From: Patescibacteria group bacterium
GTDB taxonomy: Bacteria; Patescibacteriota; Gracilibacteria; BD1-5; UBA2023
Assembly (NCBI GenBank): GCA_049293675.1
Contig: JBAQBR010000001.1
Span: 38,273-102,272, forward strand
Length of the DNA: 64,000 nt
Direction of reading: 5' to 3'
Part shown: positions 1-64,000 of the stretch, in pieces
Layout of the letters: the number at the start of each line of letters is the position of its first letter
Position numbering within the stretch: position 1 is the first letter of the stretch
Program-made: the position numbers and the translations under genes
The notes under the pieces: model-generated
Database searches by the model: none
Told to the model about the DNA's origin: nothing
Seen by the model: only the letters and a program-made list of their open reading frames with translations

Positions 1-30
1 TATATTTTAGTGGATTATTCACCACCCCAT

Positions 31-1554
31 ATGAAATCCACATTCCTTCTCTCAGTTTTTACTGTTACTACTCTGTCGTTTTTATTTTCTACAAGTATCT
101 ACGCAGTAGGTGAATGAAGTAGGATAGACATGAGTGTCTCCCCTATCCGTGATGAGTTCACGGTCGAACGAGGAGCTCCGATAACTCGGACAATTCAATA
201 CTCGAACAATTCTGATGGTCCATACAATATATATATAACAATTGAGGACTGTACTCCAAGTGGGAACTATGGTACCCCTATATGCAAGCTTGCAAGTGGT
301 TCAGGAGTCAATGCTGAGTTCTCATCAACTTGGATTACCGTGAGTGAAACAAGTTTTGTTGTGCCTGCCCGAAGTAGCAAGACGATTACCTATACAGTCA
401 ATCCTCCCAATGGAGCAGCTCCATGAGGCCATTATGGTGCTATATTTTTCAATAATCCAGATACTCCTGTATTCGGTTCCAATACTGTCGGTATGATACG
501 TCGTATTGGTATGCTCTACATGATGCAGATACCTGGAAATATCATCGTAGATCCAAGTCTTGGCTCGATACTCGTAGATGGTCCTGGTGGAGCAGCGAAC
601 TGAGAGGGTTCAATTTTTACATTCAATAGTGCCCCTGACTTCCTAGACAAGATCAGGAAAAACTGGAACAATGCTCCAATGTGGGAAGAGATACTTACGG
701 AGGCCAATCCTCTCTGGGATAAGCCAATGCTCGAAAAAGATAACTTCTCACTCACAATGAAGGTTCCCGTAAGAAACGATGGGAATATCCATATCAGACC
801 AACAGGAAAAGTATATCTCTTCGATGAAAATGGAGTACAACTTGAAAAGGTTGGTAAAGAATCTATTGTTGATGAAAATGGCGTATACATGGGCGAAACT
901 ATTACCAATTACCTTCCTATCAATGATGAGCGCTGAAGTGTCCTCCCAAATACTGAGAGAACTTTTCAGATTGATTGGCTTGGATTTGGCTACGAAGAAC
1001 GTGATCCTGTAACAGGAAAATACGTTATTCAATTTGAGGGCCCTGGAGCATATTATTCTCGACTCACAGAGGAGTGAACTCAGTTCATCTATCCATGGGA
1101 GCGTCTCTCTATCCGCAAGGTAACTCGTACAATCCTCGCAAAGGTTGAATTCACATACAATGATGTGACAACTGGTGAGGATGTAACTAAGACGATGGAG
1201 ATACCTCTCACAGTCAAGTATTCCTATATAGCGAAGACTTTGAATTACGGTATGCTCTTTGCTATCGGGTTCATTATATTCTTTGCCTGGGTATTTATCC
1301 GTAGACGTGATAGACGTATCGAAGTCCTCGAAGAAGAGAACTATGAACTCGAAGATGAGATATCAGTACTCGAACGAGCAAGAGTTGCACATGCCCTCAA
1401 AAAAGAAGCAGCCAAGGCAAGTGAAAAGAAGGTAGTAAAGAAGTCAACTGCAAAAGCTGAAGCAGTAAAAACTCCTACTTCTGTAACGAAGAAACCAACT
1501 GCAAAAAAGACTCCAACTAAAAAACCAGCTACAAAGAATGATAGTCAGGCATAA
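31..1554 (+). CDS. Secreted, C-terminally membrane-anchored cell-surface protein (hypothetical)
   Basis: Frame-1 ORF is open from ATG 31 to TAA 1552-1554 once 5 in-frame TGA (115, 424, 601, 934, 1075) are read as Gly. Track ORFs 130..426, 679..936 and 1165..1554 are colinear fragments. Signal-like N-terminus MKSTFLLSVFTVTTLSFLFSTSIYA, C-terminal TM helix YGMLFAIGFIIFFAWVFI, then an acidic coiled segment and a K/A/T-rich tail. No family recognised. Confidence 0.7.
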
Positions 1555-1557
1555 TAT

Positions 1558-1583
1558 AAAAACCCTCCAATTGGAGGGTTTTT
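1558..1583. terminator. Bidirectional rho-independent terminator between convergent genes
   Basis: Stem CCCTCC (1563-1568) / GGAGGG (1573-1578), loop AATT, A-run upstream and T-run downstream. The radA stop (1582-1584) abuts the T-run. Confidence 0.6.
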
Positions 1584-2904
1584 ATATTTCTTTTACACTT
1601 TTGATTTTCTTTACCTCCATACCTTTCGGAATCTTTCACTCATAACTCGCTGGGATGATAGCATGAGTAAATCCAAGCTTGTGCGCCTCTGCGAGTCTAC
1701 GGTCGAGCATATAAACTGGCTTGAGTGAACCTGTCAGAGATACCTCACCAAGATATATAGTTTTTCCAAGAGGAGATTCTTTTTTGCTCGATATGATGGC
1801 TGCGATACATGCGAGGTCAACTCCAGGTTCCGAGAGTGTGAGTCCACGAGCGATATTGAGATAGACGTCAGATGATTCGAGCTTGATAGATGTGAACTTA
1901 CTCATCACAGCGATGAGGAGTTCGAGTTTGCCCTGAGAGATACCACGAGCCGAGCGTTTTGGATATCCGAACTTGGTATATGTTGTGAGTGCCTCTATCT
2001 CTACGAGAAGCGGACGATTCCCTTCGATAGTAAAAGTCAGGGCAGAACCTGCAAGTTCAGAACTCTCTGGATCTATGAACTCAAGTCCTGGATTCGGTAG
2101 ATCAATCAGTCAGGCCTCCTCCATACGGAAGAGTCATACATTGTCTGTTGGTCCGAATCGATTCTTCAATGCTCGCAGTATTCGATAGTTCTCTGTACGA
2201 ACTCACTCAAGGAAGAGTACAACATCGACGAGATGTTCGAGAGATTTTGGTCATCAGATAGATCCATCCTTGGTCACATGTCAGATGAGGATGATAGACT
2301 TCTGCATTTTTTTTGCTATGTTCATACACATCTCTGTCATTATGCGTATCTGTGAGACACTTCAGGGTGATCACTCGATAGAGCTCGATGACAGGACGGA
2401 GAGTGAATCAATGATAACAATATCAGCATTCGAGCGTTCAATCGTAACAACAATAGAGTCAAAATCTGACTCCGTAATAATATCTATAGCCTCATTGGTT
2501 ACACCGAGCCTATGTGCACGAGCTGATATCTGAGCAATATGTTCTTCTCCGCTCACATAGAGAACATGAGTATTTGTTTTTGGATCTTGTGTATACCACT
2601 CTGCCATCTGGAGAGCAAGGGTGGATTTACCTATTCAGGGCTCTCACGAGAGGAGTACCAGTGAACCAGAAGAGAGTCATCCACCGAGAACATTGTCCAA
2701 CTCACCAGACATACTCATATATCTCTCGATTCCTGAGGCATGGCCCTTGTAGTCGATCTTTGTTGTTTCGAGGACTTTTCATTGTCATATCTTTGATTTT
2801 CGATTTTCCAGTTTTGACTCAGTGAACGTGTTCCACTCGCCACAAGTAGGACACTTCCCTGTCCACTTCGGAGATGTTGTAGAACAATTGGAACAGATAA
2901 ACAT
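1582..2904 (-). CDS. radA: DNA repair protein RadA/Sms
   Basis: Track fragments 1636..1908 and 2371..2607 share one frame, with no TAA/TAG between 2904 and 1585. N-terminal zinc finger CSNCSTTSPKWTGKCPTCGEWNTF. Walker A G-E-P-G-IGKST has both first glycines as TGA (2644-2646, 2635-2637). Lon-like C-terminal domain. Ends IIPASYEGKIPKGMEVKKIKSVKEI, TAA. Confidence 0.9.
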
Positions 2905-2956
2905 AATTCCAGGGGTTAGGTATTAGTATTAGGTATTTTGCCAACAGGAAAGACAT

Positions 2957-3532
2957 CTACTGGTTATCTTCGCCTCTCAACTCTTCTTGTATCTTCCCGT
3001 ATTCAAAACCCTTTCGCATCAGTGCAGAGTAAAACTTCTGTTTTTCAGAAGCAATACCAAGATTATACTTATTTTTATATTTTTGCACTTCTTTTTTGAG
3101 TCAATTATCATCATCACATGACTCTATATATTCTGTGATCTCGTCACGAAAGTATGGATATTTTCCTATGATTGTCATTGCGATGATACGAGTTGACTTC
3201 CCTCGATTGAGAAGCGTCTGAATCTGGTATTCTATCTGAGTTCTGTGAGTATCCCAATCGAGTATCTCGATGTCAGATAGCGCTATTTTTTCTTCAATCA
3301 TATCTTTTGGGAATTCTTTTTTGAAGAGCTTCTGATACATCTCTCGTCTTCCCTTGCCAAGAGAGAGAAAACTTCGCATCCACATATCACACATGAGACT
3401 CTCATCATAACCCATCTCAGAGAGAAGTTCAGTTATATTTTCAACCTTTTTTTTCATAAGGTATCCCGTTACCTTTTTCTTCGATGGTGCATACCGCGAT
3501 ATATAGTTCGAGAGTCGAAGTTGTATATTCAT
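2957..3532 (-). CDS. recX: Recombination regulator RecX-like protein
   Basis: Lies directly downstream of radA on the same strand. Start chosen at MNIQLRLSNYISRY (ATG 3532-3530). Reads through TGA 3101-3103 to TAG 2957-2959. Helical repeat composition is typical of RecX (…MYQKLFKKEFPKDMIEEKI…, …KFYSALMRKGFEYGKIQEEL). Assignment comes from motif resemblance and context only. Confidence 0.7.
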
Positions 3533-3608
3533 AGGAAGATGATAATCATTTTTTGACAAGAACAAAAAAATCTGATACACTCTACTCATATCCCATAAAA
3601 ATACAAAT

Positions 3609-3815
3609 ATGGACACCGATGATATCTTGACTCTCCCGCTTCCTATGGGTCCCCATGCACGTGCATCATATCGCTCACGCATGCAAGCACTCAAAGAATA
3701 CGGCATCAATCCAGCAGCCATAAGTATGACTGAAGATAATCGTCATATTGCACAAGCGGCTCGGCATGAGCGTGAACGCATCCTCAAGGGCGAACACGAC
3801 GTATTCATTGCATAG
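3609..3815 (+). CDS. Small hypothetical protein (68 aa)
   Basis: ATG-to-TAG ORF in an otherwise unassigned 395-nt gap. Locally more GC-rich than its surroundings and contains the 12-nt palindrome ATGCACGTGCAT. No recognisable motif. It could instead be non-coding. Confidence 0.3.
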   Translation: MDTDDILTLPLPMGPHARASYRSRMQALKEYGINPAAISMTEDNRHIAQAARHERERILKGEHDVFIA

Positions 3816-3928
3816 CAATACAGTTCTCTCTCCACAAATTCGAGACCTTAATAGGTATCGGATTTTTTCTTGCATTTACCAGAAAATATGTACAATGTCT
3901 ATTGTCTTTTATATAATAATATTTTTAT

Positions 3929-5599
3929 ATGACTTTTTCCCGTTCTCATGCTGGAATGATTGGAATAATTAGTCTCTTTACAGCGATGATTGCACCTATC
4001 GCATCTAGTGGTAGTCGTGGTTATCCTTTTCCTCTCACGGACGTACAGCTATACTCATATATTTTTCTAATTTTACTCGCTATAGGATTTTATCTTGTAA
4101 GCGTTCGACGGTGGTTTTTATTTCGATTTGTCTGAGGATTACTCGTCTTGATTGTCACATACCTCTCTATTGTAGCACTTTCTGGTTGACTGCATGAGCT
4201 CGAGTGAGGCGTGGCACTTACGCAGATGAGTTGGGGTTGGATCTTCATCATCATTGGTGTTATCGCCACACTCTACACTCTACTCATCAGAACAGAAGAA
4301 GTTGATCCAAGTTTTTCACTCTTCTCTGACATGATTATAGGATTCATCTGAACTCTCACACTCATCTGACTCTCGGCACTCATCATCAGTGTATCGATAC
4401 AGCGAGATAGAGATACACATACATGAGCTATACTCAGAGAGATATTCTGAAGCTGAGAAGTCATGAGCTTTTCTGGTATTTCACAGAGTCCTGCATACAA
4501 ACAGGTCCGTTGACTCTTATTTGAGAGAAAAAATGATAGCATCGTCTTTGGAGTACCAACAAGTTCAGGATCTATCGTCTACCCTGAGTGACGATTCTAC
4601 GAAGAGAAGACTATAGACACTGCCATACTCTGAGGGAAAAATATCGTAATAGGAGAGAAGAATATATGGGTGGATGGTGTGGCAAGGGCTCACAGTGGTA
4701 CGAATAAGCTCAGTGAAAGCATTATCCTCAAGACAGCGAATGGTATAAGTATACTGACTGAGAAAAGAACTCTCAACTATACTGGCTCTATCGATATTGC
4801 GACAGTAGTACAATCAGAATGATGAGAGAACTTTGTCTGGGTAAAAAAATCCAACTCATGATACAGCATAGAGAAAAATGGAAAAGCCATAAATGGAATC
4901 TACAGCGCTATCGATAGTATCGGACTCTCTAAGAGTGGATATGATACCCTGGCTCTCGTTCGCACGGGAAGTGGAGAGAGGATTATCATAAAAAATGGTA
5001 CACCCATAGAAAATCTCCGCAAGAACTATGTTGAAGGAAGTTGGAAAACCAATGGTTCTCATCATATATACATAACCAATGATGCGGGAATCAAGCGGCT
5101 CATATATGACGGCGTGAGTATTGGTAAGGAATTTAGTGATATACGAGAGGTATTTCTTGAGAAGAGTGGCAATGCTTATGCGTACTTTGCCCGTCCTGTA
5201 GGATCAGATGAATACTGTCTCTTTACACGATTCAGATGAAATCTCTGTGGTCTCACAGGATATATGAATCCTCGTCTCGGTGCAGATGGAAGTACTGTTA
5301 TCTATGCTTGACTCAGAGAATGAATCTGGAGTATCTACCGCAATGCCGACACAGTTATCCGAGATACTGGGTACACAAGTAGTGATATATCAGGGGATTA
5401 TGTATTTTTTGATATAACGAATCCCAAACAATATCTCTTCCTCATGCGCATGGAAGATGGGAAATACCAAATACGAAAAAATTGAAAAGTTATTCCTCAC
5501 ATCTGGGAAGACGTCGGACTTGATGTAACCTTCTGATATGACAATACAGTTATCATGTCAGCCAAAGATAGTACTTGATGGCACATCATAGAACTCTAA
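3929..5599 (+). CDS. Polytopic membrane protein with large C-terminal repeat-rich domain (hypothetical)
   Basis: Translated codon by codon: open from ATG 3929 to TAA 5597-5599 with about 20 in-frame TGA, including the adjacent pair 4820-4825. N-terminal third is hydrophobic helices. C-terminal part has repeated G-x-Y/W beta-strand-like segments. Only 3929..4135 is visible in the standard-code track. Confidence 0.7.
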
Positions 5600-5600
5600 T

Positions 5601-5630
5601 AAAAAATCCTGATATAGTTCAGGATTTTTT
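5601..5630. terminator. Bidirectional rho-independent terminator
   Basis: Stem AATCCTGA (5605-5612) / TCAGGATT (5619-5626), loop TATAGT, flanked by an A-run and a T-run. Sits between the convergent stops 5597-5599 and 5643-5645. Confidence 0.65.
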
Positions 5631-5642
5631 ATTGTATAAGTA

Positions 5643-6215
5643 TTATTCTGGGTAAAATATTCTTCGTAATTCTTCTTTCTTTTCTAGGGATAGACGTGCC
5701 TCATACAATATTGGAAGGAGGTTCCAATGATGGTGGAATCATGGATGTGATGAGAGCTCTAGGAATTCATCAAACGTAACAGTAAAAAGTGTTATTTTCT
5801 CTCCAGAATCAGGTATGATATTTCATACTTGATAACATTCTCTTGCAATATAGTAATATACAGACGTTGTCACATTTTTAGTTCATGAGAATTCAAACCA
5901 TGGAACTATATTTTTTGTAGTATATCCTGTCTCTTCTTGGAGCTCTCTTAGTCAACATGTTAGCGGGTCTTCTTCAGGAAAATCAAAAGAACCTCAAGGG
6001 AGAGAGATGAACTCAGCAATAAGTGGTTGTTCTTGTCTTGTGAGAAGAATTCTTCAGTCAGGTAATATAGGAACAACGAATGCGCCATCGAGAAATCGTA
6101 TAGATTCAAACCGACTTATGGAGCCATCATACATAACCTGGTCCCACTGATATATCCGTGATCGAACTCAAGAAAATACGAGCTCAGCATGTTCTGGAAT
6201 TTTCTGTGAAGACAT
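5643..6215 (-). CDS. NUDIX hydrolase
   Basis: Not in the track because it is broken by 8 TGA. Translation MSSQKIPEH… contains the Nudix box G-GSFDFPEEDPLTC-G-LRELQEETG. The first box Gly is TGA at 5994-5996. Ends TAA 5643-5645. Confidence 0.85.
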
Positions 6216-6278
6216 GATCTTGCGTGTCGGTTATAGGCTAAATTATGGTTTTGATTCTCAGCAGTGGATCCTTCGTCT

Positions 6279-7814
<1,536 letters not shown>

Positions 7815-7857
7815 TTAAAAAACAAATATACTATATCGATACATTATATCCATAATT

Positions 7858-8910
7858 ATGAAGTTAGAAAGAACAACAACACCCTTACCAACAACCCTCA
7901 TCTATACTCTTATTGGTGGTATCATCTGAGTCTTGGGAACAATTTTTTATCATCAAGTCTGATGACACTTGGGGGATATATGATTCTCTTCAGTAGAGAG
8001 AGAGAACTCATGAAAATATGAGTTTATACAACCACTCCTTGAGTGTGAGGATACAAGTGAGTCATGAAATCGAAAATATATACCATTCGAAAAGGAGCTC
8101 AAAGAAAAGATTCTTGCGTACCAAAAAAGTAAAAACCCAAATACGCACCTTTCCTTTTATTTCAGAGATTTACAAAATGGTCCATGGTTTAGTAATAACT
8201 ATCAGGAAGAATTTTATCCAGCAAGTCTCCTAAAGACCCCAATTCTCATAGGATATGTGAAATGGGCCGAATGAAATCCTGGCATACTCAAAGAAAAAAT
8301 TCTCATAGAGCAACTTGTAGACTATGAACAAAACTATATTCCGGAAAAATATGCTGAAGTATGAAAAGAATACACTGTAGAGCAGTTATTGGAAATTATG
8401 ACACTCTACTCAGACAACAATGCAAGTAGCAATCTATTGGCATACCTCCCTGAATCTATCACTGAAGATGTATTCTCAACACTGCAAGTACCCTCACCAA
8501 AAGATAAAACCGCAGAAACATATAAACTCAATGTGAAGGAATATGCAAGCTTCTTTCGAATACTTTTCAATGCATCATATCTCTCTAATGCTGGATCTGA
8601 GGCAACACTTAATTTACTTTCACGAGTTAGTTTTTCTCGGGGCATCACTGGAAAAATCCCAAAAGATATAAAAGTTGCCCATAAGTTCTGAGAGCGCATA
8701 TATACCGAAGAACTTCCTGATGGAACAAGTAAAAAACTCGCACAACTCCACGATTGTTGAATCGTATACTACCCAGAAAGTCCTTATCTCCTCTGTATCA
8801 TGACACGCTGAGATACTCTCGAGCAACTCTCTGAGATGACCCAAGATATATCGAAGATGATATATGATACAGTTGATAAAACACAAAACGAGGCAAAACA
8901 AAAACAATAA
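7858..8910 (+). CDS. Membrane-anchored class A beta-lactamase-like serine hydrolase
   Basis: Open from ATG 7858 to TAA 8908-8910 with about 11 TGA. N-terminal TM segment. S-x-x-K (PASLLK), SDN (YSDNNAS) and K-x-G (HKF-G, with Gly as TGA) motifs appear in the canonical order. Confidence 0.75.
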
Positions 8911-8911
8911 T

Positions 8912-8941
8912 AAAAAATCTCTTCTACAAGAAGAGATTTTT
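8912..8941. terminator. Rho-independent terminator
   Basis: Stem AAATCTCTTC (8915-8924) / GAAGAGATTT (8930-8939), loop TACAA, followed by T residues. Confidence 0.65.
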
Positions 8942-8952
8942 ATTGTTCGCTG

Positions 8953-9027
8953 TGGCTCCCCAAATTGGATTCGAACCAATGACCTACCGGTTAACAGCCG
9001 GTTGCTCTACCGCTGAGCTATTGGGGA
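8953..9027 (-). tRNA. tRNA-Asn (anticodon GUU), CCA encoded
   Basis: 75-nt cloverleaf read by hand: acceptor TCCCCAA/TTGGGGA, D arm GCTC-AGCGGTA-GAGC, anticodon arm ACCGG-CTGTTAA-CCGGT, variable AGGTC, T arm ATTGG-TTCGAAT-CCAAT, discriminator G, CCA. Confidence 0.9.
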
Positions 9028-9114
9028 GTAGAACGAACTGGAGCATATTATGAAAGTTACCTTGAAAGTCAAAAAATTTTTTCACTTTTTTCACTTTTTC
9101 TCTACAATCAGTCC

Positions 9115-10824
9115 ATGAATCACCTAAACATACATATAGACACCTTTGAACGGGATGGTGAAGTAATCATCGGTAATATATCTACTATCATCAACGCTGA
9201 CGATCGTATAGCACTTATTGGGCCTAATGGTATAGGCAAAAGTACTCTCATGAAAATAATCTCATGAGAAGTTTCTGAGTATACTGGAGGAATAGAAAAT
9301 ATCTGAGGTATCACTCTCGGATACTTGGAGCAGATTCATTTTATGGATGAAAATAAGACAATCCGTGATGAATTAGCAGATGCCTTCTCTGAGATACGGA
9401 AACTGGAGAAAGTAATACAAGAAGAGGAGGAAAAGATGTCAGAAACTGGTGAATATGATGCCTATACAGATGCTCTCGAGAGGTACAAGCTCCTTGGTGG
9501 ATATACTTATGAGAATGAAGTAGAGCGAGTTGCACGAGGGATTGGGATATTTCACCTGATAGAGAAGCCACTTGTAGCTGTATCTGGATGAGAACGGACC
9601 AAGATAGCACTTGCCAAGATACTCCTCTCCCGACCAGAGTTTCTCCTTCTTGATGAGCCAACAAATTTTATCGATCTCACATCCGTCGAGTGGCTTGAGA
9701 AGTATCTCGTCGAAACTTGGAAATGAGGATACCTTATTGTCTCTCATGACAGAGAATTCCTTGATGAAACCTGTACGAGTGTCATCGAAGTAAGGTGAAA
9801 AGCTGGGATAACTATATATGCAGGTAACTACTCTGATTCCGTTGCAGAGAAGAAAAAAATGCTTGCAAAACAAGAAAAGGTCTATGAAGAACAACAGACA
9901 ATGCTTGAGAGTGAGAAGGCTCTCATAAACCGATTCCGTGCAGGTTCACGAGCTGGATTTGCCAAAAGCCGAGAAAAACAACTTGAAAAAGTTGAACTCA
10001 TAGAAAAACCTGAGGTACGCATCGGGGTCAAATTCAACTTTCCATATGATAAGCATGGACCAGAAACTCTTATCAAGATAGAAGATGCCTTCATTGGTCG
10101 TAAAGAGCCACTTTTCTATGCACGTGAAGCTCTTCTCACCAAGTGAGATAGAGTTGGTATCGTTGGTGAGAATTGAGTCGGTAAGAGTACTCTTATCAAG
10201 ACTCTCCTCTGAGATATCAAGGCCCTTGAGGGCTACGTTCATGTTCATGAAAATACCAAGATACTCTACTTCTCACAACTTCATGAAACTCTCAATATAG
10301 AAAAGACCATCTATGAAAACTTCCATCTACATGGATACAACTTCACACGAGAACGAGTCGGTGGACTCATAGGTATGTATGGTTTTGGCTACTTCGACAC
10401 AGAGAAGAAAATCTCTTCCCTCTCTGGAGGTGAACGTTCTAGACTTCTTTTTGCACTCCTCTGACTCAGGGAATCCAATATACTCATCCTCGACGAGCCG
10501 ACCAATCATCTAGATTATGAAACGCGAGAATCTCTTGAGCTCGCCATCAGGGAATATGGAGGAACGGTACTTTTTATCTCGCATGATCGCTACTTTGTGA
10601 ACAAGCTTGCGAGCAAACTCTGGATTATTGAGGATGGTGAACTTATCATCTCTTATGGAAACTATGATGACTATAGATTCAAGCGTGAACGAGGCATATC
10701 ACTCGATATGTCACTCTTCGATGCTGATGGTGAGCTCGATATCGTACTAGAAGAGAAACTCGGGGCCGTCGAAATGCGACGCATCAGGGAAAAGTTCGCA
10801 CGAAAGAAAAAAAGAAGGAATTAA
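9115..10824 (+). CDS. ABC-F family ATPase (two ABC cassettes, no TM domain)
   Basis: Frame-1 ORF checked line by line from ATG 9115 to TAA 10822-10824. Walker A GPNGIGKST and GEN-G-VGKST (Gly as TGA at 10174-10176). Signatures VSG-G-ERTK and LSGGERSR. Walker B LLLDEPTN and LILDEPTN. Confidence 0.9.
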
Positions 10825-10838
10825 TTCCTTCTTTTTTT
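10811..10838. terminator. Bidirectional terminator with the ABC-F stop codon in its loop
   Basis: Stem AAGAAGGAA (10812-10820) / TTCCTTCTT (10825-10833), loop TTAA containing TAA 10822-10824, then T7. The adhesin stop (10846-10848) lies 8 nt beyond. Confidence 0.65.
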
Positions 10839-10845
10839 GAGAGTG

Positions 10846-13800
10846 CTATAATGGTTCAATACTCAAATTAGATCATGGCTGTATGGTAACGTTCGAACCG
10901 TTGACTTCTGAACGATACTGTATCTTCACAGCTCCTGGACTCGTAACCTGGAAAATACCATCGAACACTGCCACATAGTCAGTATTGGATGCAGCTACAG
11001 CAGTTGAGGTCAGTGTTGTACTTCCGATTGTACCGTTTGAATAGACCTGATGAGCATTACTACTAGTCTGCGCCTGTAGACGACCAGCATAATTGGTAAC
11101 TGTAGCACCGTTGGCTGCCAATGCAATTCAGAGACCAGTTGTTGTTGCAGCAGTACGGAATTTTGCCGTAAATCGGAAGTTATAGTAACCAACTGGAAGT
11201 GATGGGGATGAGAGACCAAGATCACCAAGTACATTTGAAGTCCTGGAAGCTGCACTTGTGAGAACTGCAGTATAATTCCCTGATCCTCATCATCAACCAC
11301 CGCCACTTGGAGTCTCCCATGTTGCAAGTCCATTAGCATCAGAGGTAAGCACTTTTCATGCTCACTCTGTTCAATCAACCATCATAATCTGACCATCTAC
11401 ACGGAGTTTGGCACTATTATTAGTACTACCGATAGTGACATTACCATTCGAGAAGATTCTCATACGCTCACTTGGTGCAGTATTCGTTGTAACATTGCGA
11501 GTGGCAAATATAAGATCACCAAGAGTATTGCCAGCAGTATTAGTAGTTACAAGTCCTATTTCTGCAGGCTGAGAAGATTGTGCAGAAGTATATCAAAAAC
11601 CAATCGTCTGTATTGAGTTTGTTCGTTTTTCTTGTCAACCTATCATAAGATACGGTGTTCCAAAAGCATTTACCATATTGGCGTCTGTTCACTGAACTCA
11701 TCTCTGTATTCGCATCATCTCTTCGGTAGATCAGGCTGAGCCACTATAAGCGAGTACGAGTCTCATGTCTGGGTTTGATGTCCCCATACCAATATTTCAT
11801 CATCCAGTAATCTCTTGGAGCTGAGAGTTATAACCTATATTTACATAGAAGTACTCAATATGATTTGCTGGAACAGTAAGAACTTTTTGCCATGGTGTAG
11901 GAGTAGTTCCATCAGCCAGATAGAGTCCACTACCATAGTTGCTACCACCATTGTACCATCGTCCACTACGAGCAAAGAGTGGGGCATCACCACGCGCACC
12001 AAGAGCAAGTTGATAACCATAACTATCACCTCGAGCCGTCATAGTAAATGAGTTATTCGGACTTGCTGAAAGTCATGTAACAGGATCTGCGATAGCACAA
12101 TCATATGGAGAGCTACCAGCTGCACCATTATAAGAACAGAGTCATGATACACCGTCTTCCTTGAAATATGGAGCATTATATCAGGCACCATTACCATTAC
12201 TTACCACAAATGATTGTTTGGTAGGAAGTTGGAAGTATTTATTGAAATCATATCGAATACGTCTTCCTGCAATATCAGGATCTGGTACTGGAGCTGCACT
12301 ATTGCGACCAAGGGCATCATACACGACTACATCACCATTGGATACTGGAACTATATTACCAGAAGCATCTACTCAGAGTCATACAGCAGCCCCAGTATAT
12401 ACAGGAGAATTGTTATTCACACGAGACATACGTATTCCTGTTGTATTATTGATACCACTATCTACAACAAGTCTAGCAGAGAGAGAACTACCAGTACCAA
12501 TACCAATGTTTCCATTGGTTCAATATATCCAGTTTCCAATATTGAGTTGGTTGGATGCAGTATTGGATACTGCTGCCACACTAGACCCGATGATGATATT
12601 ATTTGCACCTGTTGTAATGCCAGAACCAGCCATATATCCTATAGCTATATTATTATTCGCAAGACTCGCTCTGAGTGCTTGGTATCCAATAGCAACACTA
12701 TTATCATTAGCTGAATTACTATAGAGTGCTTGTCAACCAATGGCTACATTATAATTTCCATCGAGATTCGTCCAGAGTGCCTGAGTACCGATTCCCACAT
12801 TCCAGTTTCCTATACTATTACTATAGAGTGCTTGTGCACCGAATGAGGAATTAAAATATCCAGCAGTTGTATTGTAGAGGGTACTATCACCAACGGCAGT
12901 ATTACTGTATCATGTTGTAAGGGTTCTGAGGCTATTATTACCAAGTCAGATATTGGCTGTACCTGAGGTCTGATAGCGAACAGATGCAGATCAGATACCA
13001 ATATTACCTACCCCACGAAAATGTACTAATGAAAGAGCTCCAGTCCATATCTCAAATCGACTCTGTGGCGTTGTGGAACCAAGAGCAACATATGAACCAG
13101 TTTCAAATAAAAGTGAATTCATAAGCCCATTTCCACCTGTACCGAATTTTGTAATATATCCCTGTGTTCATCCTGTAATACCCGAAGCAGTGATAGAACC
13201 GGAGAATCCAGTAGACCAAGTAGCAAGCCCATTGGCATCAGAAGTAAGGATCTTACCAAGTCATGGGGAACCTCAACCAATAGTCACCTGTCCTGAGAGA
13301 TAGAGATTATTCCAACGGAGTACAGGAGAACCTATATCTCTATACATAAGTGGTGCAGCTACATCTGGCAGTATTGATCCAGATATCGATACATTATTAA
13401 CTGTACGATTTACAATATTATCCGTAATAAGCTTACCCTGAACCGTAAGGTCTCATGTTACTAGAGTAGATCCAGAAACATGGAGGTTGGCAGCGAGTCA
13501 TGAGGATATACCGATACCAACATTATTTCATACATTAAATATAGTTCCGCCTGTCAGGCTATCACCAGCTGAATCAGCTCGAGGAACTTGGTTCGGTAAA
13601 AAACCAAATCAAGTAGCTCAGGCACTCCATGTACAATTAGAACCAAGCTTATTAGCACCAGTAATCCACATACGACACTCTTGTCCTCCATTTTCAGAGA
13701 GAGTAAGGAAAGGATTGGCTGAGTTAGTACTTCAATTAGCCTCAATAGTGACATAACCAACCGTAGCTGCGCCTCCAATAATTCATGGAATATCTCCTAT

Positions 13801-16011
13801 ATAGAGTTTTCACCCTGTTTCATACAACTGTGAGTTATTGATGAGTCATCCACTATCAAATTTTGCGATATAATCTGGGGTACCGCTACTTTTGACTACA
13901 TTGTTGAGGTCTGTCCAATCATATACACAACCAGAGGCAGTCATACCAAGACAGAAACCACTTCCAGCGCGGATAATACTTCCAGAACCCTGCACATCAA
14001 ACATATATGTAGGCGATGTTGTTCATAGACTAATCTTCCCATTCCTTCCGTATATCCAGTTTCCGATATTGAGTTGGTTAGAACCAGTAGATGATGGGAG
14101 ATTCACATCATATCCTATGGCGATATTATTATCTCCTGAAGTAAGTAGGTTTGCTGCATTGATTCATATTACAGTATTATATGAACCTGTAGCGATATTA
14201 GCCAATACTTCATTACCTATAGATACATTAGACCCTCCTGTAGTATTATCTTCAAGAGAATGAACACCCATTGCGACATTGTTACTTCAGGTAGTATTGG
14301 CCCTCAATGCTTGCTGTCCAATTGCAGTATTAGATCCTCCTGTAGTATTATAATAGAGTGCCCAGTTACCTTGTGCAGTATTGCTATTACCAGAGATATT
14401 GGAATAGAGCACAGCAGACCCAACCGCAGTATTGTAGTTTCACGTTATATTTGATCATAGAGACTGAGTACCTATAGCAGTATTGGCCCATGCGGTAGTA
14501 TTTGCTTCGAGAGCACCATTACCGACAGCAACGTTCTCACTTCCTGTTATGTTACTATTAAGAGCCGTACCTCCAATAGCAGTATTGTACTGTCATGAAG
14601 TATTATACTGGAGTGCACGCTCACCAACAGCCGTATTGAGTTCTCAGTCTATATTTTGATTGAGTGCGTTCTGTCCAACAGCAGTATTACGACTCCCTAT
14701 AGTATTGGATGACAGTGTTGCGGAACCAATAGCCGAATTCCAAAATCAAGTTGTATTTGCAGCGAGAGCATATTGACCGATAGCAGTATTGTACTGTCAT
14801 GAAGTATTATTGGTAAATGCATTCCATCATAATACTGTATTCTCTTCAAAATTTCCACTTCCTCTTCAGATAGATAGATTATTGACAAGTATATCTCCGG
14901 CGGTATCGAGGATTCTCGTTGGATTGGTCTTACCAAACCCAACCTGAGTACCGTTGTCATATATTGTTCCTGTTCCAAGTGTTGTATTAGTAAGCCAACG
15001 AGCAATATAATTCGTCTGTCCACCATTGATCCCAGCTATAGTGGGAAGTTGCCAACTTGCGAGACCAGTTGCATCAGATGTGAGAACCATACCAGTTCAT
15101 GGTGAACCACCAGTGATCTTGAGTTGACCTGCTACTTCAAGTTTTGCTCATGGCGTAACAGTTCCAATACCAACATTGGCTCCAGTATGGAATATATTAT
15201 TCGTACGAACCCAATCACTACCATTATAGTGAAGGGTATCTCAGAGGGTAGAACCAGATATAGAAAAAGATGTAGCAGGCACAATATCCGTCCAACTTGC
15301 GAGACCTGTAGCATCAGAGACCAGAAATCTGCCAGAACCAATTCAGCCTCCAGTGATTTTTATCTGTCCTCATACTTCAAGTCTTGCTCATGGGGTAGCG
15401 GTTCCGATACCAACATTACCAGCAGTATCGATACGCATGCGCTCTATATTGTTAGTTATGATAGGGAGAACATGGTTCGATATCGTACCAAGATTTTGAA
15501 CAGCACTGAAAGTGTTTCATCCAACGGCCCAAAAAGATCCCGAAAGAGATGGGAGTGGATCATACCAACTCGCAATACCAGTTGCATCAGACATGAGAAG
15601 TTTTCCTATACCAGGTGATCCTCATTGTATACGAATCTGTCAATTGACATCGAATGTCGCTGTAGGAGTCTGAGTTCCTATACCAATATTGGTTCAATTA
15701 TTGTATATGAGGTTATTACGTATCCAATTAGTACCATCAAAACGGATAGTATCACCAGATGTTTCCCCAACAAAAAATAATCAAGATGCAACTGGAGTCT
15801 GACATATCGGCACTCCTGTAGCAGTAAATCCTCATACTACCTGTCCAAGTGTATTACACTGTGTGGTAGTATACATATTATCAAAATATGTCTGAAACGC
15901 TCCTCCTGGAGTCTCAAATGCTGGTGTATCCAGAGGATATTGTACAGCAAACGCTTGACTCGTGATACCAAGTATACTGGCAATAGAGAGGATAAGGTTA
16001 CGACGAAACAT
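10846..16011 (-). CDS. Giant secreted tail-fibre-like / YadA-head-repeat adhesin (1,721 aa)
   Basis: All 1,722 codons were checked: no TAA/TAG, and about 60 in-frame TGA by manual count. Signal peptide MFRRNLILSIASILGITSQAFA. Three tandem ~80-aa modules N-x-GIGT-x-TP-x-A-x-LEV-x-GQI-x-I-x-GG-x-PG-x-G-x-L-x-SDATG-x-ASW lie at ~15060-15700, with later copies at ~13200-13260 and ~11300-11340. Two blocks of NTA(I/V)G..AL..NT(T/S)G repeats (~14100-14870, ~12540-12960) resemble YadA-head/Hep_Hag repeats. Beta-rich C-terminal ~110 aa. Ends TAG. Confidence 0.85.
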
Positions 16012-16034
16012 AGGATAAAAAAGTTAGGGGGATT

Positions 16035-17393
16035 TTATTGAAGGGTGTTGATAAGTCCTGGTGGTGGATTACCAAGAACAGCGTCATCATACTCAATAAT
16101 CATAGAAGCATCGTCAAGTCGTGGATCACTATACGGAACTGCCTTCTGGGTAGGATCAAGTGGATCATACGTACGGAAGTAGTTGAGATCGTAGAATTCA
16201 GCTGTTGCAAGTGTACATGTCTCTGTTGTCACCGGGCAGACTATTGGTGTCTGACGTGCACCACTGATGGTATTCTTTGAGATAAGGAGTCCTTTTATAT
16301 AGAGCTGTTTCTGTGGTATGTTGAACGCTCCTATTGAGAGATATCTATCGATAGTGGTAGGATTTGGTTTTTCTCATGAAAAGAGAGAACCTTCTGCATA
16401 GAGCAGAGAATATATCTCTTTAACCTTGTCTGATATAATAATATTTCAACCACTTCCATTCGCATCCTTGAGAGCAATAAGGGCACGAACTTCTCCATCA
16501 TCTGTTCAGATAGTATTGACCGTATCGAGGACAATATCGTGTCATACAACCACGATAGAGCGCTTCCCTACTGGCCATGTAGCACCAAAATCAAATATGT
16601 AATCTTCATTCTTCTCTACAAGAAAGTCAAAGGTTGAGGCTGGATTCTCCAGAACAGCATCACTAATATTGCGTGTAAGGAGTGCTATATTTTGTCGGAT
16701 TGTATTCATGATGGTTGCATGTTTTGCGAGGCTGAAGACGTATCCTATATTTTGATTCGGGAGATCAAATATCCTGGTTCCAGCGATATTACCGATAACT
16801 GCAATCTTCCCAACAAAATGAACTGCGACACCATCCATAGAGATACCACTCGAAGTCATAGGGTCAATTCAGAGGATCTGATTATCCGTCTTCGCATAAA
16901 ATGGAATCCATCAGAGTCACTTATTCCATCCCCATCACTCTATCAGTGCAGTTGATGGATTAAAATATACTCATGTATTTGATGAATCAATGAGGGAACC
17001 ACTCAATACAATCCATCCAGCATTCTTGCTCCAGGCATAGCCATGCACAGGACAGATCTGATATGGATTCTGGAGGATATCAGGAGGACAGACTATATGC
17101 GCATTACACAGAGGTACTCCAAGTCCATCTTCACACTGACCAAAAGTAGACCATCATACATTGCCAAGCCAGAAAAATCCAGTAAGGTAACCGTACTGAT
17201 CTCGTGTTGCCGTATACCCAGAGCCTGCTGGCTCTATGTCGAACAAAACAACTCCAGGATGCCCTCCTGTCCAAGTATTCACAGGACTAAAAGAGCCTCG
17301 CATGCGAGAAATATTGTTACTCGAAAAAACCGCTACCATAGAGGCAACGATAATTGTTGTCACAGAAATCAATAGAAGAATTTTACGTTTCAT
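16035..17393 (-). CDS. Secreted or membrane-anchored W/G-motif protein (452 aa, hypothetical)
   Basis: Track fragments 16035..16232, 16542..16859 and 17154..17393 share a frame, and the gaps were checked free of TAA/TAG. N-terminus MKRKILLLISVTTIIVASMVAVFSS. Motifs GYAWSKNAGWIVL and EGWGWNKGLGWIPF. The TAA stop lies 23 nt upstream of the adhesin start, so co-transcription is likely. Confidence 0.75.
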
Positions 17394-17501
17394 GGAAAAT
17401 GACTATACTCAGCGCTCAGTATAGGAAGAATCTGGAAAATTGCACAGAAAAAAGTCTTTCCGAAAACAAAAATTCTATTCTTGTATAATTATTGTATCCA
17501 T

Positions 17502-18272
17502 ATGTACATATTTGATATCTCACTTTTCGGCATCCACATTGCCCCGACATGGTACTGACTCATGTATGCGATTGGATTTTCTTTTTGTTACTTTTTTGTA
17601 GGTAAATACGGTAAAGTACAGAAAAAACACATGGACACACTCCTTCTCTTTGTATTTTTTTGAGTTATTGGTGGTGGGAGAATCGGTTATGTACTCTTCT
17701 ACAATCCAGCATACTTCATGGGTAACCCCGAAGAAATACTTGCGCTCTGGAATGGTGGAATGAGCTTCCATGGAGGATTCTTGTGAGTACTCATCGCTGT
17801 ATGGATATTCGGTTGGAAATATAGATATAGATTTTTTGAGATTACTGATATATTGGCAGTCTGCCTTCCTGTTGCTCTCGGACTTGGACGTATAGGCAAC
17901 TGGATCAATGGGGAACTCCCATGATATGCTGGATATACCTGAACTCTGGCGATGACTATCGGAGATGTTTCCTACTTCCCAAGCCCTCTCCTTCAGGCTT
18001 TCTTAGAGGGGATCATCCTTACAATCATCATGATGATATTCTGGAAAATATGATTCTCTCGGAGAGTATGATTTTTATCTGGGATTTTCCTTCTCTGATA
18101 TGCTTCAGTGAGACTCATCGCGGAGCAGTTCCGTCTTCCTGATGAACATATTGGATATCTTTTTGGAACATCATGGATGACTCTTGGCATACTCTATACA
18201 CTCCCAATGCTCCTTGCTGGATGGATTATCCTCACACACTCATTTAAAAATAAAAAAGAAACTAACGAATAG
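17502..18272 (+). CDS. lgt: Prolipoprotein diacylglyceryl transferase
   Basis: Absent from the track because of many TGA. Translation [26 protein letters not shown]… includes [27 protein letters not shown] and [11 protein letters not shown]. Polytopic. Ends TAG 18270-18272. Confidence 0.85.
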
Positions 18273-18282
18273 TTTCTTTTTT
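18254..18282. terminator. Bidirectional terminator overlapping two convergent stop codons
   Basis: Stem AAAAGAAACT (18254-18263) / AGTTTCTTTT (18271-18280), loop AACGAAT. The lgt stop 18270-18272 and the opposite-strand stop 18262-18264 both lie inside the hairpin. Confidence 0.6.
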
Positions 18283-18768
18283 GCTTCCAGGAAGGATGAG
18301 TCCAATTCCTGTAAGATTCTTTATCATGATAAATTGATTCCATCGTGCGATCGCCTGATTCACACTTGCGAAGTTCCCCTTCATATCACGCTCATACTGC
18401 ATGACAAAGTCACGAATATAGAGAAAATATTTATCCTTTTGGATGAGTGGTATCTGCATAGAGAGCTTCATAAGAAAAGAGAACTCATGTTCTATACGAG
18501 AGTTGTGTTCGAGGAGATCATAGAGTGCATCATATCTGTGTACCATTGCTTCAGAGTGCAGTCGAGTAATACTATCAAACGCGCTTGCATCCATCACATG
18601 TGGACGCATGACTTCGATAAGGGCTGGTATCTTTGAGGTTTTGAGAAGAAAAAGCCGAACAATAGCCCCTTCTTCGCGTTGGACAACTTTTCGAAAAAAG
18701 AAGTACAATCCTCCATAGAGTACCAACAGGAGTAAGACTATGATAGAGATAATAGTAGGATAATTCAT
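18262..18768 (-). CDS. LemA-like single-pass membrane protein
   Basis: Intact 168-aa ORF with no TGA. N-terminal TM IISIIVLLLLVLYGGLYFFF. Helical body and a C-terminal segment ARWNQFIMIKNLTGIGLILPG that resembles the LemA family. The resemblance is only moderate. Confidence 0.5.
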   Translation of the reverse strand: MNYPTIISIIVLLLLVLYGGLYFFFRKVVQREEGAIVRLFLLKTSKIPALIEVMRPHVMDASAFDSITRLHSEAMVHRYDALYDLLEHNSRIEHEFSFLMKLSMQIPLIQKDKYFLYIRDFVMQYERDMKGNFASVNQAIARWNQFIMIKNLTGIGLILPGSKKETIR

Positions 18769-18809
18769 GGAGTGATGATATTCGCGATGGATTCTTTTGC
18801 AAATTTTTT

Positions 18810-20261
18810 ATGCTTTTCTATAATAACAAAGTGAAAAAAGCAGAAATCACTCGCATATTCCTCTCCCCTATCGTAGAACTCTCGATGATAGCTGGAGTTT
18901 TTTTCTTGGCATACACACTCCGTGGGATTACCGATGGTATCCCTTTTGTACAACTTCGCATCCCCTACATATCATACGAGCAATTCCTCCCATTCATCAT
19001 CTCTGGAGTATTGTTTTGGTGAATTATATTTTCCAGTACAGGACTCTATAGACTCAGAGACGATACTCCGATATATGAGGAGATGCGTATGGTCATGCGT
19101 TCCAGTTTTATATGGTTTATTGCGTATATTAGTTTCGTATACCTCTCGATTGGATTCCTCTTTGAGAAAGAACTCCCTCGTCTTATCATATTTTATACAT
19201 ATATATTTTCGACACTTTTTTCTATATTGCTCAGGGTTTTACGGTATACTATATACAGTATACTATACAAAAAATGAATCATAGAAAAAAACCTCATAAT
19301 CGTCATATATGCAAAAGAAGAGGAACGATACGAGCTCGAATCAAACAGTACCGCAAGATATAGATACATCCCTACGAGCGACAAGGAAACAATAGCGTCA
19401 CTTATACGCGAGAGAGGCATAGATGGCATCATCTCACTCGCAGAGAATACTACTACCAAGGCCATACGAGAAGTCATCTCACTTGCCCGTATCTATGGTA
19501 TTCCCTTTGTCTACCCGAAACTCCTGCCTGGCGTGGAGCACTTACGACAACGTGAGACATTCTTCTGAGATATGCCAGTTATCGAACTAAGTTCGGTCTC
19601 TATAAGTGCCTGGGAGCGTATCATGAAGCGTATATTTGATATAGTTATCTCAGGTATCGGACTTGTAATCCTCTCTCCATTCTTCGTGCTTATTGGAATA
19701 GGCATCAAGATTGAGGATTCAAGTGGTCCAGTATTTTTTGCCAATCGTCGTATCGGTCAGGATGGTCGAGTATTTTCACTCTACAAGTTCCGATATATGT
19801 ACTGGAAGTATTCAGTCAAGGATGCCTATGGAATCGATGAGAAAAAAGACTCCGCCCTCAAATACGAAGAAAAACTCAAAGCACATAGTGATACGCGCGA
19901 CGGTCCACTCTACAAGATAGCCAATGATCCCCGTAAGATGCGATTCGGGCATATTATAGAACGTCTCTCTATCGACGAGCTTCCTCAACTGTGGAACGTA
20001 CTCATCGGGGATATGTCTCTCATCGGACCACGTCCACACCAACCACGTGAGGTCGAACTCTATGACGAAGAAGATACACAAGTCCTCACAGTGAAGCCAT
20101 GAATCACTGGTATGGCACAGGTATATGGTAGAGAAAAAAATACCTTCAAAGACGAGATTATGCTCGACAGACACTATATAGAGAATTATTCATTCTGGCT
20201 TGATGTAGCAATATTCATGCGTACATTCGCGGTTGTACTCACACGCATCTGGAAAAAATAA
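18810..20261 (+). CDS. Polyprenyl-phosphate sugar phosphotransferase (WbaP/bacterial sugar transferase family)
   Basis: Fragments 18810..19022, 19083..19277 and 19572..20102 are colinear and the gaps were checked. N-terminal TM block. C-terminal catalytic domain KRIFDIVISGIGLVILSPFF…GPVFF…GQDGRVFSLYKFR…DELPQLWNVLIGDMSLIGPRP. Ends TAA 20259-20261. Confidence 0.85.
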
Positions 20262-20375
20262 TTTGCAAAAGAAACGAGAACCCATATACTCAGGAACATG
20301 AATCTACACATAATTGCATCTGTGGTGGTGAAGGCATAATCTCGAGAAGAGACGCTTTCACCATGACAGAGCATC

Positions 20376-20403
20376 TCCTCTCGAATTATCGGGAGGATTT
20401 TTT
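20376..20403 (+). terminator. Intrinsic terminator / attenuator 35 nt upstream of valS
   Basis: Stem TCCTCTC (20376-20382) / GGGAGGA (20391-20397, one G-U pair), 8-nt loop, then T6 (20398-20403). A competing helix joins 20342-20352 to 20374-20384 (see findings). Confidence 0.5.
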
Positions 20404-20438
20404 GTGAGATGACTTTATTTTTTATCTATTTTCGTGGT

Positions 20439-23099
20439 ATGAGTGATTTTCCAAAACAATACGATCCAAAAATCTCAGAAAAGCAGGTTCAATCTCTCTG
20501 GGAAGAAAAAAACTGCAGTGCACCACAGGAGTCCACAAGTGGGAAAACCTTCTATATACCTATTCCCCCTCCGAACGTAACAGGCAATCTCCATATTGGA
20601 CATGCACTCACACTCACACTCGAAGATATCATGACTCGTTATCATCGTATGCGCGGTGATTCAACTATCTGGATTCCTGGAACAGACCATGCTGGTATCG
20701 CAACACAGGCCAAGGTAGAGGAACGCGTTATCAAGTCTGGATCATCACGTCATGCACTCGGGAGAGAAAAATTCCTCGGTGAATGTTGGAAATGGATCGA
20801 CGAATACGGTGGAAACATCCAGAATCAGATGAAGAAGATGGGGGCATCCGTGAGTTGGGAACATGAGCGATTCACTCTCGATGACAAGTCCAATAATCTC
20901 GTAGAGAACATATTCGTCGACCTCTATAATAAGTGACTTATATACCGTGGTGAGTATATGGTGAACTACTCCCCTGCCCTCGAATCAGTGATATCCGATA
21001 TCGAGGTAGAACATGTAGAAGTAGAGGAAAAGATGTACTACATCAACTACTTCGTAGCAGGAAGTGACAATGAGCTCCTTGTTGCAACAACACGTCCAGA
21101 GACACTTCTCGGAGACCAAGCAGTTATGGTGCATCCGAAAGATAAGCGATACAAGAAGCTCATCGGTCGTACTGTCATCCTCCCGATAGTCAACAAGGAG
21201 ATACCCATCATCGCCGATGACTCTGTCGATATGGAGTTCGGTACAGGTGTGGTGAAGGTAACTCCTGCACACGACCCAACAGACTTTGAAGTTGCAAAAC
21301 GTCATGGACTCAGAACTGACTATCGTGTAATCGAGAAGAATGGTGTCATGACCCCTGAAGCAGGCATATTTGCTGGGCAAGATAGTACCACTGAAGCACG
21401 CAGTAATATCGTCGAACTCCTCAAGAGCAAAGGCAATCTCGTAAAGATAGAACCATATACACACAAGGTAGGATTCTGTTCTCGTGGGAATTGTCGTATC
21501 GAATCTGTAGTATCAACACAGTGGTTCGTCAGAGCGAGCAAGATGGCAGAGAAGGTTATCGTTGGTTACAGGAAAAAGGAATTTGAGATACTTCCAGAGA
21601 GATTTAATAAGACATTTGAGGATTGGATTTTTAACCTCCGTGACTGGTGTATCTCTCGCCAACTCTGGTGGGGTCATCAGATACCAGCATACTATGATAT
21701 CGCGACTGGTGAACTCCTCGGTGTCACGAGGAATCCTGAAGATATCTATGCAAAATATGGCAAAGAAAATGTAAGACGTGATGACGATGTGCTTGATACT
21801 TGGTTCTCAAGTGCACTCTGGCCATTCTCTATCCTTGATTGGAATATCGACAATCCTGGAGAGTTTTTTAAGAAGTACTATCCTGCCAATGTCCTCGAAA
21901 CAGGATATGATATTCTGTTTTTCTGGGTAATTCGTATGTTCCTCATGGGATACGAATACACTGGACAGACTCCATTCAAGACTATCTACCTGCATGGACT
22001 CATATTCGACTCGACAGGACGTAAGATGAGTAAAAGTTGGGGCAATGTCGTCGATCCACTCACGGTCATCGACGAGTATTCGACAGATGCTCTGCGTATG
22101 GCTTGTGTCATCGGAAATACTCCAGGCAACAACCTCAACTTCTCGATGGATACAGTGAAAGAATATTCACTTTTTCTCAACAAGTTCTGGAATATAGCTA
22201 GGTTCATCTGGATGAATATCGGAAGTATCACAGAAGAGAGAGAGGCTATTGTATTGCGTATCAAGAAGTGAGAAAAAGATCTCCTCCCATATGAGAAATG
22301 GATACTTTCTCGCCTCTCATATACAATTGAGAACGTCACAGAAGGTATGGAAAACTACGGATTCTCCGCTATCGGTGCTGAACTCACAAGCTTTATCCGT
22401 GATGAGTTCGCAGACTTCGCTATCGAGGCATACAAGGTAGAAAAAGATCGAAGTACTCTTGGACGTGATGTCATGAGCCTCTGTATCCTCGACATCCTCT
22501 CATTATTCCATCCATACGCACCACATATCACAGAGGCGCTCTACCAAGAGATCACAGAACAGAAGTCTCCACTGATGACGGCTCCATGGCCAACTCCAGC
22601 ACTTCCACGTAACAAGGAAGCAGAGACAGATATGAATCGTATATTCGATATTGTACGCACTATCCGCAATCTCAGGGCTGAGAGTGGTATCAAGCCAGGA
22701 GATCTCCGCGACGTCGCCATCGTATGTCCTGATGCTTACAAGCAGAACATCGAAGCCAATACCTACTTCCTCACTGGTCTCACCAAGATTGCAACACTCA
22801 CCCTCGGCAAAAAACCTGCCAAGCAAAGTGAATATGCATACGGAGTTATTGGTGGAATCGAGATATATATCGATGCACATATCGATGCAGAGAAAGCTCT
22901 CGAAGAACAAGTCCGCCTCAGAGAACAGATGGAGAATAAAAAAGACTACATACGAGTTCTGAAAGCGAAGATGAGTAACTCCCAGTTCGTCAAGAATGCC
23001 CCAGAAAAAGTCGTCCGTGCCGAGATGGAAAAACTCCATACAACGGAGAATGAACTCGCCAAACTCGAAGAAAAATATAAGAGTCTTGGTGGAGAATAA
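20439..23099 (+). CDS. valS: Valine--tRNA ligase
   Basis: Fragments 20409..20936, 20958..22271 and 22347..23099 are colinear, with only two TGA (20934-20936 in LYNK-G-LIYRG, and 22269-22271). Motifs PPPNVTGNLHIGHAL and KMSKS. C-terminal coiled coil. Start set at ATG 20439 (MSDFPKQYDP). Confidence 0.95.
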
Positions 23100-23100
23100 T

Positions 23101-23127
23101 AAAAATCCCTCTTTCGAGGGATTTTTA
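23101..23127. terminator. Bidirectional rho-independent terminator
   Basis: Stem AATCCCTC (23104-23111) / GAGGGATT (23116-23123), loop TTTC, with A5 before and T-run after. The opposite-strand stop is at 23128-23130. Confidence 0.65.
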
Positions 23128-25104
23128 TTATTCCTTGAGTCTAAATTGGAAGTTATCTTCTACGAATCGTCACTTGAGAGCCGAGAGACAACGAACAGTG
23201 TTATTGTGCCAATTGGAGTTCGAAGAGGCATAGATAGCACCGTCAGGATTCCCCCAACGAGAGAGCTCTGAGAGCTTGGTATACTTACCAAGGAATCGAT
23301 TATTAAATGTTGCTGTCATCCAATAGAGTCACTCCTGTGGAGATGTAAATGAATAAGTGCTACCACTATCCGTATTGCCAATATTGCCAATATTGTATGC
23401 TGTCTTGAGACGATTACCAAGAGTTGTCTCAGCAAGACCAATACACATCATGAAGCTTGGATCAACACCTCCTTCAAGGGCCGTATCCACCCACATATCC
23501 CAAGACTGAAAGTCTGGTGTTGCGTAAGTCTTCAGGAGGAACTGTTGGCGATCCTTCTCTGTCTCACCGCGGATGATGAACTTGCGCTCATACTTGGAGA
23601 GGTCAGCACCTGTGCCAGAACCAGCGATGAAGTCATTGATGAACTTATCCTGATATCGTGTTGGCATATTCTCATAGTCGATACCAGAGATATCCATGAA
23701 ACGAAGTGGATCTACTGCTTCCTTGTTCTTCCAGACTTCGTAATGCAGATGTGGCCCAGATGTCATCGGACCTGCACCTGGAGTTCCTACTGCGCCTCCA
23801 CTTCGGGCTATGAGGTCACCTGCCTTCACAAACTGTCACTCTGTCACAAGCGTCTCGGAGAGATGTCCATAGACCGTCATAAATCCATCACGGTGCTTGA
23901 TTGCCATGTATGAGTATCCCCCCGGAGATGGTGGTAGGAGATAGTAGACATACCCTGGAGCTGGTGCACGTACATCACTTCCTTGTCCCACAGCGATATC
24001 TATGGCATCATGATGCGATCCAACATAGTTATAGTATTCTCCATCCCGGAAGAATGCGCTAATACGTCGACCCTCCACTGGCCACATGAATATATTTTCA
24101 CTCCCACTTGCAAACTCCGTCTTCTTGAGTTCACGCTCATTGGCAAAGTATGTAGTAATATTTTCACACTTCTTTAGGAGTTCATCAGTTTTCTTTTTTT
24201 TCTCACATCCAGCTTCTCCTAATACGGCTGCAAGTCACTTCTGATATCTATCTTCTGCCTTTTTCCATGAATCTTCGACTGAGGCAAGTGCGAGTTCCTG
24301 TGCCTCGATATACTGTGCGTAGAGTTCCTCTTGTCACTTGGTAACCTCAATCAGACGAACACGTTCACCACGCTGAGACTCGAGAAGTGCCTTTTGGAGT
24401 TCGAGTTCTTTTTTGAGTACAACTATCTGTGCACGTTCTTCCTCAACCTGCACTCGGAGGATATAATAATCTTTTTTGAGTGCACGATACTCATCGACGA
24501 ACTTCTGACCAAGGAGCGTCACGAGAGACTTGTATGTCATATCTGAGAGAGCCTCATCTGTATCACCATCAGAGAGGATCAATCACTTGATGATATCTAC
24601 TTCCCCTTCAGTATCGAGAACCATATTACCCTCAGCATAGATATTCGAGAGATATGAGAGGATGGTCTGACGATAGACATATATCTTCTTCGATGTATCT
24701 ACCAGCATCTGTGAGAGCTCTTGAGATCGGAGATCTTTTTGCTTGATACGAACATTCATGATTTTGATAGATGACTCACTCTGCTCGATAGTGGCATCCA
24801 GGATTCCAAGAGCTTCTTCGAGAGTATTACGACGCTCTGTAACTTCAGTTTTTTTGATCATGTACGCTCCCTGCACGAGAGAGAGACGCGCCTTGAGTCA
24901 CTCGAGTCAATTCATCGCATATTCATTCTGGAGGATTATCTCAGCACCAGAGTCACTAAATGGGAGAGATTCAAAAAGTATCTCACTCTGTTGTTCCTTG
25001 AATCTATCAATGATACGACCTGACGTTGTTGGATCAAGCGCCATTCCAAGCGACGGGATGAGTGCAACTGCGAGGATGATGGATGTACGCTTAAGGTATT
25101 TCAT
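23128..25104 (-). CDS. Secreted coiled-coil M23 peptidase with extra C-terminal glucosaminidase-like domain (658 aa)
   Basis: Five track fragments (23329..23829 through 24907..25104) share one frame, and the gaps were checked. Signal MKYLKRTSIILAVALIPSLGMA. About 250 aa of EnvC-like coiled coil. M23 motifs HDAIDIA and GPHLHYEV. The C-terminal segment …MMCIGLAETTLGNRLKTAYNIGNIG…GLYWMTATFNNRF… resembles FlgJ-type muramidase/glucosaminidase domains. Confidence 0.8.
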
Positions 25105-25192
25105 ACCTCAATGCTATCACATACGATGATAGGATTCCAGTTTTGAGCTATTTTATGAGCAAAAATCCCTTGCAAAAACACAAAATATACCT

Positions 25193-26470
25193 CTACTTCA
25201 TAGAACTAAAAAAACTTTCTTTTTTTCTCTTCCAATCAGGAGTCTGACGACAGAGTCGTGAAACATCTTGTCTCTGTGCGAGGAGCATCTCTATGGCTTC
25301 CTCGAGGAATATCGTATTTTGGCTTCACTTTACATATACCATTGCAGGTTTTGTTTGTTTTTTTGAGAGGAGCTCTTTGATACTTTTTCATGCTTCACGA
25401 GACGAGAGAAAGCTCTCTACCTGGAATTTTGGTCTGAGTATTGGGAGGACATATTGCCTCATATATGGTCCAACTAAGAAAAAGTATACATCACCCGTAT
25501 TGTGAGGAATCATTGAGATTATCTCTTCTGCAAGTTTTTGATGAAGGGACTCTGTCTCGATACCGAGTTCGCGCATATCCCCAATGAGGAATATGAGTGT
25601 GTGAGATGAGAGAAAAGAACGCATTGAGGCAATACCGCCGTGGAGTGAGAGATATCCTCCGTTGTAGCTCCCATCGATAATCGTTGAACCACCTATCCCA
25701 TCGAGTATCGCAGAACGACCCGGCTCACTATGAGTATGGAGAGCGTATGGTGCAATCTCATCAAGAGAGAGTCCCCATATCTCAGCAATCCCATAGAGAG
25801 GAAGGAGATTGACAATATGAAAAGCGCCAAAAGCATGCAGAGTGACAGGATAATCCCTTCTCTGAAAGTGCACAATAGCAGATGTACCAGTATGAGTAAT
25901 ATCGATATGTGAAGCGTCTATCTCAGACATAGCGCCAGTGCCATAGTAGAGTGCCTCTCGTTCGATAGAGTCACGAAGCGAGTCATGTATGATGATATCG
26001 CGAGCGCCCTGGATGAGCTTGAGTTTTTCTTTTTTGTAGAGGTCAAAAGTTCCAAACTGTTCGATATGATTCGGTGCTACTTCTGTGATGATGGCGATAT
26101 CAGGTACTGCGATAGAGAGGAGGAAGTCCATCTCGCCTGGATGGTCTATCCCATATTCTAGAACAAGATATCGAGGATACGGGCGGAAGAATTGGGATAT
26201 TGCAACAACAAAAACCCAAAGCCACTTAAATGGATTTTTTCAACCTGTTTTTGCTCAGATAATCGTGAGCGGAAGTCAGTATTCACCATTATAATGATCT
26301 CTCGAATACCCAATCTTCTCATGCGGGAGAACTCGTGAGAGGTACGCATGTACATGGGCTGTGACCGTTGTCTTTCAGACGGTTCCAGTAATTCATACAA
26401 CTTTTGGCTTATGAAAAGAGATGATATTCTTAGCAAAAAATGCTAAGATCGAAAGTATAAGTTTTTGCAT
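25193..26470 (-). CDS. murF: Mur ligase family protein, MurF-like (D-Ala-D-Ala adding enzyme), lacking the usual N-terminal domain
   Basis: Fragment 25388..26131 was extended in frame both ways. P-loop KPKVVGITGTVGKTT begins about 20 aa from the chosen start (ATG 26470; the alternative ATG 26530 adds 20 aa). Central and C-terminal Mur ligase domains are present. C-terminal VYVK-G-SQNTIFLEEAIEML has Gly as TGA at 25325-25327. Ends TAG 25193-25195. Confidence 0.75.
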
Positions 26471-26594
26471 AGTTTTTCGATAATAGAAGATTCCGACGAA
26501 AAATCAAGAAATGGGTGTCCGTTTTCTCATGAATTTGATTTGTGTAATGGCGAAAGTTTTATATAATCAACCTATATTTTTTACTTTTCATACT

Positions 26595-26972
26595 ATGTCT
26601 CAAGTAACTCGGAATGATTTTACATTCACTATCCTCGACGAGATCGAAGCACAATACCACGAACTCGTGGAACTCGTACTCGGAAGTGAGTCTATCGACA
26701 ACAATGAGAAACAATATTGGTTCGACATACTCCCATCTATGACCAATGAACAGATAGATAGACTCTTTAACATCCTCATGACTGAGCGCAAGCAACTCGA
26801 AGAGCTCAATATGAAATACCAAGAAGAGATAAAAACTCTGAATGAGAAGCATCTTATCCAATGGCAGTCACTCCAGACGCAGAAAGCAAAAGAAAAAATC
26901 GCAGAAGCAGAGAAGCAAGATACAGCAAAAGATGAAGCAAAAAATGCACTTGATATGCTGGGTGGAATCTAA
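26595..26972 (+). CDS. Small coiled-coil protein (hypothetical)
   Basis: Internal ATG of track ORF 26511..26972 (MSQVTRNDFTF…), chosen to avoid overlapping the divergent murF start. K/E/Q-rich heptad-like C-terminal half. No TGA. Confidence 0.5.
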   Translation: MSQVTRNDFTFTILDEIEAQYHELVELVLGSESIDNNEKQYWFDILPSMTNEQIDRLFNILMTERKQLEELNMKYQEEIKTLNEKHLIQWQSLQTQKAKEKIAEAEKQDTAKDEAKNALDMLGGI

Positions 26973-27019
26973 TTCCATGATTTTATTCAGAGAAACCCTA
27001 ATATTTTAATATTTTTTCC

Positions 27020-28912
27020 ATGATCCATACTGATATATTTCACCACACATGAGAGAATACAGGAAAAGTTGTACGCTCTCATAAGCTCCAACCAAGCGAG
27101 TGAGTAACCATATTCTGTATACTCACAGGAGAAAAAGAAAGTATTATCAGTGTTCTTGAGGATCACCTCCTTGAGTCTATATCTGGAATGGAGTGGACTA
27201 CGGACTCCATCAATCCTGATTTTACTTTTATCTCTGAGAATTTTAATCATTTTATTCAGAACATAGACGAAGAAGATCGTGCTTCTTTTGCTGTAGTATT
27301 GGCAGTACTCATAGATGACTATCTTGTGTTTTCTCATATTGGAGATACGAGCATACTTTTGGTTGAAAAAGACTGAAGCATCACGAATCTCTCAAACAAC
27401 GACATCACAAAAAAGGAGTTTCAAGCTATATCCACTGGTGAAGTACTCGAAGGTTCTCATATATATCTCTCGAGTTCTCCACTTGAGAATCGGCTCTCAG
27501 ATGACCTTATACGTGATCTCTCATCTCTGAATTCCGTAGAATGGAAGAATATCATCGGTGACGTATTCCGTAAGGAGATACAAGATACGATTCATGTTGC
27601 ACATATCTCCCATGAAGCAAGTAAAAAGGTTGAGTTCTCATGAAAAAGGAGAAAGCAATTAGATATTCTGAGAACAGGGTCTCAAGATATACTTCAGAAG
27701 CTCAATATACCAACATGGACAGCAAGCATACAAGAAAAGATATACAGTGTTTTTTTTAACAAAAAACAAGAAGTAAAATATGCATTTCTTGCTATGGGAG
27801 TGGTTCTTCTCTTCGGACTATTGTATTTCCTTTTTTCTGCACTTTTTTGAGTTGTGAGCTCACCTGAGAGAGACAGTAAAACGAAGCTCATACAAGCCCA
27901 AGAACTCATAGACAATAGTCAGAAGCTTGTAACCAACCCGACTGCATTCAATAAGACAATAGAAGAAGCAGAAAAGATACTCTTTGAACTCAGGGATAAG
28001 CGCGTCTACATGACAGATACCCAGAGCCTCCTTGGACGTATCGAAGCAATGAAAAAAGAAGTCAATGATATACAGACTATTGATATGACCAAGCTCAATG
28101 CTGTTATGTCTTACACTCCTGAACAGATCTCAGCGCTTGGAGTATTCGAGTACAACAAGAAGCTCAATCTCATAGGGACAGACTCGGCAATTCTCTGATA
28201 TACTCGAGGTGAGGCACTTCCACTCAGTAAAGGTTACCCTACAGGAGAAAAGGCAAAAGCCTTTGACTTTACTGAAGATGGAGAATATTTTATCCTTACT
28301 GAGGGGAATCGACTCCTTGGGAAGAGAGGCAATGATATTGCTTATATCACGAATAATGGAAAGAATGAATGGAGTGAATCACACATAATCAGTACTTTTA
28401 ATGGGAATGTCTATCTTGCAGGATCTGGTTGAGAGAGTGTAACTCGCTATAGACCAGGTATCAACGGTTTTTCTCAAGGAACAACCTACATAGACAATCT
28501 CTGATGAAAGATTATAGACATAGCTATTGATGGTGGTATCTATATCCTCCTTCAGGATGGGAAGATTATACGCTATATATGAGGAACAACATCCACAACC
28601 AAGTCTCTGAGCATCAACAAGGTTCCATGAGAGTACAATATTGGAAGTGAGGATGTGACACAAGTGTTTTCTCAACCAAATCTCTCATATACCTATGTTC
28701 TCAGTGGGAGGAATATATGGATATTTAGCCCTGATTCCAAGCGTTTTCAAGACGTAACAGCATGGAACTACGTAGCTCAACTCGAACTCCAGGGTACAGA
28801 AGAAGTTCGTGGCATCAACATACCTCGCGATGGTCTAGTGTACATCACCACGAACAACCATGTATATGAGCTTCCATTTGAAGTTGCTGATGGAAAGATT
28901 ATTTTACGATAA
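27020..28912 (+). CDS. Single-pass membrane protein: N-terminal PP2C-like segment, TM, C-terminal beta-propeller-like domain (630 aa)
   Basis: Fragments 27188..27376, 27854..28198 and 28655..28912 share a frame and the gaps were checked. The first ATG after the upstream TAA is 27020. …FAVVLAVLIDDYLVFSHIGDTSILLVEKD-G weakly resembles the PP2C/SpoIIE core. TM YAFLAMGVVLLFGLLYFLFSALF. Repeated …G.IY.L..DG.I… strands in the C-terminal half. Confidence 0.65.
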
Positions 28913-28924
28913 CTCCCTTATTCA

Positions 28925-29503
28925 TTGTTCAAGACTGAAGGCATCATCCTCTCTATAGATACAGTTCGAGACAATAATACTCGGGTTATTTTTCTCAGCA
29001 AAGAATACGGAAAGATATCATCTTGGTACAAAAAGAAACAATTTCTTCATGATATAGGGGATATTGTATTCATAACTCTTGAGAGACAAGGTGCTATCAA
29101 TACTATCAAATATACAGAGAGTATCATGTCTCCAAGAGAAGAAGCATGGAGTTATGAGAAGATCTCTACATTTCTAGAGAGTCTTGCCCTCATGAATACA
29201 CTCATTCCTGAGATGTCGCCATATATGAATATATTCAAAGACTACAAGGGACTCCTGGCGCATATGCAAGAATCAACGAGCCTCCATACACACCACTACT
29301 TATTGTTCCAGTTTCGAGTATTGAGAACCCTTTGATATATTGGCTCAGAGAGCTTCGAGAGCTCACCTATTCCCCTCTATATATTCAACAACATACTCAA
29401 GACGCCGCTCACGAAACTCCTCTCAGCCAAAACACTGAAAGATGAAGATGCAAAGAAAATAAAACTCGCAAACCGCGAAGCGGTATATAGAAGTATCCTC
29501 TAG
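28925..29503 (+). CDS. RecO-like DNA repair protein (short form)
   Basis: TTG-start ORF 28925..29335 continues through TGA to TAG 29501-29503. N-terminus MFKTEGIILSIDTVRDNNTRVIFLSKEYGKI resembles the RecO OB-fold start. The rest is weakly conserved, so the call is tentative. Confidence 0.45.
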
Positions 29504-29518
29504 AATCTTACACAAAAC

Positions 29519-30499
29519 ATGACACTATACTATTTCATACTTTTCATACTGTGACTTTGCTTTTGAAGTTTTAGTACAGTACTCATATCTCGATGGTATA
29601 GTGGACAAGGTGGCATCATGATGTGACGCAGCGAGTGTCCCCATTGCCAACATATACTTACCGCACGTGAGCTTGTTCCACTATTCTCATGGATATTCCA
29701 GTGAGGCAAGTGTGCCAATTGTCATACCCGTATACCCGCATATTACCCACTCTCTGAGATATTCATGGGATGATTATTTGTCTGGTCATGATGGATATCC
29801 CTCAGATTCGGCTATACCTGGGAAGATATGATGTGGTGGGTATTTTTATTTTGGACATTCGTAACGGCAATCTATGTGATATACGATATTCGGTATATGG
29901 AGATACCCGACCAGATAGTCGTCCCTGGGATTATCATAACACTTGGACTCATTCTTGGTGGACTTATCTCCGAAGAATATAATGTATTTTTTGATTATTC
30001 ATCATATGATACTTTTCATACTTTTCTAACCGATCATATAGCTTCTGCAATATTTCTCTATTCATTCTTTTTTCTTCAGATACTGATACCATGAGCGATA
30101 TTCCTCTACAAACAAAGACTCTACACAAAAATACTTGAACTCATTCTCAGTTATTTTACGTTTCCTATTACCTTAATTATTGATTTTTTCCGAAGGAGAG
30201 AACATAAGGAGGAACAAAAAGACATAGACATAGAAATACCAACCTGGATAGGATGAGGGGATCTTAGGATAGCATTCTTTATAGGACTCACACTCTGAGG
30301 TATACACTCTATCACAACACTTATCTTTGCATATGTAATCGGGAGTATTGTATGAGTCAGTATGCTCATACATGGTAGATTCCACAAGAGACAAAACTCT
30401 CATGAGATTGCTTTTTGACCCTTTCTGGGTATAGGCTGGATTCTTTCTTTGACATTTTATTCAGAGATATTAGATTATGTAAATATATTTTATCTATAG
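29519..30499 (+). CDS. pilD: Prepilin peptidase (A24 family, PilD-like)
   Basis: Translated by hand with 14 TGA. N-terminal Cys motif CPHCQH…CANCHT. Aspartyl-protease motifs …IG-G-GDLRI (Gly as TGA at 30254-30256) and AF-G-PFLGIG. Polytopic. Ends TAG 30497-30499. Confidence 0.85.
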
Positions 30500-30568
30500 T
30501 GTCAATAAAAATATCTCGACTTATCAGAGAAAAAACCTATAATCAGGAGCATCCTTATACACATACTT

Positions 30569-31102
30569 ATGTCTGAAGAAAATAAAATCAAGGCCCTTCG
30601 AGACCTCATAAATACAGCACAATCATCTATCAATAGTGCCAAAAAGATATTGAACTCACTTTTGTGAGAAGAATGAGCTTCCGACGACTTTCCAATGGAT
30701 ACAACGTGACTCTCTCAATACGAGTCAGACGGTCTTCAGATTATCGAGTGAGTATTTACTGGGGAATGAATGCTCTGAACCGATGGAAATATGTATCCAG
30801 TACCTCAGAACTACGCATCAAAATCACTCCTCGTTCAAGGAAGTAAGCTCAAGGCAACTATCGACCAGAGTGGTCGCATCAAGTATAAGATTATTTCTGA
30901 GATACCATTTACTACACTTGTTGGTATCATCACCAAAAATGGAGAAAAATATCAGATAGCCACCGAACATAAAGCCTACAACGTACTCGTTGCTGCAATC
31001 ACATTTCATAAGTGTGAGATTGGCGACACTGTAAGTATCCGTGTTCCCGAGTGAAAAGACGCGACCTATGCAGTCATAGAATCAATTATACCGAAAAAAT
31101 AA
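30569..31102 (+). CDS. Hypothetical cytoplasmic protein (177 aa)
   Basis: ATG 30569 to TAA 31100-31102 with 7 TGA. N-terminal helix, then …MYPVPQNYASKSLLVQGSKLKATIDQSGRIKYK… suggests an OB/S1-like beta segment. No family assigned. Confidence 0.6.
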
Positions 31103-31124
31103 TTCCTTATCTCCCTTTTCTCCT

Positions 31125-32510
31125 ATGCGAAGTACATCATATAACCGTAGCGCACGACCAAGTTCCAATCTCCCATGGTGATGGATTGGTATAGTATGAG
31201 GCATCATTGCACTTCTGATTATCGTAAGGATTTTTTCATCTTCTGACACAGAAGCCTCTGAACAATATCTCAGTGTTACTCCAGGTGAGCAGAGCTCAGT
31301 ATACATATCTATGACGACTTCTAGCAAGAGTCGCATCACTTCAGAACAAAAACTCTTTGCGACGGATAAGTCTGTCTCCGTAGAGCTCGGGAATGCTATG
31401 GCAAAAAATGAGTTCATGACAATAGATATAGATAAAGGTTCTGAACTCGCATACAAATCTAGTACTGCAAGTGGCAACACCATCAATCTCTCAAAAGGTC
31501 GTAGCTGGTTAAGTGATATAACAAAACCCCTTCAGATAGAGCTCAAGAACTACAACGTAACAGCGCCTGTAGGGAGCACTATCCTTATAGAACAAAATGG
31601 TCCATATAGCAATGTATATGTACTGCAAGGTGTAGCTACTATAGAGACCTCTGTTGGCAACAAGGATATATCTGCTGGATCTATGATCTCACTCTTGAAG
31701 TCAGATCTCATCAATCCGAACACAGATCTCTCGGAATGGATACGTCCAATTGAGTGATCTATTCTTGAATATCCACTTTTTGTACGCAACAATGGTGCAT
31801 CTCTCCTTGATCAAGCTGGCATCAGTGTGAACACTTGAACTGGTAGTACCTCCACTGATGGACAATCTGGTTCACTTATAGAGTCAACAGCATCGAACTA
31901 CATAGAGATTACTGAGCCAAAACCCGGCATCATGACACGAACAAACACAATCACTGTTATGGGAAATCTTCTCTCAAAAGAAGTAAAGAAAGTAACTATC
32001 AACAATGTTGAAGCCGTAGTGAGTCCTGTAAATGAAACATTTGTTCTCCAAAATATAAGTGTAACAACTGAGATATTCGACATAGTATACAAGGCATACG
32101 ATGCAAATAATTCCCTTCTCCAGACTGGAGTCATCAGTATTTTCTGAGCAAAATGAGCAACTCAAGGGAATGGACCACTCGTTCCAGAAACTTTCCCAGT
32201 ATCAGCAAAAGATTTTAAGATATTGACTCCATCAGGAAATCCATACAGTACAACTGATAGGATGGTGCGCGTAGAGTGAACAATTCCAGCTAATACAGTA
32301 GACTATATTCTCGTGAATGACTATCGTCTACAGCAATTCAGGGCCAAGTCGAGTAGTTGGTATTATTTTGCAAATATGGACTACGGTACTATGAAAGATG
32401 GACTCAATCTCTATACTATCAAGTTCTATCGTGCAGACAATACTCTCCTCTACTCTCAGCCATTTACCATCATAAAAGAATCAAAAAATGCTACAGTTTC
32501 AGGTGAATAA
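31125..32510 (+). CDS. N-terminally anchored extracytoplasmic protein (461 aa, hypothetical)
   Basis: Fragments 31311..31757, 31932..32147 and 32313..32510 are colinear. Start ATG 31125. TM WGWIGIVGGIIALLIIV. Beta-rich extracellular part. Confidence 0.7.
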
Positions 32511-33135
32511 AAATACATCCGGGAAACGATGAGCAACGATGATCGAACTCATGGCCATGCTTGCTATTGTAGGCCTTGGACTTTGATCTATGTTTTCTGT
32601 GATTACTTCTGGTATATACTTTGCCAAAGACACCGAAGATACTATACGAGCTATCAACTTGGCACGAGAAGGCATAGAGTGAGTTACCAATATCCGTAAT
32701 ACCAATTGGCTACGATTCTCTTCAGATAGACAGAATTGCTGGAATTCAAGTAACTATGATGCCTTTTGTATATGAAACGCTGTCTCATGAGACCGTCTGG
32801 GGGCATGACGATATACGCTCTACACAACCAATGGACTCTGGTATCTCTCATGAAGTACTGTTATAGACCCTGATTCTAACTGGACAGGATATGCAAGTGC
32901 ATATAGAGCCATTCAAGATAATACAAGTTTTTTTAATCAGACTGGATCAGCAACTGTTCCATGCAATACAGCAGTACAGAAAAATTGTGTATCACTTTTT
33001 ACTCGAGAGATCGTACTCACTGTTCCTGCGTATACAGGAACAATCTACGTCAAAAGCATTGTCCGCTGGAACACAAAACAACGGCACAAAGTAGAGCTAG
33101 AAACAACTCTCACTAACTGGAAGTCAAAATTCTAA
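32488..33135 (+). CDS. Type IV pilin / pseudopilin-like protein
   Basis: Class III signal: MLQFQVNKNTSGKR-G|ATMIELMAMLAIVGLG, with Glu at +5 after the predicted cleavage Gly. That Gly is TGA at 32530-32532. Alternative GTG start at 32503. Overlaps the upstream gene end. Four Cys in the globular part. Ends TAA 33133-33135. Confidence 0.7.
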
Positions 33136-33192
33136 ATATTTGCCATAAATAAAATATTATGATAAAGTAGGTTCAATTCCTACTTTTTTTAT

Positions 33193-34704
33193 ATGTTTTA
33201 TTCTCATATCCGACAGCACTGGCTCGAATATGCACTCATGGGTGTATGGCTCTGTAATTGTATCATCGCGAGTGTGATAGCTATTCGTGAGGTCTGGGTG
33301 CCATCTATGAGTGCTGGAGCTGATAGTTACGCACATATCCGTAGTGCTCCTTTTGATGGTACAGTTATGCCTATCACATATATTCCTGACTGGACAAAAA
33401 CCACAAATCAAGATAAGTCAAAGCAATTCGAAGAGATATCTATATCAGACTATATTCCCCTCCCCACCTATGATGCGACAACACTCATCAAGGACCTACA
33501 AAATACAAGTAAAATATCTACAATCCTCCACTATACATATACAGTTCCTTATATGGGGAGTTATAATTTTAACTATAAGGAACATGATGGGAGCCATCTT
33601 GGGATAGATATACGCGCGCCTATAGGTACTCCTGTACTCTCGATTGCCAATGGTGTCGTTGTACGAACTGTTGAGGCAGACTCTACGGGGAACAAGTTCG
33701 TAGTAATCAGACATGACGAGGTACCAGTGAATGGTAAAAAAGTCTCACTCTATTCGGGATACCTCCACCTATCACAGATAACTGCAACAGAGTGAACTCG
33801 TATCAAAAAATGAGAAATGCTTGGACGAGTAGGTATGACAGGAATAACTACAACTCCACATCTTCACTTTCAGATAGATACCGCTGAAGCTCCGTTTCAT
33901 CCATATTGGCCGTTCACAAGTGCTGATTCGCGCAATGCAGGACTTGGATTCTTTGAATCAGTAAATGCAGGACTTGGAAAGGAAAATGCATTAAAGTACA
34001 CTATTCATCCAATGAATTTTATCAATGCAAATCTCGGATGAGCAGTATCACAAAATACCTTCGCAAGTGCACCACAACAGCCTACAACAAGCACCATAAT
34101 CAGTGAGAACATCACTGAAGAACAATCCATCAGAGAAAGAGAGATAATGCTCGGATGATATGTAAGCTCAGGAATCAAGACATGTGAGAAAAAACGATTC
34201 TCTGATGTTGGGGAAAAGACAACACTCGGAAAACTCCTCTATCCCCTCATAGACAATAAGTGTCTCTTCCAAAAGGATGGCAAATTCAACACAAAAGAAT
34301 CTATCACAAGACGTGAGGCAATAATCGCTATCATGGATTATTATGATATTGATCCAGCAAATTGAACAAGTCACTTCCTCGATGTATCTATCAGCGATGA
34401 GCTCCAGTGATATGCTGTAGTACTCTATCGTCGTGGGATTGTTGACGGGAACTATCTCTCTCCAGACAAGATACTGACAAAGGCGGAAGCAATACGCCTC
34501 ATCGTAAAAATAGGTAACATACCGAAGAATCCTGGACAAATTCGTATCTATCCAGATGTAGCAACTATGCATCCAGATTTTAGTTCGATTCAAGATTATG
34601 GATTTGCTACAAGGGTTCGTGGATGACGATTTTATCCTGATATGGTACTCAATCGTGGGACATTCGTACAGATTCTCGCGAGTCTCGCAAAAGTCACAAA
34701 ATAA
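33193..34704 (+). CDS. M23 peptidase fused to three SLH domains
   Basis: Frame checked from 33193 to TAA 34702-34704. N-terminal TM. M23 motifs HLGIDIRAPIGTPV and TTPHLHFQI. Three C-terminal repeats have SLH hallmarks: FSDV…ITRREA, FLDV…GIVDG…LTKAEA, YPDV…FYPDMVLNRGTF. Confidence 0.85.
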
Positions 34705-34768
34705 AGTGGATTTTCTCTCCTGATTCAATACACTGAACTAAAAAATATTCCTTGCCCATGACCGAACT

Positions 34769-36163
34769 ATGTCACCCAAAAAAATCATCTTTTTCATCAT
34801 AGTATGAGTTATCACTATAACACTGATTATAGGGATTTTCCTACTCCAAAAAAAGACCACAAAAGAAACGATTATCCCATGAAATATCAGAGTATGGATA
34901 TCTGAGGGCAATACTCAGTCGTATGATTCGCTTATTGAGTGATTCAAGCTCTACGCACCAGAATATGCAGACTCAACTATCACATTCGAGAAAAAAACTA
35001 CAGATCCAATTCGTTATAGAATCCTCCTCCTCTCAACTATGTCGGAAGGAACTGGCCCTGATATATTCATGGTAGGAGCAGGAACTGATGTTGTTCTCGA
35101 ATCCAAGATTGAACCAATACCAGAGAGTGTTATCAACTTTTCTAACTTTGAAAAAGAGTACGACGATGTCTTCCTTCCTCTCATTGTATCGAGTGGATCG
35201 AAGGATACATTTACTCGCTACCTTATGGGTGTTCCTCTCTGATTTGAGACGCTTGGGATTTTTTATAACAAAAATCTCGTTCGAGAAGTTCCAATAACTT
35301 GGAATGCGCTCGATGTACTCTACAGCAATGGCATATCTCCTGAGGTATTCCCAGCCAATCTCTGACTTGGGCCTCGTTATACGCAGAATGCTGCTGATAT
35401 TGTTGGATTATTCTATGGAAGGGCAGGCATGTACGATGCAACGAATCTGAGAGGAGGAGATGGAGAGTGACTTGCCTCATATCTCAGTTACAAGGATATC
35501 CGAATCGCATCAGCATGATCAGATGATGCCTTTGCTCCTATTGTTACGCTCGATGGGAAAAAAGAAGAAATGGACACAGAAAGTCTCACAACCCTAGATC
35601 TCTTCATGCAAGGAGACATCTGAATGATTTTTGGATATCCAAGCCTTGTTACTGAACTCGAAAAAAGTGATAAACGTGTAGGATTCAAAAGTAAGGCAGG
35701 AAATATCCTCACGGAGAGGATTCCTGCAGATTCACCTACAGAAGGAAGAGAGAATGCAGCAAAGTATAACTTCTTCGCACTCTCTAGAGCTACAGAAAAC
35801 CCTGCAACAGCAGTAAAATTCCTGGAGTATCTCCTGACTCCTGATGCACAAAAAAGATTCCTCCAGAATAATCCTTATCTCATTTCAGCTCAACGTTCAT
35901 TTTGGCCAGCACAGGAGAGTTCAGTATTGTCCAATATACTCAATAGAGCAACACTCGGAGCCTTTATCCCAGAGATTGACGAAGAACTCTTTGTATTTTC
36001 TTATGGACTCAAGGCAGAATTCGGGAATTTTCTCTCAGAATATATTGACAGAAATGATAATATAGATATTAATAAGATATCAGAACTGATTTCACACAAC
36101 ATATCATGCAGTATCGATACCTATAGTGGAAAAGAAACTCGTGCTGATTGTGAGAATAAATAA
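34769..36163 (+). CDS. Extracellular solute-binding-protein-like protein (orphan, no adjacent permease)
   Basis: First ATG after an in-frame TAA, and the gaps were checked. N-terminal TM anchor. …IRVWISEGNTQSYDSLIEGFK…GTGPDIFMVGAG… is typical of family-1 SBPs. Ends TAA 36161-36163. Confidence 0.6.
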
Positions 36164-36219
36164 TCAAAAATTGCTTTTTTCCTTTTGATATGATACGATT
36201 GACTGTATATACCTTATCT

Positions 36220-39200
36220 ATGCGTACACTCTACTCACTTCTCATCCTCGTTATAGGATTCATCGGATTCTTTACCATCGCAGATGGTGTGACTTTCGCA
36301 GCAGACAAATGTTGGTTCCCCTTTAGTGACGGAACATGCTGAACTACAGAGCCACCATACTGTGCTGATGGAAAGTGTACACTTCAAGGCGGACTCAATG
36401 CCGCGGGAACAGCTGTGGACTGACAAGTAACAAATCTACCTATTTCAGTGTTCGTCGTCGATATTGTTCAGTACCTCCTCACATTCGTAACCCTGATTGC
36501 TGTCATATATGTTATCTATGCATGATTCCAGGTGATGACGGGAGCATGAGACGAAGAGAAAAGCAAAAAAGCAAAAAATATCATCCTCTACGTTGTAGTT
36601 GGTATCGTCATCATGTGGCTTGCATATGCCCTTGTGAACTGGGTAGTCACCGCAGTGTGAAGAACAGTCTCAACGGATTCTTGAGGAAAATACACATGGT
36701 CACTCGTTCCAGAAGTATCGGCAGCTTATAGTGAAAGTGATGTCGATACTTTTCGAGAGTACCAGAACAAACTTCGGATAGCGATACAGGATCTCGAGAG
36801 TGAACTCAAGATCAATAAGTCAGTAAGTACTGCTAATATTCAGAACATCAAAAACCTAGTACAGGGAGCATACGATCGCCTTCCTGATTTTGGTGATGCA
36901 GGTACACAGAACGACACCATGAAGCGCGGAGTAGACAGAGATCTTGATATAGCCATGAAAAATCCTGGATCTACGAGCCAAGTTGGAAATGCTATCTCTA
37001 GTGTTTCTGCTTTTATCTCTAGTGCCAAGATCGAGACCGTTGAATGAAGTATCAATGCTTCACCGGGAGAGTGAAATGCTCCAGTTACAGTATCGTTCCA
37101 AGCAACAGGAATCAAAGATCCTTCTGGTGCTACTCCAGATAATATGAGTTATATCTGGTGGATGCGAGAAAACGGTGGCGTACGTCGTGAACTCGGAAGA
37201 GGAAAATCCCTTGTCTATACATTTTCCCAAGAGTGAAGCTATACAGTGTTTCTCGATGTTATCTCTGGAAGTCGTAATAGTAAAAAAAAGATTGATGTCC
37301 TCCCACTGAGTACATCAAAGACTATCGATGTAAAACCACGCCTTGGAGAAATAGTACTCCTGGTTAATGGGGTCAACGCAAGCAATCTCCAAACACTGAA
37401 AATCAATCCAACCATCGGAAAAATGTGAGTCATCCTCGATGCTACAGCATCACGAGCCACAGGGGGCAATATCACAGAAACCACATGGGATTTTGCTAAT
37501 AACAACACTATTACGTATCGTTGAGTACCTATTGTTGAACGACAGATTTTTGCAAATTCATGAGACTACAATATTCGTCTCACGCTCAAGACGAACAATG
37601 GACAGACCTTTACCAAGGAGCTCCGCCTCATCGTACGCAATCCAGCTGCCGTAATCCAATGAGAAAAACTTACAGGAAATATCGGTGATGACATGTATTT
37701 TTCTTCGATATCATACTTTACAAATGCAAACAACGTAGAGTACTCTTGGCAGATACAAGATGACAATAACAAAAAAATAGTTAACAACCTCCCTGGAAGT
37801 ACACTCAAGTACCGATTCGATACAATAGGAACATATATAGTCACCCTCACTGCTCGTAGTCCAAATGGTGAAGTAGATACTGATTCACGACAGATAACTA
37901 TCGAGTCTCGATCACCAGTAGTCAACCTCGACAATCCGAAGCCACTCTCAACTGAGAGTCCCAATGTCTTGGAATTTGACGCGTCAAAAAGTTATGATCC
38001 TGACACAATGGGTCGTAAATGACTCACCTATACATGGAGAATAGATGGAGAAAAAATCAATCTCGATAATGTAGCAAACAATGGCGCAAAATGAACTCTT
38101 GTATTTAATTCAGTATGACCTCATACCGTATCACTTACGGTAGCAAATGCATACGGAAAAGTCACTACTGTAGAGCGCCAATTCGAAGTGCAATCGATTC
38201 TTTCAGCCAATCTCCTCATCACTCCACGCGTTGCTCCTCTTGGAACTATTATTAATTTTATAGCCCAATCAGAGAATGCAGACTTCTTTGAGTGGAATAT
38301 GGGAGACGGCTCCCCTATCAAGACAGGAAACAAGAAAATCATCCAACATATATACCAGAAAACTGGAGTATACGAGGTAACTCTTACTGTATCGAGCGCA
38401 AAGTGAAGTGAATCCAATCAGATCAAGAGACGTGTATATGTCACTGATACGAATAGCCCATTTTCTATGATCAGTGTGAACAATGCTTCCAGCACTGCAT
38501 ACTATGATTCTGAGGCATGTGGAGGAAGCGGGGCAACTGTCATCAATAGGTCAGAAGTAACCAATTTCGATGGTTCAAAATCTATCAACATAGATGGTGG
38601 AACCGCTGATCTTACGTATACATGGAGTTATTTTGGAAAAGTAAAAACTACATCTACCCTCTCAGAGAAGCTCTCAGAAATCTGATGCTATCCTGTCAAG
38701 CTTACCGTACGTAGCAACAAAAATGGTGCAACTCATGCATCAACAGAATATATCTCAATCAAGAATATCCCCCCTGAGCTCACGAGTATATCTACAAGTA
38801 TCGACTCTAGTAAGCAAGACAGTCAAAAAGTACTTGTTCGTGTAAATGCAAATGGAGCAATAGATCCTGACGGAGTGATCACTTCATATATCTGGTATTA
38901 TACAACCGAATCCGATCGAGAACCACAGAACATCCAGATTACACAGAATCCAGAGATTACTTTTGTTCTTCCAAACATCACAGAGAAGTATTATTTTGGT
39001 GTGATCCTCGAAGATAATGACGGTGCAAAGGCAAATAGCATGAACGACGGAAGTGAGCAAGTTCCACTGATTCTCGACAATCAGAACGGGAATATCTATA
39101 TGCCACTTATTAGCCTCACGATGCCCAAGAATGCAGTTCTCGTAGGAGAAAATGTGTTTATGTCTGTCGATGCTAAAACAATAGTCTGAACTGTTGTTAC

Positions 39201-41430
39201 GAAGAATGCGGAATATGCCTGGGATTTTGATGGAGATGGTCGCTTCGACGAGCGCTCAACCAATCCATCAGTGAACCATACGTTCAAGAACTCTGGTACA
39301 TACCAGATAAAAGTACGTGTCACTCATAATGGTGTATCAAATACGAAGTATGCAACTATCTATGTAAAAAATCCACTGAAGGCCAATGCTGTCGGTTATA
39401 CACTCGCTGACGGAAGTATCTACTTCATGAATACTAGTGAATGACTCTATGATAGAGCTATATGGACGGTGAATGGAGAACAGACAGAATCACCATACAC
39501 ATTCACGATTCCTCGAGCACAACTCAGTACGCTCTCAGGAGAAGATATTGGAACACTCAGAGTCTCCAATGGTGAGACAGATACATCGAGTTTCACCCTG
39601 TCACGCAAGGATCTCATGCAGATCGCATCATGAACAGGTATTGCATATCAGACATCACCACAAGCCATAGATGATACGATCCATATCAAGTGACAGTCAG
39701 ATAGACTTATTATCTCACTTCTAGGCAACACTACTGCAACATCCTATGCTATCGATGTAGATACTCGTATTGATAGTGATCTTGATGGTATTCCAGACAA
39801 TGATATCGACAACAAGAATCACACTTCCTATACAGATGGTAGCACCTATGTTATCAGTGATTTTGTAGAGTCTCGAATTAGAGAGCGTACCGTGAAGGTA
39901 ACTCTTCTTTCCAATGGGACCATGATAGGAACCAAAGATATTCGAGTTATTCTTGATTTTCTTCCTGAGGCACAGTCAGGGTCTGGAGAAGACTTCTTGC
40001 TTGGTGCATCTGGTTCTATGAGTACATTCGATAGAGAAAAACTCGAAGAGCTTGCAACAATGATACGATCTACAGAGAGTACAGATCGTGTTATCCTCAT
40101 GCAAGAGTACAATACCATGATAGAGAACTGGGGTGACTCATTCTCAAAGGCAAAGTCTCTGATAGATATACAAGAACTCGTCAATACAAGCACTCTCACA
40201 GAAGATAAAAAAATTGCTATCAGTAAAATCATCGACGCACTCCTTGTCGGAGATTCCGCGAGTATCGACGAAGTGACTCTTGCAACCAAGCTCATCCAAG
40301 ATCTCATACCTGCAACGAGTGCCAACCGAGAGACTATTATCGAGAAACTCAACGCTATCTCTTCTCATCCAAGCGATATCGCCAAGAATCGAGACCTCTG
40401 AAAGGAGATACTAGAACTCATCAAAAATGATCCAACCATCGAAGATAAGTACAAGATACACATCAAGAATCAACTCCTCATCATCATCAACGGTGGTCAG
40501 GCAAGTGTCCCAGCTGATGCGGTAGAAGAATCTGGCTCTACTAGCACTATCCTAGGATTTATATCAGGAGTCGTGTGGGTATTCCTCTATATACTCTGAG
40601 GTATACTTCTTGTTCTCCTTATTTGATATGTATTCTACCTTATTGGACGAAAAAATGATGATATTGGATTTCAGGACTTTCTCATTGATTCAGTGTTTCA
40701 TGCAAGAAAATCACCAAATACTACAGAATCAGGAACAACCGACACATCGAATATCATCGTAACACAGGCTCCTGTAGTCGCAGAGAAGTCTCCCATCATA
40801 CAGGTAGACCCTCTTGCGAGCTATACACCTCCTGTGATTGTAACAGCACCCCTCGAGGCTACCCATAACTGACTCGAATCAGCTCCGACTGAGACAGAAT
40901 CATCTACCAATATCCCTGCATGGCTCCAGATACCAAAAACTGAAACAGTATCTGATACTAAAACCGAAACTCCAGGAGTAGAACCAATAGTTACAGAGGA
41001 AGTATCTACACCTACTTGGCTCCAGGTAGACTCTAACGATGGGGATACATCTTCAGTAATAGTCCCCGAGACATTAGAGGACACCCCTGCTGCCCCAGCA
41101 AGTGAATCTACTGTCCCTGATTGGCTCCAAGCAACAGAAGAGGCTATCGCACCTACAGATACTCCTCCAACAGAATCAATAGTCACAGAAGAGGTATCAT
41201 CTCCTGAGACAACCAGAGAAGAGATAACAACTTCCAATGATCTCCCTGATTGGCTCGTAGACTCATTGAAGTCTTCCGAAGAAACCAAGGAAAGTGATAC
41301 ATGAACGACGACACCAACAGAAAAAACTGAAACCCAGCCAGCCAAGAAAAAGGCAACAAAGACAAAAAAGAGTACTACAGCAAAAGATACACCTCCTGCC
41401 TCTGGAGATATCCCTGAATGGCTCAAGTAA
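36220..41430 (+). CDS. Giant surface protein: VirB2/TrbC-like two-TM module + PKD-domain array + C-terminal TM and PxWL-repeat tail (1,736 aa)
   Basis: Every codon from 36220 to TAA 41428-41430 was checked: no TAA/TAG, many TGA. An alternative ATG is at 36190. N-terminus: signal, Cys-rich loop, then IVQYLLTFVTLIAVIYVIYAGFQVMTGAGDEEKSKKAKNIILYVVVGIVIMWLAYALVNWV. At least 8 PKD-like units (for example FEWNMGDGSP…GVYEVTLTV, YAWDFDGDGRFD…GTYQIKVRV) lie at ~37100-39400. TM at ~40555-40650. The acidic tail carries five P-x-W-L motifs. Confidence 0.85.
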
Positions 41431-41457
41431 AAAAAGACGGATAATTCCGTCTTTTTT
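41431..41457 (+). terminator. Rho-independent terminator
   Basis: Stem AAAGACGGA (41433-41441) / TCCGTCTTT (41446-41454), loop TAAT, then a T-run. Confidence 0.65.
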
Positions 41458-41523
41458 GTTTTCTGATGTTTTATTGACTTAGGGAGTGACTTTTGATATA
41501 CTCAAGGTATCTTCATATTTTCT

Positions 41524-43845
41524 ATGACACAAGAAAAACCACAATCCGAAGAGAAGACTTCTCTCCTCTCAGATATCATCAAAGCATCTCAGGCATCAGG
41601 CAACGAACAGGCTGTACCTCCAGTCACAGAGGTAAGTTCACCATCGAACAATCCAGCTGAGATACCAGTATCTTCAGGAAGCAATACTCCACCACTTCCC
41701 CCTACGCCCAAGAAGCCAAGAGAACCACTTCCACCAGGTACAATATTGAAAGCAATTGGTGCACTTTTTTTTACGGGAATTATATTTTTTGCGAGTTTTC
41801 TTGCGTATATAGTATTCAATCCTGGTGAAGCCCAATTCTTCATCACAATGTTCGGTATAGATACCAAGGATGTTGCCACACTTCTTCGAAAGTTCATCAA
41901 TGGAAGTTTTGGTATTATCATGCTTGTATTCTCTATCCTCTGGATTATCACACTCTTCCGAGCTATCTGGACGCCTCGAGAACAAAAAAGAAAAAAGATA
42001 CTCGCATGGATGACAGCCGCTCTCATTGGTATACTCCTTTTTTCTATACTCACATTCTGGATATACCTCTTCAAAAAAATCGGAGAAATTGTATGGGATG
42101 GTGGAGTTATCGGTGTCTATGATAACGTACTCTATGGCAATCCAATATCAACGGGTGACTCTGCTATCAGGAGCACTAAGAACATGATATGACCTATCCA
42201 GCTACGATACGATATCCGTGGCAATGCTCGATCTTATGAAGCCAATGGTATCACAGTAGAGCGCTACGAGATCAACTTCGATGGTGCAAGTTGTGGAGAT
42301 GGGAGGAGTATCGTCTCGGGTACCAATCCAAAAGAAGAACAATGAATTGTTTGTGATTTTAATCAAATAAGGAACTACAATATACGCTGATCTTACTTTG
42401 CTACCGACGTCAACTGAGAGAGCAAAGAGATACCTATAGAGCTCGATGCTGTAGAGATACGCGGACTCGTAGATGTCAGAGAGCAGAAAAACAGTCTTGG
42501 AAGAGATATTATAACGCTCGATGCCAGCAAGCTAACACTCCTTGGTGATCCTCGTTGGGTCTATGAGAGCACCGGAAAAGAAGAGAAAAATCCAACCATC
42601 ACCCTAGAACCAAGTGAGACTCCTACTTTTATATTTTTAAAAGTATTCTGAGAGTCTCCTGATAGGATATTCCTCGTACAGAAGCGTGGAGCCTGACAGT
42701 GAGATGAGACAATAGAAGCTGTCCAGTCAACGCTCGATGGACGAGAATACACCATGACGCTCACAGGAATCACGGCAGATAGCAATACTATACTTGGAAT
42801 CGAGTGGACAGTGAATGATGGTATCGTCATATGCCGATGATCGAGAGATGTCTGTCAGTACAACTTCTGAAATTATGGTCAGCAGAGTGTCAATGCTCGT
42901 ATCGCCTTTGCTGATAGGAGCTACCGCGATATCAAAAAAGATATCAACGTAGAGAAGCCACTCCAGCTCATCAGACATGTCATCGTAACGGGAAGTGATG
43001 GCAAGAGACTCAATCCTGACTCAAGTTATGACGGAGTACTCAATAGCTATCTCATCGATAGTATCATCCCCCCTGACAAGATTACTGTTGATGCGCGTGA
43101 TGTGGTACCAGAGAATCCAGGATACGAGCTCAAGGAGGTTCGTTGGGTTCTTGCTGATGGACGCAACAGTATAGAGAAGATTGGGGACAGAGTAACTTTT
43201 GATATCCTCAATACCTACCGATACACTATCGTGGGAACATATACTTTTGAGAAAAATATTCCTGGAAGTGCTACAGAGATAAAGAAAGCTACTGATAACA
43301 TTACGGTTGATGTGGAGCGAAAGATACTCATTCCACGACTTTCTGTCATCCAGAATAGTGACTATGTTCCTGCAAGTATAACAGTTGACGCATCTCAGTC
43401 ATGGTCAGAGAATAACGAGATTATCAAGTTCATCTACAACTTTGGTGAAGGTCGAGCTGATGCTGTCGGTGATGCTATACAGACATACACATATACCACT
43501 CCAGGAGAAAAAGAAATAATCCTTACGATTATCGATGACTCAGGAGAAAAAGCTCAAATCAAAAAGACACTCGTACTCAAAGAATCTCCGAGAACACTTG
43601 GATTTATACCGAGTATATCACCTGGTATTATCTGAGTTCCAGTGGACTTCTCAGTGACAGATGAGAGTGGACAGGTTGAGATGTATACATGGAGCTTCTG
43701 AGACAATACTCCAACTCAGCGAGGCATATCAGTGACACATGTATTCGCCAAGGGATGAGAGTACCAGGTCACACTCACGGCAACCTATGCTGATGGTACC
43801 CAACGACAAGCAGTATCTACATATCTCGTTAATTCTGGTGAATAA
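41524..43845 (+). CDS. Polytopic membrane protein with extracellular PKD-like domains (773 aa)
   Basis: Fragments 41524..42192 and 43102..43635 are colinear and lines 42181-43800 were checked. Pro-rich N-terminus, 4 TM helices, Ig/PKD-like repeats, and a terminal PKD signature YTWSF-G-DNTP…HVFAKG-G-EYQVTLTATYADG. Ends TAA 43843-43845. Confidence 0.8.
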
Positions 43846-43872
43846 AAAAAGACCCAATCTTGGGTCTTTTTT
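43845..43872. terminator. Bidirectional rho-independent terminator
   Basis: Stem AAGACCCA (43849-43856) / TGGGTCTT (43861-43868), loop ATCT, flanked by an A-run and a T-run. The pyrH stop is at 43880-43882. Confidence 0.65.
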
Positions 43873-43879
43873 GAAGGGA

Positions 43880-44605
43880 TTATTCTGGACGCTTCCCATG
43901 AACAAATGTTCCAACAATTCACTCAGTAGCAATTGTATCAATATCGCCAATACGGCATACATAGATAGGAATCCCCTCATCATGTGCCAGCGCGATAGAT
44001 GCCTGATCCATAACTCGGATATCACTCTTGAGCACCTCGAACATGTGGAGCTCTTCATGACGTACTGCATCTGGATGCTTCTTAGGATCCTTGTCATATA
44101 TACCATCTACCTTGGTAGCCTTCACAACCACGTCACATCCGAGTTCGAGTCCACGGAGTACTGCACATGAATCCGTGGTAAAGTATGGATTCCCCGTACC
44201 ACCAACACATATTACCACCCTTCCCTTCTCGATATGTCTCAGTGCTCGACGACGGATGAACGGTTCTGCAACACGCTCCGTTGGTATTGCACTCATAACG
44301 CGCACATCAACTCATTCTTTTTCGATAGCTTCTCCGATGGCAAGTCAGTTGATGATGGTTCCGAGCATTCCCATATGGTCACCTGTTGTTCGGTCGAATC
44401 CTCCAGCTTCAAGCTCAATACCGCGGAAGATATTTCCTCCACCCACCACTATAACAACTTCAAGTTTTTCTACTTGAACAAGATAGACGATTTTTTTTGC
44501 AAGGAAGGCAAGGAATTTTGGATCGATACCATATCACTGATCTCATTGGAGTGCTTCACCAGAGAGCTTGAGGAGGACGCGTTTTGGGGTGTGGTACTTT
44601 TTCAC
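43880..44605 (-). CDS. pyrH: UMP kinase
   Basis: Fragment 43919..44305 was extended in frame. GTG start 44605 is the only start codon after the upstream TAA. Translation [47 protein letters not shown]. 241 aa. Ends TAA. Confidence 0.9.
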
Positions 44606-44644
44606 AGAAGATAAAAATTAGAAAACTAAAAAATCTCACCAGAG

Positions 44645-45250
44645 CTAGAGCTGTGGTGAGAAGAAGAAAAATACAACAGAAAATGCAAGCACAAGGACGA
44701 AGAGGAGTGCGAGTGAGAGGATTGCTCCATTGCGCTTCGATATCTCTTTTTCGAGGTTTTCTATCTTTTGAGAGTATTGCATAGTATCTTCGCTTCCCTT
44801 GGTTTTAGCTGACTCAAGGAGAAATGTTGCCTTATTGTAGTCAACAAGTGGGATAGTATTACGCAGTTCGGTCTCAGCCTTTCCGAGCTTGTATGAGAGA
44901 TCTTGGATTGTCTCATCTTTGCGCGCGATGATACCGCGAGTTTCTTCGTAGAGTCTGACGAGTTCCGTAACAGCAGTAGAGTCTGCAACTGCAAGATTTT
45001 TTTGTCCTTTCGGTTGTACTATCTCGTGTTTCGGTGATGTATTTTTGTCATCATCTATGATGATAACATAATCCTCTTCCCTGCGTGCAGGATCCATATT
45101 TCGAAGGGTTTCGACATCTTCATCTTCGAGGAACATCTTCTTTCCGATGCGACGAGTCCGTATACGACCTGCCTGTATATGACGATCGATAGTGCGAGAT
45201 GATACTCCGAGACGAGAGGCAGCTCCGTCACGGTCGAGAGTGAATGCCAT
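44645..45250 (-). CDS. Membrane-anchored HTH (excisionase/MerR-type) coiled-coil protein
   Basis: Intact 201-aa ORF with no TGA. N-terminal HTH LDRDGAASRLGVSSRTIDRHIQAGRIRTRRIGKKMFL, central coiled coil, C-terminal TM ILSLALLFVLVLAFSVVFFFF. Confidence 0.65.
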   Translation of the reverse strand: MAFTLDRDGAASRLGVSSRTIDRHIQAGRIRTRRIGKKMFLEDEDVETLRNMDPARREEDYVIIIDDDKNTSPKHEIVQPKGQKNLAVADSTAVTELVRLYEETRGIIARKDETIQDLSYKLGKAETELRNTIPLVDYNKATFLLESAKTKGSEDTMQYSQKIENLEKEISKRNGAILSLALLFVLVLAFSVVFFFFSPQL

Positions 45251-45414
45251 AGATATATACTTGCGTAAAAACGAGAACTATATTATAAAAAAGGGGCTGA
45301 AAAGCAAGCAAAAACACAAGAACTTTCTCTTACTGAGTTCTTACATCCAAAGTATAGAGTATATAGGTACAATATTTGAAAAAAATCCAACTCCCACTAT
45401 AATCATCACACTCT

Positions 45415-46077
45415 ATGCATATACTCCTCATCGAAGACAACATCATCCTTGCTCAGACAGTAACTCGATATCTAGCCAATGAAGATATCAGCTGTACACT
45501 CAGAACCGATGGAACTGAGTGATATACTGAGGCTGTTCAGAATAACTATGACGCTATAATCCTCGATATCGAACTGCCAAATATGGATGGTGTCGAGGTC
45601 TGCCGCAGACTCCGTAGAGAAGGAAAATCTACTCCAATCATCATGCTCACATCTCGTGCAACACAGGATGATATCGTTGCAGGACTCGACTATGGTGCTG
45701 ATGACTACCTCACCAAGCCTTGTGACTATCGAGAACTCGTCTCTCGCCTGCGGGCACTTACTCGACGCAACCATACACAGAAAAGTACTGAGACAATTCA
45801 AGTATGAAATATTGTACTCAATCAAGAAAATCATGAGACACTCCTCTGAGGAGAAAAAATAGATCTCTCTAAAAGAGAATATGAACTCCTCCTCTACTTC
45901 ATGCAAAATAGTCCACGAATACTCCCAAAGACAGAACTCGCAGAGAAGGTATGGTGAATCTATGATGCTTGGGCAGATCAGAAAGTTGTCGAAGTCTATA
46001 TCGGCTATCTTCGAAAGAAACTCTGAACCAATACCATTGAGACACACAAAGGAATTGGATATAGTCTCAGTGTATAG
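45415..46077 (+). CDS. OmpR-family response regulator
   Basis: MHILLIEDN…ILDIELPNMDG…LTSR…DDYLTKP receiver domain plus a winged-helix output (REYELLLYFMQNSPRILPKTELAEKVW-G-…VEVYIGYLRKKL). 4 TGA. Ends TAG 46075-46077. Confidence 0.9.
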
Positions 46078-46085
46078 ATTATTCT

Positions 46086-46133
46086 CATAAGAATAAGAAA
46101 AAGAGATCCCTACGGGATGACAAAAACCAAAAA
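46086..46133 (+). repeat. Intergenic ~50-nt element, copy A
   Basis: CATAAGAATAAGAAAAAGAGATCCCTACGGGATGACAAAAACCAAAAA. The mini-hairpin ATCCC-TAC-GGGAT is followed by GACAAAAACCAAAAA. A close relative lies at 49249..49303. Confidence 0.55.
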
Positions 46134-46151
46134 TTTTAATAACATTTTATA

Positions 46152-47357
46152 ATGAAACCTTCCGTAAAAGACTCTTCTCTTCTCCAGACAGAACGTCGGC
46201 TCATATCCATATTTGTGATAGGAGCTTTTACTTTTTTGCTTTTTTTCGAAGCATTTTTTATCGGAACGCGCCTTATCCTCGAGAATCAGTTCCAGAAAGA
46301 AGAATTCATCTCACAGATCAAGTGAATCGTTGAGTGAAGGTGACCAACACAGAAGAGTAATCGCTCAGGTCCACCACGTATTGGCATCAACTCTGTGATA
46401 CTTGATGCATCTGGAAGTATCATCGAAATCAGGGGCAATATCGATAACGAGGAATTCCTAGAGTTCATAGATGACAATACTCTCACTTCTCTACCAGCAG
46501 ATACTATCATCACCTATGATGGAACCCTCCTCCTGAAGAAAAAACAACAGATAGAAGACAGAGAATACTCGGTAATATTTTTCAAGAAGTCTGGATACCC
46601 TATGGAGGATATATTTCGTGATATAGTGAGATTCCTTTTTATCGATATATTTCTTCTATTGCCATTTTACTTTATCGGTCGATATTATGTCGGACGTACA
46701 CTTGAGCCTGTAGCTGAGAACATCGATACCATGTCACACTTCATCCACGATGCTGGACACGAACTCAAGACTCCACTCGCGATAGTCTCAGGCAACCTCC
46801 AGATACTCCGAGATAGCAAAAGAATAGATCCCGAGATCATCGAAGAGTCTATCACCACGATACACTCTATGGCTGACTCACTCGATGGACTCGTGGAACT
46901 CGCGAATCTAAAAGCTCCGACACAGACAAGTACCCTCTCTCTGAAAGAGAATATCGAAGAGATAATAGCCATACAACATGACAATCTAGAGAAGAAAAAT
47001 ATTACTGTAAGTATAGAAGTTCCTGAGTTATCTCAGGTATCTATAGAGAAGAAACACTTTCAGATACTCCTCTCAAATCTGATGACCAACGCTATCAGAT
47101 ACAACAAGCAAGATGGCAAGATAGATATCATCCTCAAGGGTAAGAAACTCACCATCACTGATACAGGAATCGGTATGACCGAAGCGGAAAGTAAGCGAAT
47201 ATTCGAACGATTCTATCGAGCAGACCGTAGTGGCAAGATACCTGGAACAGGTATCGGACTCACCATCGTCGAGCGCATCGTCCGACTCTATGGCTGGAGC
47301 ATAGTGGTAAAAAGTGAGAAGTGAGTTGGTACGAGCTTCGTAATCAGCATGAGGTAA
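46152..47357 (+). CDS. Sensor histidine kinase (HisKA + HATPase_c)
   Basis: ATG 46152. Two TM segments. H-box HFIHDAGHELKTPLAIV, N-box LLSNLMTNAIRYN, G1 DTGIGM, G2 GTGIGLTIV. Reads through TGA 47322-47324 to …SEK-G-VGTSFVISMR, TAA 47355-47357. Confidence 0.9.
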
Positions 47358-47384
47358 AATATCATTTATTTTTTAGGCTATTCT

Positions 47385-47792
47385 ATGTTTTCACAAAAAT
47401 CTATAAAACCACTCTTCATAGGACTCTTTGTTGCACTTTTGGTACTCATTATTGCTATAGGATTCCTCATGAGGAGTATACATACCTTCAAGAACAGTGA
47501 GAGAAAAATCTGACCACGCAACCCGTTATCTATATTTTCATGAAGCCAGGGACCTCTGACTAAACCAATAGCAAAAGATGTTGAAGAAATAGATGAATGG
47601 ATGACATTTGGATACATCAATCACCGATTTTCACTTCCAGAGACACTCCTTGCTGACACACTCAATATACGGGAAAAGAAATATCCAAACATATCATTGG
47701 GGCTCTATGCCAAAAAAAATAATATTGCGAGAGAGGAATTCATCTCACAAGTACGGACTATTGTATCGAATTTTATTTCACAAGTACCGTAG
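47385..47792 (+). CDS. Small N-terminally anchored protein (hypothetical)
   Basis: ATG 47385 (MFSQKSIKPLFIGLFVALLVLIIAIGFL), 2 TGA, joins track ORF 47601..47792. Ends TAG. Confidence 0.55.
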
Positions 47793-47795
47793 CAC

Positions 47796-48398
47796 ATGTT
47801 CGAATACCTCCTATCACTTTTTCTCATATACAAGTACATAATACTTTTTATTGTGATATTTGGTGCATCATTTGGTATTCCCTTGCCTGCTACAGGACTT
47901 CTCATGATGGGATGAGTATTTTTTGCACAGTGATACCTCGATGGCTCCATGGTATTTATTGTATCACTTTTAGCATGTATATCATGAGATATCTTAGCAT
48001 ACTTCCTGTCACGAACCTTTGGAAAAGGTATCTTTTATGCTATAGGTATAAGAAAAATACTGAATTCAGATGGATTCACTGAAGTAGAAAAAAGAATCAA
48101 TAAGCAAGGGATAATTCTGGTATTTTTGAGTAGATTCTTCTTTACAGCAATTGGTCCAATAGTGAATATTATATCAGGAATATCACGGATGAGAATTCGA
48201 TCTTTTATTATTGCTGATATAGCAGGAGAGATAGTTTATGTAAGTATGTTTTTTGCACTTGGATATGTCTTCTGAGATAACTGGGAATTGATACTCTCGA
48301 TATTTGAGAGTACAAGTATCATCATTATGAGTATTGTAGGTATCAGCAGTATCATGTACCATATATACAAAAAAAATTCAAGAGAACTTATGAAATAA
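47796..48398 (+). CDS. DedA family membrane protein
   Basis: MFEYLLSLFLIYKYIILFIVIFGASFGIPLPATG… with …FLSRFFFTAIGPIVNIISGISRM… typical of DedA/SNARE-associated proteins. 4 TGA. Ends TAA 48396-48398. Confidence 0.8.
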
Positions 48399-48401
48399 CT
48401 A

Positions 48402-48434
48402 AAAATACCCCCGATTCACTCGGAGGTATTTTTG
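48402..48434. terminator. Rho-independent terminator (also positioned to stop tmRNA transcription from the other side)
   Basis: Stem 48404-48414 / 48420-48430 (11 bp, one mismatch), loop TTCAC, T-run at 48429-48433. The tmRNA 3' end lies at 48448. Confidence 0.55.
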
Positions 48435-48447
48435 ATTGTTCTAAAAC

Positions 48448-48892
48448 TGGTGGAGATGGCGAGCACTGCCCTCGCGTCGAAAAAGGTACACCGGATGCAT
48501 CTACTCTCTGTAGTTCGATTTTGATATATTGTAGAATAGAAAATGAACAAAAAGCTCTACAATAATACGTTTTCTAGTATTCAGTACCTATGAATTACAT
48601 ATGTTAAGTTCGGACTGAAACTTGTAAGTAAAACAATTCTCTACAAGCTTTGAGAATCGAGTTGTGTAGCAGGCCAGCCGGCACTCATCCTAATATAGGA
48701 GGCTACATTCTTGAGTGATTAGACAGCAAGAATTATGCAAATACACGAGCTGCAGGCATGAAGCTAGCAAGACGAGTAAGTGCAGAAGTTGTAGATTTTG
48801 CATCTATTGTGTGTCATTTGATAACGAGGCTGACCGCCCCGAGAGAGCACATACGACATACGATTCTTTTCCTCGAATCCTATATCATCCCC
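48448..48892 (-). ncRNA. ssrA: tmRNA (SsrA)
   Basis: 5' end GGGGAUGAUAUAGGAUUCGAGG and 3' end …GCGAG-GGCAGUG-CUCGC-CAUCUCC-A-CCA form a 7-bp acceptor stem with the G3:U pair. GGGGCGGUCAGCCUCG precedes AAUAGAU-GCA, which matches the E. coli resume context AAUAGUC-GCA. The tag ORF runs from GCA 48801 down to UAA 48735-48733 and encodes AKSTTSALTRLASFMPAARVFA. Confidence 0.85.
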
Positions 48893-49248
48893 AAGTATGT
48901 TAAAGAACGCTAATATAGTAGTGAGAAAGCTCGAAAAAGCAACTCCACTCACCCACTTTTCACACAATCATATTTTCTCCTTTCAAAGCTTCTGGAACGA
49001 GTTTTTAGAATCTGTCAGTGAGTATTTCCGTTAAAAATTGCAACCGTATCTGAATTTTAATCTCTCTAATATTCTATTGTTTTATTTTGTGCCTTACTTT
49101 GCTTCTTTATTTTTGTGAATTTTGATATTCTGTCGACGTAGTTTTCGTAAAAATTCCGAATGTTCCTTAGTTTGGAATTTTAGAAAACAAGTCGAGAACA
49201 GAATGCAAAACGAACAAAGGAAAAAGAAGGACTTTTGGTACTTTTAGT

Positions 49249-49303
49249 CATAAAAGTACGGAAGAAAAAAGGGATTCCTACGGAACGACAAAAAAACCAA
49301 AAA
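49249..49303 (+). repeat. Intergenic ~50-nt element, copy B
   Basis: CATAAAAGTACGGAAGAAAAAAGGGATTCCTACGGAACGACAAAAAAACCAAAAA. Same layout as copy A: mini-hairpin TTCC-TAC-GGAA followed by GACAAAAAAACCAAAAA. Confidence 0.55.
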
Positions 49304-49348
49304 CACAAAAACCTCCCTCAAGTGGCGAATCCAAACGCCAGAGGGAGG
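49287..49348 (-). terminator. Rho-independent terminator of the minus-strand gene 49368..49829
   Basis: Outer stem CCTCCCTC (49312-49319) / GAGGGAGG (49341-49348) and inner stem TGGCG / CGCCA. On the minus strand it is followed by a long T-rich run (the complement of 49287-49311). Confidence 0.6.
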
Positions 49349-49367
49349 AACACGGATGAGGGCGAGA

Positions 49368-49829
49368 TTATCGTGAATGCAGTGTTGCGAGTACGGTCTT
49401 GGCTGTTGGAGATGCGAGATCTCATTCGATAACAGCGATACCATTCGGGAGGCGTGAGTAGGCACGAGGTGTATCTTCTCCGTGGTACTTCTGTATATCA
49501 TCGATGGTTGCTTGAGAATAAAAAGATACTCTCACTCAATCACTATCATACACTATACCACTTGCTGAGCGGATATCCACCTTGTCATCTACTTCTGTAG
49601 ATACCTGATTGTACGTATCTCCTGAACCAGTGTTGAATCCGTATCCGAGTTCATCATTCCAATAAGAACGACTCACAGGGGTTGTATTCGTAGGTTCTGC
49701 GAGTGTCGTCTCATATGAGTCAAAATATGGCATAGACATATAGATTCATACAAGTACCATCAGGGTAAAAACCGCCTGGAGCCACTCGACACCATATTTA
49801 CGATGTCTCTGGTACTGAGGATGTTTCAT
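49368..49829 (-). CDS. Small N-terminally anchored protein (hypothetical, 153 aa)
   Basis: Track ORF 49536..49739 extended upstream to ATG 49829 (MKHPQYQRHRKYGVEWLQAVFTLMVLVGIYM, a basic segment plus a TM). It also extends downstream through two TGA to TAA 49368-49370, 20 nt before the terminator hairpin. Confidence 0.55.
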
Positions 49830-49986
49830 ATACCTTTACAAAAAGAACAAAATAATTATAGCTCATATTTTCATGAATGTCAATAATTTTTCAATACTTT
49901 TATGAAGTGTCAAATATATAGCGTGAAATATATTCGATTTTTCGTAGTTTTTCTGTATATTGAGGCACATATTAAGCAAATCAACT

Positions 49987-51489
49987 ATGTCTCTCCAGCT
50001 CTACAACACTCTCACTCGCACAGTAGAACGATTCAAGCCCATCAAGCAAGATGAAGTAAAGGTCTACTATTGTGGGCCAACACCGTATAATTACGCTCAT
50101 ATCGGGAATCTCAGAGCCTATCTGACATCGGATTTTGTCGTACGATCACTACGCTATCTTGGCTACAAGGCGAGAACAGTTATGAATATCACTGATATCG
50201 ACGACAAGACTATCCGCGACAGCCAGAAGTCAGGCCAGTCACTTCAAGAATTCACTGAGTTCTATGCTGGAGAGTTCCTCGCAGACCTAGACAGACTCCA
50301 CATCGTCCGTGCAGATATCATAGCACCTATCTCAACCCTCATCGAGGATATGGGCAAGATGATTCAGTGACTCCTCGACAAGTGATATGCTTACCTCGCA
50401 GATGACGGGAGTATCTATTATAGTGTGAGCAAGTTCCGCAAATACGGTGAACTCGCACATCTCGATATGAGTGGACTCATATCCTCTGTACGCATCAACA
50501 ATGACGAATATGAAAAAGATCAAGTTGCAGACTTCGCGCTCTGGAAGGCGTATGATAGTGAGTCCGACGGACCGAATAAGTGGACAATTCAACTAAAAAT
50601 CAACAACGAGCAGGTAGCAATCGAGTGACGTCCAGGCTGGCATATCGAATGTAGCGCATGTAACTACCGATTCTTCGGTGAGCAGATAGATATCCACATG
50701 GGTGGTATCGACAATCTCTTCCCTCATCATCAGAACGAAGTCGCACAGACAGAGGCATATACCGGGAAGCAATTCTCGAAGTACTGGATGCACGGTGGGC
50801 ACCTCCTCGTAGACAACAAGAAGATGGCAAAGTCTGCAGGCAACTTTTATACTCTTCGCGATGTAGTTGAGAAGCAATCAGATACAGCCCCAGAGCTTAT
50901 CTATCGCTGATTCCGCCTGATGGCACTCCAGAACCAGTATAGAGAAAATTTTAACTTCACATTCGAACGTCTCGGTGCAGCAATCAACACTATCCGCGGA
51001 CTCGATGAGATGATGAAACGACTCGGACGATACATAGAAAAACTCCCTGAAACAAGTGAAGAACGTACGGGGCGGGGCAAGCTCAAGTTCCATGAGATCT
51101 CTCGTGAGTTCCGTGAGAATCAACAGGCATTTATGCAGGAATTTATCGAAAAACTCGAAGACGACTTCGATACAGTATCCGCTATGACGACGGTATTCGA
51201 ACTCCAGGGATACGTGAACTCTGGTATCGATGATGAGACTTTTTCTCTCGAAGAAGCAAAATCCCTAAGAGATATATTGAAGAGTTGGAATGAAGTGCTT
51301 GGTATACTTGATTTTACACTCCTTGAGTCAGAAACACTTCCTGAAGATATACAGAAACTCGCACTCGACCGCTATGACGCCAAGATAGCAAAAAACTGGG
51401 CAGACGCAGACAAAATCCGTGATGAACTCGCTGCTAAGTGATACAAGATGATCGATGAGAAGGACGGCTGGAGAGTAGAGAAGATCTAA
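49987..51489 (+). CDS. cysS: Cysteine--tRNA ligase
   Basis: Four track fragments are colinear. Start [11 protein letters not shown] (ATG 49987). Motifs [14 protein letters not shown] (Gly as TGA at 50626-50628, Trp as TGG), KMAKS. Reads through TGA 51439 to …[19 protein letters not shown] 51487-51489. Confidence 0.95.
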
Positions 51490-51499
51490 CTATGAACCT

Positions 51500-52063
51500 A
51501 TGCACAATCTTGAAATCGAAGCAAAGTACATCCACATAGATCTCTTCAATATAAGACAAAAGCTCGAAGAGACTGATTTTGAACTCGTATATCCAGAGTT
51601 TCAGACAATTCGGGCAACATTTATCTGTCATGACCCGAAGATGTCCCTGAGAGTAAGGTGAGAATATGGGAAAGTTACTATGACATACAAATACCAAGAC
51701 TCGTCAAAATGAGCTCTCTGAACGGAAGAGACAGAGATCATAGTCGATGACTTCGATAAGGCAGTATACATCCTCGAAAAAGCCCACAAGCCAAAACACA
51801 TCCTCCGACAAGAGTCACGTCGTGAACTCTGGAGTGACGGAGAGAACGAAGTCTGTATCGACGAGTGGCCAGGAACTGGGAAATATCTTGAGATAGAGTC
51901 TCCGAGCGAGGAAGAACTCATGCGAGTAACTGGGCTCCTCTGACTCGATTATAGCAGTGCACTCTTCTGACGTGTATGAGTTGTATACGAGGCTCTCGGA
52001 TATGATCTCGAGACTATCAATCAGATAGAGCACCTCACATTTGATAATCCACCGATAAGGTAA
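51500..52063 (+). CDS. CYTH-domain protein (class IV adenylate cyclase / triphosphatase-like)
   Basis: MHNLEIEAKY carries the ExExK signature. Further acidic strands (TEETEIIVDD, EVCIDEWPGTGKYLEIE). 6 TGA. Ends TAA 52061-52063. Confidence 0.7.
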
Positions 52064-52200
52064 TTTCTTGCTTTTCCCCACATTTTCCATATATTCCAAG
52101 ATATGTTCACACACACTATGTCATCACGTCGTCGCCGAAGCACTCTCTCTCGAGGGTTATTTTCGGTAGTTGTGATATAATTCTCTTTTTACAAATATCG

Positions 52201-52234
52201 AAAACAGCTCTCGTATGGGAGCTGTTTTTATTTT
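52201..52234 (+). terminator. Rho-independent terminator
   Basis: AAAACAGCTC (52201-52210) pairs with GAGCTGTTTT (52219-52228), followed by TATTTT. Confidence 0.6.
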
Positions 52235-52332
52235 CTATCTTTTTATTATATGGGACGTACACCACACACTCTGGAGAGGTATCTCTCCAATCTCTCGAGA
52301 TAACCCAGTGCTCATCGAGATATACTGACTAC

Positions 52333-52728
52333 ATGACCTCAGAGATAGTCAGACTCAGATCTGAGACTCTTCCCTGAGAACTCAAAGAGCTCACAGTCGA
52401 CTTGATACAGTCCAGAATTCATGAATTCTATCTTGTTACAATGAACGGTGACTCAGTCGGATGTTTTAGGATATTCGTACCTGAGAGTATGTCTCATAGT
52501 CTCGAACTCTGATCTGTGAAGAGCACGACATCATGAATCGGGAGAATCATAGTCAGTCAAGCAGAATCCATCGCAAGAGAAAAGCAAAAACAAATAGTTG
52601 CAATCACTGGCAAAAGCTACACTAAAACGATGTATAAGAGTTGATGGCTAGACGCAACAACAGAGTATCCAGAGAGGATGTCAGAATCAATACAGGACAA
52701 AAAACTCTGGCTCTATAATAAACTCTAA
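52333..52728 (+). CDS. GNAT-like acetyltransferase (tentative)
   Basis: ATG 52333 to TAA 52726-52728 with 4 TGA. …FYLVTMNGDSVGCFRIF…LGSVKSTTS-G-IGRIIVSQAESIAREK… resembles GNAT motif A (R/Q-x-x-G-x-G/A). Start and family are both uncertain. Confidence 0.4.
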
Positions 52729-52773
52729 TTTTCTCTCGATTTTTCTGATTTTCTTCCTATAATACCGCACATT

Positions 52774-54678
52774 ATGAAAACACTCAATTCCGTCATCACA
52801 GCTACACTAGAGAAGCTCTACAACTCTGAGTATACACCTGAGATATCTGTCGCTCCAAAACCAGAACTCGGTGAGTACTGTATCAACATCTTTCCTCTCG
52901 CGAAGACAGCAGGAAAGGCGCCGAATCTCATCTCCGAAGAGGTCGCAACCGAACTCGCAAAACACACTGACATATTCGTCTCTACAAGTGCCACTGGTGG
53001 ATATGTGAACTTTTTCCTCACAGAGAGTGTATGGATGGAAGTATTCCAGAGTCTCAACCAATCCAACAATCAACCAATCCAACAATCAACCATCGTCGTC
53101 GACTATATCGGTGCCAATGCTGGAAAACCTCTCCACATCGGACATATCTGTACTCCATCTATCGGACAAGTTATCTGCAATACTTATCGTCATCTCGGAT
53201 ATCGAGTTATCGGTGACTCACATTTTGGTGATTGGGGTGGGATTTTTGGAAAGTTGATTTATGCTTGGAATGATTTATTCGTCCTATTGCCAAATGAATA
53301 TGATAAAGAACTAAGTGTTGAAATGCATAAAAGAAATATTCATTTTAAACAGTGGAGCAAAGAAGAACAAACCTCATGGAAAGAACAGAAACTAAATAAT
53401 AATTGAGTGAAGTTATTATTAGCATTATATGCAAGATTTCATGTTTCACCCTTAGTAAATACACCAGAAGAAGCTGAAAAAATTCGGGAAGAATGGGATT
53501 TATGAGCTCGTCTTGAATTCCAATATCTCTCTGGAATTGGTATTGATCTATCCAATCCTGAAGAACTCAAGCATCATGAAGAAAACGTTGAACTCTGGAA
53601 AAAGTTCACAGCTATCTCTCTCGCGGAGACGAACAACAAACTCAAACTTCTCAATGTAGAGACAACATACAATATCGGTGAGAGCTTCTATGAGTGACTC
53701 GGACTCCCCCGCCCGAATGGAGAGGATTATCCAGATCTCGAATTCAATATGAAGAGTATCGTAGCTGAACTTGTGGAAAAGTGAGTTGCAACTCAGAACG
53801 AAGACGGAAGTGTTGGTGTGGTATTTCCCGAGGAGAGCAAGATGCCATCATGTATCCTCCAGAAAAAGGACGGAACAGGACTCTATCTCACCTCTGACCT
53901 CGCCGCTATCAAGTATCGTCTCACGAATGGTTGGAATCCTACGAAGCTCATATACTCTGTTGATGTCCGTCAGCAACTCCACCTCAAGCAAGCATTTACC
54001 ATTGCCAAGATGGCATGGCCAGAGCTCACAGAGTGAGTTGAGTTTTTCCATGCGTTCAATGGATTCATTAAGCTCAAGGAAGGGGCGATGTCGACTCGTC
54101 ATGGGACAGTGATATTCCTCGACAAGCTCATCGAAGAGGGTAACGAGCGAACAGCTCAGATTCTCGAGGAGAAGTGACGTACATGAGACAAGGCACTCAG
54201 AGGAGAAGATATCCAAGCTATCACTGTCGCAGCTATCAAGTACTCATACCTTGCACAAGATAGAGAAAAAGATGTGACATTTGACTGGGACAAGGCACTC
54301 TCATTCGAGGGAAATTCTGGACCATATATACAGTATGCATACGTGAGAGCCAAGAAGATACTCCCAGCAGATTTTACTCCAAAACCATCTGCGAATAACT
54401 TAGAACTCTCACCGCATGACAAGTCACTTATCCAGTCACTTGCAGGATTCCGAGATGCTGTAGACACAACCGCGAAGACATACAAGCCACACCATATAGC
54501 ACTCTACGCATATAGCCTCGCTGTGACGTTCAATGGATTCTACGTCCATACTCCGAAGATACTCGAAGAGAAAAACACAGAACTCCGAGACTTCCGCCTC
54601 GCACTCGTAGCAAAAGCGACTGAAACACTGAAACAATCATTCGAGCTTCTCGGTATCGAGATGCCAAGTGAGATGTAA
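52774..54678 (+). CDS. argS: Arginine--tRNA ligase
   Basis: Fragments 52774..53406, 53818..54036 and 54274..54678 are colinear and the gaps were checked. Motifs GKPLHIGHICTPSIGQ, GDWGGIFGKL, and the C-terminal DALR-type anticodon domain (GNSGPYIQYAYVR). Ends …GIEMPSEM, TAA. Confidence 0.95.
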
Positions 54679-54692
54679 AAATCCCTATTATT

Positions 54693-55244
54693 ATGATACA
54701 ACCAATCCTCAAGATATTCAAAAAAATCTGATATTCCCTCGGGTCGTCACGATGGCTCGCACAAAGACTCGTCAAAGAAAGTGGGATATCAAACAAACGG
54801 AATATACACATACTAGAACTCGGAGCATGATATGGCAATGTAACCAAGGAGATCATAGAACATCTCCATGCGAGCTCGACTCTCACTGCCATCGAATTCG
54901 ATACAACTCGATTCCAAGAACTCAAAAGATTCGAACAGAAAAATGTAAAAATCCTCCATGCGAGTGTTGCTCACCTTGATGAATACATAGATGAAAAAAG
55001 TATTGATTGTATTATCTCTACTCTCCCGCTTGGAAGCTTCGAGAAGAGCTTCACACAAGAAATACTCCAAAAGATATCATACGTCCTCAAAGAAGATGGT
55101 AAGTATATACAGTACCAATATTGGATGGTAAACCGAAGTGATGTGAAGAAGCTATTTTCTATCGAGAAAACCGTACTGGAACCAAGGAATTTTACTCCAG
55201 CTTTCATCTATATATCAGAAAATAATGCGAATAAATCTCTATAA
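54693..55244 (+). CDS. Class I SAM-dependent methyltransferase
   Basis: Motif I ILELGA-G-YGNVT, with the central Gly as TGA at 54828-54830. Motif II-like IDCIISTLP. Post-I acidic residue in AIEFD. Ends TAA 55242-55244. Confidence 0.75.
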
Positions 55245-55821
55245 AAAATACGCGAAAAATATCTTACTGACTCTATGGTGAGCTTCTGTAATATGAGCAA
55301 TGTGATGCTATCTCATATATCCAGAAGTATTTACCTCTGAGAAGATTTCGGATTTTTTCATGGGATTTTGAAGGTTTTTCTTGATTGTATATATGCTTGT
55401 GTCGATTTTACGCGGGCTCACACTCATTCCGAGTACCCCTTTTGTCCTTGCCTGAGTACTGCTTTTCCCAGGTGAACTCCTGAAGGTATATATCATCTCC
55501 TTGATATGAATACTGCTTTCTGCGACAATGATATATTTTTTCTCTCGAGAGATGGATTTTGAGAAGATCATCCTATGAAAGCATAAGAAAATCATGAAAA
55601 TATGAGAAAAATGGATATCAAAATACTGATTTTATACTGTATTAGTTTGGTCTTTTGTCATCATTGTACCAACAGATATCATCTGCTATATCGCAGGAAC
55701 CATGAAGATGCGGTATGCACAATTCATAACAGCAGTTGCGATATGAGAGTGACTCATCTGTATAATACTTATATGGTGATGAGATGTGACCTTTGAATTC
55801 TTGAAGCAACTCTTCATATAA
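55225..55821 (+). CDS. TVP38/TMEM64 (DedA-related) membrane protein
   Basis: Frame-1 lines 55261-55800 were checked. 15 TGA, including the pair at 55783-55788. …LRGLTLIPSTPFVLA-G-VLLFPG… and …VPTDIICYIAGTMKM… are typical of the VTT domain. The start ATG 55225 overlaps the preceding gene by 20 nt. Confidence 0.75.
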
Positions 55822-55878
55822 AAATAAAATATATACTGCCATTCTTGCCTTTATATTGTTTCTGTCTATAATTCCTCC

Positions 55879-57162
55879 ATGCGTCGAATCCTCCTCTCCA
55901 TCATCATACTTTTTGGCTTCTGGAACTCTGTTTCTGCGGCGAGTTTTCCTTTTACTGACGTGAGTAATTCAGATACCATCTATACTCATCTCACCCGGAT
56001 GATATCAGTTGGCTGAATACTGGACGACGGAAGTGGGGTTTTTGCTGGAGGGAGTCCTGCAAGTAGGGATTTTTTTACCGCGCTGATCTACTCGAGCAAG
56101 TGTCAATCATGTCTCGTCCCAAGAAAGACGGATATCCAGACATATGCTAGTGCGCCATATAGTGATGTGACTACGGGAAATCCATACTATTACTGTATAG
56201 CTCGGGACAAGGCGATTGGCTACCTTGGACAAAAAGAAGACTGTACAACTGGATTCTGTCCGACAGGATGAGTTACACGTATCGAGGCAGTAAAGTGACT
56301 ACTGCGAAGTGCCAATCTCTGGAACGACTCCAAGAATCCACCAGATACTATCATCAACATAGCTGATATCAGTGGAACTTCTGTGAATTATGGATACGCA
56401 AGAAAGTGACTCGAACTCTGACTCATACAAAAAAATACCGACTGAAATATACTACCAGATACTATCATCAGTCGTGCTGAAGCCGTGAAGATGGCAGCAC
56501 AAGTACAGTCATATACACAGTGTACTCCATCTTTTAGTGATATCATCGATACCTCTACAGGACCAACACTCAGCGTGACATGAGCGAGTAACTCATATAC
56601 ACTCTCAATAGCTGACATATCCGCAACTTCGTATAGATGGAGTCTCGGGGATGGCAACATCAGGACTACTACCACTCCAAGAGTCCAACATACATATGAT
56701 GGAGAGTGACTCTATACTGTCTCAGTATTTGCTGTGAGATCTGACAATACTCCAGTTGTTGCTCACACAACAGTACGTGCAACTGGGATACTCGACACCG
56801 ATAAGGATGGAGTCTATGATGATACTGATATATGCCCTCTCGTTGTATGAACAAGTGGCAACAAGTGATGCCCTGTTGTATCTACAAAAAGATACGGAGA
56901 AACCATCGCAAGCCTCCTTGCAGGGATAACAAAGAGTTCTAATTTTACATTGCTTTCTGGAATCAGTACCAATTCCTGTCTGCTCAAGTATCAGTCAAAC
57001 CAAGGACTCATAATAGCAGAACCCATCTGTGACCAGTGTCCATGTCAGAATAAGGTAACAATACTCTCAGAGCTCAGGTCGTGTGATATCATATTTCCAA
57101 GTGTGCTCTCTCCAGATACCTCATTGATATATTCACGTGGTGCATTTTATCAGATTCCTTAG
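55879..57162 (+). CDS. Secreted SLH-domain protein with PKD-like and thrombospondin-type-3-like segments
   Basis: Frame checked throughout. Signal MRRILLSIIILFGFWNSVSAA. Three SLH-like repeats (FPFTDV…, YSDV…VTRIEAVK, ADIS…ISRAEAVKMAA). PKD-like YRWSLGDGN…HTYDGE-G-LYTVSVF. Ca-binding-like DTDKDGVYDDTDICP. Cys-rich C-terminus. Ends TAG 57160-57162. Confidence 0.75.
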
Positions 57163-57164
57163 CT

Positions 57165-57851
57165 ATGCTACCATATATCCTCTTCAGGTCACATAAGGTA
57201 CACTCAACAAAATCAGGCTCCAATATCCTCACACATCGAGGAAGGGGGTCTGATTTTGCTGACATCGGCCCATATATAGTCTGAGATGATACTCGTGATA
57301 TATCCTGGAAGCACTCCGCTCGAACCGAGACACTCTCTAAGAAAATCCGAATAGATGAAGAGAGTTTTCCTATTGTTGTGATTCAAGATATCGACGCTTC
57401 CCATGGATTTTTTACAGAACAATATCCAAAAAGTACATACACACTTGCCACTGAACTCATCGAAAGGATTGTTACTTCATGTAAAAAATACCATTTCCCC
57501 ATAGAGACAATACAGGTAACACCAGATATCAAAAACATCAGAAATAGTATGATATTTTATATCACATCGAGTCTTGATGCCCATCAATTCGAAGAGATAC
57601 GCTGACTCACAGAGTCCAATGACCTGATTGTGGTTCATGTATTCCACCCATACGAGGTATCTCCTGACTCATCGCTGATACTCTGAGGATTCTCAGTAAA
57701 AAAGGACAGCTATCAAAAAGAATTTGAAAAAATACGAAAGAATATAGAAAAAACTATTCAATCAGCAAGATGATCGTATATCATGATTACTACAAATACT
57801 GACAGTGTCAGCGAACTCAATCGATTCTTCAAGACTCGTATCCCATTCTAA
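57165..57851 (+). CDS. DUF58-family protein (short)
   Basis: HRGRGSDFADIGPYIV-G-DDTRDISWKHSARTETLSKKIRIDEE matches the DUF58 core (G.G.eF...R.Y..GDD.R.IdWk.sAR). No MoxR ATPase gene is adjacent. Confidence 0.65.
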
Positions 57852-57878
57852 GGTTCAGAAAATAATCCCATATTCCCT

Positions 57879-58958
57879 ATGTTGGCTCTTGCATACCTTC
57901 ACAGTGCTGGTTTTACACACAAAGACCTCAAAAAACTTTTTGAAATCGAAGAGAACTATGAGGATATCTATGAACTATGTGCGTCAGGGAAATCTATCTC
58001 AACCCCTTGGATTACAACAGAAAGGAAGGCTAAGATACTTGATAATCTAAAAACTCTCGATGTATGAAAAATAGGAAAAATCATACAAGAGAAAAACATA
58101 GCACTCATAACACTCCATGATGAGAGATATCCAGAAAAACTCCGCACAATAAAACAAGCACCATATATGCTCTATGTACGAGGTGACTTGCATGAGGAAC
58201 GTAAGATGCTGGGTATTGTAGGTTTACGCAAGAGTACCAGTTACGGCAAGAAAGTCCTCGAAAAGATAATTCCTGAACTCATCCAATCTGGTTGTTGAGT
58301 TGTGAGTGGTGGTGCATATGGTATCGATGCGATATCTCACGAGATCACACTTGCTCATGGAGGATATACTATATCTGTATTTGGTTGTAGTGTGGATATA
58401 CTCTATCCAGCTCAGAATATACGACTCTTCGAAAATATATTGAAGTTATGAGGTGCTCTTGTCTCGATATTCCCAATAGGAACCAAGGCTGAGTCCTACA
58501 TGTTCCCCATACGTAACGAAGTGGTTGCGGCCCTCTCTGATGGGATCATCATACCCGAAGCAGGAGTCAAAAGTGGGACTCTCATCACTGCAGGGCTCGC
58601 TCTCGAACACGGACGAGATGTATTCGCTGTACCTGGAGATATATTCCGCGAGACCAGTGAGTGAACCAATCAGCTCATTGCTCGTTGAGAGGCGAAGTGT
58701 ATCAAGTCAGCATCAGATATCCTCGAAGACTACTTTCCGAATATGTCCATGACTCCTACTTCCCTCTTTTCACAAAAAGAGTTTGCATCCGAAGAACAAA
58801 AGGTTATATATAGTACTATCTCCGAATGATATGATACACCAGATACTCTCGGACAAAATACTGATTATACGATAGATACAATCATCATGACCCTGGCACT
58901 TCTCGAGATGGACTGACATATCAGACTCTCTACGTCAGGAAGATACGAGATACTCTAA
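57879..58958 (+). CDS. dprA: DNA processing protein DprA (Smf)
   Basis: Frame-0 lines 58021-58950 were checked. Rossmann-like core LGIVGLRKSTSYG…VVSGGAYGIDAISH…YPAQN…FPIGT…FPIRNEVVAALSDGIIIPEAGVKSGTLITAGLALEHGRDVFAVPG. C-terminal winged-helix-like tail. Ends TAA 58956-58958. Confidence 0.9.
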
Positions 58959-58983
58959 ATCCTAAAACCTAACCCCTCCCCCT

Positions 58984-59457
58984 ATGAAATCCGTTGTTCG
59001 AGCATTCGTATTCAACCCTGATGGGAAAGTCCTGATGGCACAACACAAAAAAGATACACCTTGGGTACTCCCTGGTGGACATGTAGAAGGTGACGAATCT
59101 CTCCATGAAGCGATGATACGTGAACTTCAGGAAGAATTCTCTCTTGAGGCGAGATTTTTCGAGATGGATCGTGAAGAGATACTCCATCACAGAGGTAAAA
59201 AACTCACACATCATCCCCTTCCGATATCTATCTACGATCTTGTATATACCAACTCATCATGAGTAGACAAGTCCAGAACAGAGTATGTATTCCTCATGGA
59301 AGCCGACAATGAGATACAGAAAATCCAAAATGAAGAAATCTATGCATATAATTGGTTCGAAGTAGACGACATCCTTATGATGAAACCAAATATTGAAACT
59401 TGGGATTTTATCATCGAGATGCTCGAAAAAATCGTGGGAAATGATGATGAAGAATAG
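58984..59457 (+). CDS. NUDIX hydrolase
   Basis: Nudix box GGHVEGDESLHEAMIRELQEEFS. One TGA (59260-59262). Ends TAG 59455-59457. Confidence 0.85.
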
Positions 59458-59611
59458 GGTAGATTATTTTTCATAGAAATATTATCTTTTGGCTACAGAT
59501 AAGTACGCTGAGAGTTGCAATTTTTCTATTTTTGGATACAATCGGGCGAATACATCACCCATATCTTACTGGTGATTCATTGTCTCTTATACTATCAATT
59601 TTCATGTTCCT

Positions 59612-60637
59612 ATGATTTCTTTTACAAAATTCAAAAAAGTAGCACTTGTCTGAGGATGAACAGGTGGACATGTCACACCGATTGTCGCACTCGTACAAGA
59701 ACACAAGGATACACATATTGACTACATCTGGATCTGAGGCAAGAACTCACTCGAAGAAACTGAGGCAAAAAAAGAAAATATCAAATTCTTTAGTATAAGT
59801 ACCCTCAAACTCGCAACTGTATTCTCTCCCAAGATTATTCTCTATCCATTCATTCTTGTTCGTGGGATACTCCAAGCAAGATCGGTACTCGTACATGAGA
59901 AGCCTGATGTTGTCTTTTCTAAGGGATGACCTGGATCTGTTGCTGTAGGTATAGCAAGTTGGCTCTTGCGAATACCTCTCTGGATACATGAATCAGACAC
60001 TATACCAGGTTGGTCTAATCGTCTACTTGGTCGCATAGCCGAGAAGATATTCCTATGATTCGACATCGCAAGACGACATTTTCCTGATATGCGCTGTACT
60101 GTTGTTGGACAGATCATAAGCCCTGACATGCTCAAGCCACCAAAAGAATACAAATACTGGAAAACAGAAAAAACCCACATATTTGTTATCTGTGGAAGTC
60201 AATGATCACGCAGTATTTTTAAGGCGATTACATCTACATGTAAGTATCTCGATGTTGAATGGATCATCCTTCTTGGACTCCTCAACAAGGATTCTCGTGA
60301 CCTTTTCCATGACTTTCCACACGCAACGATATATGATTGGATTGACTCGCATACAGTTGCCTCCATCCTCAGTAAGTCCGATCTTGTGATCACACGCGGG
60401 AGTGCCACAACACTCGCCGAGATAGATCTCTTCAAAAAAAGAAAAATCATAGTTCCCTACCCATGGAGCTCGCAGAATCATCAACATCACAATGCTATGT
60501 GGTACAAAGAAAATCGTAATGACATAGTAATCGATGATGGAGAACTCATGGATAATCTTCTCAAAACTGTGACAGAAACACTTACGCGTGACACAATAGA
60601 AAAAAAGATGGAACGAGCAGATACATTTTTACGATAA
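59612..60637 (+). CDS. murG: Undecaprenyl-PP-MurNAc-pentapeptide-UDP-GlcNAc transferase (MurG)
   Basis: Hand translation MISFTKFKKVALV-G-G-G-TGGHVTPIVAL, with TGA at 59651-59653 and 59657-59659 inside the GGTGGH motif. …ITRGSATTLAEI… in the C-terminal half. Joins track ORF 60386..60637. Ends TAA. Confidence 0.85.
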
Positions 60638-60648
60638 GTTTCCGAAAG

Positions 60649-62418
60649 ATGGAAAAGCCATACACAAAAACCGAAACATTCAAAGAGATAACCATTCATC
60701 TAAAAAAAGTAAAAAAGGACTGGAAGGTCCTTCTTTTTCTATTATTACTCCTTGTTGGTGCCATATCGAGTGAGCCTTATTTTTATAAGTGGCTCATATC
60801 CAGCATAGAAGAACAGAGGTGAATCACTGATCTTTTTATCATCATATCGATATGGACGGTTGTATGAGTATCTACGATTTTCCTACGATACGCCTATGGC
60901 ATGAGACTCCTCTCTCGTGCAATGGACGATTGGGGGAACTTCCTGATGAAGATCATGTCGAAGATGCACCTCCTCCCAATAGAGTATCATCGCAATATCC
61001 AAGCTTGAGAAAAACAAAAGATTGTCGATCGGGCAGCAGAAGCAGTCTGGACTGTAGCGGATAATTTTATCCTCGCGGTATTGCCTCAATTACTCGTCTT
61101 TATCGTACTTCTTGTATCTGGCATTATTATTGATCCTGTCTTCACTCTTATCTGTCTCGCATTCCTACCTATGTGAGTACTCTGAGTATACTACTTCGGG
61201 AACCAAGCACATACGAACCAACGAGTCGCCAACAAAAAATGGGATAGGATGTATGATAGACTTATGGATGGCATTATCAATCTTCCTGTAATTCGTATAT
61301 TCGCGCGGTCAGACCGAGAATACGATATCATGCGGACACGACTCGATGAGTGAAGTGATGCACAAGTGGTTGTACGGAAGAACTGGAGTCAATTCAACGC
61401 TTTTGGCAGGTTTTTTACTGTGATAGCGAAACTCATCACGATATCTGGAGGGGGCATCCTCCTCTATATGGGCAAGACTGATTTCCCAACATTTTTCTTT
61501 TTTATAGCTTTTACCGATAGGATATATTCCCCTATTATGGAACTATTCAATGTCGTACAGAACAGCATGCGCGACATCGCCTACTATGAAAAAGCGAAAG
61601 AAGTATTCATGATGGAAGATGAGAAAGACGATGGAAAAGAACTCCTCAAGTCCATCAAAAAATCTATCCGATTTGAGAACCTCTCATTTTGCTATCCATC
61701 TTCTCCACGTGAGGTCCTCTCAGGTATTGATTTTGAGATAGAGAAGTGACAACGCATCGCTCTCATCGGACACACAGGAAGTGGAAAATCCACCATCATC
61801 CAACTCCTCATGCGATTCTATGAGCCAACGAGTGGCAAGATACTCATCGATGGGACTGATATATACAACTACACTCTCACATCCTACAGGCAGAAGTTCG
61901 CTGCAGTATTCCAGGATACAACGCTCTTCAACGAGACTATCAGACACAATCTCGAGTATGTCCGAGATGGTATCACGGAAAAAGAACTCAAAAAAGCATG
62001 TAAAGAAGCCAATATCCTCGAGTTCATCGAGTCACTTCCTGAAAAGTGGGAGACTCAAGTTGGTGAGAGAGGACTCAAGCTCTCAGGTGGAGAGAAGCAA
62101 CGTATCGCTATAGCACGATCCATACTCGCCAATCCCGAGATACTCATCCTCGATGAGGCAACAAGTGCACTCGATACCAAGACTGAGCGACTTGTACAAG
62201 AAGCATTCGACCACCTCATGGATGGACGTACGAGTATCATCATCGCGCACCGCCTCTCGACTATTCAGTCAGCAGACATCATCTACCTCATGGATAAGGG
62301 TCGTATTATCGCCTCTGGCAATCACTCCGAGCTCTATAGATCTTCAAGAGAATACCAAGAGATGGTCGATATGCAACATGATGGATTCGTGGGGGAAGAT
62401 GAAGAGGAGGATTCTTAA
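60649..62418 (+). CDS. ABC exporter, fused permease/ATPase (MsbA/ABCB-like)
   Basis: ATG 60649. Six-TM region, then Walker A GHTGSGKST, signature LSGGEKQR and Walker B ILILDEATSALD. Fragments 61366..61749 and 61810..62418 are colinear. Confidence 0.9.
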
Positions 62419-62432
62419 CTTTCTATATAATC

Positions 62433-62759
62433 ATGTCTACCTCTAGTTCCACTCTCGACTACATTCTCGAATGTCTCTTATGCGTTCCTGACCTCCGAGC
62501 AAAAGCTATGTTCTGAGAATATGGAATATACTCATGAGATCGCATGTTCGCACTTGTCTGTGATGGGACGCTCTTTTTTAAGACCTTTCCACAGACGATA
62601 GGATACTTCGAGGATACCGAGACCAAGGCGTATCCAGGAAGCAAGAACACTGCACCAGCCAATCCTGACTGGCTCGAGAATCGGGAAGAACTCCTGAAGG
62701 TAGCTACTCTCACTCTATCTCTCACTCCACCACCCAAACCAAAAAAGAAGAGATGTTAG
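62433..62759 (+). CDS. TfoX N-terminal-domain-like protein
   Basis: ATG 62433. …LRAKAMF-G-EYGIYS-G-DRMFALVCDGTLFFK… resembles the TfoX_N core (MFGgyglY.dg.mFalv.d..LyfK). Basic Pro/Lys tail. Ends TAG 62757-62759. Confidence 0.55.
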
Positions 62760-64000
62760 CCTCCTCTATATCGTTCCCTTGCCTCCGCAGCACTCTCCTT
62801 CTGTCACACAATCGGTCGATGATATCTGCCTGAGAGATTCAGTGTATGGATATCTCTCGGTTCAATTCACTCAAGTTCCGGAATATATTGCTTGATGAAC
62901 TCGCACTCAGTATCGAACTTCTCTGATTGTAATAGGGGGTTAAAAATACGTACAGGCTTGGGGTCTGCACCCACACTTGCACTCCACTGCCAGTTCCCAT
63001 AATTCACTGCCTCATCATAATCGATGAGGTATTTTTTGAAGAACTTCTCCCCTATTCTCCAGTCATATCCGAGATTCTTGGTGAGAAAAGATGCTACTAC
63101 CATACGCAGACGATTGTGCATCCAGTTGATCTCTATAAGTTGACGGATAGCTGCATCGACGAGTGGATATCCTGTTTCTCACTTTTCGAACTTTTCATAC
63201 TCATATGTATCTGTATCCGTTTTCCATACAATCGAGCGTCTACGTTCCTGGAATTCGAGCTCATATGTGAATGGGAAATAATACGCAATCTGATACCAGA
63301 ACTCTCGCCAGATAATCTCCGAGAGAAGTGTAGGATTCGATGCAACATTCTGATATATCTCCCGCACTGAAAATATCCCAAGCCTGATATACGGAGAGAG
63401 TCTCGTTGAGCCATCAACTGCAGGGAGATTGCGCAGATCATCATAGTGAGAGAAATCTCTCTCAAGTCTCTCTCGACCAAGTGCAAGACCCCAATACTTA
63501 TGATATGGTACCGTGATACTCTCAGATATCTCCTTCCTATCTTCAAGAACAAGCCACTTCACACTCGAACCATCGAACTCCTGTATCCCGACGCGTTCTG
63601 GATGTGCTATGAGGAACTTCTTCCACAGCATTGAATACGGTGTAAATACTTTCCGTTGTTCACACTCATGTGGCTCAACGAGGAGGAAATCCTGATACGA
63701 GTGAAATCCAACATCATGGCTACGACAATAGAACATGATAGCTTCATCGCGTGTTTTACCACGAGGACTATAACTCCGATTCATAAATACCGCATCGATA
63801 TGATACTTCTCTATAAGTTCTCATATTATATCCTCAGGTTTTCACTGGTAGACCGCGAGTCTCCCACCATACTCCTGGAGTTCTGTATCGATAGATTCCA
63901 GCGCTTCACGGATCAATCCAAAACGCCTATCATCCATACCGAACTCCTCTATTGCACGAGTATCATGGATAAAAATAGGAAGTACTTCTTTTGAATTTCG
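62756..64000 (-). CDS. phr: Deoxyribodipyrimidine photolyase / cryptochrome family (5' end beyond window)
   Basis: Fragments 62867..63121 and 63179..63784 are colinear and the frame stays open to position 64000. Motifs TGYPLVDAAIRQL…WMHNRLRMVVASFL and DYDEAVNYGNWQWSAS. Reads through TGA 62867 to …YHRPIVGQKESAAEAR…, TAA 62756-62758. Overlaps the convergent TfoX-like stop by 4 nt. Confidence 0.9.

Follow-up and report, generated by a model that had tools for sequence, protein, structure and literature searches.

Does UGA end translation in this DNA and, if not, what does it encode? Read with the standard code, the window (the whole stretch of DNA analysed here, 64,000 nt long) has a longest open reading frame (ORF) of 444 aa and a total of 19.5k aa in ORFs of at least 100 aa. 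With TGA as a sense codon, the longest ORF reaches 1756 aa and the total 58.8k aa at the same threshold, a threefold gain in ORF content, whereas the controls brought nothing comparable: the total came to 32.9k aa with TAG as sense and 26.1k aa with TAA as sense, and the longest ORF stayed at 444 aa in both. UGA is thus a sense codon here.

The genes that result were curated as a set of CDS of at least 80 aa, the choice of frame being checked by inspection over greedy longest-ORF calls (the greedy frames at 48650-48913, 49356-49886, 51434-52114, 54668-55102 and 57168-57920 were replaced). A preliminary description of this DNA had counted about 54 CDS; we count 47, together with one tmRNA and one tRNA (Table 1). 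It was right that the rebuilt genes stop at TAA or TAG, as TAA closes 33 and TAG 14 of them, with no other stop in use. In-frame TGA amounts to 383 codons in 45 of the 47 genes (19.0 per 1000 codons), and neither a frameshift nor an in-frame TAA or TAG occurs in any of the 47. TGA codons are spread evenly across deciles along the genes, as GGN codons are, and with no excess of TGA towards the C-termini we rejected a residual role of UGA as a stop. The further claim that a hairpin often follows the stop holds for a minority of genes and not as a general rule: the 60-nt stretches 3' of genes fold below the 5th percentile of intragenic controls in 10 of 47 cases (2.4 expected), canonical terminators with A-tract, GC stem and T-tract were found for about 13 of the 47 genes, and a simple terminator pattern scan of positions 1-20000 gave 17 matches against 10.7 +/- 3.5 in shuffles, a weak enrichment.

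Table 1. Features of the window referred to in the text (coordinates are window positions; x in a motif marks a residue encoded by TGA).
Feature	Coordinates	Strand	Remarks
Whole window	1..64000	.	47 protein genes, 94.6% coding density with TGA as sense
radA	1582..2904	-	14 in-frame TGA
Nudix hydrolase	5643..6215	-	Pfam NUDIX; 7 TGA versus 5 GGN
metG (methionyl-tRNA synthetase)	6279..7766	-	11 in-frame TGA; Pfam tRNA-synt_1g
tRNA-Asn(GUU)	8953..9027	-	Sole tRNA in the window and the 82.6 kb around it
ABC-F ATPase	9115..10824	+	9 TGA
lgt	17481..18272	+	Pfam LGT; 8 TGA
valS	20409..23099	+	Only 2 TGA versus 54 GGN
Mur ligase (MurF-like)	25193..26470	-	TGA in P-loop and in KxS
Prepilin peptidase (PilD-like)	29519..30499	+	Pfam A24_N_bact, Peptidase_A24; 11 TGA
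tmRNA, 445 nt	48448..48892	-	Rfam RF00023, 75.9 bits, E = 1e-27
cysS	49960..51489	+	TGA at 50383-50385 (KxYAY) and 50626-50628
SAM-dependent methyltransferase	54693..55244	+	Pfam Methyltransf_25, starting at motif I
murG	59489..60637	+	G-loop VxGxTGGH with TGA at 59651-59653 and 59657-59659

The meaning of the codon can be read from homologues in a standard-code organism, for which we used E. coli K-12 (15 proteins, 5874 aligned positions). Tabulating the homologue residues opposite TGA, a check that had been proposed for the glycine reading, gave 43 Gly, 6 Ala, 5 Arg, 4 Pro and no Trp among 86 sites; against a Gly background of 7.4%, the binomial probability of so many glycines is 5e-26. GGN codons face Gly at 201 of 362 sites and are not distinguishable in this from TGA (Fisher p = 0.40), whereas TGG codons face Trp at 44 of 81 and differ sharply from it (Fisher p = 3e-18). 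By leave-one-out likelihood, Gly is the best amino acid for TGA, 49 nats ahead of the next. About half of the TGA sites lie opposite residues other than Gly because the proteins have diverged, and GGN codons behave alike.

Closer relatives point the same way. Compared as raw codons across 79 ValRS-related loci, all from uncultured MAGs (best 91% identity), TGA in the window faces GGN in 38% of cases, TGA in 22% and TGG in 0.3%, even though a TGA in the subject was scored as Trp. The majority non-TGA residue in these loci is Gly at 100 of 165 window TGA sites, and TGG in the window corresponds to Trp in 76% of the relative alignments. A near-identical RadA variant (P0003) carries G, implying a GGN codon, at a position that is TGA in the window. 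Composition fits as well, since Gly makes up 6.1% of the window proteins with TGA excluded and 8.0% with TGA counted as Gly, UGA then supplying about 24% of all Gly codons. The standard-code homologues, the codons of the 79 relatives, the composition and the near-identical strain variant each show independently that UGA is read as glycine, and not as Trp, Sec or a stop.

All 12 TGA codons to which the preliminary description had pointed are in frame (appearing as TCA on the plus strand in minus-strand genes), and its claim that they sit on invariant glycines fails for valS 20934, murG 59651 and PilD 30254. Both glycines of the RadA Walker A motif (GxxGxGKS) are encoded by TGA, at 2644-2646 and 2635-2637; the two are likewise Gly in E. 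coli RadA, and against S. pneumoniae RadA (PDB 5lkm) the TGA sites of the gene face 10 Gly, 2 Ala, 1 Val, 1 Ile and no Trp. In the second Walker A motif of the ABC-F ATPase (GENxVGKST), TGA at 10174-10176 is Gly in E. coli EttA, as are six of the nine TGA sites of this gene; for lgt the corresponding figure is six of eight against E. coli Lgt. TGA in metG lies mostly opposite Gly in PDB 2csx and 4qrd, for example in SKxLGNV. The two cysS sites are Gly in E. coli CysRS, and at the second of them Trp is still encoded by TGG. The P-loop of the MurF-like ligase (GxTGTxGKTT) has TGA at both marked positions, which are Gly in T. maritima MurF (PDB 3zl8); this alignment stops short of the C-terminal KxS site (25325-25327), for which support comes from relatives only (TGA in 14, GGN in 3). 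Motif I of the methyltransferase (ILELGAxYG) has TGA for its central G, at 54828-54830.

Four sites call for comment. The valS codon at 20934-20936, in LYNKxLIYRG, is opposite Asp in E. coli, and relatives have TGA in 44, GGN in 24 and GAT in 5 cases. E. coli MurG has Ala at 59651 and Gly at 59657, with Gly at four of six aligned murG TGA sites; none of the related loci covers this gene. The PilD-like codon at 30254-30256, in IGxGD, occupies what we take to be the variable position in GxGD; relatives have TGA in 5 and GGT in 3 cases, and a search for PDB homologues of this protein gave no match. The Nudix codon at 5994-5996, previously called the first Gly of the Nudix box, is indeed TGA and lies within LPxGSF, with GGT at the site in two relatives; a reading of the motif suggests that this G opens a conserved PGG doublet and is not the canonical Nudix-box G.

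Translation table 4, in which UGA is Trp, has several insect endosymbionts among its users; it occurs in the Mycoplasmatales, Hodgkinia, Zinderia, Nasuia, Stammera and some Eggerthellaceae, lineages unrelated to this one. It shares with the window a sense UGA and genes ending at UAA or UAG, it recovers long ORFs equally well as table 25, and it has been applied to this DNA in the Logan and ENA gene catalogues, whose table 4 proteins include a RadA with Trp for all 14 TGA codons, both Walker A glycines among them. We rejected it, and give it almost no chance of being correct: Trp faces none of the 86 TGA sites in E. coli, TGG hardly ever stands opposite TGA in relatives, the Trp content of the window proteins would rise to an implausible 3.2%, and TGA stands for Walker A glycine at both positions in RadA and at one in the ABC-F ATPase. 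More improbable still is that the standard code applies and that the in-frame TGA codons are pseudogene lesions, sequencing errors, Sec codons or sites of programmed read-through, although the NCBI annotation of the record does take TGA as a stop. So many in-frame TGA codons in nearly every gene would then have to coexist with intact frames free of TAA and TAG, and dozens of relatives carry TGA or GGN at the corresponding positions. Sec codons would be expected to align to Cys, and Gly is observed instead; sequencing errors would not explain the same TGA codons in independent NCBI, Logan and ENA assemblies. Sec, pseudogenes and sequencing errors were thus rejected on the number, distribution and conservation of the codons.

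A glycine UGA might also be accompanied by reassignment of CGA and/or CGG to Trp. There is precedent for this, both codons having been predicted as Trp in Absconditabacteria and CGG in some Gracilibacteria (PMC8629427), and CGG is rare in the window (42 codons, 2.1 per 1000). CGA, however, is common (10.0 per 1000). Of 60 CGA sites aligned to E. coli, 30 face Arg and 2 Trp; in relatives the codon corresponds to Arg in 42% and Lys in 19% of cases, a pattern like that of AGA and CGT. The CGG sample is small, with Arg at five of nine aligned E. coli sites and Trp at none (a tenth site is opposite a gap); in relatives, Arg predominates at 6 of 14 CGG sites. The additional reassignment is unsupported and very improbable; both codons still read as Arg here, for CGG on that small sample.

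Table 25 without further change is almost certainly the code in use, and the window is most probably chromosomal DNA of an uncultured member of the Gracilibacteria (BD1-5), with UGA as Gly, UGG as Trp, UAA and UAG as stops and all other codons standard. The preliminary description had proposed either Gracilibacteria or SR1; this is supported, and is narrowed to Gracilibacteria by the NCBI titles of the relatives and by CGA and CGG as Arg. Those record titles are mostly Candidatus Gracilibacteria, the closest relatives included, the others being Patescibacteria or Peribacteria, and the 79 closest ValRS loci include no SR1 record. Among relatives, gene order near valS is not conserved. The window is also represented in a second assembly, GCA_049286235.1: two end overlaps with its contig JBAQDH010000001.1, compared base for base, are 100% identical, all overlaps fetched are identical and cover about 84% of the window, and two more loci of the contig hold window genes at consistent coordinates.

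For table 25, the SR1 and Gracilibacteria code, PMC8629427 cites Campbell et al. (2013) and Rinke et al. (2013) as the first descriptions; the table is applied to GTDB class JAEDAM01, comprising the orders BD1-5 and Absconditabacterales (bioRxiv 10.64898/2026.05.24.727570). The window shares its Gly and Trp assignments and its two stops; its closest relatives carry the Gracilibacteria label, a relative has a Gly-type tRNA(UCA), and the genome is small (JBAQDH010000001.1 is 1.12 Mb); we found no difference, the GC content of 41% lying within the clade range of 0.21-0.53 (PMC8629427). The Absconditabacteria (SR1) variant likewise has UGA as Gly, but differs in CGA and CGG, which are Trp there by Codetta prediction and Arg here, and in a CGA frequency below 3.7 per 1000 (PMC8629427), as against 10 per 1000 here.

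A tRNA(UCA), sought in 82.6 kb of this genome (the window with flanks of 9.9 kb and 8.8 kb, reached through exact matches to standard-code fragments, two further fragments giving no match), was not found there, tRNA-Asn being the only tRNA. One relative does have a tRNA with anticodon UCA (L022:7371-7449), with G1:C72, C2:G71, G3:C70 and U73, the features that serve as Gly identity criteria for tRNA(UCA) (PMC8629427). Its neighbours, from a reading of the translations, are Ndk-like and RluD-like ORFs. By analogy with the clade, a dedicated tRNA-Gly(UCA) with these same identity features would decode UGA in the present genome, and RF2 would have been lost, with RF1 alone terminating at UAA and UAG. 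The tmRNA has a tag frame at 48733-48801, AKSTTSALTRLASFMPAARVFA, ending in TAA; ARAGORN run on the window did not report this RNA.

UGA is not used equally across genes. Its share of Gly codons varies strongly (chi-square 100, 41 d.f., p = 7e-7), valS standing at the low end with 4% and a small membrane protein, VTT/DedA-like, at the high end with 74%. Relatives also use it sparingly in valS: most of the 40 closest have shares of 0-15%, and the mean is 13% versus 22% in neighbouring genes. One might suppose that the choice between UGA and GGN is not neutral in this clade, tRNA-Gly(UCA) decoding being slow or error-prone and counter-selected in some genes, in which case UGA would tune expression. 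We consider this unlikely; composition offers a mundane alternative, as the UGA share drops with rising gene GC3 (rho = -0.44, p = 0.003).

The phenomenon itself is already known: this is textbook table 25, in the lineage in which that code was discovered, and with hundreds of table 25 genomes catalogued it will not surprise a specialist. The deposited records are another matter. The warning that any standard-code annotation of this DNA would be wrong proved true for this genome: the NCBI proteins of GCA_049286235.1, labelled only 'Patescibacteria group bacterium', are standard-code fragments, such as MFZ2256218.1, which holds 89 aa of the 440-aa RadA and ends exactly at an in-frame TGA. The correct table 25 RadA has no exact match in a collection of 15 billion proteins, and a literature search for the accession gave no result. 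Homology searches, structure predictions and metabolic reconstructions made from such records inherit their errors, and the practical value of reading UGA as glycine here lies in the curation of those records.

Reading TGA as a sense codon transforms the coding capacity of the window (G+C 41%). With the standard code, no ORF exceeds 444 aa and those of at least 100 aa total 19.5k aa; with TGA as sense the longest ORF reaches 1756 aa and the total 58.8k aa, and in the control readings, with TAG or TAA as sense, the totals were 32.9k and 26.1k aa, respectively, and the longest ORF remained at 444 aa in both. Non-overlapping ORFs picked by a greedy longest-ORF rule, TGA being read as sense, covered 95% of the window before correction. 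Correcting five places, where a wrong frame had been chosen or the tmRNA was covered, gave a final set of 47 genes with a coding density of 94.6% of the window, in which 383 in-frame TGA codons are spread over 45 of the 47 genes. These genes stop at TAA (33) or TAG (14), as the preliminary description had claimed, although it counted ~54 coding sequences. Its statement that stops are often followed by a hairpin applies to a minority of genes: a simple terminator pattern scan was weakly enriched, canonical terminators follow ~13 of the 47 stops, and for 10 of the 47 genes the downstream stretch has a folding energy under the 5th percentile of that for intragenic controls.

To which amino acid TGA corresponds was assessed against eleven regions of E. 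coli K-12 MG1655, with every window TGA masked as X so that the alignment cannot favour any amino acid there. Across 15 window proteins and 5874 aligned positions, 86 TGA sites faced Gly 43 times, Ala six, Arg five, Pro four and Trp never. The four GGN codons faced Gly at 201 of 362 sites, indistinguishable from TGA (Fisher p = 0.40), whereas TGG, opposite Trp at 44 of 81 sites, differed strongly (p = 3e-18). Gly opposite TGA far exceeds its 7.4% background (binomial p = 5e-26), and a leave-one-out likelihood over all codons assigned TGA to Gly by 49 nats. The same likelihood gave no convincing sign of a second reassignment, its mismatches (AGA, ATG, CAG, CTA, TTA, TGC) being single-codon artefacts or low-count, low-margin cases.

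A residue-by-residue comparison with structural homologues agrees, and the claim that UGA encodes glycine stands. Tabulating homologue residues at TGA, as had been proposed, also gave Gly at 10 of the 14 RadA sites in S. pneumoniae 5lkm (Ala 2, Val 1, Ile 1), both Walker A glycines among them; in MetRS most TGA codons face Gly in PDB 2csx and 4qrd, and both P-loop TGA codons of the Mur ligase are Gly in T. maritima MurF. Gly content is 6.1% from GGN alone and 8.0% with TGA added, while Trp content, 1.28% from TGG, would reach 3.2% were TGA added to it. All 12 TGA coordinates named in the preliminary description are in-frame TGA codons, but three of these supposedly invariant glycines lack invariance: E. 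coli has Asp at valS 20934, a site that is TGA or GGN in relatives; it has Ala at murG 59651, the relative loci having no coverage of murG; and PilD 30254, TGA or GGN in relatives, is presumably the variable x of the GxGD motif.

Scanning with ValRS, at one genome for each GTDB species, yielded 79 related loci, all from uncultured metagenome-assembled genomes and most, including the closest, titled Candidatus Gracilibacteria (best ValRS relative 91% identical). In the raw codons of these relatives, window TGA faces GGN (38%), TGA (21–22%) and rarely TGG (0.3%); window GGA faces GGN (55%) and TGA (15–16%), and window TGG faces TGG (76%). The pattern was unchanged when the relatives' TGA was scored as Trp during alignment, and of the 165 TGA sites covered by enough relatives, 100 had Gly as the majority non-TGA residue. 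ENA also contains a nearly identical strain variant of RadA, with a GGN codon at a position that is TGA in the window.

The suggested origin in either Gracilibacteria or Absconditabacteria can probably be narrowed to Gracilibacteria/BD1-5, as the relatives' titles indicate; there were no SR1 records among the 79 ValRS relatives, and CGA and CGG still read as Arg. In E. coli, CGA faces Arg at 30 of 60 sites and CGG faces Arg at five of nine and Trp at none of nine, whereas both codons are predicted to encode Trp in Absconditabacteria (PMC8629427). Seven of the relatives (L025, L039, L053, L060, L061, L071 and L076) bear the NCBI title 'Candidatus Peribacteria'. The valS of L060, the one such locus checked, has two in-frame TGA codons; table-25 organisms may thus have been given the wrong taxonomic label in these cases.

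Genes differ in the proportion of their Gly codons that are TGA (heterogeneity p = 7e-7), from valS, which is also TGA-poor in most relatives, to a VTT/DedA-like membrane protein (see table). Since this share falls as gene GC3 rises (rho = -0.44), composition is the simplest explanation; selection acting on UGA decoding is a minority reading. Among Leu codons of the window, CTC strongly dominates (46.9 per 1000) and, although G+C is only 41%, TTA and TTG are infrequent (3.6 and 4.2 per 1000). The Ile codon ATA is common (33.7 per 1000).

This clade is known to use a dedicated tRNA-Gly(UCA) and to have lost RF2 (PMC8629427; bioRxiv 10.64898/2026.05.24.727570), and by extension such a tRNA would decode UGA in this genome, from which RF2 would have been lost. 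Across the window and a total of 18.6 kb of flanking sequence, the only tRNA was tRNA-Asn, alongside one tmRNA. A relative, L022 (ValRS 63–64% identical, synteny with the window not kept), has a tRNA with anticodon UCA and Gly identity elements ~2.5 kb from valS. Its acceptor-stem set (G1:C72, C2:G71, G3:C70, U73) is that of tRNA-Gly(UCC) in L025; ARAGORN labelled it tRNA-SeC and drew its anticodon stem with 6 bp. The tmRNA, matched by Rfam and missed by ARAGORN, encodes its own 3' CCA and a predicted tag, AKSTTSALTRLASFMPAARVFA, whose frame ends at TAA, consistent with termination via RF1 alone.

Features of the window and of related loci
Feature	Position	Strand	Remarks
DNA-uptake/recombination genes	1582-3835, 29519-33135, 57879-58958, 62433-62759; locus L097:2402-2911
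Secreted protein, 1721 aa	10846-16011	-	14.9% Gly (60 TGA + 197 GGN)
Neighbouring ORF, 452 aa	16035-17393		no Pfam match
valS	20409-23099	+	TGA share 0.04 (2/56 Gly codons)
ORF with possible prepilin leader	32488-33135
Very large PKD-domain surface proteins (1746 aa, 773 aa) and PKD/SLH protein	36190-43845, 55879-57162	+
tmRNA, 445 nt	48448-48892	-	Rfam, 75.9 bits
Region, ~450 nt	48913-49367		no convincing ORF, no Rfam match
Small ORF between the two regions	49368-49742	-	no Pfam match
Region, ~220 nt	49743-49959		no convincing ORF, no Rfam match
VTT/DedA-like membrane protein	55138-55821		TGA share 0.74 (14/19 Gly codons)
tRNA(UCA)	L022:7371-7449
tRNA(UCA) directly upstream of tRNA-Arg(GCG)	L022:7371-7584

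Competence and pilus genes are often described for CPR bacteria, and the DNA-uptake/recombination genes fit this repertoire: radA, a weak (sub-threshold) RecX-like match, a prepilin peptidase, a TfoX_N protein and a DprA homologue (aligned to E. coli Smf). One ORF has an N-terminus that, judged by sequence, reads like a prepilin leader, and a fragment of a T2SSE ATPase is located immediately upstream of the window. The PKD and PKD/SLH proteins may be cell-surface or attachment proteins. The large secreted protein, with many 'NTAxG..AL..N' repeats and homologues in 16 related loci, has no Pfam match. The strongest hairpin of the window (-23.4 kcal/mol) follows the small ORF near the tmRNA.

The window represents table 25 in the lineage for which that code was defined, and current benchmarks list several hundred table-25 genomes (bioRxiv 10.64898/2026.05.24.727570); the reassignment is thus already known. 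Exact matches of TGA-free genes and standard-code fragments identify the source as JBAQDH010000001.1 (GCA_049286235.1, 1,118,814 bp), whose positions 843,783-907,782 correspond to the window in reverse complement. Two end overlaps compared base for base are 100% identical, and two further loci from that contig carry window genes at matching coordinates. The NCBI proteins of GCA_049286235.1, filed as 'Patescibacteria group bacterium', are standard-code fragments; one of them, MFZ2256218.1 (89 aa, named 'magnesium chelatase domain-containing protein'), covers part of RadA up to its final in-frame TGA. In Logan and ENA the complete 440-aa RadA appears as a table-4 translation in which each of the 14 TGA codons is read as Trp, and the table-25 (Gly) sequence was not found in a collection of 15 billion proteins. 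According to the gTranslate preprint, such annotation errors arise for genomes classified too coarsely by NCBI (bioRxiv 10.64898/2026.05.24.727570). A useful by-product of our analysis is one of annotation: public records mistranslate this genome, either as standard-code fragments or with Trp in place of Gly.

What the first reader, a model, noticed from the sequence alone, without database searches (positions are those of the whole stretch)
10846..16011. 1,721-aa tail-fibre-like adhesin hidden in the standard-code track
The largest standard-code fragment of this gene is 82 aa. With table 25 it is one uninterrupted 5.2-kb ORF, and I checked every codon. The layout runs in this order:
1. A signal peptide.
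2. Three tandem ~240-nt modules ending in L-x-SDATG-x-ASW (15060-15700).
3. Two long arrays of NTA(I/V)G..AL..NT(T/S)G repeats resembling the YadA head / Hep_Hag repeats.
4. Further SDANGLATW modules.
5. A beta-rich C-terminal tip, where receptor-binding domains of tail fibres sit.
Giant surface proteins are the proposed host-attachment devices of episymbiotic or predatory CPR bacteria. This combination of phage-fibre-like modules with adhesin head repeats is a good candidate for the host-recognition molecule.
Basis: partly seen in the sequence, partly recalled or inferred. Interest (0 to 1): 0.7.

Follow-up and report, generated by a model that had tools for sequence, protein, structure and literature searches.

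The report
Phage-like host-binding fibre of Gracilibacteria
A real 1,721-residue gene, readable only when UGA is read as glycine, encodes a secreted phage-tail-fibre-like surface fibre ending in a lectin-like tip; it is related to the prey-binding fibres of the predator Bdellovibrio and is a testable candidate for how an uncultured Gracilibacteria cell recognises its partner.

Summary
Window 10846-16011 (minus strand) is one 1,721-codon ORF with 60 in-frame TGA and no TAA/TAG. TGA encodes Gly. The window is identical to a public 1.12-Mb Patescibacteria MAG that was annotated with the standard code, so the gene is shattered there.

The protein is not a YadA-type adhesin. No Hep_Hag repeats or β-barrel anchor are detected. 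It is a phage-tail-fibre-type fibre of the kind named MAT (mosaic adhesive trimer) in Bdellovibrio:
- a signal peptide and a lineage-conserved N-terminal domain;
- seven MAT "capping-loop" motifs;
- a β-helix region matching four solved MAT structures (best E = 3.7e-12);
- 17-residue shaft repeats shared with tail fibres in 107 phage records;
- no S74 chaperone;
- a C-terminal ~145-aa TNF/C1q-like jelly-roll, modelled on a 40%-identical homologue at pLDDT 91. It resembles TNF-like lectins, the Bd2734 MAT tip and phage fibre tips.

The gene is chromosomal, not prophage. In six related genomes it sits at the same locus behind a conserved unknown partner gene (g10). Those six orthologues carry three unrelated tips.

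Host or prey recognition is plausible but not shown. I rate it a new member of a known kind, of moderate interest.

The parts
10846..16011 (-). Complete fibre CDS: 1,721 codons plus TAG stop, with 60 in-frame TGA = Gly.
15946..16011 (-). Sec-type signal peptide, aa 1-22 (MFRRNLILSIASILGITSQAFA|V).
   Evidence: Read from the sequence. The same n/h/c layout and A-x-A|[VL] site occur in 27 homologues. No SignalP run.
15787..15945 (-). Lineage-conserved N-terminal domain, aa 23-75 (A[VL]xYP..TPxGE..GG.[FY]..YF.N...C...G.V..GF...G.P.C..P, two conserved Cys). Proposed cell-proximal anchoring end.
   Evidence: It lies at the extreme N-terminus of 27 of the 120 best homologues, including an S74-terminated one (alignment A5). 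No PDB, PHROG or Pfam relative.
15052..15786 (-). Three tandem 'cap' modules, aa 76-320. Each has a MAT capping-loop motif N[IV]GIGT..P.A.L[ED]V followed by GQIKI.GG.PG.GK.L.SDATG.ASW.
   Evidence: for the motifs. DNA repeat family D1, 15052-15704. PDB hit Bd2133 8OND at aa 187-252, E = 1.7e-6. PHROG tail-fibre families 9942, 18345 and 3269. The capping-loop motif list comes from the MAT paper's supplement.
14032..14841 (-). Shaft array 1, aa 391-660: 14 perfectly phased 17-aa repeats (NTAIGxxALxxNTTGxx) plus a terminal NQLNIGNWIYG motif.
   Evidence: D4, D3. phrog_6002, 23837 and 4636. 40-47% identity to tail-fibre genes in 107 phage records. No TAA head in the PDB.
13006..14031 (-). Central region, aa 661-1002: two YI[AT]KF motifs, a Cys-containing segment, and cap module 4 (SDANGLATW at aa 924). 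Fold unknown.
   Evidence: Conserved in 8 homologues. No PHROG hit.
12517..13005 (-). Shaft array 2, aa 1003-1165: degenerate 17-aa repeats.
   Evidence: 51-nt DNA period, family D2.
11812..12516 (-). Most conserved module of the family, aa 1166-1400 (...YDFNKYF.IPTKQSFVVSDG...SASPNNSFTMTA..YGYQ.ALGARGDAPLFARSG...). Function and fold unknown.
   Evidence: 32-78% identical across 13 homologues that differ elsewhere. The AlphaFold model failed at pLDDT 36.7.
11317..11811 (-). MAT-type β-helix region with capping loops and cap module 5, aa 1401-1565 (...GDLIFATRN.TTNTAPSERMRIFSNGNVTIG...KVLTSDANGLATW).
   Evidence: Profile A4 against the PDB: Bd2133 8OND 3.7e-12, Bd1334 8OML 1.7e-8 and 8ON4 4.9e-5, Bd2439 8OL4 2e-5.
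11284..11316 (-). Junction and poly-Gly linker, aa 1566-1576 (ETPSGGGGGGG). It includes three consecutive TGA codons at 11287-11295.
   Evidence: An equivalent poly-G junction is present in orthologue L004.
10849..11283 (-). C-terminal tip, aa 1577-1721: TNF/C1q-like β-jelly-roll, the proposed ligand-binding (lectin-like) end.
   Evidence: AF2 model of the homologous P0047 tip, with two target fragments in the alignment: pLDDT 91.4, pTM 0.86. Foldseek PDB matches: BC2L-C-Nt, PLTL, 4-1BBL, Bd2734 8OKW, BclA. BFVD matches: phage fibre C-termini, TMq 0.70-0.78. Profile search: 1,424 cluster representatives, domain C-terminal in the listed hits. Carrier proteins fall in PHROG tail-fibre families.
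16035..17393 (-). g10: a 452-aa protein with an N-terminal hydrophobic anchor, ending 23 nt upstream of the fibre start on the same strand. Conserved partner of unknown function.
   Evidence: Adjacent to the fibre gene in 6 of 6 genomes. A family of 100 proteins; the only two with organism labels are Gracilibacteria and Altimarinota. No Pfam, PHROG or PDB relative.

Best explanation
The gene encodes a secreted cell-surface fibre of a code-25 Gracilibacteria (Patescibacteria/CPR) bacterium. It is built like a phage tail fibre and like the Bdellovibrio 'mosaic adhesive trimer' (MAT) fibres.

Proposed mechanism:
1. The Sec signal peptide is removed.
2. The small Cys-containing N-terminal domain holds the fibre at the cell surface, possibly through the co-encoded membrane-anchored protein g10.
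3. About 1,500 residues of cap modules, 17-residue shaft repeats and β-helix segments form a long, probably trimeric, shaft.
4. A flexible poly-Gly joint presents a TNF/C1q-like lectin-type tip that binds a surface ligand, probably a glycan, on another cell. That cell would be the host or prey of this episymbiotic or predatory lineage.
5. Specificity is changed by replacing the tip and reshuffling shaft modules at one conserved chromosomal locus.

Shown here: the ORF and its code; homology to MAT structures and to phage fibres; the tip fold (by model of a homologue); the chromosomal synteny; the tip replacement; the pairing with g10.

Inferred: trimerisation, surface display, N-terminal anchoring, g10's role, glycan binding and host recognition.
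For: - Real, native gene.
- Cellular chromosome, not phage. The neighbours are MetRS, ABC-F, Lgt, a sugar transferase, ValRS and an M23 peptidase. The window also holds a tmRNA and a tRNA.
- The same synteny holds in six genomes.
- MAT homology. The only PDB sequence hit of the whole protein is Bd2133. The profile of aa 1162-1560 hits four MAT structures. Seven copies of the published capping-loop motif are present.
- No S74 domain, so it is of the NS74 type.
- Phage-fibre shaft.
- Tip. A confident TNF-like jelly-roll model matches TNF-like lectins and the Bd2734 MAT tip. The MAT authors themselves compare Bd2734 with BC2L-C 2WQ4. It also matches phage fibre tips and belongs to a sequence family placed at the C-terminus in the listed hits.
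- Mosaicism. The six positional orthologues carry three unrelated tips: A in three, B in two, C in one.
- Fast divergence. The fibre aligns only block-wise, at 40-72% identity, while flanking housekeeping genes are 63-91% identical.
- Biological plausibility. The only cultivated relatives, both Absconditabacteria, are epibiotic predators with fibrous surfaces and large surface proteins (PMC8080830; PMC11452946). MAT fibres are surface-displayed, and one binds prey glycans (PMC10769870).
Against: - There are no expression, localisation or binding data.
- Trimer formation was not modelled; only monomer AF2 was available.
- The tip model is of a 40%-identical homologue (P0047), not of the target itself.
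- TM-scores to solved TNF-like structures are modest (0.45-0.61), and no C1q or TNF Pfam signature is present.
- Homology of the N-terminal domain to the Bdellovibrio MAT N-domain could not be tested. The domain looks shorter than the ~130 aa described for MATs.
- Only one or two such genes per genome were seen, against 21 in Bdellovibrio.
- The locus is a conserved core locus among cell-envelope genes. That would also fit a structural envelope role.
- The ~235-aa most-conserved module (aa 1166-1400) is unexplained.
Confidence: 0.6

Rival explanations
1. It is a structural cell-envelope or general-adhesion fibre (S-layer-associated coat, or a fibre for cell-cell piling, biofilm or particle attachment). 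It would have no role in specific host or prey recognition.
For: - It is a single-copy, syntenic core locus embedded among envelope genes: Lgt, a sugar transferase, an M23 peptidase and a Mur ligase.
- Only one or two copies per genome were seen, unlike the 21-member MAT repertoire.
- Related family members occur in non-predatory bacteria such as Limnobacter.
Against: - Tip replacement among close relatives, and divergence far faster than the flanking genes, are typical of ligand-recognition proteins under diversifying pressure.
- The tip fold is that of trimeric lectins and phage receptor-binding tips.
Confidence: 0.22
2. It is a phage or prophage tail-fibre gene (a virion component), or a very recent phage-derived insertion, and not a cellular gene.
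For: - Strong PHROG tail-fibre and tail-spike matches.
- The repeat array occurs in 107 phage records.
- The tip family is carried largely by phage tail-fibre-like proteins.
Against: - None of the eight neighbouring genes scanned has a phage-related Pfam family; six match housekeeping or cell-envelope families.
- The same locus and synteny occur in six genomes.
- Genome-typical TGA usage, and G+C close to the rest of the window.
- A Sec signal peptide, which virion fibres generally lack (general knowledge).
- The N-terminal domain and g10 have no phage relatives.
Confidence: 0.03
3. It is a trimeric autotransporter adhesin of the YadA/Hia type, with the NTAIG arrays forming a YadA-like head.
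For: - Superficial likeness of NTAIG..AL..NTTG to the Hep_Hag consensus.
- JGI pipelines label some homologues 'trimeric autotransporter adhesin'.
Against: - No Hep_Hag, HIM or YadA_anchor hit even at E <= 1.
- The array profile finds no TAA in the PDB.
- The repeat period is 17 residues, not the 14 of the YadA head (general knowledge).
- The C-terminus is a soluble TNF-like β-sandwich, not a membrane β-barrel.
- The polarity is opposite to that of TAAs.
Confidence: 0.02
4. It is a surface fibre serving another interaction, for example a decoy or receptor in phage-host conflict, or a docking device for DNA uptake or type IV pili, rather than host-cell recognition.
For: - Phage-like tips could bind the same ligands that phages use.
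- Pilus-like and T4SS-pilin-like genes are present in the window (not followed up).
Against: No specific evidence supports it. There is no defence-system context near the gene.
Confidence: 0.08

Closest known systems
Bdellovibrio bacteriovorus MAT (mosaic adhesive trimer) fibres, NS74 subgroup: Bd2133, Bd1334, Bd2439, Bd2734 (Caulton et al. 2024, PMC10769870)
   Same: - Signal peptide, then a conserved N-terminal domain, a long fibre, a β-helix with the NVGIGT..P.AKL capping loops, and an exchangeable C-terminal tip.
- Direct sequence homology to four solved MAT structures.
- A TNF-like tip as in Bd2734 and Bd2439.
- Tip swapping between relatives.
- The organism belongs to a lineage with predatory or episymbiotic relatives.
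   Different: - Roughly 1.5-2 times longer than the characterised MATs.
- Contains long 17-aa phage-type shaft arrays and an unexplained conserved 235-aa module.
- The N-terminal domain is short and Cys-containing; its homology to the MAT N-domain is untested.
- One conserved locus with a dedicated partner gene (g10), rather than 21 dispersed paralogues.
- CPR cell envelope and genetic code 25.
- CPR are not among the MAT-bearing taxa listed by the authors.
Phage tail fibres with NTAxG..AL..NTTG 17-aa repeats, e.g. Pelagibacter phage HTVC111P/112P tail fibre, Roseobacter phage CRP-1/7 tail structural protein, cyanophage P-SSM2 'proximal tail fiber / tail spike'; PHROG 6002, 23837, 4636
   Same: - The shaft array is 40-47% identical over 250-280 aa, with PHROG E-values of 1e-61 to 9e-48.
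- The tip family and fold are shared with phage fibre C-termini.
   Different: - The gene is chromosomal, syntenic and cellular, and carries a Sec signal peptide.
- Its N-terminal domain and partner gene have no phage relatives.
- There is no phage attachment domain and no phage context.
Bacterial 'tail fiber domain-containing proteins' ending in Peptidase_S74 (PF13884), e.g. the 2,263-2,613-aa proteins of Limnobacter spp.
   Same: They share the 17-aa arrays and cap modules, with E-values from 1e-116 to 1e-154. They correspond to the S74 branch of the MAT superfamily.
   Different: The target has no S74 intramolecular chaperone/protease. It ends in a TNF-like tip and has a Gracilibacteria-type N-terminal domain.
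Trimeric TNF-like lectins BC2L-C N-terminal domain (Burkholderia cenocepacia, 2WQ4) and PLTL (Photorhabdus, 9IB9), and the C1q-like BclA tip
   Same: These are the best PDB fold matches of the tip model: E = 7e-6 to 4e-4, TMq up to 0.61. They are trimeric carbohydrate-binding or surface-fibre tips.
   Different: Sequence identity is only 8-15%, and there is no Pfam signature. The binding-site residues cannot be transferred. Trimer formation and sugar binding are untested.
YadA-type trimeric autotransporter adhesins (Hep_Hag head repeats)
   Same: Only a superficial motif likeness (N-x-A-I-G) and the general idea of a repetitive trimeric adhesin.
   Different: All tested defining features are absent. 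The period is 17 residues, not 14, and the polarity is opposite.
Giant surface proteins of Absconditabacteria (Vampirococcus lugosii; PMC8080830)
   Same: They come from a related lineage. They are proposed to mediate recognition of and attachment to the host, and to give the fibrous cell surface.
   Different: No sequence comparison was made here. The paper's text contains no occurrence of 'fiber' or 'tail'.

Membership tests
MAT (mosaic adhesive trimer) fibre superfamily | N-terminal Sec signal peptide | tested here: met
   MFRRNLILSIASILGITSQAFA|V has n/h/c regions and an A-x-A site, conserved across 27 homologues. Judged by inspection only; no SignalP.
MAT (mosaic adhesive trimer) fibre superfamily | Conserved β-rich domain of ~130 aa immediately after the signal peptide | tested here: inconclusive
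   A conserved N-terminal domain exists: ~55 aa with two Cys, followed by a first cap module. It lies at the N-terminus of 27 of the 120 best homologues. No Bdellovibrio N-terminal sequences or structures were available, so homology could not be tested. It has no PDB relative, as the authors also report for theirs.
MAT (mosaic adhesive trimer) fibre superfamily | β-helix segments bounded by capping loops with the consensus NVGIGT..P.AKL | tested here: met
   Seven motif copies, at aa 107, 199, 279, 356, 1167, 1406 and 1524. Compared with the published motif list.
MAT (mosaic adhesive trimer) fibre superfamily | Sequence homology to characterised MAT fibres | tested here: met
   Bd2133 8OND at 1.7e-6 with the single sequence. 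With the profile: Bd2133 3.7e-12, Bd1334 1.7e-8, Bd2439 2e-5.
MAT (mosaic adhesive trimer) fibre superfamily | C-terminus is either an S74 chaperone/protease or an exchangeable adhesive tip (mosaicism) | tested here: met
   No PF13884. The tip is a TNF-like fold, as in Bd2734. Mutually unrelated tips (types A-D plus P0106) and S74 ends occur on the same N-terminal domain, and tips A, B and C occur among positional orthologues.
MAT (mosaic adhesive trimer) fibre superfamily | Trimeric fibre | not testable with these tools
   Only monomer AlphaFold2 was available. Trimer formation is inferred from homology to trimeric MAT, phage-fibre and TNF-like structures.
MAT (mosaic adhesive trimer) fibre superfamily | Surface display and contact with prey | not testable with these tools
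   Needs microscopy, proteomics or binding assays.
MAT (mosaic adhesive trimer) fibre superfamily | Large paralogous repertoire (21 in strain HD100) | tested here: inconclusive
   No paralogue in the 64-kb window. One conserved locus per genome, plus a second S74 gene in L009, and probably two members on one 266-kb contig, inferred from matching contig lengths. The full source genome could not be scanned.
Trimeric autotransporter adhesin (YadA-like) | C-terminal YadA-type β-barrel membrane anchor | tested here: not met
   No PF03895 at E <= 1. The C-terminus models as a TNF-like β-sandwich.
Trimeric autotransporter adhesin (YadA-like) | Hep_Hag / HIM head and neck repeats | tested here: not met
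   No Pfam hit at E <= 1. The array profile finds no TAA chain in the PDB at E <= 1. The period is 17 aa.
Phage tail fibre (virion component) | Sequence homology to phage tail-fibre shafts and tips | tested here: met
Phage tail fibre (virion component) | Encoded in a phage or prophage structural module | tested here: not met
   Housekeeping neighbours and conserved chromosomal synteny in six genomes.
C1q/TNF superfamily | β-jelly-roll sandwich fold | tested here: met
   Model of a homologous tip at pLDDT 91.4. Foldseek probability 1.00 to BC2L-C-Nt, PLTL, 4-1BBL, Eiger and BclA, and to C1q-domain proteins in BFVD. The model is a proxy at 40% identity to the target tip.
C1q/TNF superfamily | Pfam C1q (PF00386) or TNF (PF00229) sequence signature | tested here: not met
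   No Pfam family at E <= 1 for the target or for the 13 tip sequences.
DGR (diversity-generating retroelement) variable protein | Template/variable repeat pair covering the C-terminal domain | tested here: not met
   All four direct-repeat families in the window lie in the shaft part of the gene; none covers the tip. Reverse transcriptase was not specifically searched for.

The most novel reading that the evidence does not exclude
In this Gracilibacteria clade, one conserved two-gene cassette is the principal host-range determinant. The cassette is the membrane-anchored g10 followed by the fibre. g10 would be a lineage-specific anchor or assembly factor for the fibre's N-terminal domain. Wholesale replacement of the C-terminal tip (types A, B, C...) at this single locus would re-target the cell to different hosts, as a phage swaps receptor-binding proteins. 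Tip type could then be used to predict the still-unknown hosts of uncultured Gracilibacteria.
Probability: 0.3. Interest if true: 0.7.

Novelty: new member of a known kind. Interest (0 to 1): 0.5.

Why it matters
No Gracilibacteria has been cultured, and their hosts are unknown (PMC11452946). This work gives a concrete candidate recognition molecule:
- it is homologous to experimentally characterised prey-binding fibres of another predator;
- it has a confidently modelled lectin-type tip;
- it sits at a fixed locus, so tips can be compared across genomes.

That makes host recognition experimentally approachable. Tips can be expressed recombinantly and tested on glycan arrays or candidate host cells. 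Tip type can be correlated with co-occurring taxa.

It would also extend the MAT/phage-fibre adhesin principle to a second lineage with predatory or episymbiotic relatives, one with a different cell envelope and genetic code.

Finally, it shows how standard-code annotation of code-25 MAGs hides such genes. In the public record this gene appears only as small fragments; the largest standard-code ORF in its reading frame is 82 aa.

Tried and rejected
- Restricted tools. The search of protein representatives and structure prediction refuse code-25 translations. I worked around this with TGA-free target fragments and sub-sequences of database homologues. As a result the tip model is of P0047, not of the target.
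- Homology search with the tip alone. It found only the 82-aa NCBI fragment, a limit of the word index. The exhaustive profile search was used instead.
- Middle domain (aa ~1175-1432). The AlphaFold model failed at pLDDT 36.7. It was not fold-searched, and the module remains unexplained.
- Genome-collection scan with the 23-sequence N-domain alignment. A narrower alignment found only two loci, both Gracilibacteria MAGs. So paralogue counts and a full taxonomic spread were not obtained.
- The listing of cluster members added almost no names.
- Promoter and terminator scan. Counts were not above the shuffled controls and were uninformative about co-transcription of g10 and the fibre.
- Automated tip clustering. 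Using the last 130 aa or a regex merged classes, because short tips include the conserved cap. Direct pairwise comparison replaced it.
- g10. Pfam at E <= 10, PHROGs and the PDB gave only noise: FimA4_C at 0.16, and light-harvesting proteins at 5e-4 that I judge compositional.
- DGR hypothesis for tip variation. No template/variable repeat was found.
- Rejected readings: YadA/TAA and prophage.

Full report
OBSERVATION

The minus strand of window 10846-16011 translates under table 25 into 1,721 residues with only the terminal TAG. Under table 11 the same frame has 61 stops. The frame holds 60 TGA codons and no TAA or TAG. TAA+TAG make up 2.08% of triplets in the window. An open frame of 1,721 codons therefore has P of about 2e-16, and the longest such run in 20 shuffles was 299 codons.

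The whole window is TGA-recoded. ORFs of at least 100 aa sum to 138 kb when TGA is read through, against 36 kb under the standard code. A non-overlapping set of 49 genes covers 96% of the window.

TGA means glycine, on four grounds:
- With TGA masked as X, homologues place Gly opposite it in 54.5% of aligned cells. The GGN control gives 68.5% Gly and the TGG control 29% Trp.
- TGA falls at the Gly positions of the internal repeats.
- Three consecutive TGA codons (11287-11295) lie inside the linker SGGG-GGG-GSG.
- TGA supplies 23.3% of Gly codons here and 24.4% in the other 48 genes, so codon usage is native.

SOURCE

That 82-aa piece is an annotated NCBI protein: P0121, 'MAG: hypothetical protein WAW59_00400 [Patescibacteria group bacterium]'. 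The window is the reverse complement of GCA_049286235.1 contig JBAQDH010000001.1 (1,118,814 bp), with 0 mismatches over 20,249 nt. In that record the region is called as 41-168-aa fragments, because the standard code was used.

Labelled relatives of the fibre and of its neighbour are 'Candidatus Gracilibacteria' or 'Candidatus Altimarinota'.

CONTEXT

The neighbours are MetRS, a β-lactamase-family protein, ABC-F, [fibre], g10, Lgt, a sugar transferase, ValRS and an M23 peptidase. A tRNA-Asn and a tmRNA lie elsewhere in the window. None of the eight neighbouring genes scanned has a phage-related Pfam family.

The same gene order is found in five other genomes: L002/L003, L004, L007, L008 and L009. 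The gene is therefore a positional orthologue at a conserved chromosomal locus, not a prophage gene.

ANATOMY

| Residues | Feature |
|---|---|
| 1-22 | Signal-peptide-like leader ending AFA\|V |
| 23-75 | Conserved domain with two invariant Cys |
| 76-320 | Three cap modules ending SDATG.ASW (DNA repeat D1, 15052-15704, spacing 240 and 273 nt) |
| 391-660 | 14 perfectly phased 17-aa repeats, NTAIGxxALxxNTTGxx |
| 661-1002 | Region of unknown fold with a fourth cap |
| 1003-1165 | Second, degenerate 17-aa array |
| 1166-1400 | Highly conserved module of unknown fold |
| 1401-1565 | β-helix-type region ending in a fifth cap |
| 1566-1576 | Poly-Gly joint |
| 1577-1721 | All-β tip |

All four direct-repeat DNA families in the 64-kb window lie inside this gene.

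WHAT IT IS RELATED TO

Pfam and NCBIfam give nothing credible: no Hep_Hag, YadA_anchor, Peptidase_S74, C1q or TNF, even at E <= 1. PHROGs give strong hits on the repeat array: phrog_6002 at 1e-61, phrog_23837 at 2e-54 and the tail-spike family phrog_4636 at 9e-48. The cap modules hit tail-fibre families.

The array is 40-47% identical over 250-280 aa to annotated tail-fibre or tail-structural genes in 107 phage records. These include Pelagibacter phages HTVC111P and 112P, Roseobacter phages CRP-1 and CRP-7, and cyanophage P-SSM2.

A profile of the array finds no YadA-, Hia- or BpaA-type head among PDB sequences. The only hit is a marginal left-handed-β-helix protein at E = 0.08. The YadA/Hep_Hag resemblance is therefore not homology.

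The only solved structure with sequence similarity to the whole protein is 8OND, Bdellovibrio Bd2133 (E = 1.7e-6). A profile of aa 1162-1560 hits four Bdellovibrio fibre structures: Bd2133 at 3.7e-12, Bd1334 at 1.7e-8 and 4.9e-5, and Bd2439 at 2e-5.

These are the 'mosaic adhesive trimer' (MAT) fibres of Caulton et al. 2024 (PMC10769870). The authors describe them as surface-displayed trimeric fibres with:
- a signal peptide;
- a conserved N-terminal domain;
- β-helices with capping loops;
- either an S74 chaperone or a swapped adhesive tip, which can be a novel β-sandwich, TNF-like, C-type lectin or SPRY domain.

One of them binds prey glycans. Their published capping-loop motif (for example NVGIGATSPSAKLQ) recurs seven times in the target (for example NVGIGTATPGARLE).

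THE TIP

Twelve proteins share the target's tip. The structure tools reject code-25 translations. I therefore modelled the tip of P0047, a correctly translated Gracilibacteria protein that is 40% identical to the target here. The 13-row alignment included two TGA-free target fragments.

The model is confident: pLDDT 91.4, pTM 0.86, about 12 strands.

Foldseek against the PDB returns these matches:
- the trimeric TNF-like lectins BC2L-C-Nt (E = 7e-6, TMq up to 0.61) and PLTL;
- 4-1BBL and Eiger;
- the Bdellovibrio MAT tip Bd2734 (8OKW, 5.6e-5);
- BclA;
- a phi812 spike knob and a cyanophage short-tail-fibre domain.

The MAT authors themselves compare Bd2734 with BC2L-C 2WQ4.

Against BFVD there are 355 hits at E <= 1e-3. 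The best are C-terminal parts of phage collagen-repeat or tail-fibre proteins (TMq 0.70-0.78, rmsd 2.2-3.4 Å), along with C1q-domain proteins.

An exhaustive profile search finds 1,424 cluster representatives, 290 of them at E <= 1e-10. In the listed hits the domain sits at the C-terminus of proteins of 163-1,983 aa. A sample of these carriers has no Pfam family covering the tip and scatters over PHROG tail-fibre and minor-tail families.

It is not positive at the Pfam-signature level.

MOSAICISM AND EVOLUTION

The N-terminal domain sits at the extreme N-terminus of 27 of the 120 best homologues, including S74-terminated ones. Downstream of the conserved junction ...LTSDANGLATWETPSGGGG, relatives carry unrelated tips. 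Types A, B, C and D show no significant pairwise similarity (E > 0.04).

| Genome | Tip type |
|---|---|
| Window | A |
| L002 | A |
| L009 | A |
| L007 | B |
| L008 | B |
| L004 | C |

Module numbers also differ between orthologues.

Flanking housekeeping proteins are 63-91% identical between these genomes. The fibre aligns only in blocks: 72% over 699 aa with L002 and 40% with L004. The tip is 63% identical to L002's tip. No template/variable repeat suggests a DGR.

PARTNER GENE

g10 (16035-17393, minus strand; 452 aa) has an N-terminal hydrophobic anchor and ends 23 nt before the fibre start. It lies immediately upstream of the fibre in all six genomes. It defines a family of 100 proteins; the only two with organism labels are Gracilibacteria and Altimarinota. 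Ten further contig-length coincidences with fibre homologues are seen. It has no Pfam, PHROG or PDB relative.

INTERPRETATION

The protein is a secreted, phage-tail-fibre-type fibre of the MAT kind, NS74 subtype, in a Gracilibacteria chromosome.

Most likely mechanism: the N-terminal end is held at the cell surface, perhaps by g10. A long, probably trimeric shaft extends from it, and a lectin-like TNF-fold tip binds a ligand on another cell.

Three things make host or prey recognition the best-supported function: tip replacement at a fixed locus, fast divergence, and the biology of the only cultivated relatives, which are epibiotic predators with fibrous surfaces (PMC8080830; PMC11452946). That function is still inferred, not shown.

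Rivals:
- a structural or general-adhesion envelope fibre, which cannot be excluded;
- a prophage fibre, rejected;
- a YadA-type TAA, rejected.

NOVELTY

MAT fibres and bacterial 'tail fiber domain-containing proteins' are known. Large surface proteins in this CPR branch have been proposed as attachment devices. The following appear to be new:
- the link of Gracilibacteria to MAT-type fibres. CPR are absent from the MAT paper's list of other taxa. In a full-text search pairing the MAT terms with CPR terms, none of the 15 listed papers contained a MAT term;
- the single conserved g10-fibre locus;
- tip replacement among positional orthologues.

I rate it a new member of a known kind, of moderate interest.

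LIMITS

- Only monomer models were available.
- The tip model is of a homologue, not the target.
- The 235-aa conserved module is unexplained.
- N-domain homology to the Bdellovibrio MAT N-domain is untested.
- The paralogue count in the source genome is unknown.
- There are no expression data.

Noticed in passing
window 1-64000 (= GCA_049286235.1 JBAQDH010000001.1, reverse complement): The public record of this 1.12-Mb Patescibacteria MAG is annotated with the standard genetic code. In the ~20-kb stretch retrieved around this gene, all calls are 41-168-aa fragments. The genome uses code 25 and needs re-annotation.
   Followed up: partly
window 16035-17393 (-): g10 is a 452-aa protein with an N-terminal hydrophobic anchor and repeated G-W motifs. 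It has no Pfam, PHROG or PDB relative. It lies immediately upstream of the fibre gene in 6 of 6 genomes. Its family has 100 members, and the only two with organism labels are Gracilibacteria and Altimarinota.
   Followed up: partly
window 36190-41430 (+): A second giant gene (1,746 aa). It has a TrbC/VirB2-like type IV secretion pilin segment near the N-terminus, followed by many PKD domains. By my reading of the sequence it also has a C-terminal transmembrane segment and an acidic tail with repeated P(D/E)WL motifs. It is another candidate cell-surface or interaction protein.
   Followed up: no
window 11287-11295 (-): Three consecutive TGA codons encode part of a seven-glycine linker just before the tip domain. 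Under the standard code this would be a triple stop.
   Followed up: yes
L009 1-2638 (GCA_043770315.1 JAYVIJ010000006.1): In one related genome a second fibre gene, S74-terminated (PF13884) and more than 1,143 aa long, lies just beyond ValRS, a few kb from the g10-fibre locus. So some relatives have both S74 and non-S74 fibres.
   Followed up: no
window 11812-12516 (-), aa 1166-1400 of the fibre: This is the most conserved module of the whole family: 32-78% identity across proteins that differ elsewhere, with invariant D/S/G, Q-S-F, GYQ and R.D...R.G positions. It has no detectable relative, and its AlphaFold model failed at pLDDT 36.7. It could be a second binding or enzymatic site.
   Followed up: partly
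window 48448-48892 (-) and 8953-9027 (-): A tmRNA (Rfam RF00023, 75.9 bits) and a tRNA-Asn(GTT), both consistent with a cellular chromosome.
   Followed up: no
window 32488-33135 (+): An ORF with a type-IV-pilin-like N-terminus (…KRGATMIELMAMLAIVG…). It sits among several membrane-protein ORFs at 31125-36163, which may form a pilus gene cluster. This was seen only in the ORF list.
   Followed up: no
L002 18301-19821 and L007 19118-19344: In two related genomes a serine recombinase (Resolvase/Recombinase Pfam) lies just downstream of the ABC-F gene that flanks the fibre locus. In L002 it is followed by an HTH_17 gene, an AAA-family ATPase gene and an N6_N4 methyltransferase gene. This may be a mobile-element insertion site next to the locus.
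   Followed up: no

What the first reader, a model, noticed from the sequence alone, without database searches (positions are those of the whole stretch)
29519..43845. 14-kb same-strand cell-surface locus: pilus processing, wall hydrolase, orphan SBP and PKD giants
Eight consecutive plus-strand genes with short spacers:
1. Prepilin peptidase.
2. A 177-aa unknown.
3. An anchored 461-aa unknown.
4. A pilin-like protein.
5. An M23 peptidase with three SLH domains.
6. An orphan solute-binding-like protein with no permease or ATPase nearby.
7. A 1,736-aa VirB2-like/PKD protein.
8. A 773-aa PKD membrane protein.
Only the last two are followed by clear terminators (41431-41457, 43845-43872). No canonical pilus motor (PilB/PilT/PilC) lies in the locus. 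The combination of filament subunit processing, a cell-wall-cutting enzyme anchored through SLH, and Ig-like adhesive arrays is what one would expect of an attachment or cell-envelope-breaching apparatus in an epibiont. As an ensemble it is not a described system.
Basis: inference. Interest (0 to 1): 0.75.

Follow-up and report, generated by a model that had tools for sequence, protein, structure and literature searches.

The report
Conserved Gracilibacteria cell-envelope gene neighbourhood
The eight surface-related genes are real and their order is conserved across dozens of uncultured Gracilibacteria, but they look like several separately transcribed modules (pilin processing, a wall-cutting enzyme, and a membrane-anchored giant adhesin set) rather than one proven new machine.

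Summary
The window uses genetic code 25 (UGA = Gly).

Gene order is strongly conserved. 25 of 26 informative species-level Gracilibacteria MAG loci are collinear. The conserved co-directional run starts three genes earlier (u2a, u2, RecO-like) and abuts a MurF-like gene and a second M23 peptidase.

It is not one operon. Terminators conserved after g4 and g7, and promoters conserved before g2 and g8, define at least three transcription units. In deeper relatives the locus splits into modules: u2–RecO–PilD, g2–g3–g4 and g6–g7–g8, with g5 optional. The modules are sometimes inverted but still adjacent, and sometimes apart.

- g2 belongs to a CPR-wide OB-fold family that elsewhere sits next to dnaX.
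- g3 is a membrane-anchored FecR-like plus Ig-like protein.
- g7's VirB2-like hairpin is a separate gene in eight relatives, and its cytoplasmic tail carries 4–5 conserved PDWLK motifs.

No pilus motor or VirB4 was found nearby in any locus examined. The "single attachment/breaching apparatus" reading is only partly supported. This is a lineage-specific variant of known surface-protein kinds, of moderate interest.

The parts
23128..25104 (-). Second M23 peptidase (658 aa). It has an EnvC-like coiled-coil N-terminus and an extra C-terminal domain.
   Evidence: Pfam Peptidase_M23 5e-24. NCBIfam MepM/DipM/EnvC-type matches. Present next to the cluster in all 21 loci with enough upstream flank.
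25193..26470 (-). MurF-like Mur ligase, transcribed divergently from the cluster.
   Evidence: TIGR01143 murF 8e-47, the best hit among the Mur ligases. Adjacent in most close relatives. Also directly upstream of g5 in L041/42 and directly downstream of g8 in L051/52.
26595..26972 (+). u2a: a small, acidic, helical, highly conserved unknown protein (~125 aa) and the first gene of the co-directional run.
   Evidence: 62-89% identity in 21 loci. No Pfam or NCBIfam family. pI 4.6.
27020..28912 (+). u2: a 630-aa bitopic unknown protein. It has a weak PP2C-like cytoplasmic N-terminus, one strong TM segment at residues 252-282, and a beta-rich C-terminal part.
   Evidence: Pfam PP2C_2 0.0024, sub-threshold. 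Hydrophobicity. Conserved in order in 22 loci and in L054. Nothing in the PDB.
28925..29503 (+). u1: a RecO-like protein (192 aa), 15 bp upstream of PilD.
   Evidence: TIGR00613 RecO 4e-5 over residues 3-138, and Pfam RecO_C 1e-3, both sub-threshold. The median u1-to-g1 gap in relatives is 4 bp and no terminator follows u1.
29519..30499 (+). g1: prepilin peptidase (PilD type, with an N-terminal Zn-finger domain).
   Evidence: Pfam A24_N_bact 1e-24 and Peptidase_A24 4e-6. CPHC/CANC motifs, DIRYMEIPD and GGGD present.
30516..30543 (+). Promoter-like site before g2 (TCGACT-16-TATAAT).
   Evidence: 10 of 12 consensus matches. An equivalent site occurs in the g1-g2 spacer of 21 of 25 relatives.
30569..31102 (+). 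g2: a cytoplasmic protein with a long N-terminal helix and two OB-fold barrels. It is the most conserved gene of the locus.
   Evidence: 60-83% identity. AF2 model pLDDT 74. Weak fold matches to RNase R/II cold-shock-domain pairs and to the Mpa coiled-coil plus double OB. Family of 1,065 representative clusters, found next to dnaX elsewhere.
31125..32510 (+). g3: a single-pass membrane protein with an extracellular FecR-like beta domain and two Ig/Fn3-like domains.
   Evidence: AF2 model pLDDT 76.6. Foldseek hits to 4m0n and 6ovk anti-sigma C-terminal domains at E 3e-6 to 7e-6, and to Fn3/Ig modules. The family (72 clusters) was found only in Gracilibacteria-type contigs.
32488..33135 (+). g4: a type IV pilin-like protein, overlapping the end of g3 by 23 nt.
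   Evidence: KRG|ATMIELMAMLAIVG, with Gly(-1) and Glu(+5) invariant in orthologues. Weak PilV N-terminal match. The same module heads a 1,767-aa Fibrinogen_C giant in L054.
33164..33186 (+).
   Evidence: 8-bp stem followed by a T-run. A hairpin plus T-run occurs in 22 of 25 orthologous g4-g5 spacers.
33193..34704 (+). g5: a membrane-anchored M23 (LytM-type) endopeptidase with C-terminal SLH-like repeats.
   Evidence: Pfam M23 1e-22. HLGID and HLH zinc motifs. PDB matches to zoocin A, ShyA, LytM and lysostaphin. SLH in 10 of 11 orthologue C-termini. Absent from L043, L045-52 and L054.
34769..36163 (+). g6: a membrane-anchored, MalE-type solute-binding-protein fold with no transporter partner.
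   Evidence: Pfam SBP_bac_8 6e-14 and SBP_bac_1 2e-11. Weak MalE match. N-terminal TM segment without a lipobox Cys. Followed directly by g7 in every g8-anchored locus with enough upstream flank, except L048/L050 (3-kb insert) and L053, which lacks it.
36190..36699 (+). g7 N-terminal module: signal peptide, a 4-Cys segment, and a VirB2/TrbC-like TM hairpin.
   Evidence: Scanned alone: T4SS_pilin 37.0 bits (cut-off 26.6) and TrbC 29.9 bits (cut-off 27.9). It is a separate 144-173-aa ORF in 8 relatives.
36190..41430 (+). g7: a 1,746-aa giant. About 1,290 aa are extracellular, with 5-6 PKD domains, followed by a last TM segment at residues 1450-1487 and a cytoplasmic tail.
   Evidence: Pfam PKD_4 3e-49. 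TM map. Orthologues are 44-70% identical.
40651..41427 (+). g7 cytoplasmic tail with five P-x-W-L-[QVK] motifs, at nt 40915, 41011, 41116, 41245 and 41413.
   Evidence: Chance expectation is about 0.003 per tail. All 18 full-length orthologues have 4-5 PDWLK-type motifs in otherwise variable sequence.
41430..41457 (+). Intrinsic terminator after g7.
   Evidence: 12-bp stem followed by a T-run. Conserved in 16 of 18 relatives.
41474..41502 (+). Promoter-like site before g8 (TTGACT-17-TATACT, with an extended TG).
   Evidence: 10 of 12 consensus matches. A TTGAC-N17-TATACT site occurs in 16 of 18 relatives.
41524..43845 (+). g8: a Pro-rich cytoplasmic N-terminus, three conserved TM helices, and about 590 aa outside the membrane ending in 2 PKD domains.
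   Evidence: Pfam PKD_4 1e-23. TM map. Family of 89 clusters, all about 770 aa.
43846..43873 (+). Intrinsic terminator after g8.
   Evidence: AAAAAAGACCCA-ATCT-TGGGTCTTTTTT, read directly from the sequence.

Best explanation
The locus is a conserved, lineage-specific cell-envelope gene neighbourhood of Gracilibacteria. It is built from separately transcribed and separately evolving modules. It is not a single dedicated machine.

Module A (u2a-u2-RecO-like-PilD) supplies the prepilin peptidase.

Module B (g2-g3-g4) encodes a PilD-processed, minor-type pilin (g4). Its translationally coupled partner is g3, a bitopic FecR/Ig-like membrane protein. Together they most likely form an accessory or tip part of type IV filaments, which are assembled by a motor encoded elsewhere. 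g2 is a cytoplasmic OB-fold passenger or partner drawn from a CPR-wide family linked to replication genes.

Module C (g5-g6-g7, then g8) builds a membrane-anchored surface array:
- The VirB2-like hairpin and g8's three conserved TM helices hold the PKD-rich ectodomains of g7 and g8 in the membrane.
- The transporter-less SBP (g6) acts as a ligand-binding partner.
- The SLH-tethered M23 endopeptidase (g5), where present, remodels the organism's own peptidoglycan around these bulky structures.
- The PDWLK repeats in g7's tail dock an unidentified cytoplasmic partner.

Shown here: gene content, domain identities, conservation, transcription signals, the fusion/fission event, and the tail motif.

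Inferred, not shown: physical complexes, ligand binding, adhesion, and any role in host contact.
For: - Domain identities.
- Collinearity in 25 of 26 informative species-level loci.
- Conserved terminators after g4 (22 of 25) and g7 (16 of 18), none after u2a, u2, u1, g1, g2 or g5, and conserved promoters before g2 (21 of 25) and g8 (16 of 18).
- Module behaviour in deeper relatives: g6-g7-g8 adjacent and in order in all but one of the loci that carry g8 with enough upstream flank, down to about 30% identity. g2-g3-g4 stays intact but is inverted (L045-47, L054), fused to g6 without g5 (L043), or found elsewhere (L041/42, L020/L053)..
- g3-g4 overlap is conserved (median -32 nt).
- The g4 prepilin motif is invariant, and the same module heads a Fibrinogen_C giant in L054, as in known modular pilins; PMC8179133.
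- The VirB2-like module is a separate gene in 8 relatives and fused in 12.
- PDWLK motifs are conserved in 18 of 18 tails.
- g2-family members sit next to dnaX in other CPR.
- Literature describes type IV pili, giant PKD-type surface proteins and VirB2-like pilins as general CPR themes, but not this cluster: PMC8080830, PMC11452946, bioRxiv 10.1101/2025.01.22.634366.
Against: - There is no expression, interaction or localisation data for any of these proteins.
- g4's pilin status rests on the signal motif. The HMM hits are sub-threshold and its globular part matches nothing solved.
- Modules A/B and C stay adjacent after an inversion in very divergent genomes. That could mean a tighter functional link than "neighbourhood" implies.
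- The MurF-like gene recurs next to module C in three arrangements, which hints at a wall-synthesis link that this model does not explain.
- The promoter calls before g5, g6 and g7 rest on conserved non-consensus motifs seen by eye. Only 6-8 of 25 loci pass the 9-of-12 consensus test.
Confidence: 0.5

Rival explanations
1. One reading: all eight products (plus the upstream genes) form one integrated host-attachment or envelope-breaching apparatus of an epibiont. PilD matures g4. g3/g4 and the VirB2-like/PKD proteins form the contact structure. The M23-SLH enzyme cuts the wall, and the SBP senses the host.
For: - Gene order is conserved in 25 of 26 informative loci.
- Modules A+B remain next to module C even after inversion in genomes only about 30% identical (L045-47; L054).
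- All products except g2 are membrane or surface proteins.
- CPR epibionts are known to need type IV pili and VirB2-like genes (PMC8080830; bioRxiv 10.1101/2025.01.22.634366).
Against: - At least three transcription units are separated by conserved terminators.
- g5 is absent in many lineages that keep g6-g8.
- Module B is separated from module C in L041/42 and L020/L053.
- The g2 family is CPR-wide and linked to dnaX.
- RecO-like and MurF-like genes are equally conserved neighbours.
- No ATPase or motor was seen in any annotated locus.
- One local inversion would keep the modules adjacent without any selection.
Confidence: 0.2
2. Modules A+B are a competence-type DNA-uptake and processing unit. 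PilD matures a Com-like pseudopilin (g4), with g3 as its membrane partner. Inside the cell, the OB-fold protein g2 and the RecO-like protein handle incoming single-stranded DNA. Module C is merely a neighbour.
For: - The RecO-like gene is co-transcribed with PilD (gaps of 4-15 bp, no terminator).
- g2 is predicted to have tandem OB folds.
- g2-family genes sit next to dnaX/dnaB elsewhere and often carry long acidic tails that resemble SSB tails.
- DprA and RadA are encoded in the same window.
- The literature proposes pilus-mediated DNA uptake in these lineages (PMC8080830, PMC11452946).
Against: - No ComEC, ComEA or ComF lies in the window or in the annotated relatives.
- g2 is acidic (pI 5.5) and lacks the acidic tail in Gracilibacteria.
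- The OB-fold matches are weak (TM about 0.3).
- The RecO match is below threshold.
- The g4 module is used as a carrier for an adhesin-type lectin domain in L054, which points to adhesion.
Confidence: 0.12
3. The region is a housekeeping cell-wall growth and division neighbourhood: a MurF-like ligase, two M23 endopeptidases, and envelope-spanning scaffold proteins (g6-g8) that organise the organism's own peptidoglycan or S-layer. It has no specific role in host contact. Alternatively, the conservation simply reflects slow genome rearrangement in this clade.
For: - The MurF-like gene is adjacent to module C in three different arrangements.
- The second, EnvC-like M23 gene is conserved upstream in 21 of 21 loci.
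- SLH domains tether proteins to the cell's own wall polymers (established knowledge).
- MurG lies in the same window.
Against: - Synteny breaks immediately upstream of the second M23 gene in about half of the same genomes, while the 17-kb block stays intact. So the conservation is more than background.
- PKD arrays, the SBP fold and a prepilin are not typical wall-synthesis components.
- The g3, g4 and g8 families appear restricted to Gracilibacteria.
Confidence: 0.15

Closest known systems
Type IV pilus minor-pilin / modular-pilin loci with a prepilin peptidase (e.g. the Streptococcus sanguinis pil locus with PilB/PilC modular pilins, PMC8179133; Pseudomonas fimU-pilVWXY1E, from my own knowledge)
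   Same: An A24 prepilin peptidase, plus a pilin with a class III signal peptide (Gly at -1, Glu at +5). The g4-type pilin module serves as a carrier for a large adhesin module in a relative (L054). The pilin gene is coupled to an accessory membrane-protein gene.
   Different: No assembly ATPase, platform protein, PilM/N/O or retraction ATPase was found in the window or within about 10 kb in any locus examined. g4's globular domain matches no solved pilin. The partner g3 (FecR-like plus Ig) is not a known pilus component.
VirB2-like 'T4SS pilin' genes and arrays of Patescibacteria/CPR (bioRxiv 10.1101/2025.01.22.634366)
   Same: g7's N-terminal module, and the stand-alone ORFs in 8 relatives, pass the Pfam cut-off for T4SS_pilin. 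The window module and one stand-alone ORF also pass TrbC. Signal peptide followed by a two-helix hairpin with a charged loop.
   Different: The module is fused to, or sits immediately upstream of, a ~1,600-aa PKD giant that has its own C-terminal TM and cytoplasmic tail. No VirB4, VirB6 or coupling protein is nearby, apart from a single PrgI-like gene in one locus. It occurs as one copy, not an array.
Accessory set of Gram-positive conjugative T4SSs, with a LytM/M23-containing wall hydrolase (PrgK type) and large Ig-like surface adhesins (PrgB type) (from my own knowledge)
   Same: A membrane-anchored M23 wall hydrolase is encoded beside large surface proteins with Ig-like repeats and a VirB2-family protein. 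The plausible logic is a local opening in the wall for a bulky surface structure.
   Different: There are no ATPases, channel components or relaxase. The hydrolase carries SLH repeats and is dispensable in many lineages. Homology is limited to generic domains.
SLH-anchored cell-wall hydrolases and S-layer-associated proteins of monoderm bacteria
   Same: A catalytic wall-hydrolase domain followed by C-terminal SLH-type repeats. A second SLH+PKD protein is encoded in the same window at 55879-57162.
   Different: Only one of the three repeats is recognised by the SLH model. Whether these bacteria make the pyruvylated wall polymer that SLH domains bind is unknown.
Orphan or co-opted solute-binding proteins that partner with membrane sensors (e.g. 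ChvE-VirA, LuxP-LuxQ) (from my own knowledge)
   Same: An SBP fold with no cognate permease or ATPase. It is invariably encoded beside specific membrane proteins.
   Different: There is no sensor kinase domain in g7 or g8. The ligand is unknown. Similarity to MalE-type binders is weak.

Membership tests
Type IV pilus / type IV filament system | Prepilin peptidase of family A24 with its two catalytic Asp motifs | tested here: met
   g1: A24_N_bact 1e-24 and Peptidase_A24 4e-6. DIRYMEIPD and GGGD motifs, plus CxxC...CxxC.
Type IV pilus / type IV filament system | Pilin with a class III signal peptide (Gly at -1, Glu at +5, hydrophobic alpha1-N) | tested here: met
   g4 has KRG|ATMIELMAMLAIVG, and Gly(-1)/Glu(+5) are invariant in 11 aligned orthologues. 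Caveat: the HMM support is sub-threshold (N_methyl 12.3 bits against 21.2; PilV 2e-4), and there is no solved relative.
Type IV pilus / type IV filament system | Assembly ATPase (PilB/GspE) and platform protein (PilC/GspF) encoded with the pilins | tested here: not met
   None among the window proteins scanned. None among the Pfam-annotated genes of the related loci. Whether they lie elsewhere in the genome could not be tested.
Type IV secretion system (VirB/D4, CPR MPF-FATA-like) | VirB2/TrbC-type pilin | tested here: met
   g7 residues 1-156 score T4SS_pilin 37.0 bits (cut-off 26.6) and TrbC 29.9 bits (cut-off 27.9). The stand-alone orthologues score 28-36 bits.
Type IV secretion system (VirB/D4, CPR MPF-FATA-like) | VirB4 ATPase and channel components (VirB3/6/8) in the locus | tested here: not met
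   No VirB4-type ATPase appears among the annotated genes of the window or related loci. The only such component is a single PrgI-family gene in L043.
ABC importer (SBP-dependent) | Solute-binding-protein fold | tested here: met
   g6: SBP_bac_8 6e-14 and SBP_bac_1 2e-11.
ABC importer (SBP-dependent) | Cognate permease and ATPase genes adjacent | tested here: not met
   g6 is followed by g7 in every locus that carries it; in L048/L050 a 3-kb insert intervenes. No importer-type permease or ATPase lies in the window; the only ABC proteins are an ABC-F protein and a fused ABC exporter identified by eye.
M23/LytM zinc endopeptidase (active enzyme, not a degenerate activator) | HxxxD and HxH zinc-binding/catalytic motifs | tested here: met
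   g5: HLGID at residue 135 and HLH at residue 223. Pfam 1e-22. PDB matches to zoocin A, ShyA, LytM and lysostaphin.
SLH-anchored wall proteins | SLH domains (typically three in tandem) | tested here: inconclusive
   One repeat is detected: 25.6 bits for the C-terminal region scanned alone, and 10 of 11 orthologues match. The first and third repeats are recognisable only by eye. The Sap SLH structure matches at only E 0.33, and the profile search finds nothing.
SLH-anchored wall proteins | Pyruvylated secondary wall polymer (CsaB) in the organism | not tested
   This needs the whole genome. No CsaB query was available.
FecR-type anti-sigma regulators | FecR-like periplasmic beta domain | tested here: met
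   g3 model residues 48-191 match 4m0n and 6ovk at E 3e-6 to 7e-6, rmsd 2.0-3.4 A.
FecR-type anti-sigma regulators | Cytoplasmic N-terminal anti-sigma domain | tested here: not met
   Only about 17 residues precede the TM helix. g3 is therefore not filed as an anti-sigma factor.
OB-fold nucleic-acid-binding proteins (SSB/cold-shock type), considered for g2 | OB-fold barrels | tested here: inconclusive
   The AF2 model (pLDDT 74) shows two small barrels. Foldseek matches are weak: RNase R E 2e-4, TM about 0.3. There is no sequence-level match in the PDB. Nucleic-acid binding cannot be tested with these tools.

The most novel reading that the evidence does not exclude
g6, the VirB2-like hairpin, the PKD giant g7 and g8 form a previously undescribed, ATPase-independent, envelope-spanning contact organelle specific to Gracilibacteria. 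It is physically coupled to a PilD-processed g4/g3 filament base. Its state is relayed into the cell through the PDWLK repeats of the g7 tail. In other words, a new kind of host-interaction machine assembled from borrowed T4P, T4SS and SBP parts.
Probability: 0.12. Interest if true: 0.8.

Novelty: new variant of a known kind. Interest (0 to 1): 0.5.

Why it matters
Gracilibacteria are uncultured or barely cultured, recoded, host-dependent bacteria, and how they contact their hosts is unknown. This analysis turns a vague "surface locus" into defined targets that can be tested:

- A g6-g7-g8 module kept adjacent in nearly every relative examined. Its natural fusion/fission ties a VirB2-like hairpin to a PKD giant.
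- A repeated cytoplasmic docking motif (PDWLK) in the g7 tail.
- A pilin/FecR-Ig pair (g4/g3).
- A CPR-wide OB-fold family linked to dnaX.

If these modules mediate attachment, they would be markers and handles for studying episymbiosis in this lineage. If they do not, the work prevents a conserved neighbourhood from being over-read as a new machine.

Tried and rejected
- Table 11 ORF calling was useless because the genome is recoded.
I used database proteins 96-97% identical to g3 and g2 as the lead sequences instead.
- Rfam found no RNA in the conserved element upstream of u2. That element turned out to be a small protein gene, u2a.
- PDB sequence or profile searches gave nothing significant for u2, the g5 SLH region, g4 or g2.
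- Pfam found no domain in the acidic extensions of distant g2-family members.
- I looked for a consistent extra partner (motor, VirB4, permease) in the flanks of the divergent loci. Only variable housekeeping genes and one PrgI turned up.
- The metaproteome supplement of PMC11452946 lists SLH, PKD and pilin proteins as detected. It gives no sequences, so the entries could not be mapped to these orthologues.
- A mobile-element or prophage origin was considered and dropped. Base composition is uniform, the flanks are housekeeping genes, and the same chromosomal context recurs in dozens of species.
- Filing g3 as an anti-sigma factor was rejected because it has no cytoplasmic domain.
- Filing the locus as a T4P or T4SS system was rejected because the ATPases are absent.

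Full report
**Observation**

Under the standard bacterial code the region is a mosaic of short ORFs. With TAA and TAG as the only stops, long ORFs fill the window. The genome therefore reads UGA as a sense codon, as in code 25 of Gracilibacteria and Absconditabacteria.

Spacers between them run from -23 to 93 bp. Pfam confirms the domain calls:
- g1: a prepilin peptidase (A24_N_bact 1e-24, Peptidase_A24).
- g5: Peptidase_M23 (1e-22).
- g6: SBP_bac_8 and SBP_bac_1.
- g7: an N-terminal T4SS_pilin/TrbC module followed by 5-6 PKD domains.
- g8: two PKD domains.

g4 carries a textbook class III prepilin motif (KRG|ATMIE). It gets only sub-threshold HMM support.

g5 keeps the HxxxD and HxH zinc motifs and matches solved LytM-type enzymes. 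Its SLH region is below threshold in the full-length scan. It passes when the C-terminal region is scanned alone, and 10 of 11 orthologues match.

No PilB, PilT or PilC match was found among the window proteins I scanned. The remaining ORFs were read by eye as housekeeping genes.

The co-directional run starts three genes earlier:
- u2a, a small and very conserved acidic protein (26595-26972).
- u2, a 630-aa bitopic unknown.
- u1, a RecO-like gene that ends 15 bp before PilD.

Upstream, on the other strand, lie a MurF-like ligase and a second, EnvC-like M23 peptidase. A third intrinsic terminator follows g4 at 33164-33186.

**The unknowns**

g3 defines a family of about 460 aa that I found only in Gracilibacteria-type contigs. 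Its AlphaFold model (pLDDT 76.6) has an N-terminal TM helix, a FecR-like beta domain, and two Ig/Fn3-like sandwiches. The best fold matches are the C-terminal domains of anti-sigma regulators, at rmsd 2-3 A. It has no cytoplasmic anti-sigma domain, so it is not an anti-sigma factor.

g2 is the most conserved gene of the locus (60-83% identity). It is predicted to be cytoplasmic, with a long helix followed by two OB-type barrels. Fold similarity is weak, to the cold-shock-domain pairs of RNase II/R and to the Mpa coiled-coil plus double OB.

An exhaustive profile search shows that g2 belongs to a large family: 1,065 representative clusters, often with long acidic low-complexity extensions, and no Pfam family. 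In four of four informative contigs from other CPR lineages, the g2-like gene sits directly upstream of dnaX. In two of those, dnaB follows. g2 is therefore not specific to a surface system.

**Conservation**

Using the g3 family as anchor, I fetched 27 species-representative Gracilibacteria MAG loci. 25 of the 26 informative ones keep this order:

M23b(-), MurF-like(-) | u2a, u2, RecO-like, g1, g2, g3, g4, g5, g6, g7, g8 (+)

Four of these lack the MurF-like gene at this position. This holds even where g3 identity falls to 32-39%. Just upstream of the second M23 gene, synteny breaks in roughly half of the same genomes. The 17-kb block is therefore better conserved than its flank.

A second set of 17 metagenomic loci anchored on g8, plus two contig look-ups, reaches relatives with only 29-39% identity. 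One pair (L041/L042) reads well under the standard code. In these deeper relatives the block resolves into modules:
- g6-g7-g8 is adjacent and in order in every locus with enough flank, with two exceptions. L048/L050 have a 3-kb insert between g6 and g7. L053 has g8 alone.
- g5 is present in some loci (L036, L041/42) and absent in many (L043, L045-52, L054).
- g2-g3-g4 stays intact but moves. It is collinear in the window clade, fused directly to g6 in L043, inverted and convergent with g8 in L045-47, and absent from the neighbourhood in L041/42.
- In L054 the whole u2-RecO-PilD-g2-g3-g4 block is inverted but still lies beside g6-g7-g8.
- In the outlier L020/L053, only g2-g3-g4 stay together. 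A lone g8-like gene lies about 8 kb away, next to a Mur-ligase-family gene.
- The MurF-like gene appears next to module C in three different arrangements.

**Transcription signals**

I compared the orthologous spacers across the loci:

| Feature | Junction | Loci with the feature |
|---|---|---|
| Hairpin plus T-run | after g4 | 22 of 25 |
| Hairpin plus T-run | after g7 | 16 of 18 |
| Hairpin plus T-run | after u2a, u2, u1, g1, g2, g5 | 0 |
| Hairpin plus T-run | after g6 | 3 of 25 |
| Consensus-like promoter | g1-g2 spacer | 21 of 25 |
| Consensus-like promoter | g7-g8 spacer | 16 of 18 |

Non-consensus motifs are also conserved before g5, g6 and g7. The junctions u2a-u2-u1-g1 and g2-g3-g4 are tight, with median gaps of 26, 6, 4, 18 and -32 nt.

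The simplest reading is three units bounded by terminators:
1. u2a to g1, running on into g2-g4, with an internal promoter before g2.
2. g5-g6-g7.
3. g8.

This is inferred from conserved sequence signals. It has not been measured.

**Features of module C**

g7 has a signal peptide, a four-Cys segment, and a VirB2-like two-helix hairpin. About 1,290 extracellular residues follow, then a last TM helix and a 260-aa cytoplasmic tail.

In eight relatives the VirB2-like part is a separate ORF of 144-173 aa directly upstream of the giant, which then has its own signal peptide. In the window and eleven other loci the two are fused. The stand-alone ORFs pass Pfam's T4SS_pilin cut-off. This natural fusion/fission is good evidence that the hairpin protein and the giant work together.

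The tail carries five P-x-W-L-[QVK] motifs, against a chance expectation of about 0.003. All 18 full-length orthologues have 4-5 PDWLK-type copies in otherwise variable sequence, and the last copy is at the C-terminus. That is the signature of a repeated short docking motif for an unknown cytoplasmic partner.

g8 has a Pro-rich cytoplasmic N-terminus. Its three TM helices are its most conserved part. About 590 residues lie outside the membrane.

g6 is anchored by an uncleaved TM helix and never has a transporter partner in any locus examined.

**Features of module B**

In the 11 aligned sequences, g4 keeps Gly(-1) and Glu(+5), along with a conserved alpha-beta core with two Cys pairs.

In L054 a paralogous g4-type prepilin module heads a 1,767-aa protein that ends in a fibrinogen-C lectin-like domain. 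This is a modular pilin of the kind shown to be widespread and probably tip-located (PMC8179133). It supports reading g4 as a filament-incorporated minor-type pilin, with g3 as its membrane partner.

**Mechanism**

The best-supported account (about 0.5) is a conserved envelope neighbourhood made of modules, as set out in the Best explanation section:
- PilD matures g4.
- g4 and g3 contribute to type IV filaments built by a motor encoded elsewhere.
- g6, g7 and g8 form a membrane-anchored PKD surface array with an SBP-type binder.
- g5, where present, remodels the cell's own wall.

None of the physical interactions, ligands or host roles is shown.

Rival explanations:
It is favoured by the persistence of A/B next to C after inversion. 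Conserved terminators, the optional g5, module separation and the housekeeping-type members argue against it.
- A competence-type reading of modules A+B (about 0.12).
- A wall-growth housekeeping reading, prompted by the recurrent MurF-like and M23 neighbours (about 0.15).

**Comparison with known systems and novelty**

Each part belongs to a known kind: A24 peptidase, type IV pilin, LytM/M23 hydrolase with SLH, SBP fold, VirB2-like CPR pilin, PKD adhesin. The defining ATPases of T4P and T4SS, and the permease and ATPase of an ABC importer, were looked for and not found. The locus is therefore not a member of those systems.

General CPR literature already describes type IV pili, giant PKD-type surface proteins and VirB2-like pilins (PMC8080830, PMC11452946, bioRxiv 10.1101/2025.01.22.634366). 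In the searches I ran, I found no description of this cluster, of the g6-g7-g8 module, of the VirB2-PKD fusion/fission, or of the PDWLK tail. I rate it a new variant of a known kind, with interest about 0.5. It is a solid, lineage-defining conserved neighbourhood with testable new features, but the evidence does not show a new machine.

Noticed in passing
whole window; database proteins P0073 etc.: The genome uses UGA as a sense codon (code 25). Many public database copies of these proteins were translated with code 4, so they show Trp where the conserved residue is Gly (for example EWVFTGEW against EGVFTGEG in the g2 family).
   Followed up: partly
window 10846-16011 (-) and 16035-17393 (-): A 1,721-aa repeat-rich giant with no Pfam hit, plus a 452-aa partner. 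The pair also lies next to the cluster in other genomes in different positions: upstream of the second M23 gene in L017-L023, and downstream of g8 in L041, where the partner is 38% identical (E 1e-109). It may be another module travelling with this neighbourhood.
   Followed up: partly
L028-L035 (other CPR lineages): g2-family genes lie directly upstream of dnaX, and in two cases dnaB follows. Many carry long acidic low-complexity tails that end in a short hydrophobic tip (...ELEI, ...ELDI), which resembles SSB C-terminal tails. This is an uncharacterised CPR-wide family that may be linked to replication.
   Followed up: partly
L054 12853-18156 (-): A 1,767-aa modular type IV pilin. It has a g4-like prepilin module (HGG|NSIIEVMVV...) fused to about 1,500 aa that end in a Fibrinogen_C lectin-like domain. 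It is encoded right after the g4 orthologue.
   Followed up: partly
window 33140-33186: In the window and its closest relatives (L001, L002, L016, L025), the hairpin after g4 lies downstream of the -35/-10-like elements that precede g5. In other species the hairpin comes first. The hairpin may double as a leader attenuator for g5 in this sub-clade.
   Followed up: no
window 55879-57162 (+): A second SLH+PKD surface protein (427 aa; SLH 1e-6, PKD 4e-9). SLH-type anchoring therefore seems to be used repeatedly in this organism.
   Followed up: no
window 44645-45250 (-), 45415-47357 (+): An HTH_17 protein with a C-terminal TM helix, containing no UGA codons, follows g8 on the opposite strand. It is conserved there in the close relative L036, and about 7 kb downstream in L041. 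An OmpR-type response regulator and histidine kinase pair lies next to it.
   Followed up: partly
window 48448-48892 (-), 8956-9027 (-): A tmRNA gene (75.9 bits) and one tRNA gene, found by Rfam.
   Followed up: no
L041/L042: These contigs carry MurF-like-g5-g6-g7-g8 but read almost equally well under the standard code (coding density 0.90 against 0.93). The module is therefore not confined to recoded lineages.
   Followed up: partly
window 23128-25104 (-): The upstream M23 peptidase has an EnvC-like coiled-coil N-terminus, intact HxxxD/HxH motifs, and an extra C-terminal domain of about 190 aa with no family match. It is conserved next to the cluster in 21 of 21 loci.
   Followed up: partly

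What the first reader, a model, noticed from the sequence alone, without database searches (positions are those of the whole stretch)
36220..41430. Fusion of a VirB2/TrbC-type pilin-like hairpin to a PKD array
After a signal peptide and a Cys-rich loop, residues ~70-145 (nt ~36430-36660) form two hydrophobic helices. These flank a short charged loop, …VIYVIYAGFQVMTGAGDEEKSKKAKNIILYVVVGIVIMWLAYALVNWV…, which is the layout of VirB2/TrbC-type conjugative pilins. In those systems the module is a free ~100-aa subunit. Here it is covalently followed by about 1,500 aa holding at least 8 PKD/Ig-like domains, another TM helix (~40555-40650) and a tail. Either the pilin-like module is a membrane anchor reused for display, or the protein is processed into a pilin plus an adhesin.
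Basis: partly seen in the sequence, partly recalled or inferred. Interest (0 to 1): 0.65.

Follow-up and report, generated by a model that had tools for sequence, protein, structure and literature searches.

The report
Pilin fused to giant PKD adhesin
In a Gracilibacteria-type genome that reads UGA as glycine, one 1,736-residue gene joins a small VirB2-like (type IV secretion) pilin to a giant PKD-repeat surface protein, and because relatives encode the same two parts as adjacent separate genes, the two almost certainly work together and are probably cut apart after membrane insertion.

Summary
Window 36220-41430 (+) is one ORF of 1,736 codons, but only if UGA is a sense codon: 27 in-frame TGA, ending in TAA, genetic code 25 (Gracilibacteria).

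Residues 83-142 match Pfam T4SS_pilin (PF18895) above its curated cut-off, and match TrbC/VirB2 at borderline scores. After them come a disordered junction, a four-helix bundle, 7 PKD domains plus further Ig-like domains, a helical domain, a third TM helix and an acidic tail. The predicted topology puts the PKD array outside the cell.

The fusion is conserved in more than 40 protein clusters from Gracilibacteria and JAEDAM01 assemblies. One sub-clade has it split. There, a free 150-167-aa pilin gene sits directly upstream of a ~1,650-aa PKD gene, which has its own signal peptide ending AxA|YTES, in the same syntenic locus. The fused proteins keep "WS(L/I)(I/V)P...AxA|YTES" in the disordered junction. 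I therefore favour cleavage of the precursor into pilin plus type-I membrane adhesin (about 0.55) over an uncleaved, doubly anchored protein (about 0.3).

No VirB4/VirB6 gene is in the window. The locus carries type IV pilus genes instead. Some related genomes with the fused gene also carry a VirD4-like ATPase next to a three-hairpin "polypilin".

Automated pipelines already name both parts, but my searches found no paper describing the fusion. Verdict: a new variant of a known kind.

The parts
36220..41430 (+). Whole gene: 1,736 codons with UGA read as Gly, TAA stop (alternative ATG at 36190). Precursor of a VirB2-like pilin plus a PKD surface protein.
36220..36300 (+). Sec-type signal peptide (residues 1-27, ...GVTFA|AD)
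   Evidence: Hydropathy. Helix 2-21 in the AlphaFold2 model of P0021. Aligned with the signal peptides of the free pilins.
36301..36444 (+). Extracellular Cys-rich loop (4 Cys), conserved in the free pilins as well
   Evidence: C40, C48 and C53 nearly invariant or invariant
36445..36660 (+). Pilin module: TM1 (about 76-103), charged loop TGAGDEEKSKKAKN, TM2 (about 120-147). The Pfam T4SS_pilin match covers residues 83-142.
   Evidence: It is the only such module in the window.
36661..36729 (+). Junction (residues 148-170): variable and predicted disordered, ending in the conserved island YTWSLVPEVSAA|YSES. This is a candidate signal-peptidase-I-type cleavage site (Ser at -3, Ala at -1, Pro at -6).
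36730..37035 (+). Four-helix bundle (residues 171 to about 272). In split orthologues this is the mature N-terminus of the PKD protein.
   Evidence: pLDDT 85-93. Only generic helical-bundle matches. Split forms.
37045..39864 (+). Array of 7 PKD domains plus 1-3 further PKD-like/Ig-like domains, extracellular
39865..40545 (+). Membrane-proximal Ig/cadherin-like domain with a DxDxDGxxDxD loop, then an all-helical domain of about 8 helices
   Evidence: no significant PDB analogue for the helical part
40546..40647 (+). Third TM helix (residues about 1443-1476)
40648..41427 (+). Cytoplasmic tail. It starts with the conserved juxtamembrane motif RKxxDIGFQDFLIDSVFH. The rest is an acidic T/E/P-rich region with five P-x-W-L motifs (nt 40915, 41011, 41116, 41245, 41413), and the protein ends ...IPEWLK.
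41524..43845 (+). Conserved downstream partner: 773-aa membrane protein (3 TM) with C-terminal PKD domains. A roughly 770-aa equivalent lies directly downstream of the PKD gene in all four related loci inspected.
27020..36163 (+). Conserved upstream block, in the same order in relatives: 630-aa membrane protein, small ORF, A24 prepilin peptidase (29519-30499), two proteins without family matches, type-IV-pilin-like protein (32488-33135), M23 peptidase with SLH (33193-34704), solute-binding protein (34769-36163).

Best explanation
The gene encodes a precursor that covalently joins two proteins which relatives make from adjacent genes. One is a Patescibacteria-type VirB2-like pilin: signal peptide, disulfide loop and a two-helix membrane hairpin. 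The other is a ~1,570-residue type-I membrane surface protein: four-helix bundle, PKD/Ig array, helical stalk, TM anchor and a cytoplasmic tail with repeated (I/L)PDWL motifs.

Shown: the open reading frame under code 25, the pilin-family match, the conservation of the fusion, the split orthologues in the same synteny, and the conserved AxA|YTES island in a predicted disordered junction.

Inferred: the N-terminal signal peptide and TM1/TM2 insert through Sec/YidC, so the loop faces the cytoplasm and everything after TM2 is exported. A signal-peptidase-I-type enzyme then cuts after the retained Ala-x-Ala. This releases a ~140-aa pilin and a PKD protein whose new N-terminus (YSES...) equals the mature N-terminus of the split forms. 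The PKD protein stays anchored by TM3 and acts as a host- or prey-binding adhesin. The pilin acts next to it in the membrane or in a short filament. A fusion enforces 1:1 production, so this pilin is more likely a specialised partner of the adhesin than the bulk subunit of a long pilus.

My sub-probabilities: real fused gene with a VirB2-like module 0.9; PKD array extracellular 0.85; cleavage at the junction 0.55.
For: ORF and code.

Pilin family: PF18895 at 30.9/36.3 bits against a cut-off of 26.6, and TrbC at 26.1/29.1 against 27.9. 21 of 22 and 13 of 22 homologues match these two families. A profile built from the free pilins retrieves 55,561 relatives.

Conservation: about 65 clusters of 1,600-1,930 aa at 38-98% identity, most carrying PF18895 plus PKD. 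JGI names some 'PKD repeat protein/type IV secretory pathway VirB2 component (pilin)'.

Split forms: four loci have a 150-167-aa pilin gene ending in TAA or TAG, 22-235 nt upstream of the called start of a 1,557-1,674-aa PKD gene; re-reading the 235-nt case gives an earlier start. The flanking genes match the window. Their PKD proteins start with a classical signal peptide ending AxA|YTES.

Fused forms: Ala at -1 in 34 of 46, an AxA or small-x-small motif within 0-3 residues of YTES in most of the rest, and Pro at -4 to -9 in 40 of 46. This island sits inside an otherwise variable stretch that AlphaFold2 leaves disordered, pLDDT below 50.

Distribution among GTDB species representatives: 23 fused, 9 split, 18 other free pilins, 15 polypilins. 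Fused forms also occur in the JAEDAM01-type clade, for example CG2_30_37_12.

Topology.

Precedent, from my own knowledge and not tested here: RP4 TrbC pilin is trimmed at its C-terminus, after the second helix, by the LepB-like peptidase TraF.
Against: There is no experimental evidence of cleavage. The candidate site lies about 20 residues beyond the end of TM2 and has only a short hydrophobic stretch (WSLVP) before it. Canonical signal-peptidase sites lie 3-7 residues after the h-region. The conserved island could instead be a structural or binding element. No signal peptidase gene is in the window. No T4SS ATPase or VirB6 is in the window or in the syntenic loci, so a role as a secretion-system pilin is not supported by context. 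The TM-rich hairpin also gives spurious Bac_rhodopsin matches at similar E-values in 8 of 22 homologues. Neither a sequence search nor a fold search of the PDB retrieved a solved VirB2/TraA pilin.
Confidence: 0.55

Rival explanations
1. The protein is not cleaved. The pilin-like hairpin has been co-opted as an N-terminal membrane anchor, so the PKD ectodomain is tethered at both ends (hairpin and TM3) and lies as an arch or loop on the cell surface. Alternatively the hairpin oligomerises in the membrane to cluster the adhesin.
For: The fusion is the majority state and is old: 23 fused against 9 split species representatives, and it is also present in the JAEDAM01-type clade. The spacing between TM2 and AxA is long for signal peptidase I, and no full h-region precedes the site. 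Elsewhere in Patescibacteria-type sequences, T4SS_pilin modules occur as multi-hairpin single proteins, so hairpins can exist as parts of larger membrane proteins.
Against: Split orthologues function with the PKD protein anchored only at its C-terminus and with a free N-terminus starting YTES. N-terminal tethering is therefore not required. The AxA/Pro island is conserved in a disordered linker where an anchor model predicts no constraint. AlphaFold2 finds no packing of the hairpin against the bundle (pTM 0.38).
Confidence: 0.3
2. The N-terminal hairpin is not a pilin homologue at all. It is a generic two-helix membrane hairpin whose profile matches come from hydrophobic composition.
For: Bac_rhodopsin, DUF4184 and other TM families also score at E of 0.003 to 1e-7. 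There are no PDB pilin hits by sequence or fold. TrbC is only borderline. There is no T4SS context.
Against: PF18895 is the top hit and passes its curated cut-off, covering profile positions 12/13-71 of 71 in the window protein and in 21 of 22 homologues. The closest relatives of the module are free 150-aa proteins that pipelines call T4SS pilins. A paralogous module lies next to a VirD4-like ATPase in genomes that also carry the fused gene. The signature YAGFQ...GDEEK.KKAK...Y is shared with the wider family of more than 10,000 representatives at E<1e-10.
Confidence: 0.08
3. Artefact: two genes falsely joined by reading through a real stop, by mis-assembly or by a recent frameshift, or a pseudogene.
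For: The ORF exists only if UGA is read as sense. Split versions exist in nature.
Against: No stop of any kind, TGA included, lies in the junction (residues 148-170); the nearest TGA codons are at residues 147 and 155, one of them inside that range but aligned to Gly-tolerant positions. The same uninterrupted fusion occurs in dozens of independent assemblies at 38-98% identity. UGA=Gly is supported by conserved Gly columns and by window-wide ORF statistics.
Confidence: 0.02

Closest known systems
VirB2-like pilins of the Patescibacteria T4SS (Pfam PF18895; essential pilin array of Ca. Southlakia epibionticum; survey in PMC12102498, PMC10633639, PMC12857230)
   Same: Same Pfam family. Same layout: signal peptide, variable outer loop, two hydrophobic helices, short charged loop. 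Monoderm, host-dependent bacteria.
   Different: Those are small free proteins, often in arrays and often next to virB4 (1,135 of 1,948 assemblies per PMC12102498). Here the module is the N-terminus of a 1,736-aa protein, in a locus with type IV pilus genes and no T4SS ATPase. That survey reports that no adhesins such as PrgB were detected, and my term searches of it found no description of this fusion.
TrbC (RP4) and VirB2 (Ti plasmid) propilin maturation (established knowledge, not tested here)
   Same: Propilins with an N-terminal leader removed by signal peptidase I. TrbC also loses a C-terminal extension after the second helix, the last step by TraF, a LepB-like peptidase. This is a precedent for cutting just downstream of TM2.
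   Different: The extension removed there is about 30 residues and is discarded. Here it would be a functional 1,570-residue adhesin. Cyclisation is not implied here. Membership in PF04956 is only borderline.
Two-domain pilus adhesins such as FimH of chaperone-usher pili (analogy only)
   Same: A pilin-type module covalently joined to a binding module, coupling filament machinery to adhesion.
   Different: Unrelated folds and assembly pathway. FimH has no membrane anchors. Here the adhesin carries its own TM helix and cytoplasmic tail, which argues against extrusion on a filament.
Giant PKD/Ig-repeat surface proteins of predatory CPR bacteria (Vampirococcus lugosii, PMC8080830)
   Same: Very large membrane-anchored proteins with PKD and other adhesion domains in UGA=Gly lineages, proposed to bind the host or prey.
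   Different: Where that paper mentions PKD, pilin or giant proteins, it lists domains only and says nothing of a pilin module or a pilin/PKD gene pair.
Pam pili of CPR bacteria (bioRxiv 10.64898/2026.03.03.709456)
   Same: CPR-specific surface filament system with Ig-like domains.
   Different: Donor-strand-exchange Ig-like pilins in Saccharimonadia and Microgenomatia. The only link here is a far sub-threshold PamR hit on a PKD domain, 23.5 bits against a cut-off of 300. Not related.

Membership tests
Pfam PF18895 T4SS_pilin (Patescibacteria/monoderm VirB2-like pilins) | Profile match above the curated gathering score | tested here: met
   30.9 bits (full protein) and 36.3 bits (first 200 aa) against 26.6, covering profile positions 12/13-71 of 71. 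21 of 22 fused homologues match.
Pfam PF18895 T4SS_pilin (Patescibacteria/monoderm VirB2-like pilins) | Sec signal peptide followed by two hydrophobic helices joined by a short charged loop | tested here: met
   Hydropathy and charge. AlphaFold2 helices 77-109 and 114-149 in homologue P0021.
Pfam PF18895 T4SS_pilin (Patescibacteria/monoderm VirB2-like pilins) | Small free-standing subunit (about 100-170 aa) | tested here: not met
   In the window the module is the first 150 aa of a 1,736-aa protein. It is free in split orthologues.
Pfam PF18895 T4SS_pilin (Patescibacteria/monoderm VirB2-like pilins) | Encoded with T4SS genes (VirB4, VirB6, VirB3/PrgI, TrsD) | tested here: not met
   No such family among the 29 window proteins scanned or among the called genes of the four syntenic loci. 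A paralogous three-hairpin pilin lies next to a VirD4-like ATPase in a genome that also has the fused gene.
Pfam PF18895 T4SS_pilin (Patescibacteria/monoderm VirB2-like pilins) | Polymerises into an extracellular filament | not testable with these tools
   Needs microscopy or biochemistry.
Pfam PF04956 TrbC/VirB2 (conjugative pilins of diderm T4SS) | Profile match above the gathering score | tested here: inconclusive
   26.1 bits (full protein, below 27.9) and 29.1 bits (first 200 aa, above). 13 of 22 homologues match at E<1e-3, but a spurious Bac_rhodopsin hit appears in 8 of 22.
Pfam PF04956 TrbC/VirB2 (conjugative pilins of diderm T4SS) | Detectable similarity to solved VirB2/TraA/TrbC pilin structures | tested here: not met
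   A profile search of PDB sequences found only chance GPCR hits. Foldseek of the model found no hit with E<0.001 and no pilin among the 50 matches listed. A helical hairpin is a weak query, so this says little.
Pfam PF04956 TrbC/VirB2 (conjugative pilins of diderm T4SS) | C-terminal trimming or cyclisation by a TraF/LepB-like peptidase | not testable with these tools
   A conserved AxA site after TM2 is present. No S26 peptidase motif is in the window.
PKD-domain cell-surface adhesins | Tandem PKD domains | tested here: met
   PKD_4 165.5 bits in 7 stretches, PKD 145 bits. 7 repeats found by a self-built HMM.
PKD-domain cell-surface adhesins | Array exposed outside the cell | tested here: met
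   Prediction only. An even number of TM passes before the array, a basic loop between TM1 and TM2, acidic residues before TM3 and RK after it.
Type IV pilins (class III signal peptide, prepilin-peptidase substrates) | N-terminal G|(F/M)xxxE motif followed by a single hydrophobic helix | tested here: not met
   The N-terminus is a Sec-type signal peptide with TFA|A and no Gly/Glu5 motif (sequence). The neighbouring gene at 32488-33135 does have ...KRG|ATMIEL.
Pam pilus system of CPR (NCBIfam NF058578 PamR) | Profile match above the cut-off | tested here: not met
   23.5 bits against a cut-off of 300, on a PKD domain.

The most novel reading that the evidence does not exclude
Gracilibacteria make a bacterial polyprotein. 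A single Sec-inserted precursor is cut at an internal, retained signal-peptidase site into a T4SS-type pilin and a giant PKD adhesin in strict 1:1 ratio. The pilin hairpin is then not the bulk subunit of a conjugative-type pilus. It is a dedicated membrane partner, or filament-nucleating partner, of the adhesin within a host-attachment apparatus encoded alongside type IV pilus genes. The adhesin's cytoplasmic (I/L)PDWL repeats would couple that apparatus to an unknown intracellular factor. Together with the multi-hairpin 'polypilins' seen elsewhere, this would mean that Patescibacteria-type bacteria have diversified VirB2-like modules into roles outside classical type IV secretion.
Probability: 0.4. 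Interest if true: 0.75.

Novelty: new variant of a known kind. Interest (0 to 1): 0.6.

Why it matters
VirB2-type pilins are textbook small free subunits. Patescibacteria are the only monoderms reported to carry them, and in Saccharibacteria they are essential for epibiotic growth (PMC10633639, PMC12857230). What they do there is unknown.

A conserved covalent and syntenic link between such a pilin and a giant PKD surface protein gives a concrete, testable partner for one of these pilins. It also offers a candidate for the adhesin that the 2025 survey of Patescibacteria T4SS did not find (PMC12102498). And it places this pilin in a cell-surface locus that also carries type IV pilus genes, not in a T4SS cluster.

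The natural split and fused pairs define exactly where to look for a processing site. The invariant C-terminal IPDWLK and the repeated PDWL motifs mark a likely cytoplasmic docking signal. The finding is limited to one lineage and rests on prediction, so its interest is moderate to good, not exceptional.

Tried and rejected
1. Table-11 ORF calling shows only fragments. I abandoned it in favour of code 25.

I used returned homologues instead: the free-pilin alignment A2, and P0021 as first row for the models.

3. A PDB sequence search with the pilin profile gave only chance GPCR hits.

4. Foldseek of the N-terminal model against the PDB gave nothing with E<0.001. The best matches were generic four-helix bundles (FAT domain), and no pilin was listed.

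5. Foldseek of the membrane-proximal region gave Ig/cadherin-like hits for the beta domain and nothing significant for the helical domain.

6. I looked for VirB4, VirB6 and a signal peptidase in the window. Pfam on 29 proteins and a motif scan found none.

7. All four split loci first inspected had the PKD gene in the +1 frame, which hinted at frameshifting. With more loci the frames were 0, +1 and +2, and each PKD gene has its own Met and signal peptide. I rejected the idea.

8. The NCBIfam hit to the CPR Pam pilus protein PamR led me to the 2026 preprint. That system is unrelated and the score is far below the cut-off.

9. A literature search for the PDWL tail motif found nothing relevant.

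10. The stored supplement of PMC12102498 is truncated. It showed only that CG1_02_38_174 and CG2_30_37_12 are classed JAEDAM01, not their T4SS gene lists.

Full report
**The sequence.** With the standard bacterial code, the interval 36220-41430 holds only short ORFs on either strand. Translating frame 1 of the + strand gives 1,737 codons with 27 internal stops. Every one is TGA, and the frame ends in TAA. If TGA is sense, the longest open frame in the window rises from 444 to 1,756 codons. The TGA codons fall on columns that are Gly in homologues, such as YA-G-FQ and GA-G-DEEK. Homologues called with code 4 carry Trp there. The window therefore comes from a UGA=Gly (code 25) organism. The nearest public relatives are labelled Candidatus Gracilibacteria or Peribacteria MAGs.

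**Anatomy.**
- Residues 1-27: Sec signal peptide (TFA|A).
- 28-75: loop with four conserved Cys.
- 76-103 and 120-147: two hydrophobic helices joined by TGAGDEEKSKKAKN.
- 148-170: a variable stretch ending in YTWSLVPEVSAA.
- 171 to about 272: four-helix bundle, modelled at pLDDT 85-93 in the 70%-identical homologue P0021.
- About 275-1215: seven clear PKD domains plus further PKD-like/Ig-like domains.
- Next: an Ig/cadherin-like domain with a DxDxDG loop and an all-helical domain.
- 1443-1476: a third TM helix.
- 1477-1736: a 260-residue acidic tail.

The charge distribution is consistent with loop inside, array outside and tail inside. There are four Lys against three acidic residues in the hairpin loop, acidic residues before TM3, and RK after it.

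**Is the hairpin a pilin?** Pfam places residues 83-142 in T4SS_pilin (PF18895) above the curated cut-off: 30.9 and 36.3 bits against 26.6. TrbC/VirB2 (PF04956) is borderline at 26.1 and 29.1 bits against 27.9. Of 22 fused homologues, 21 match PF18895 and 13 match PF04956. Eight also match Bac_rhodopsin, which shows that hydrophobic hairpins attract some chance hits. NCBIfam gives a sub-threshold hit to the Mycoplasma ICE 'pilin-like conjugal transfer protein'. A profile built from the closest free relatives retrieves 55,561 representatives at E<1e-3 in 1.8 billion proteins. Neither a sequence search nor a fold search of the PDB returned a solved pilin. I accept membership in PF18895. This is the family used as 'VirB2-like pilin' in the 2025 survey of Patescibacteria T4SS (PMC12102498). 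I treat membership in the classical TrbC/VirB2 family as unproven.

**The fusion is conserved, and it is also found split.** A search with residues 95-1736 found about 65 clusters of 1,600-1,930 aa at 38-98% identity. Most carry PF18895 plus PKD. NCBI calls some 'PKD domain-containing protein', and JGI calls some 'PKD repeat protein/type IV secretory pathway VirB2 component (pilin)'. A search with the first 272 residues also found free 150-167-aa pilins at 46-58% identity. They have the same Cys loop and hairpin and end just after TM2.

Four of these free pilin genes were located on their contigs. Each ends in TAA or TAG and lies upstream of a 1,557-1,674-aa PKD gene, 22-235 nt before its called start. 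In the 235-nt case, re-reading the sequence gives an earlier Met start, so that gap is also short. The flanking genes appear in the same order as in the window:
- 630-640-aa membrane protein
- A24 prepilin peptidase
- 175-aa protein
- 464-aa protein
- ~215-aa type-IV-pilin-like protein
- M23 peptidase
- solute-binding protein
- [pilin][PKD]
- 770-aa TM+PKD protein
- pyrH

Among GTDB species representatives I count 23 fused, 9 split, 18 other free pilins and 15 multi-hairpin proteins. In a neighbour-joining tree of the shared region, the split forms make one clade nested among fused forms, with two fused members inside it. At least two transitions therefore occurred. Fused forms also occur in the divergent clade that includes CG2_30_37_12, which PMC12102498 assigns to class JAEDAM01. 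This is a classic Rosetta-stone relationship: the pilin and the PKD protein are functionally linked.

**Processing.** In the split forms, the PKD protein starts with a normal signal peptide whose predicted cleavage is AxA|YTES(D/E)xDTF. The mature protein therefore begins at the four-helix bundle. In the fused forms the full h-region is gone, but the stretch just before YTES is kept. The consensus is WS(L/I)(I/V)P-x-x-x-A-x-A|YTES. Ala is at -1 in 34 of 46, and in most of the rest an AxA or small-x-small motif lies one to three residues further back. A Pro lies at -4 to -9 in 40 of 46. This island sits in a linker whose other positions are not conserved and which AlphaFold2 leaves disordered, with no packing of the hairpin against the bundle (pLDDT below 50, pTM 0.38). 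A conserved linear motif that obeys the (-3,-1) rule, in a flexible segment on the outer face, at the exact point where relatives have a signal-peptidase site, is best explained as a retained cleavage site.

The caveat is geometry. The site is about 20 residues past TM2, further than in ordinary signal peptides. A precedent from my own knowledge, not tested here, is RP4 TrbC, which is trimmed after its second helix by the LepB-like TraF. I put cleavage at about 0.55 and the uncleaved, doubly anchored alternative at about 0.3.

**Context and function.** No VirB4, VirB6 or coupling-protein gene is among the 29 window proteins scanned or in the four syntenic loci inspected. The neighbours are type IV pilus and cell-wall genes. 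Five genomes that carry the fused gene (STA_21, STA_89, UBA9566 and two others) also have a second locus with a ~300-aa multi-hairpin protein. In STA_21 this protein has three pilin hairpins and lies directly downstream of a VirD4-like ATPase (T4SS-DNA_transf, 47 bits). The lineage thus has T4SS parts elsewhere.

A fusion forces equal numbers of pilin and a 1,570-residue adhesin, and the adhesin keeps its own TM anchor and tail. I therefore infer that this pilin is a dedicated partner of the adhesin and not the bulk subunit of a long filament. I also infer that the PKD protein acts as a cell-anchored binder of host or prey surfaces, in line with what was proposed for giant PKD proteins of Vampirococcus (PMC8080830).

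The tail is striking. Every full-length member has 3-8 (usually 4) (I/L)P(D/S/E)W(L/I) motifs and ends with a near-invariant (I/L)P(D/S/E/N)W(L/I/M)(K/Q/N), most often IPDWLK. A conserved DIGFQDFLIDSVFH follows TM3. These look like docking motifs for an unknown cytoplasmic factor. I found no literature on them.

**Novelty.** VirB2-like pilins in Patescibacteria are known (PMC12102498, PMC10633639, PMC12857230), and annotation pipelines already flag both domains in this family. My literature searches found no paper describing four things: the fusion itself, its split counterparts, the retained cleavage-type site, or the tail motifs. The 2025 survey states that no adhesins such as PrgB were detected. 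I rate the finding a new variant of a known kind, with interest 0.6.

Noticed in passing
whole window (1-64000): The whole window uses UGA as a sense codon (Gly, code 25). Under table 11 nearly every gene is fragmented. With TAA and TAG as the only stops, the window resolves into about 48 genes.
   Followed up: yes
window 40648-41427: The cytoplasmic tail of the PKD protein has five P-x-W-L motifs and ends IPEWLK. Every full-length family member has 3-8 (usually 4) such motifs and ends with a near-invariant (I/L)P(D/S/E/N)W(L/I/M)(K/Q/N), most often IPDWLK. A conserved DIGFQDFLIDSVFH follows the TM helix. This is probably a docking motif. No literature was found.
   Followed up: partly
L054 2788-3726 (MAG STA_21), with similar multi-hairpin genes in L051-L069; also P0090, P0094, P0126: 'Polypilins': single ORFs with 3-11 tandem T4SS_pilin hairpins. 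They dominate the top of the exhaustive search. In the STA_21 MAG (labelled Candidatus Gracilibacteria), a three-hairpin version lies directly downstream of a VirD4-like ATPase (L054 3-2711) and upstream of radA. It is unknown whether they are processed or act as polytopic proteins.
   Followed up: partly
window 41524-43845 (+): A 773-aa protein with a Pro-rich cytoplasmic N-terminus, three TM helices and C-terminal PKD domains. It lies directly downstream of the PKD gene in the window and in all four related loci inspected, so it is probably part of the same surface module.
   Followed up: partly
window 29519-30499 and 32488-33135 (+): An A24 prepilin peptidase and a type-IV-pilin-like protein (…KRG|ATMIEL…, weak PilV hit) sit in the conserved block upstream of the T4SS-type pilin fusion. 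Two different pilin types therefore share one locus.
   Followed up: partly
window 10846-16011 (-) and 16035-17393 (-): A 1,721-aa secreted protein rich in Gly, Asn and Thr, with many short degenerate repeats (…NTAIG..AL..NTTG…) and no Pfam match. It is followed by a 452-aa secreted protein that also has no match. They may be fibre or surface-layer components.
   Followed up: no
window 48448-48892 (-): Rfam detects a tmRNA gene (75.9 bits), which ARAGORN missed. The two short ORFs I had provisionally listed nearby (49180-49886) are doubtful. The only tRNA in the window is tRNA-Asn at 8953-9027 (-).
   Followed up: partly
window 55879-57162 (+): A 427-aa secreted protein that combines an SLH domain, a PKD domain and a Cys-rich C-terminal part. 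It is another PKD surface protein in the same window.
   Followed up: no
P0181, P0197: Pilin modules of the same subfamily with a different C-terminal extension: a low-complexity, W/S/N-rich stretch of 130-180 residues. The W residues are probably Gly miscalled under code 4. This suggests that other kinds of C-terminal fusions to this pilin exist.
   Followed up: no
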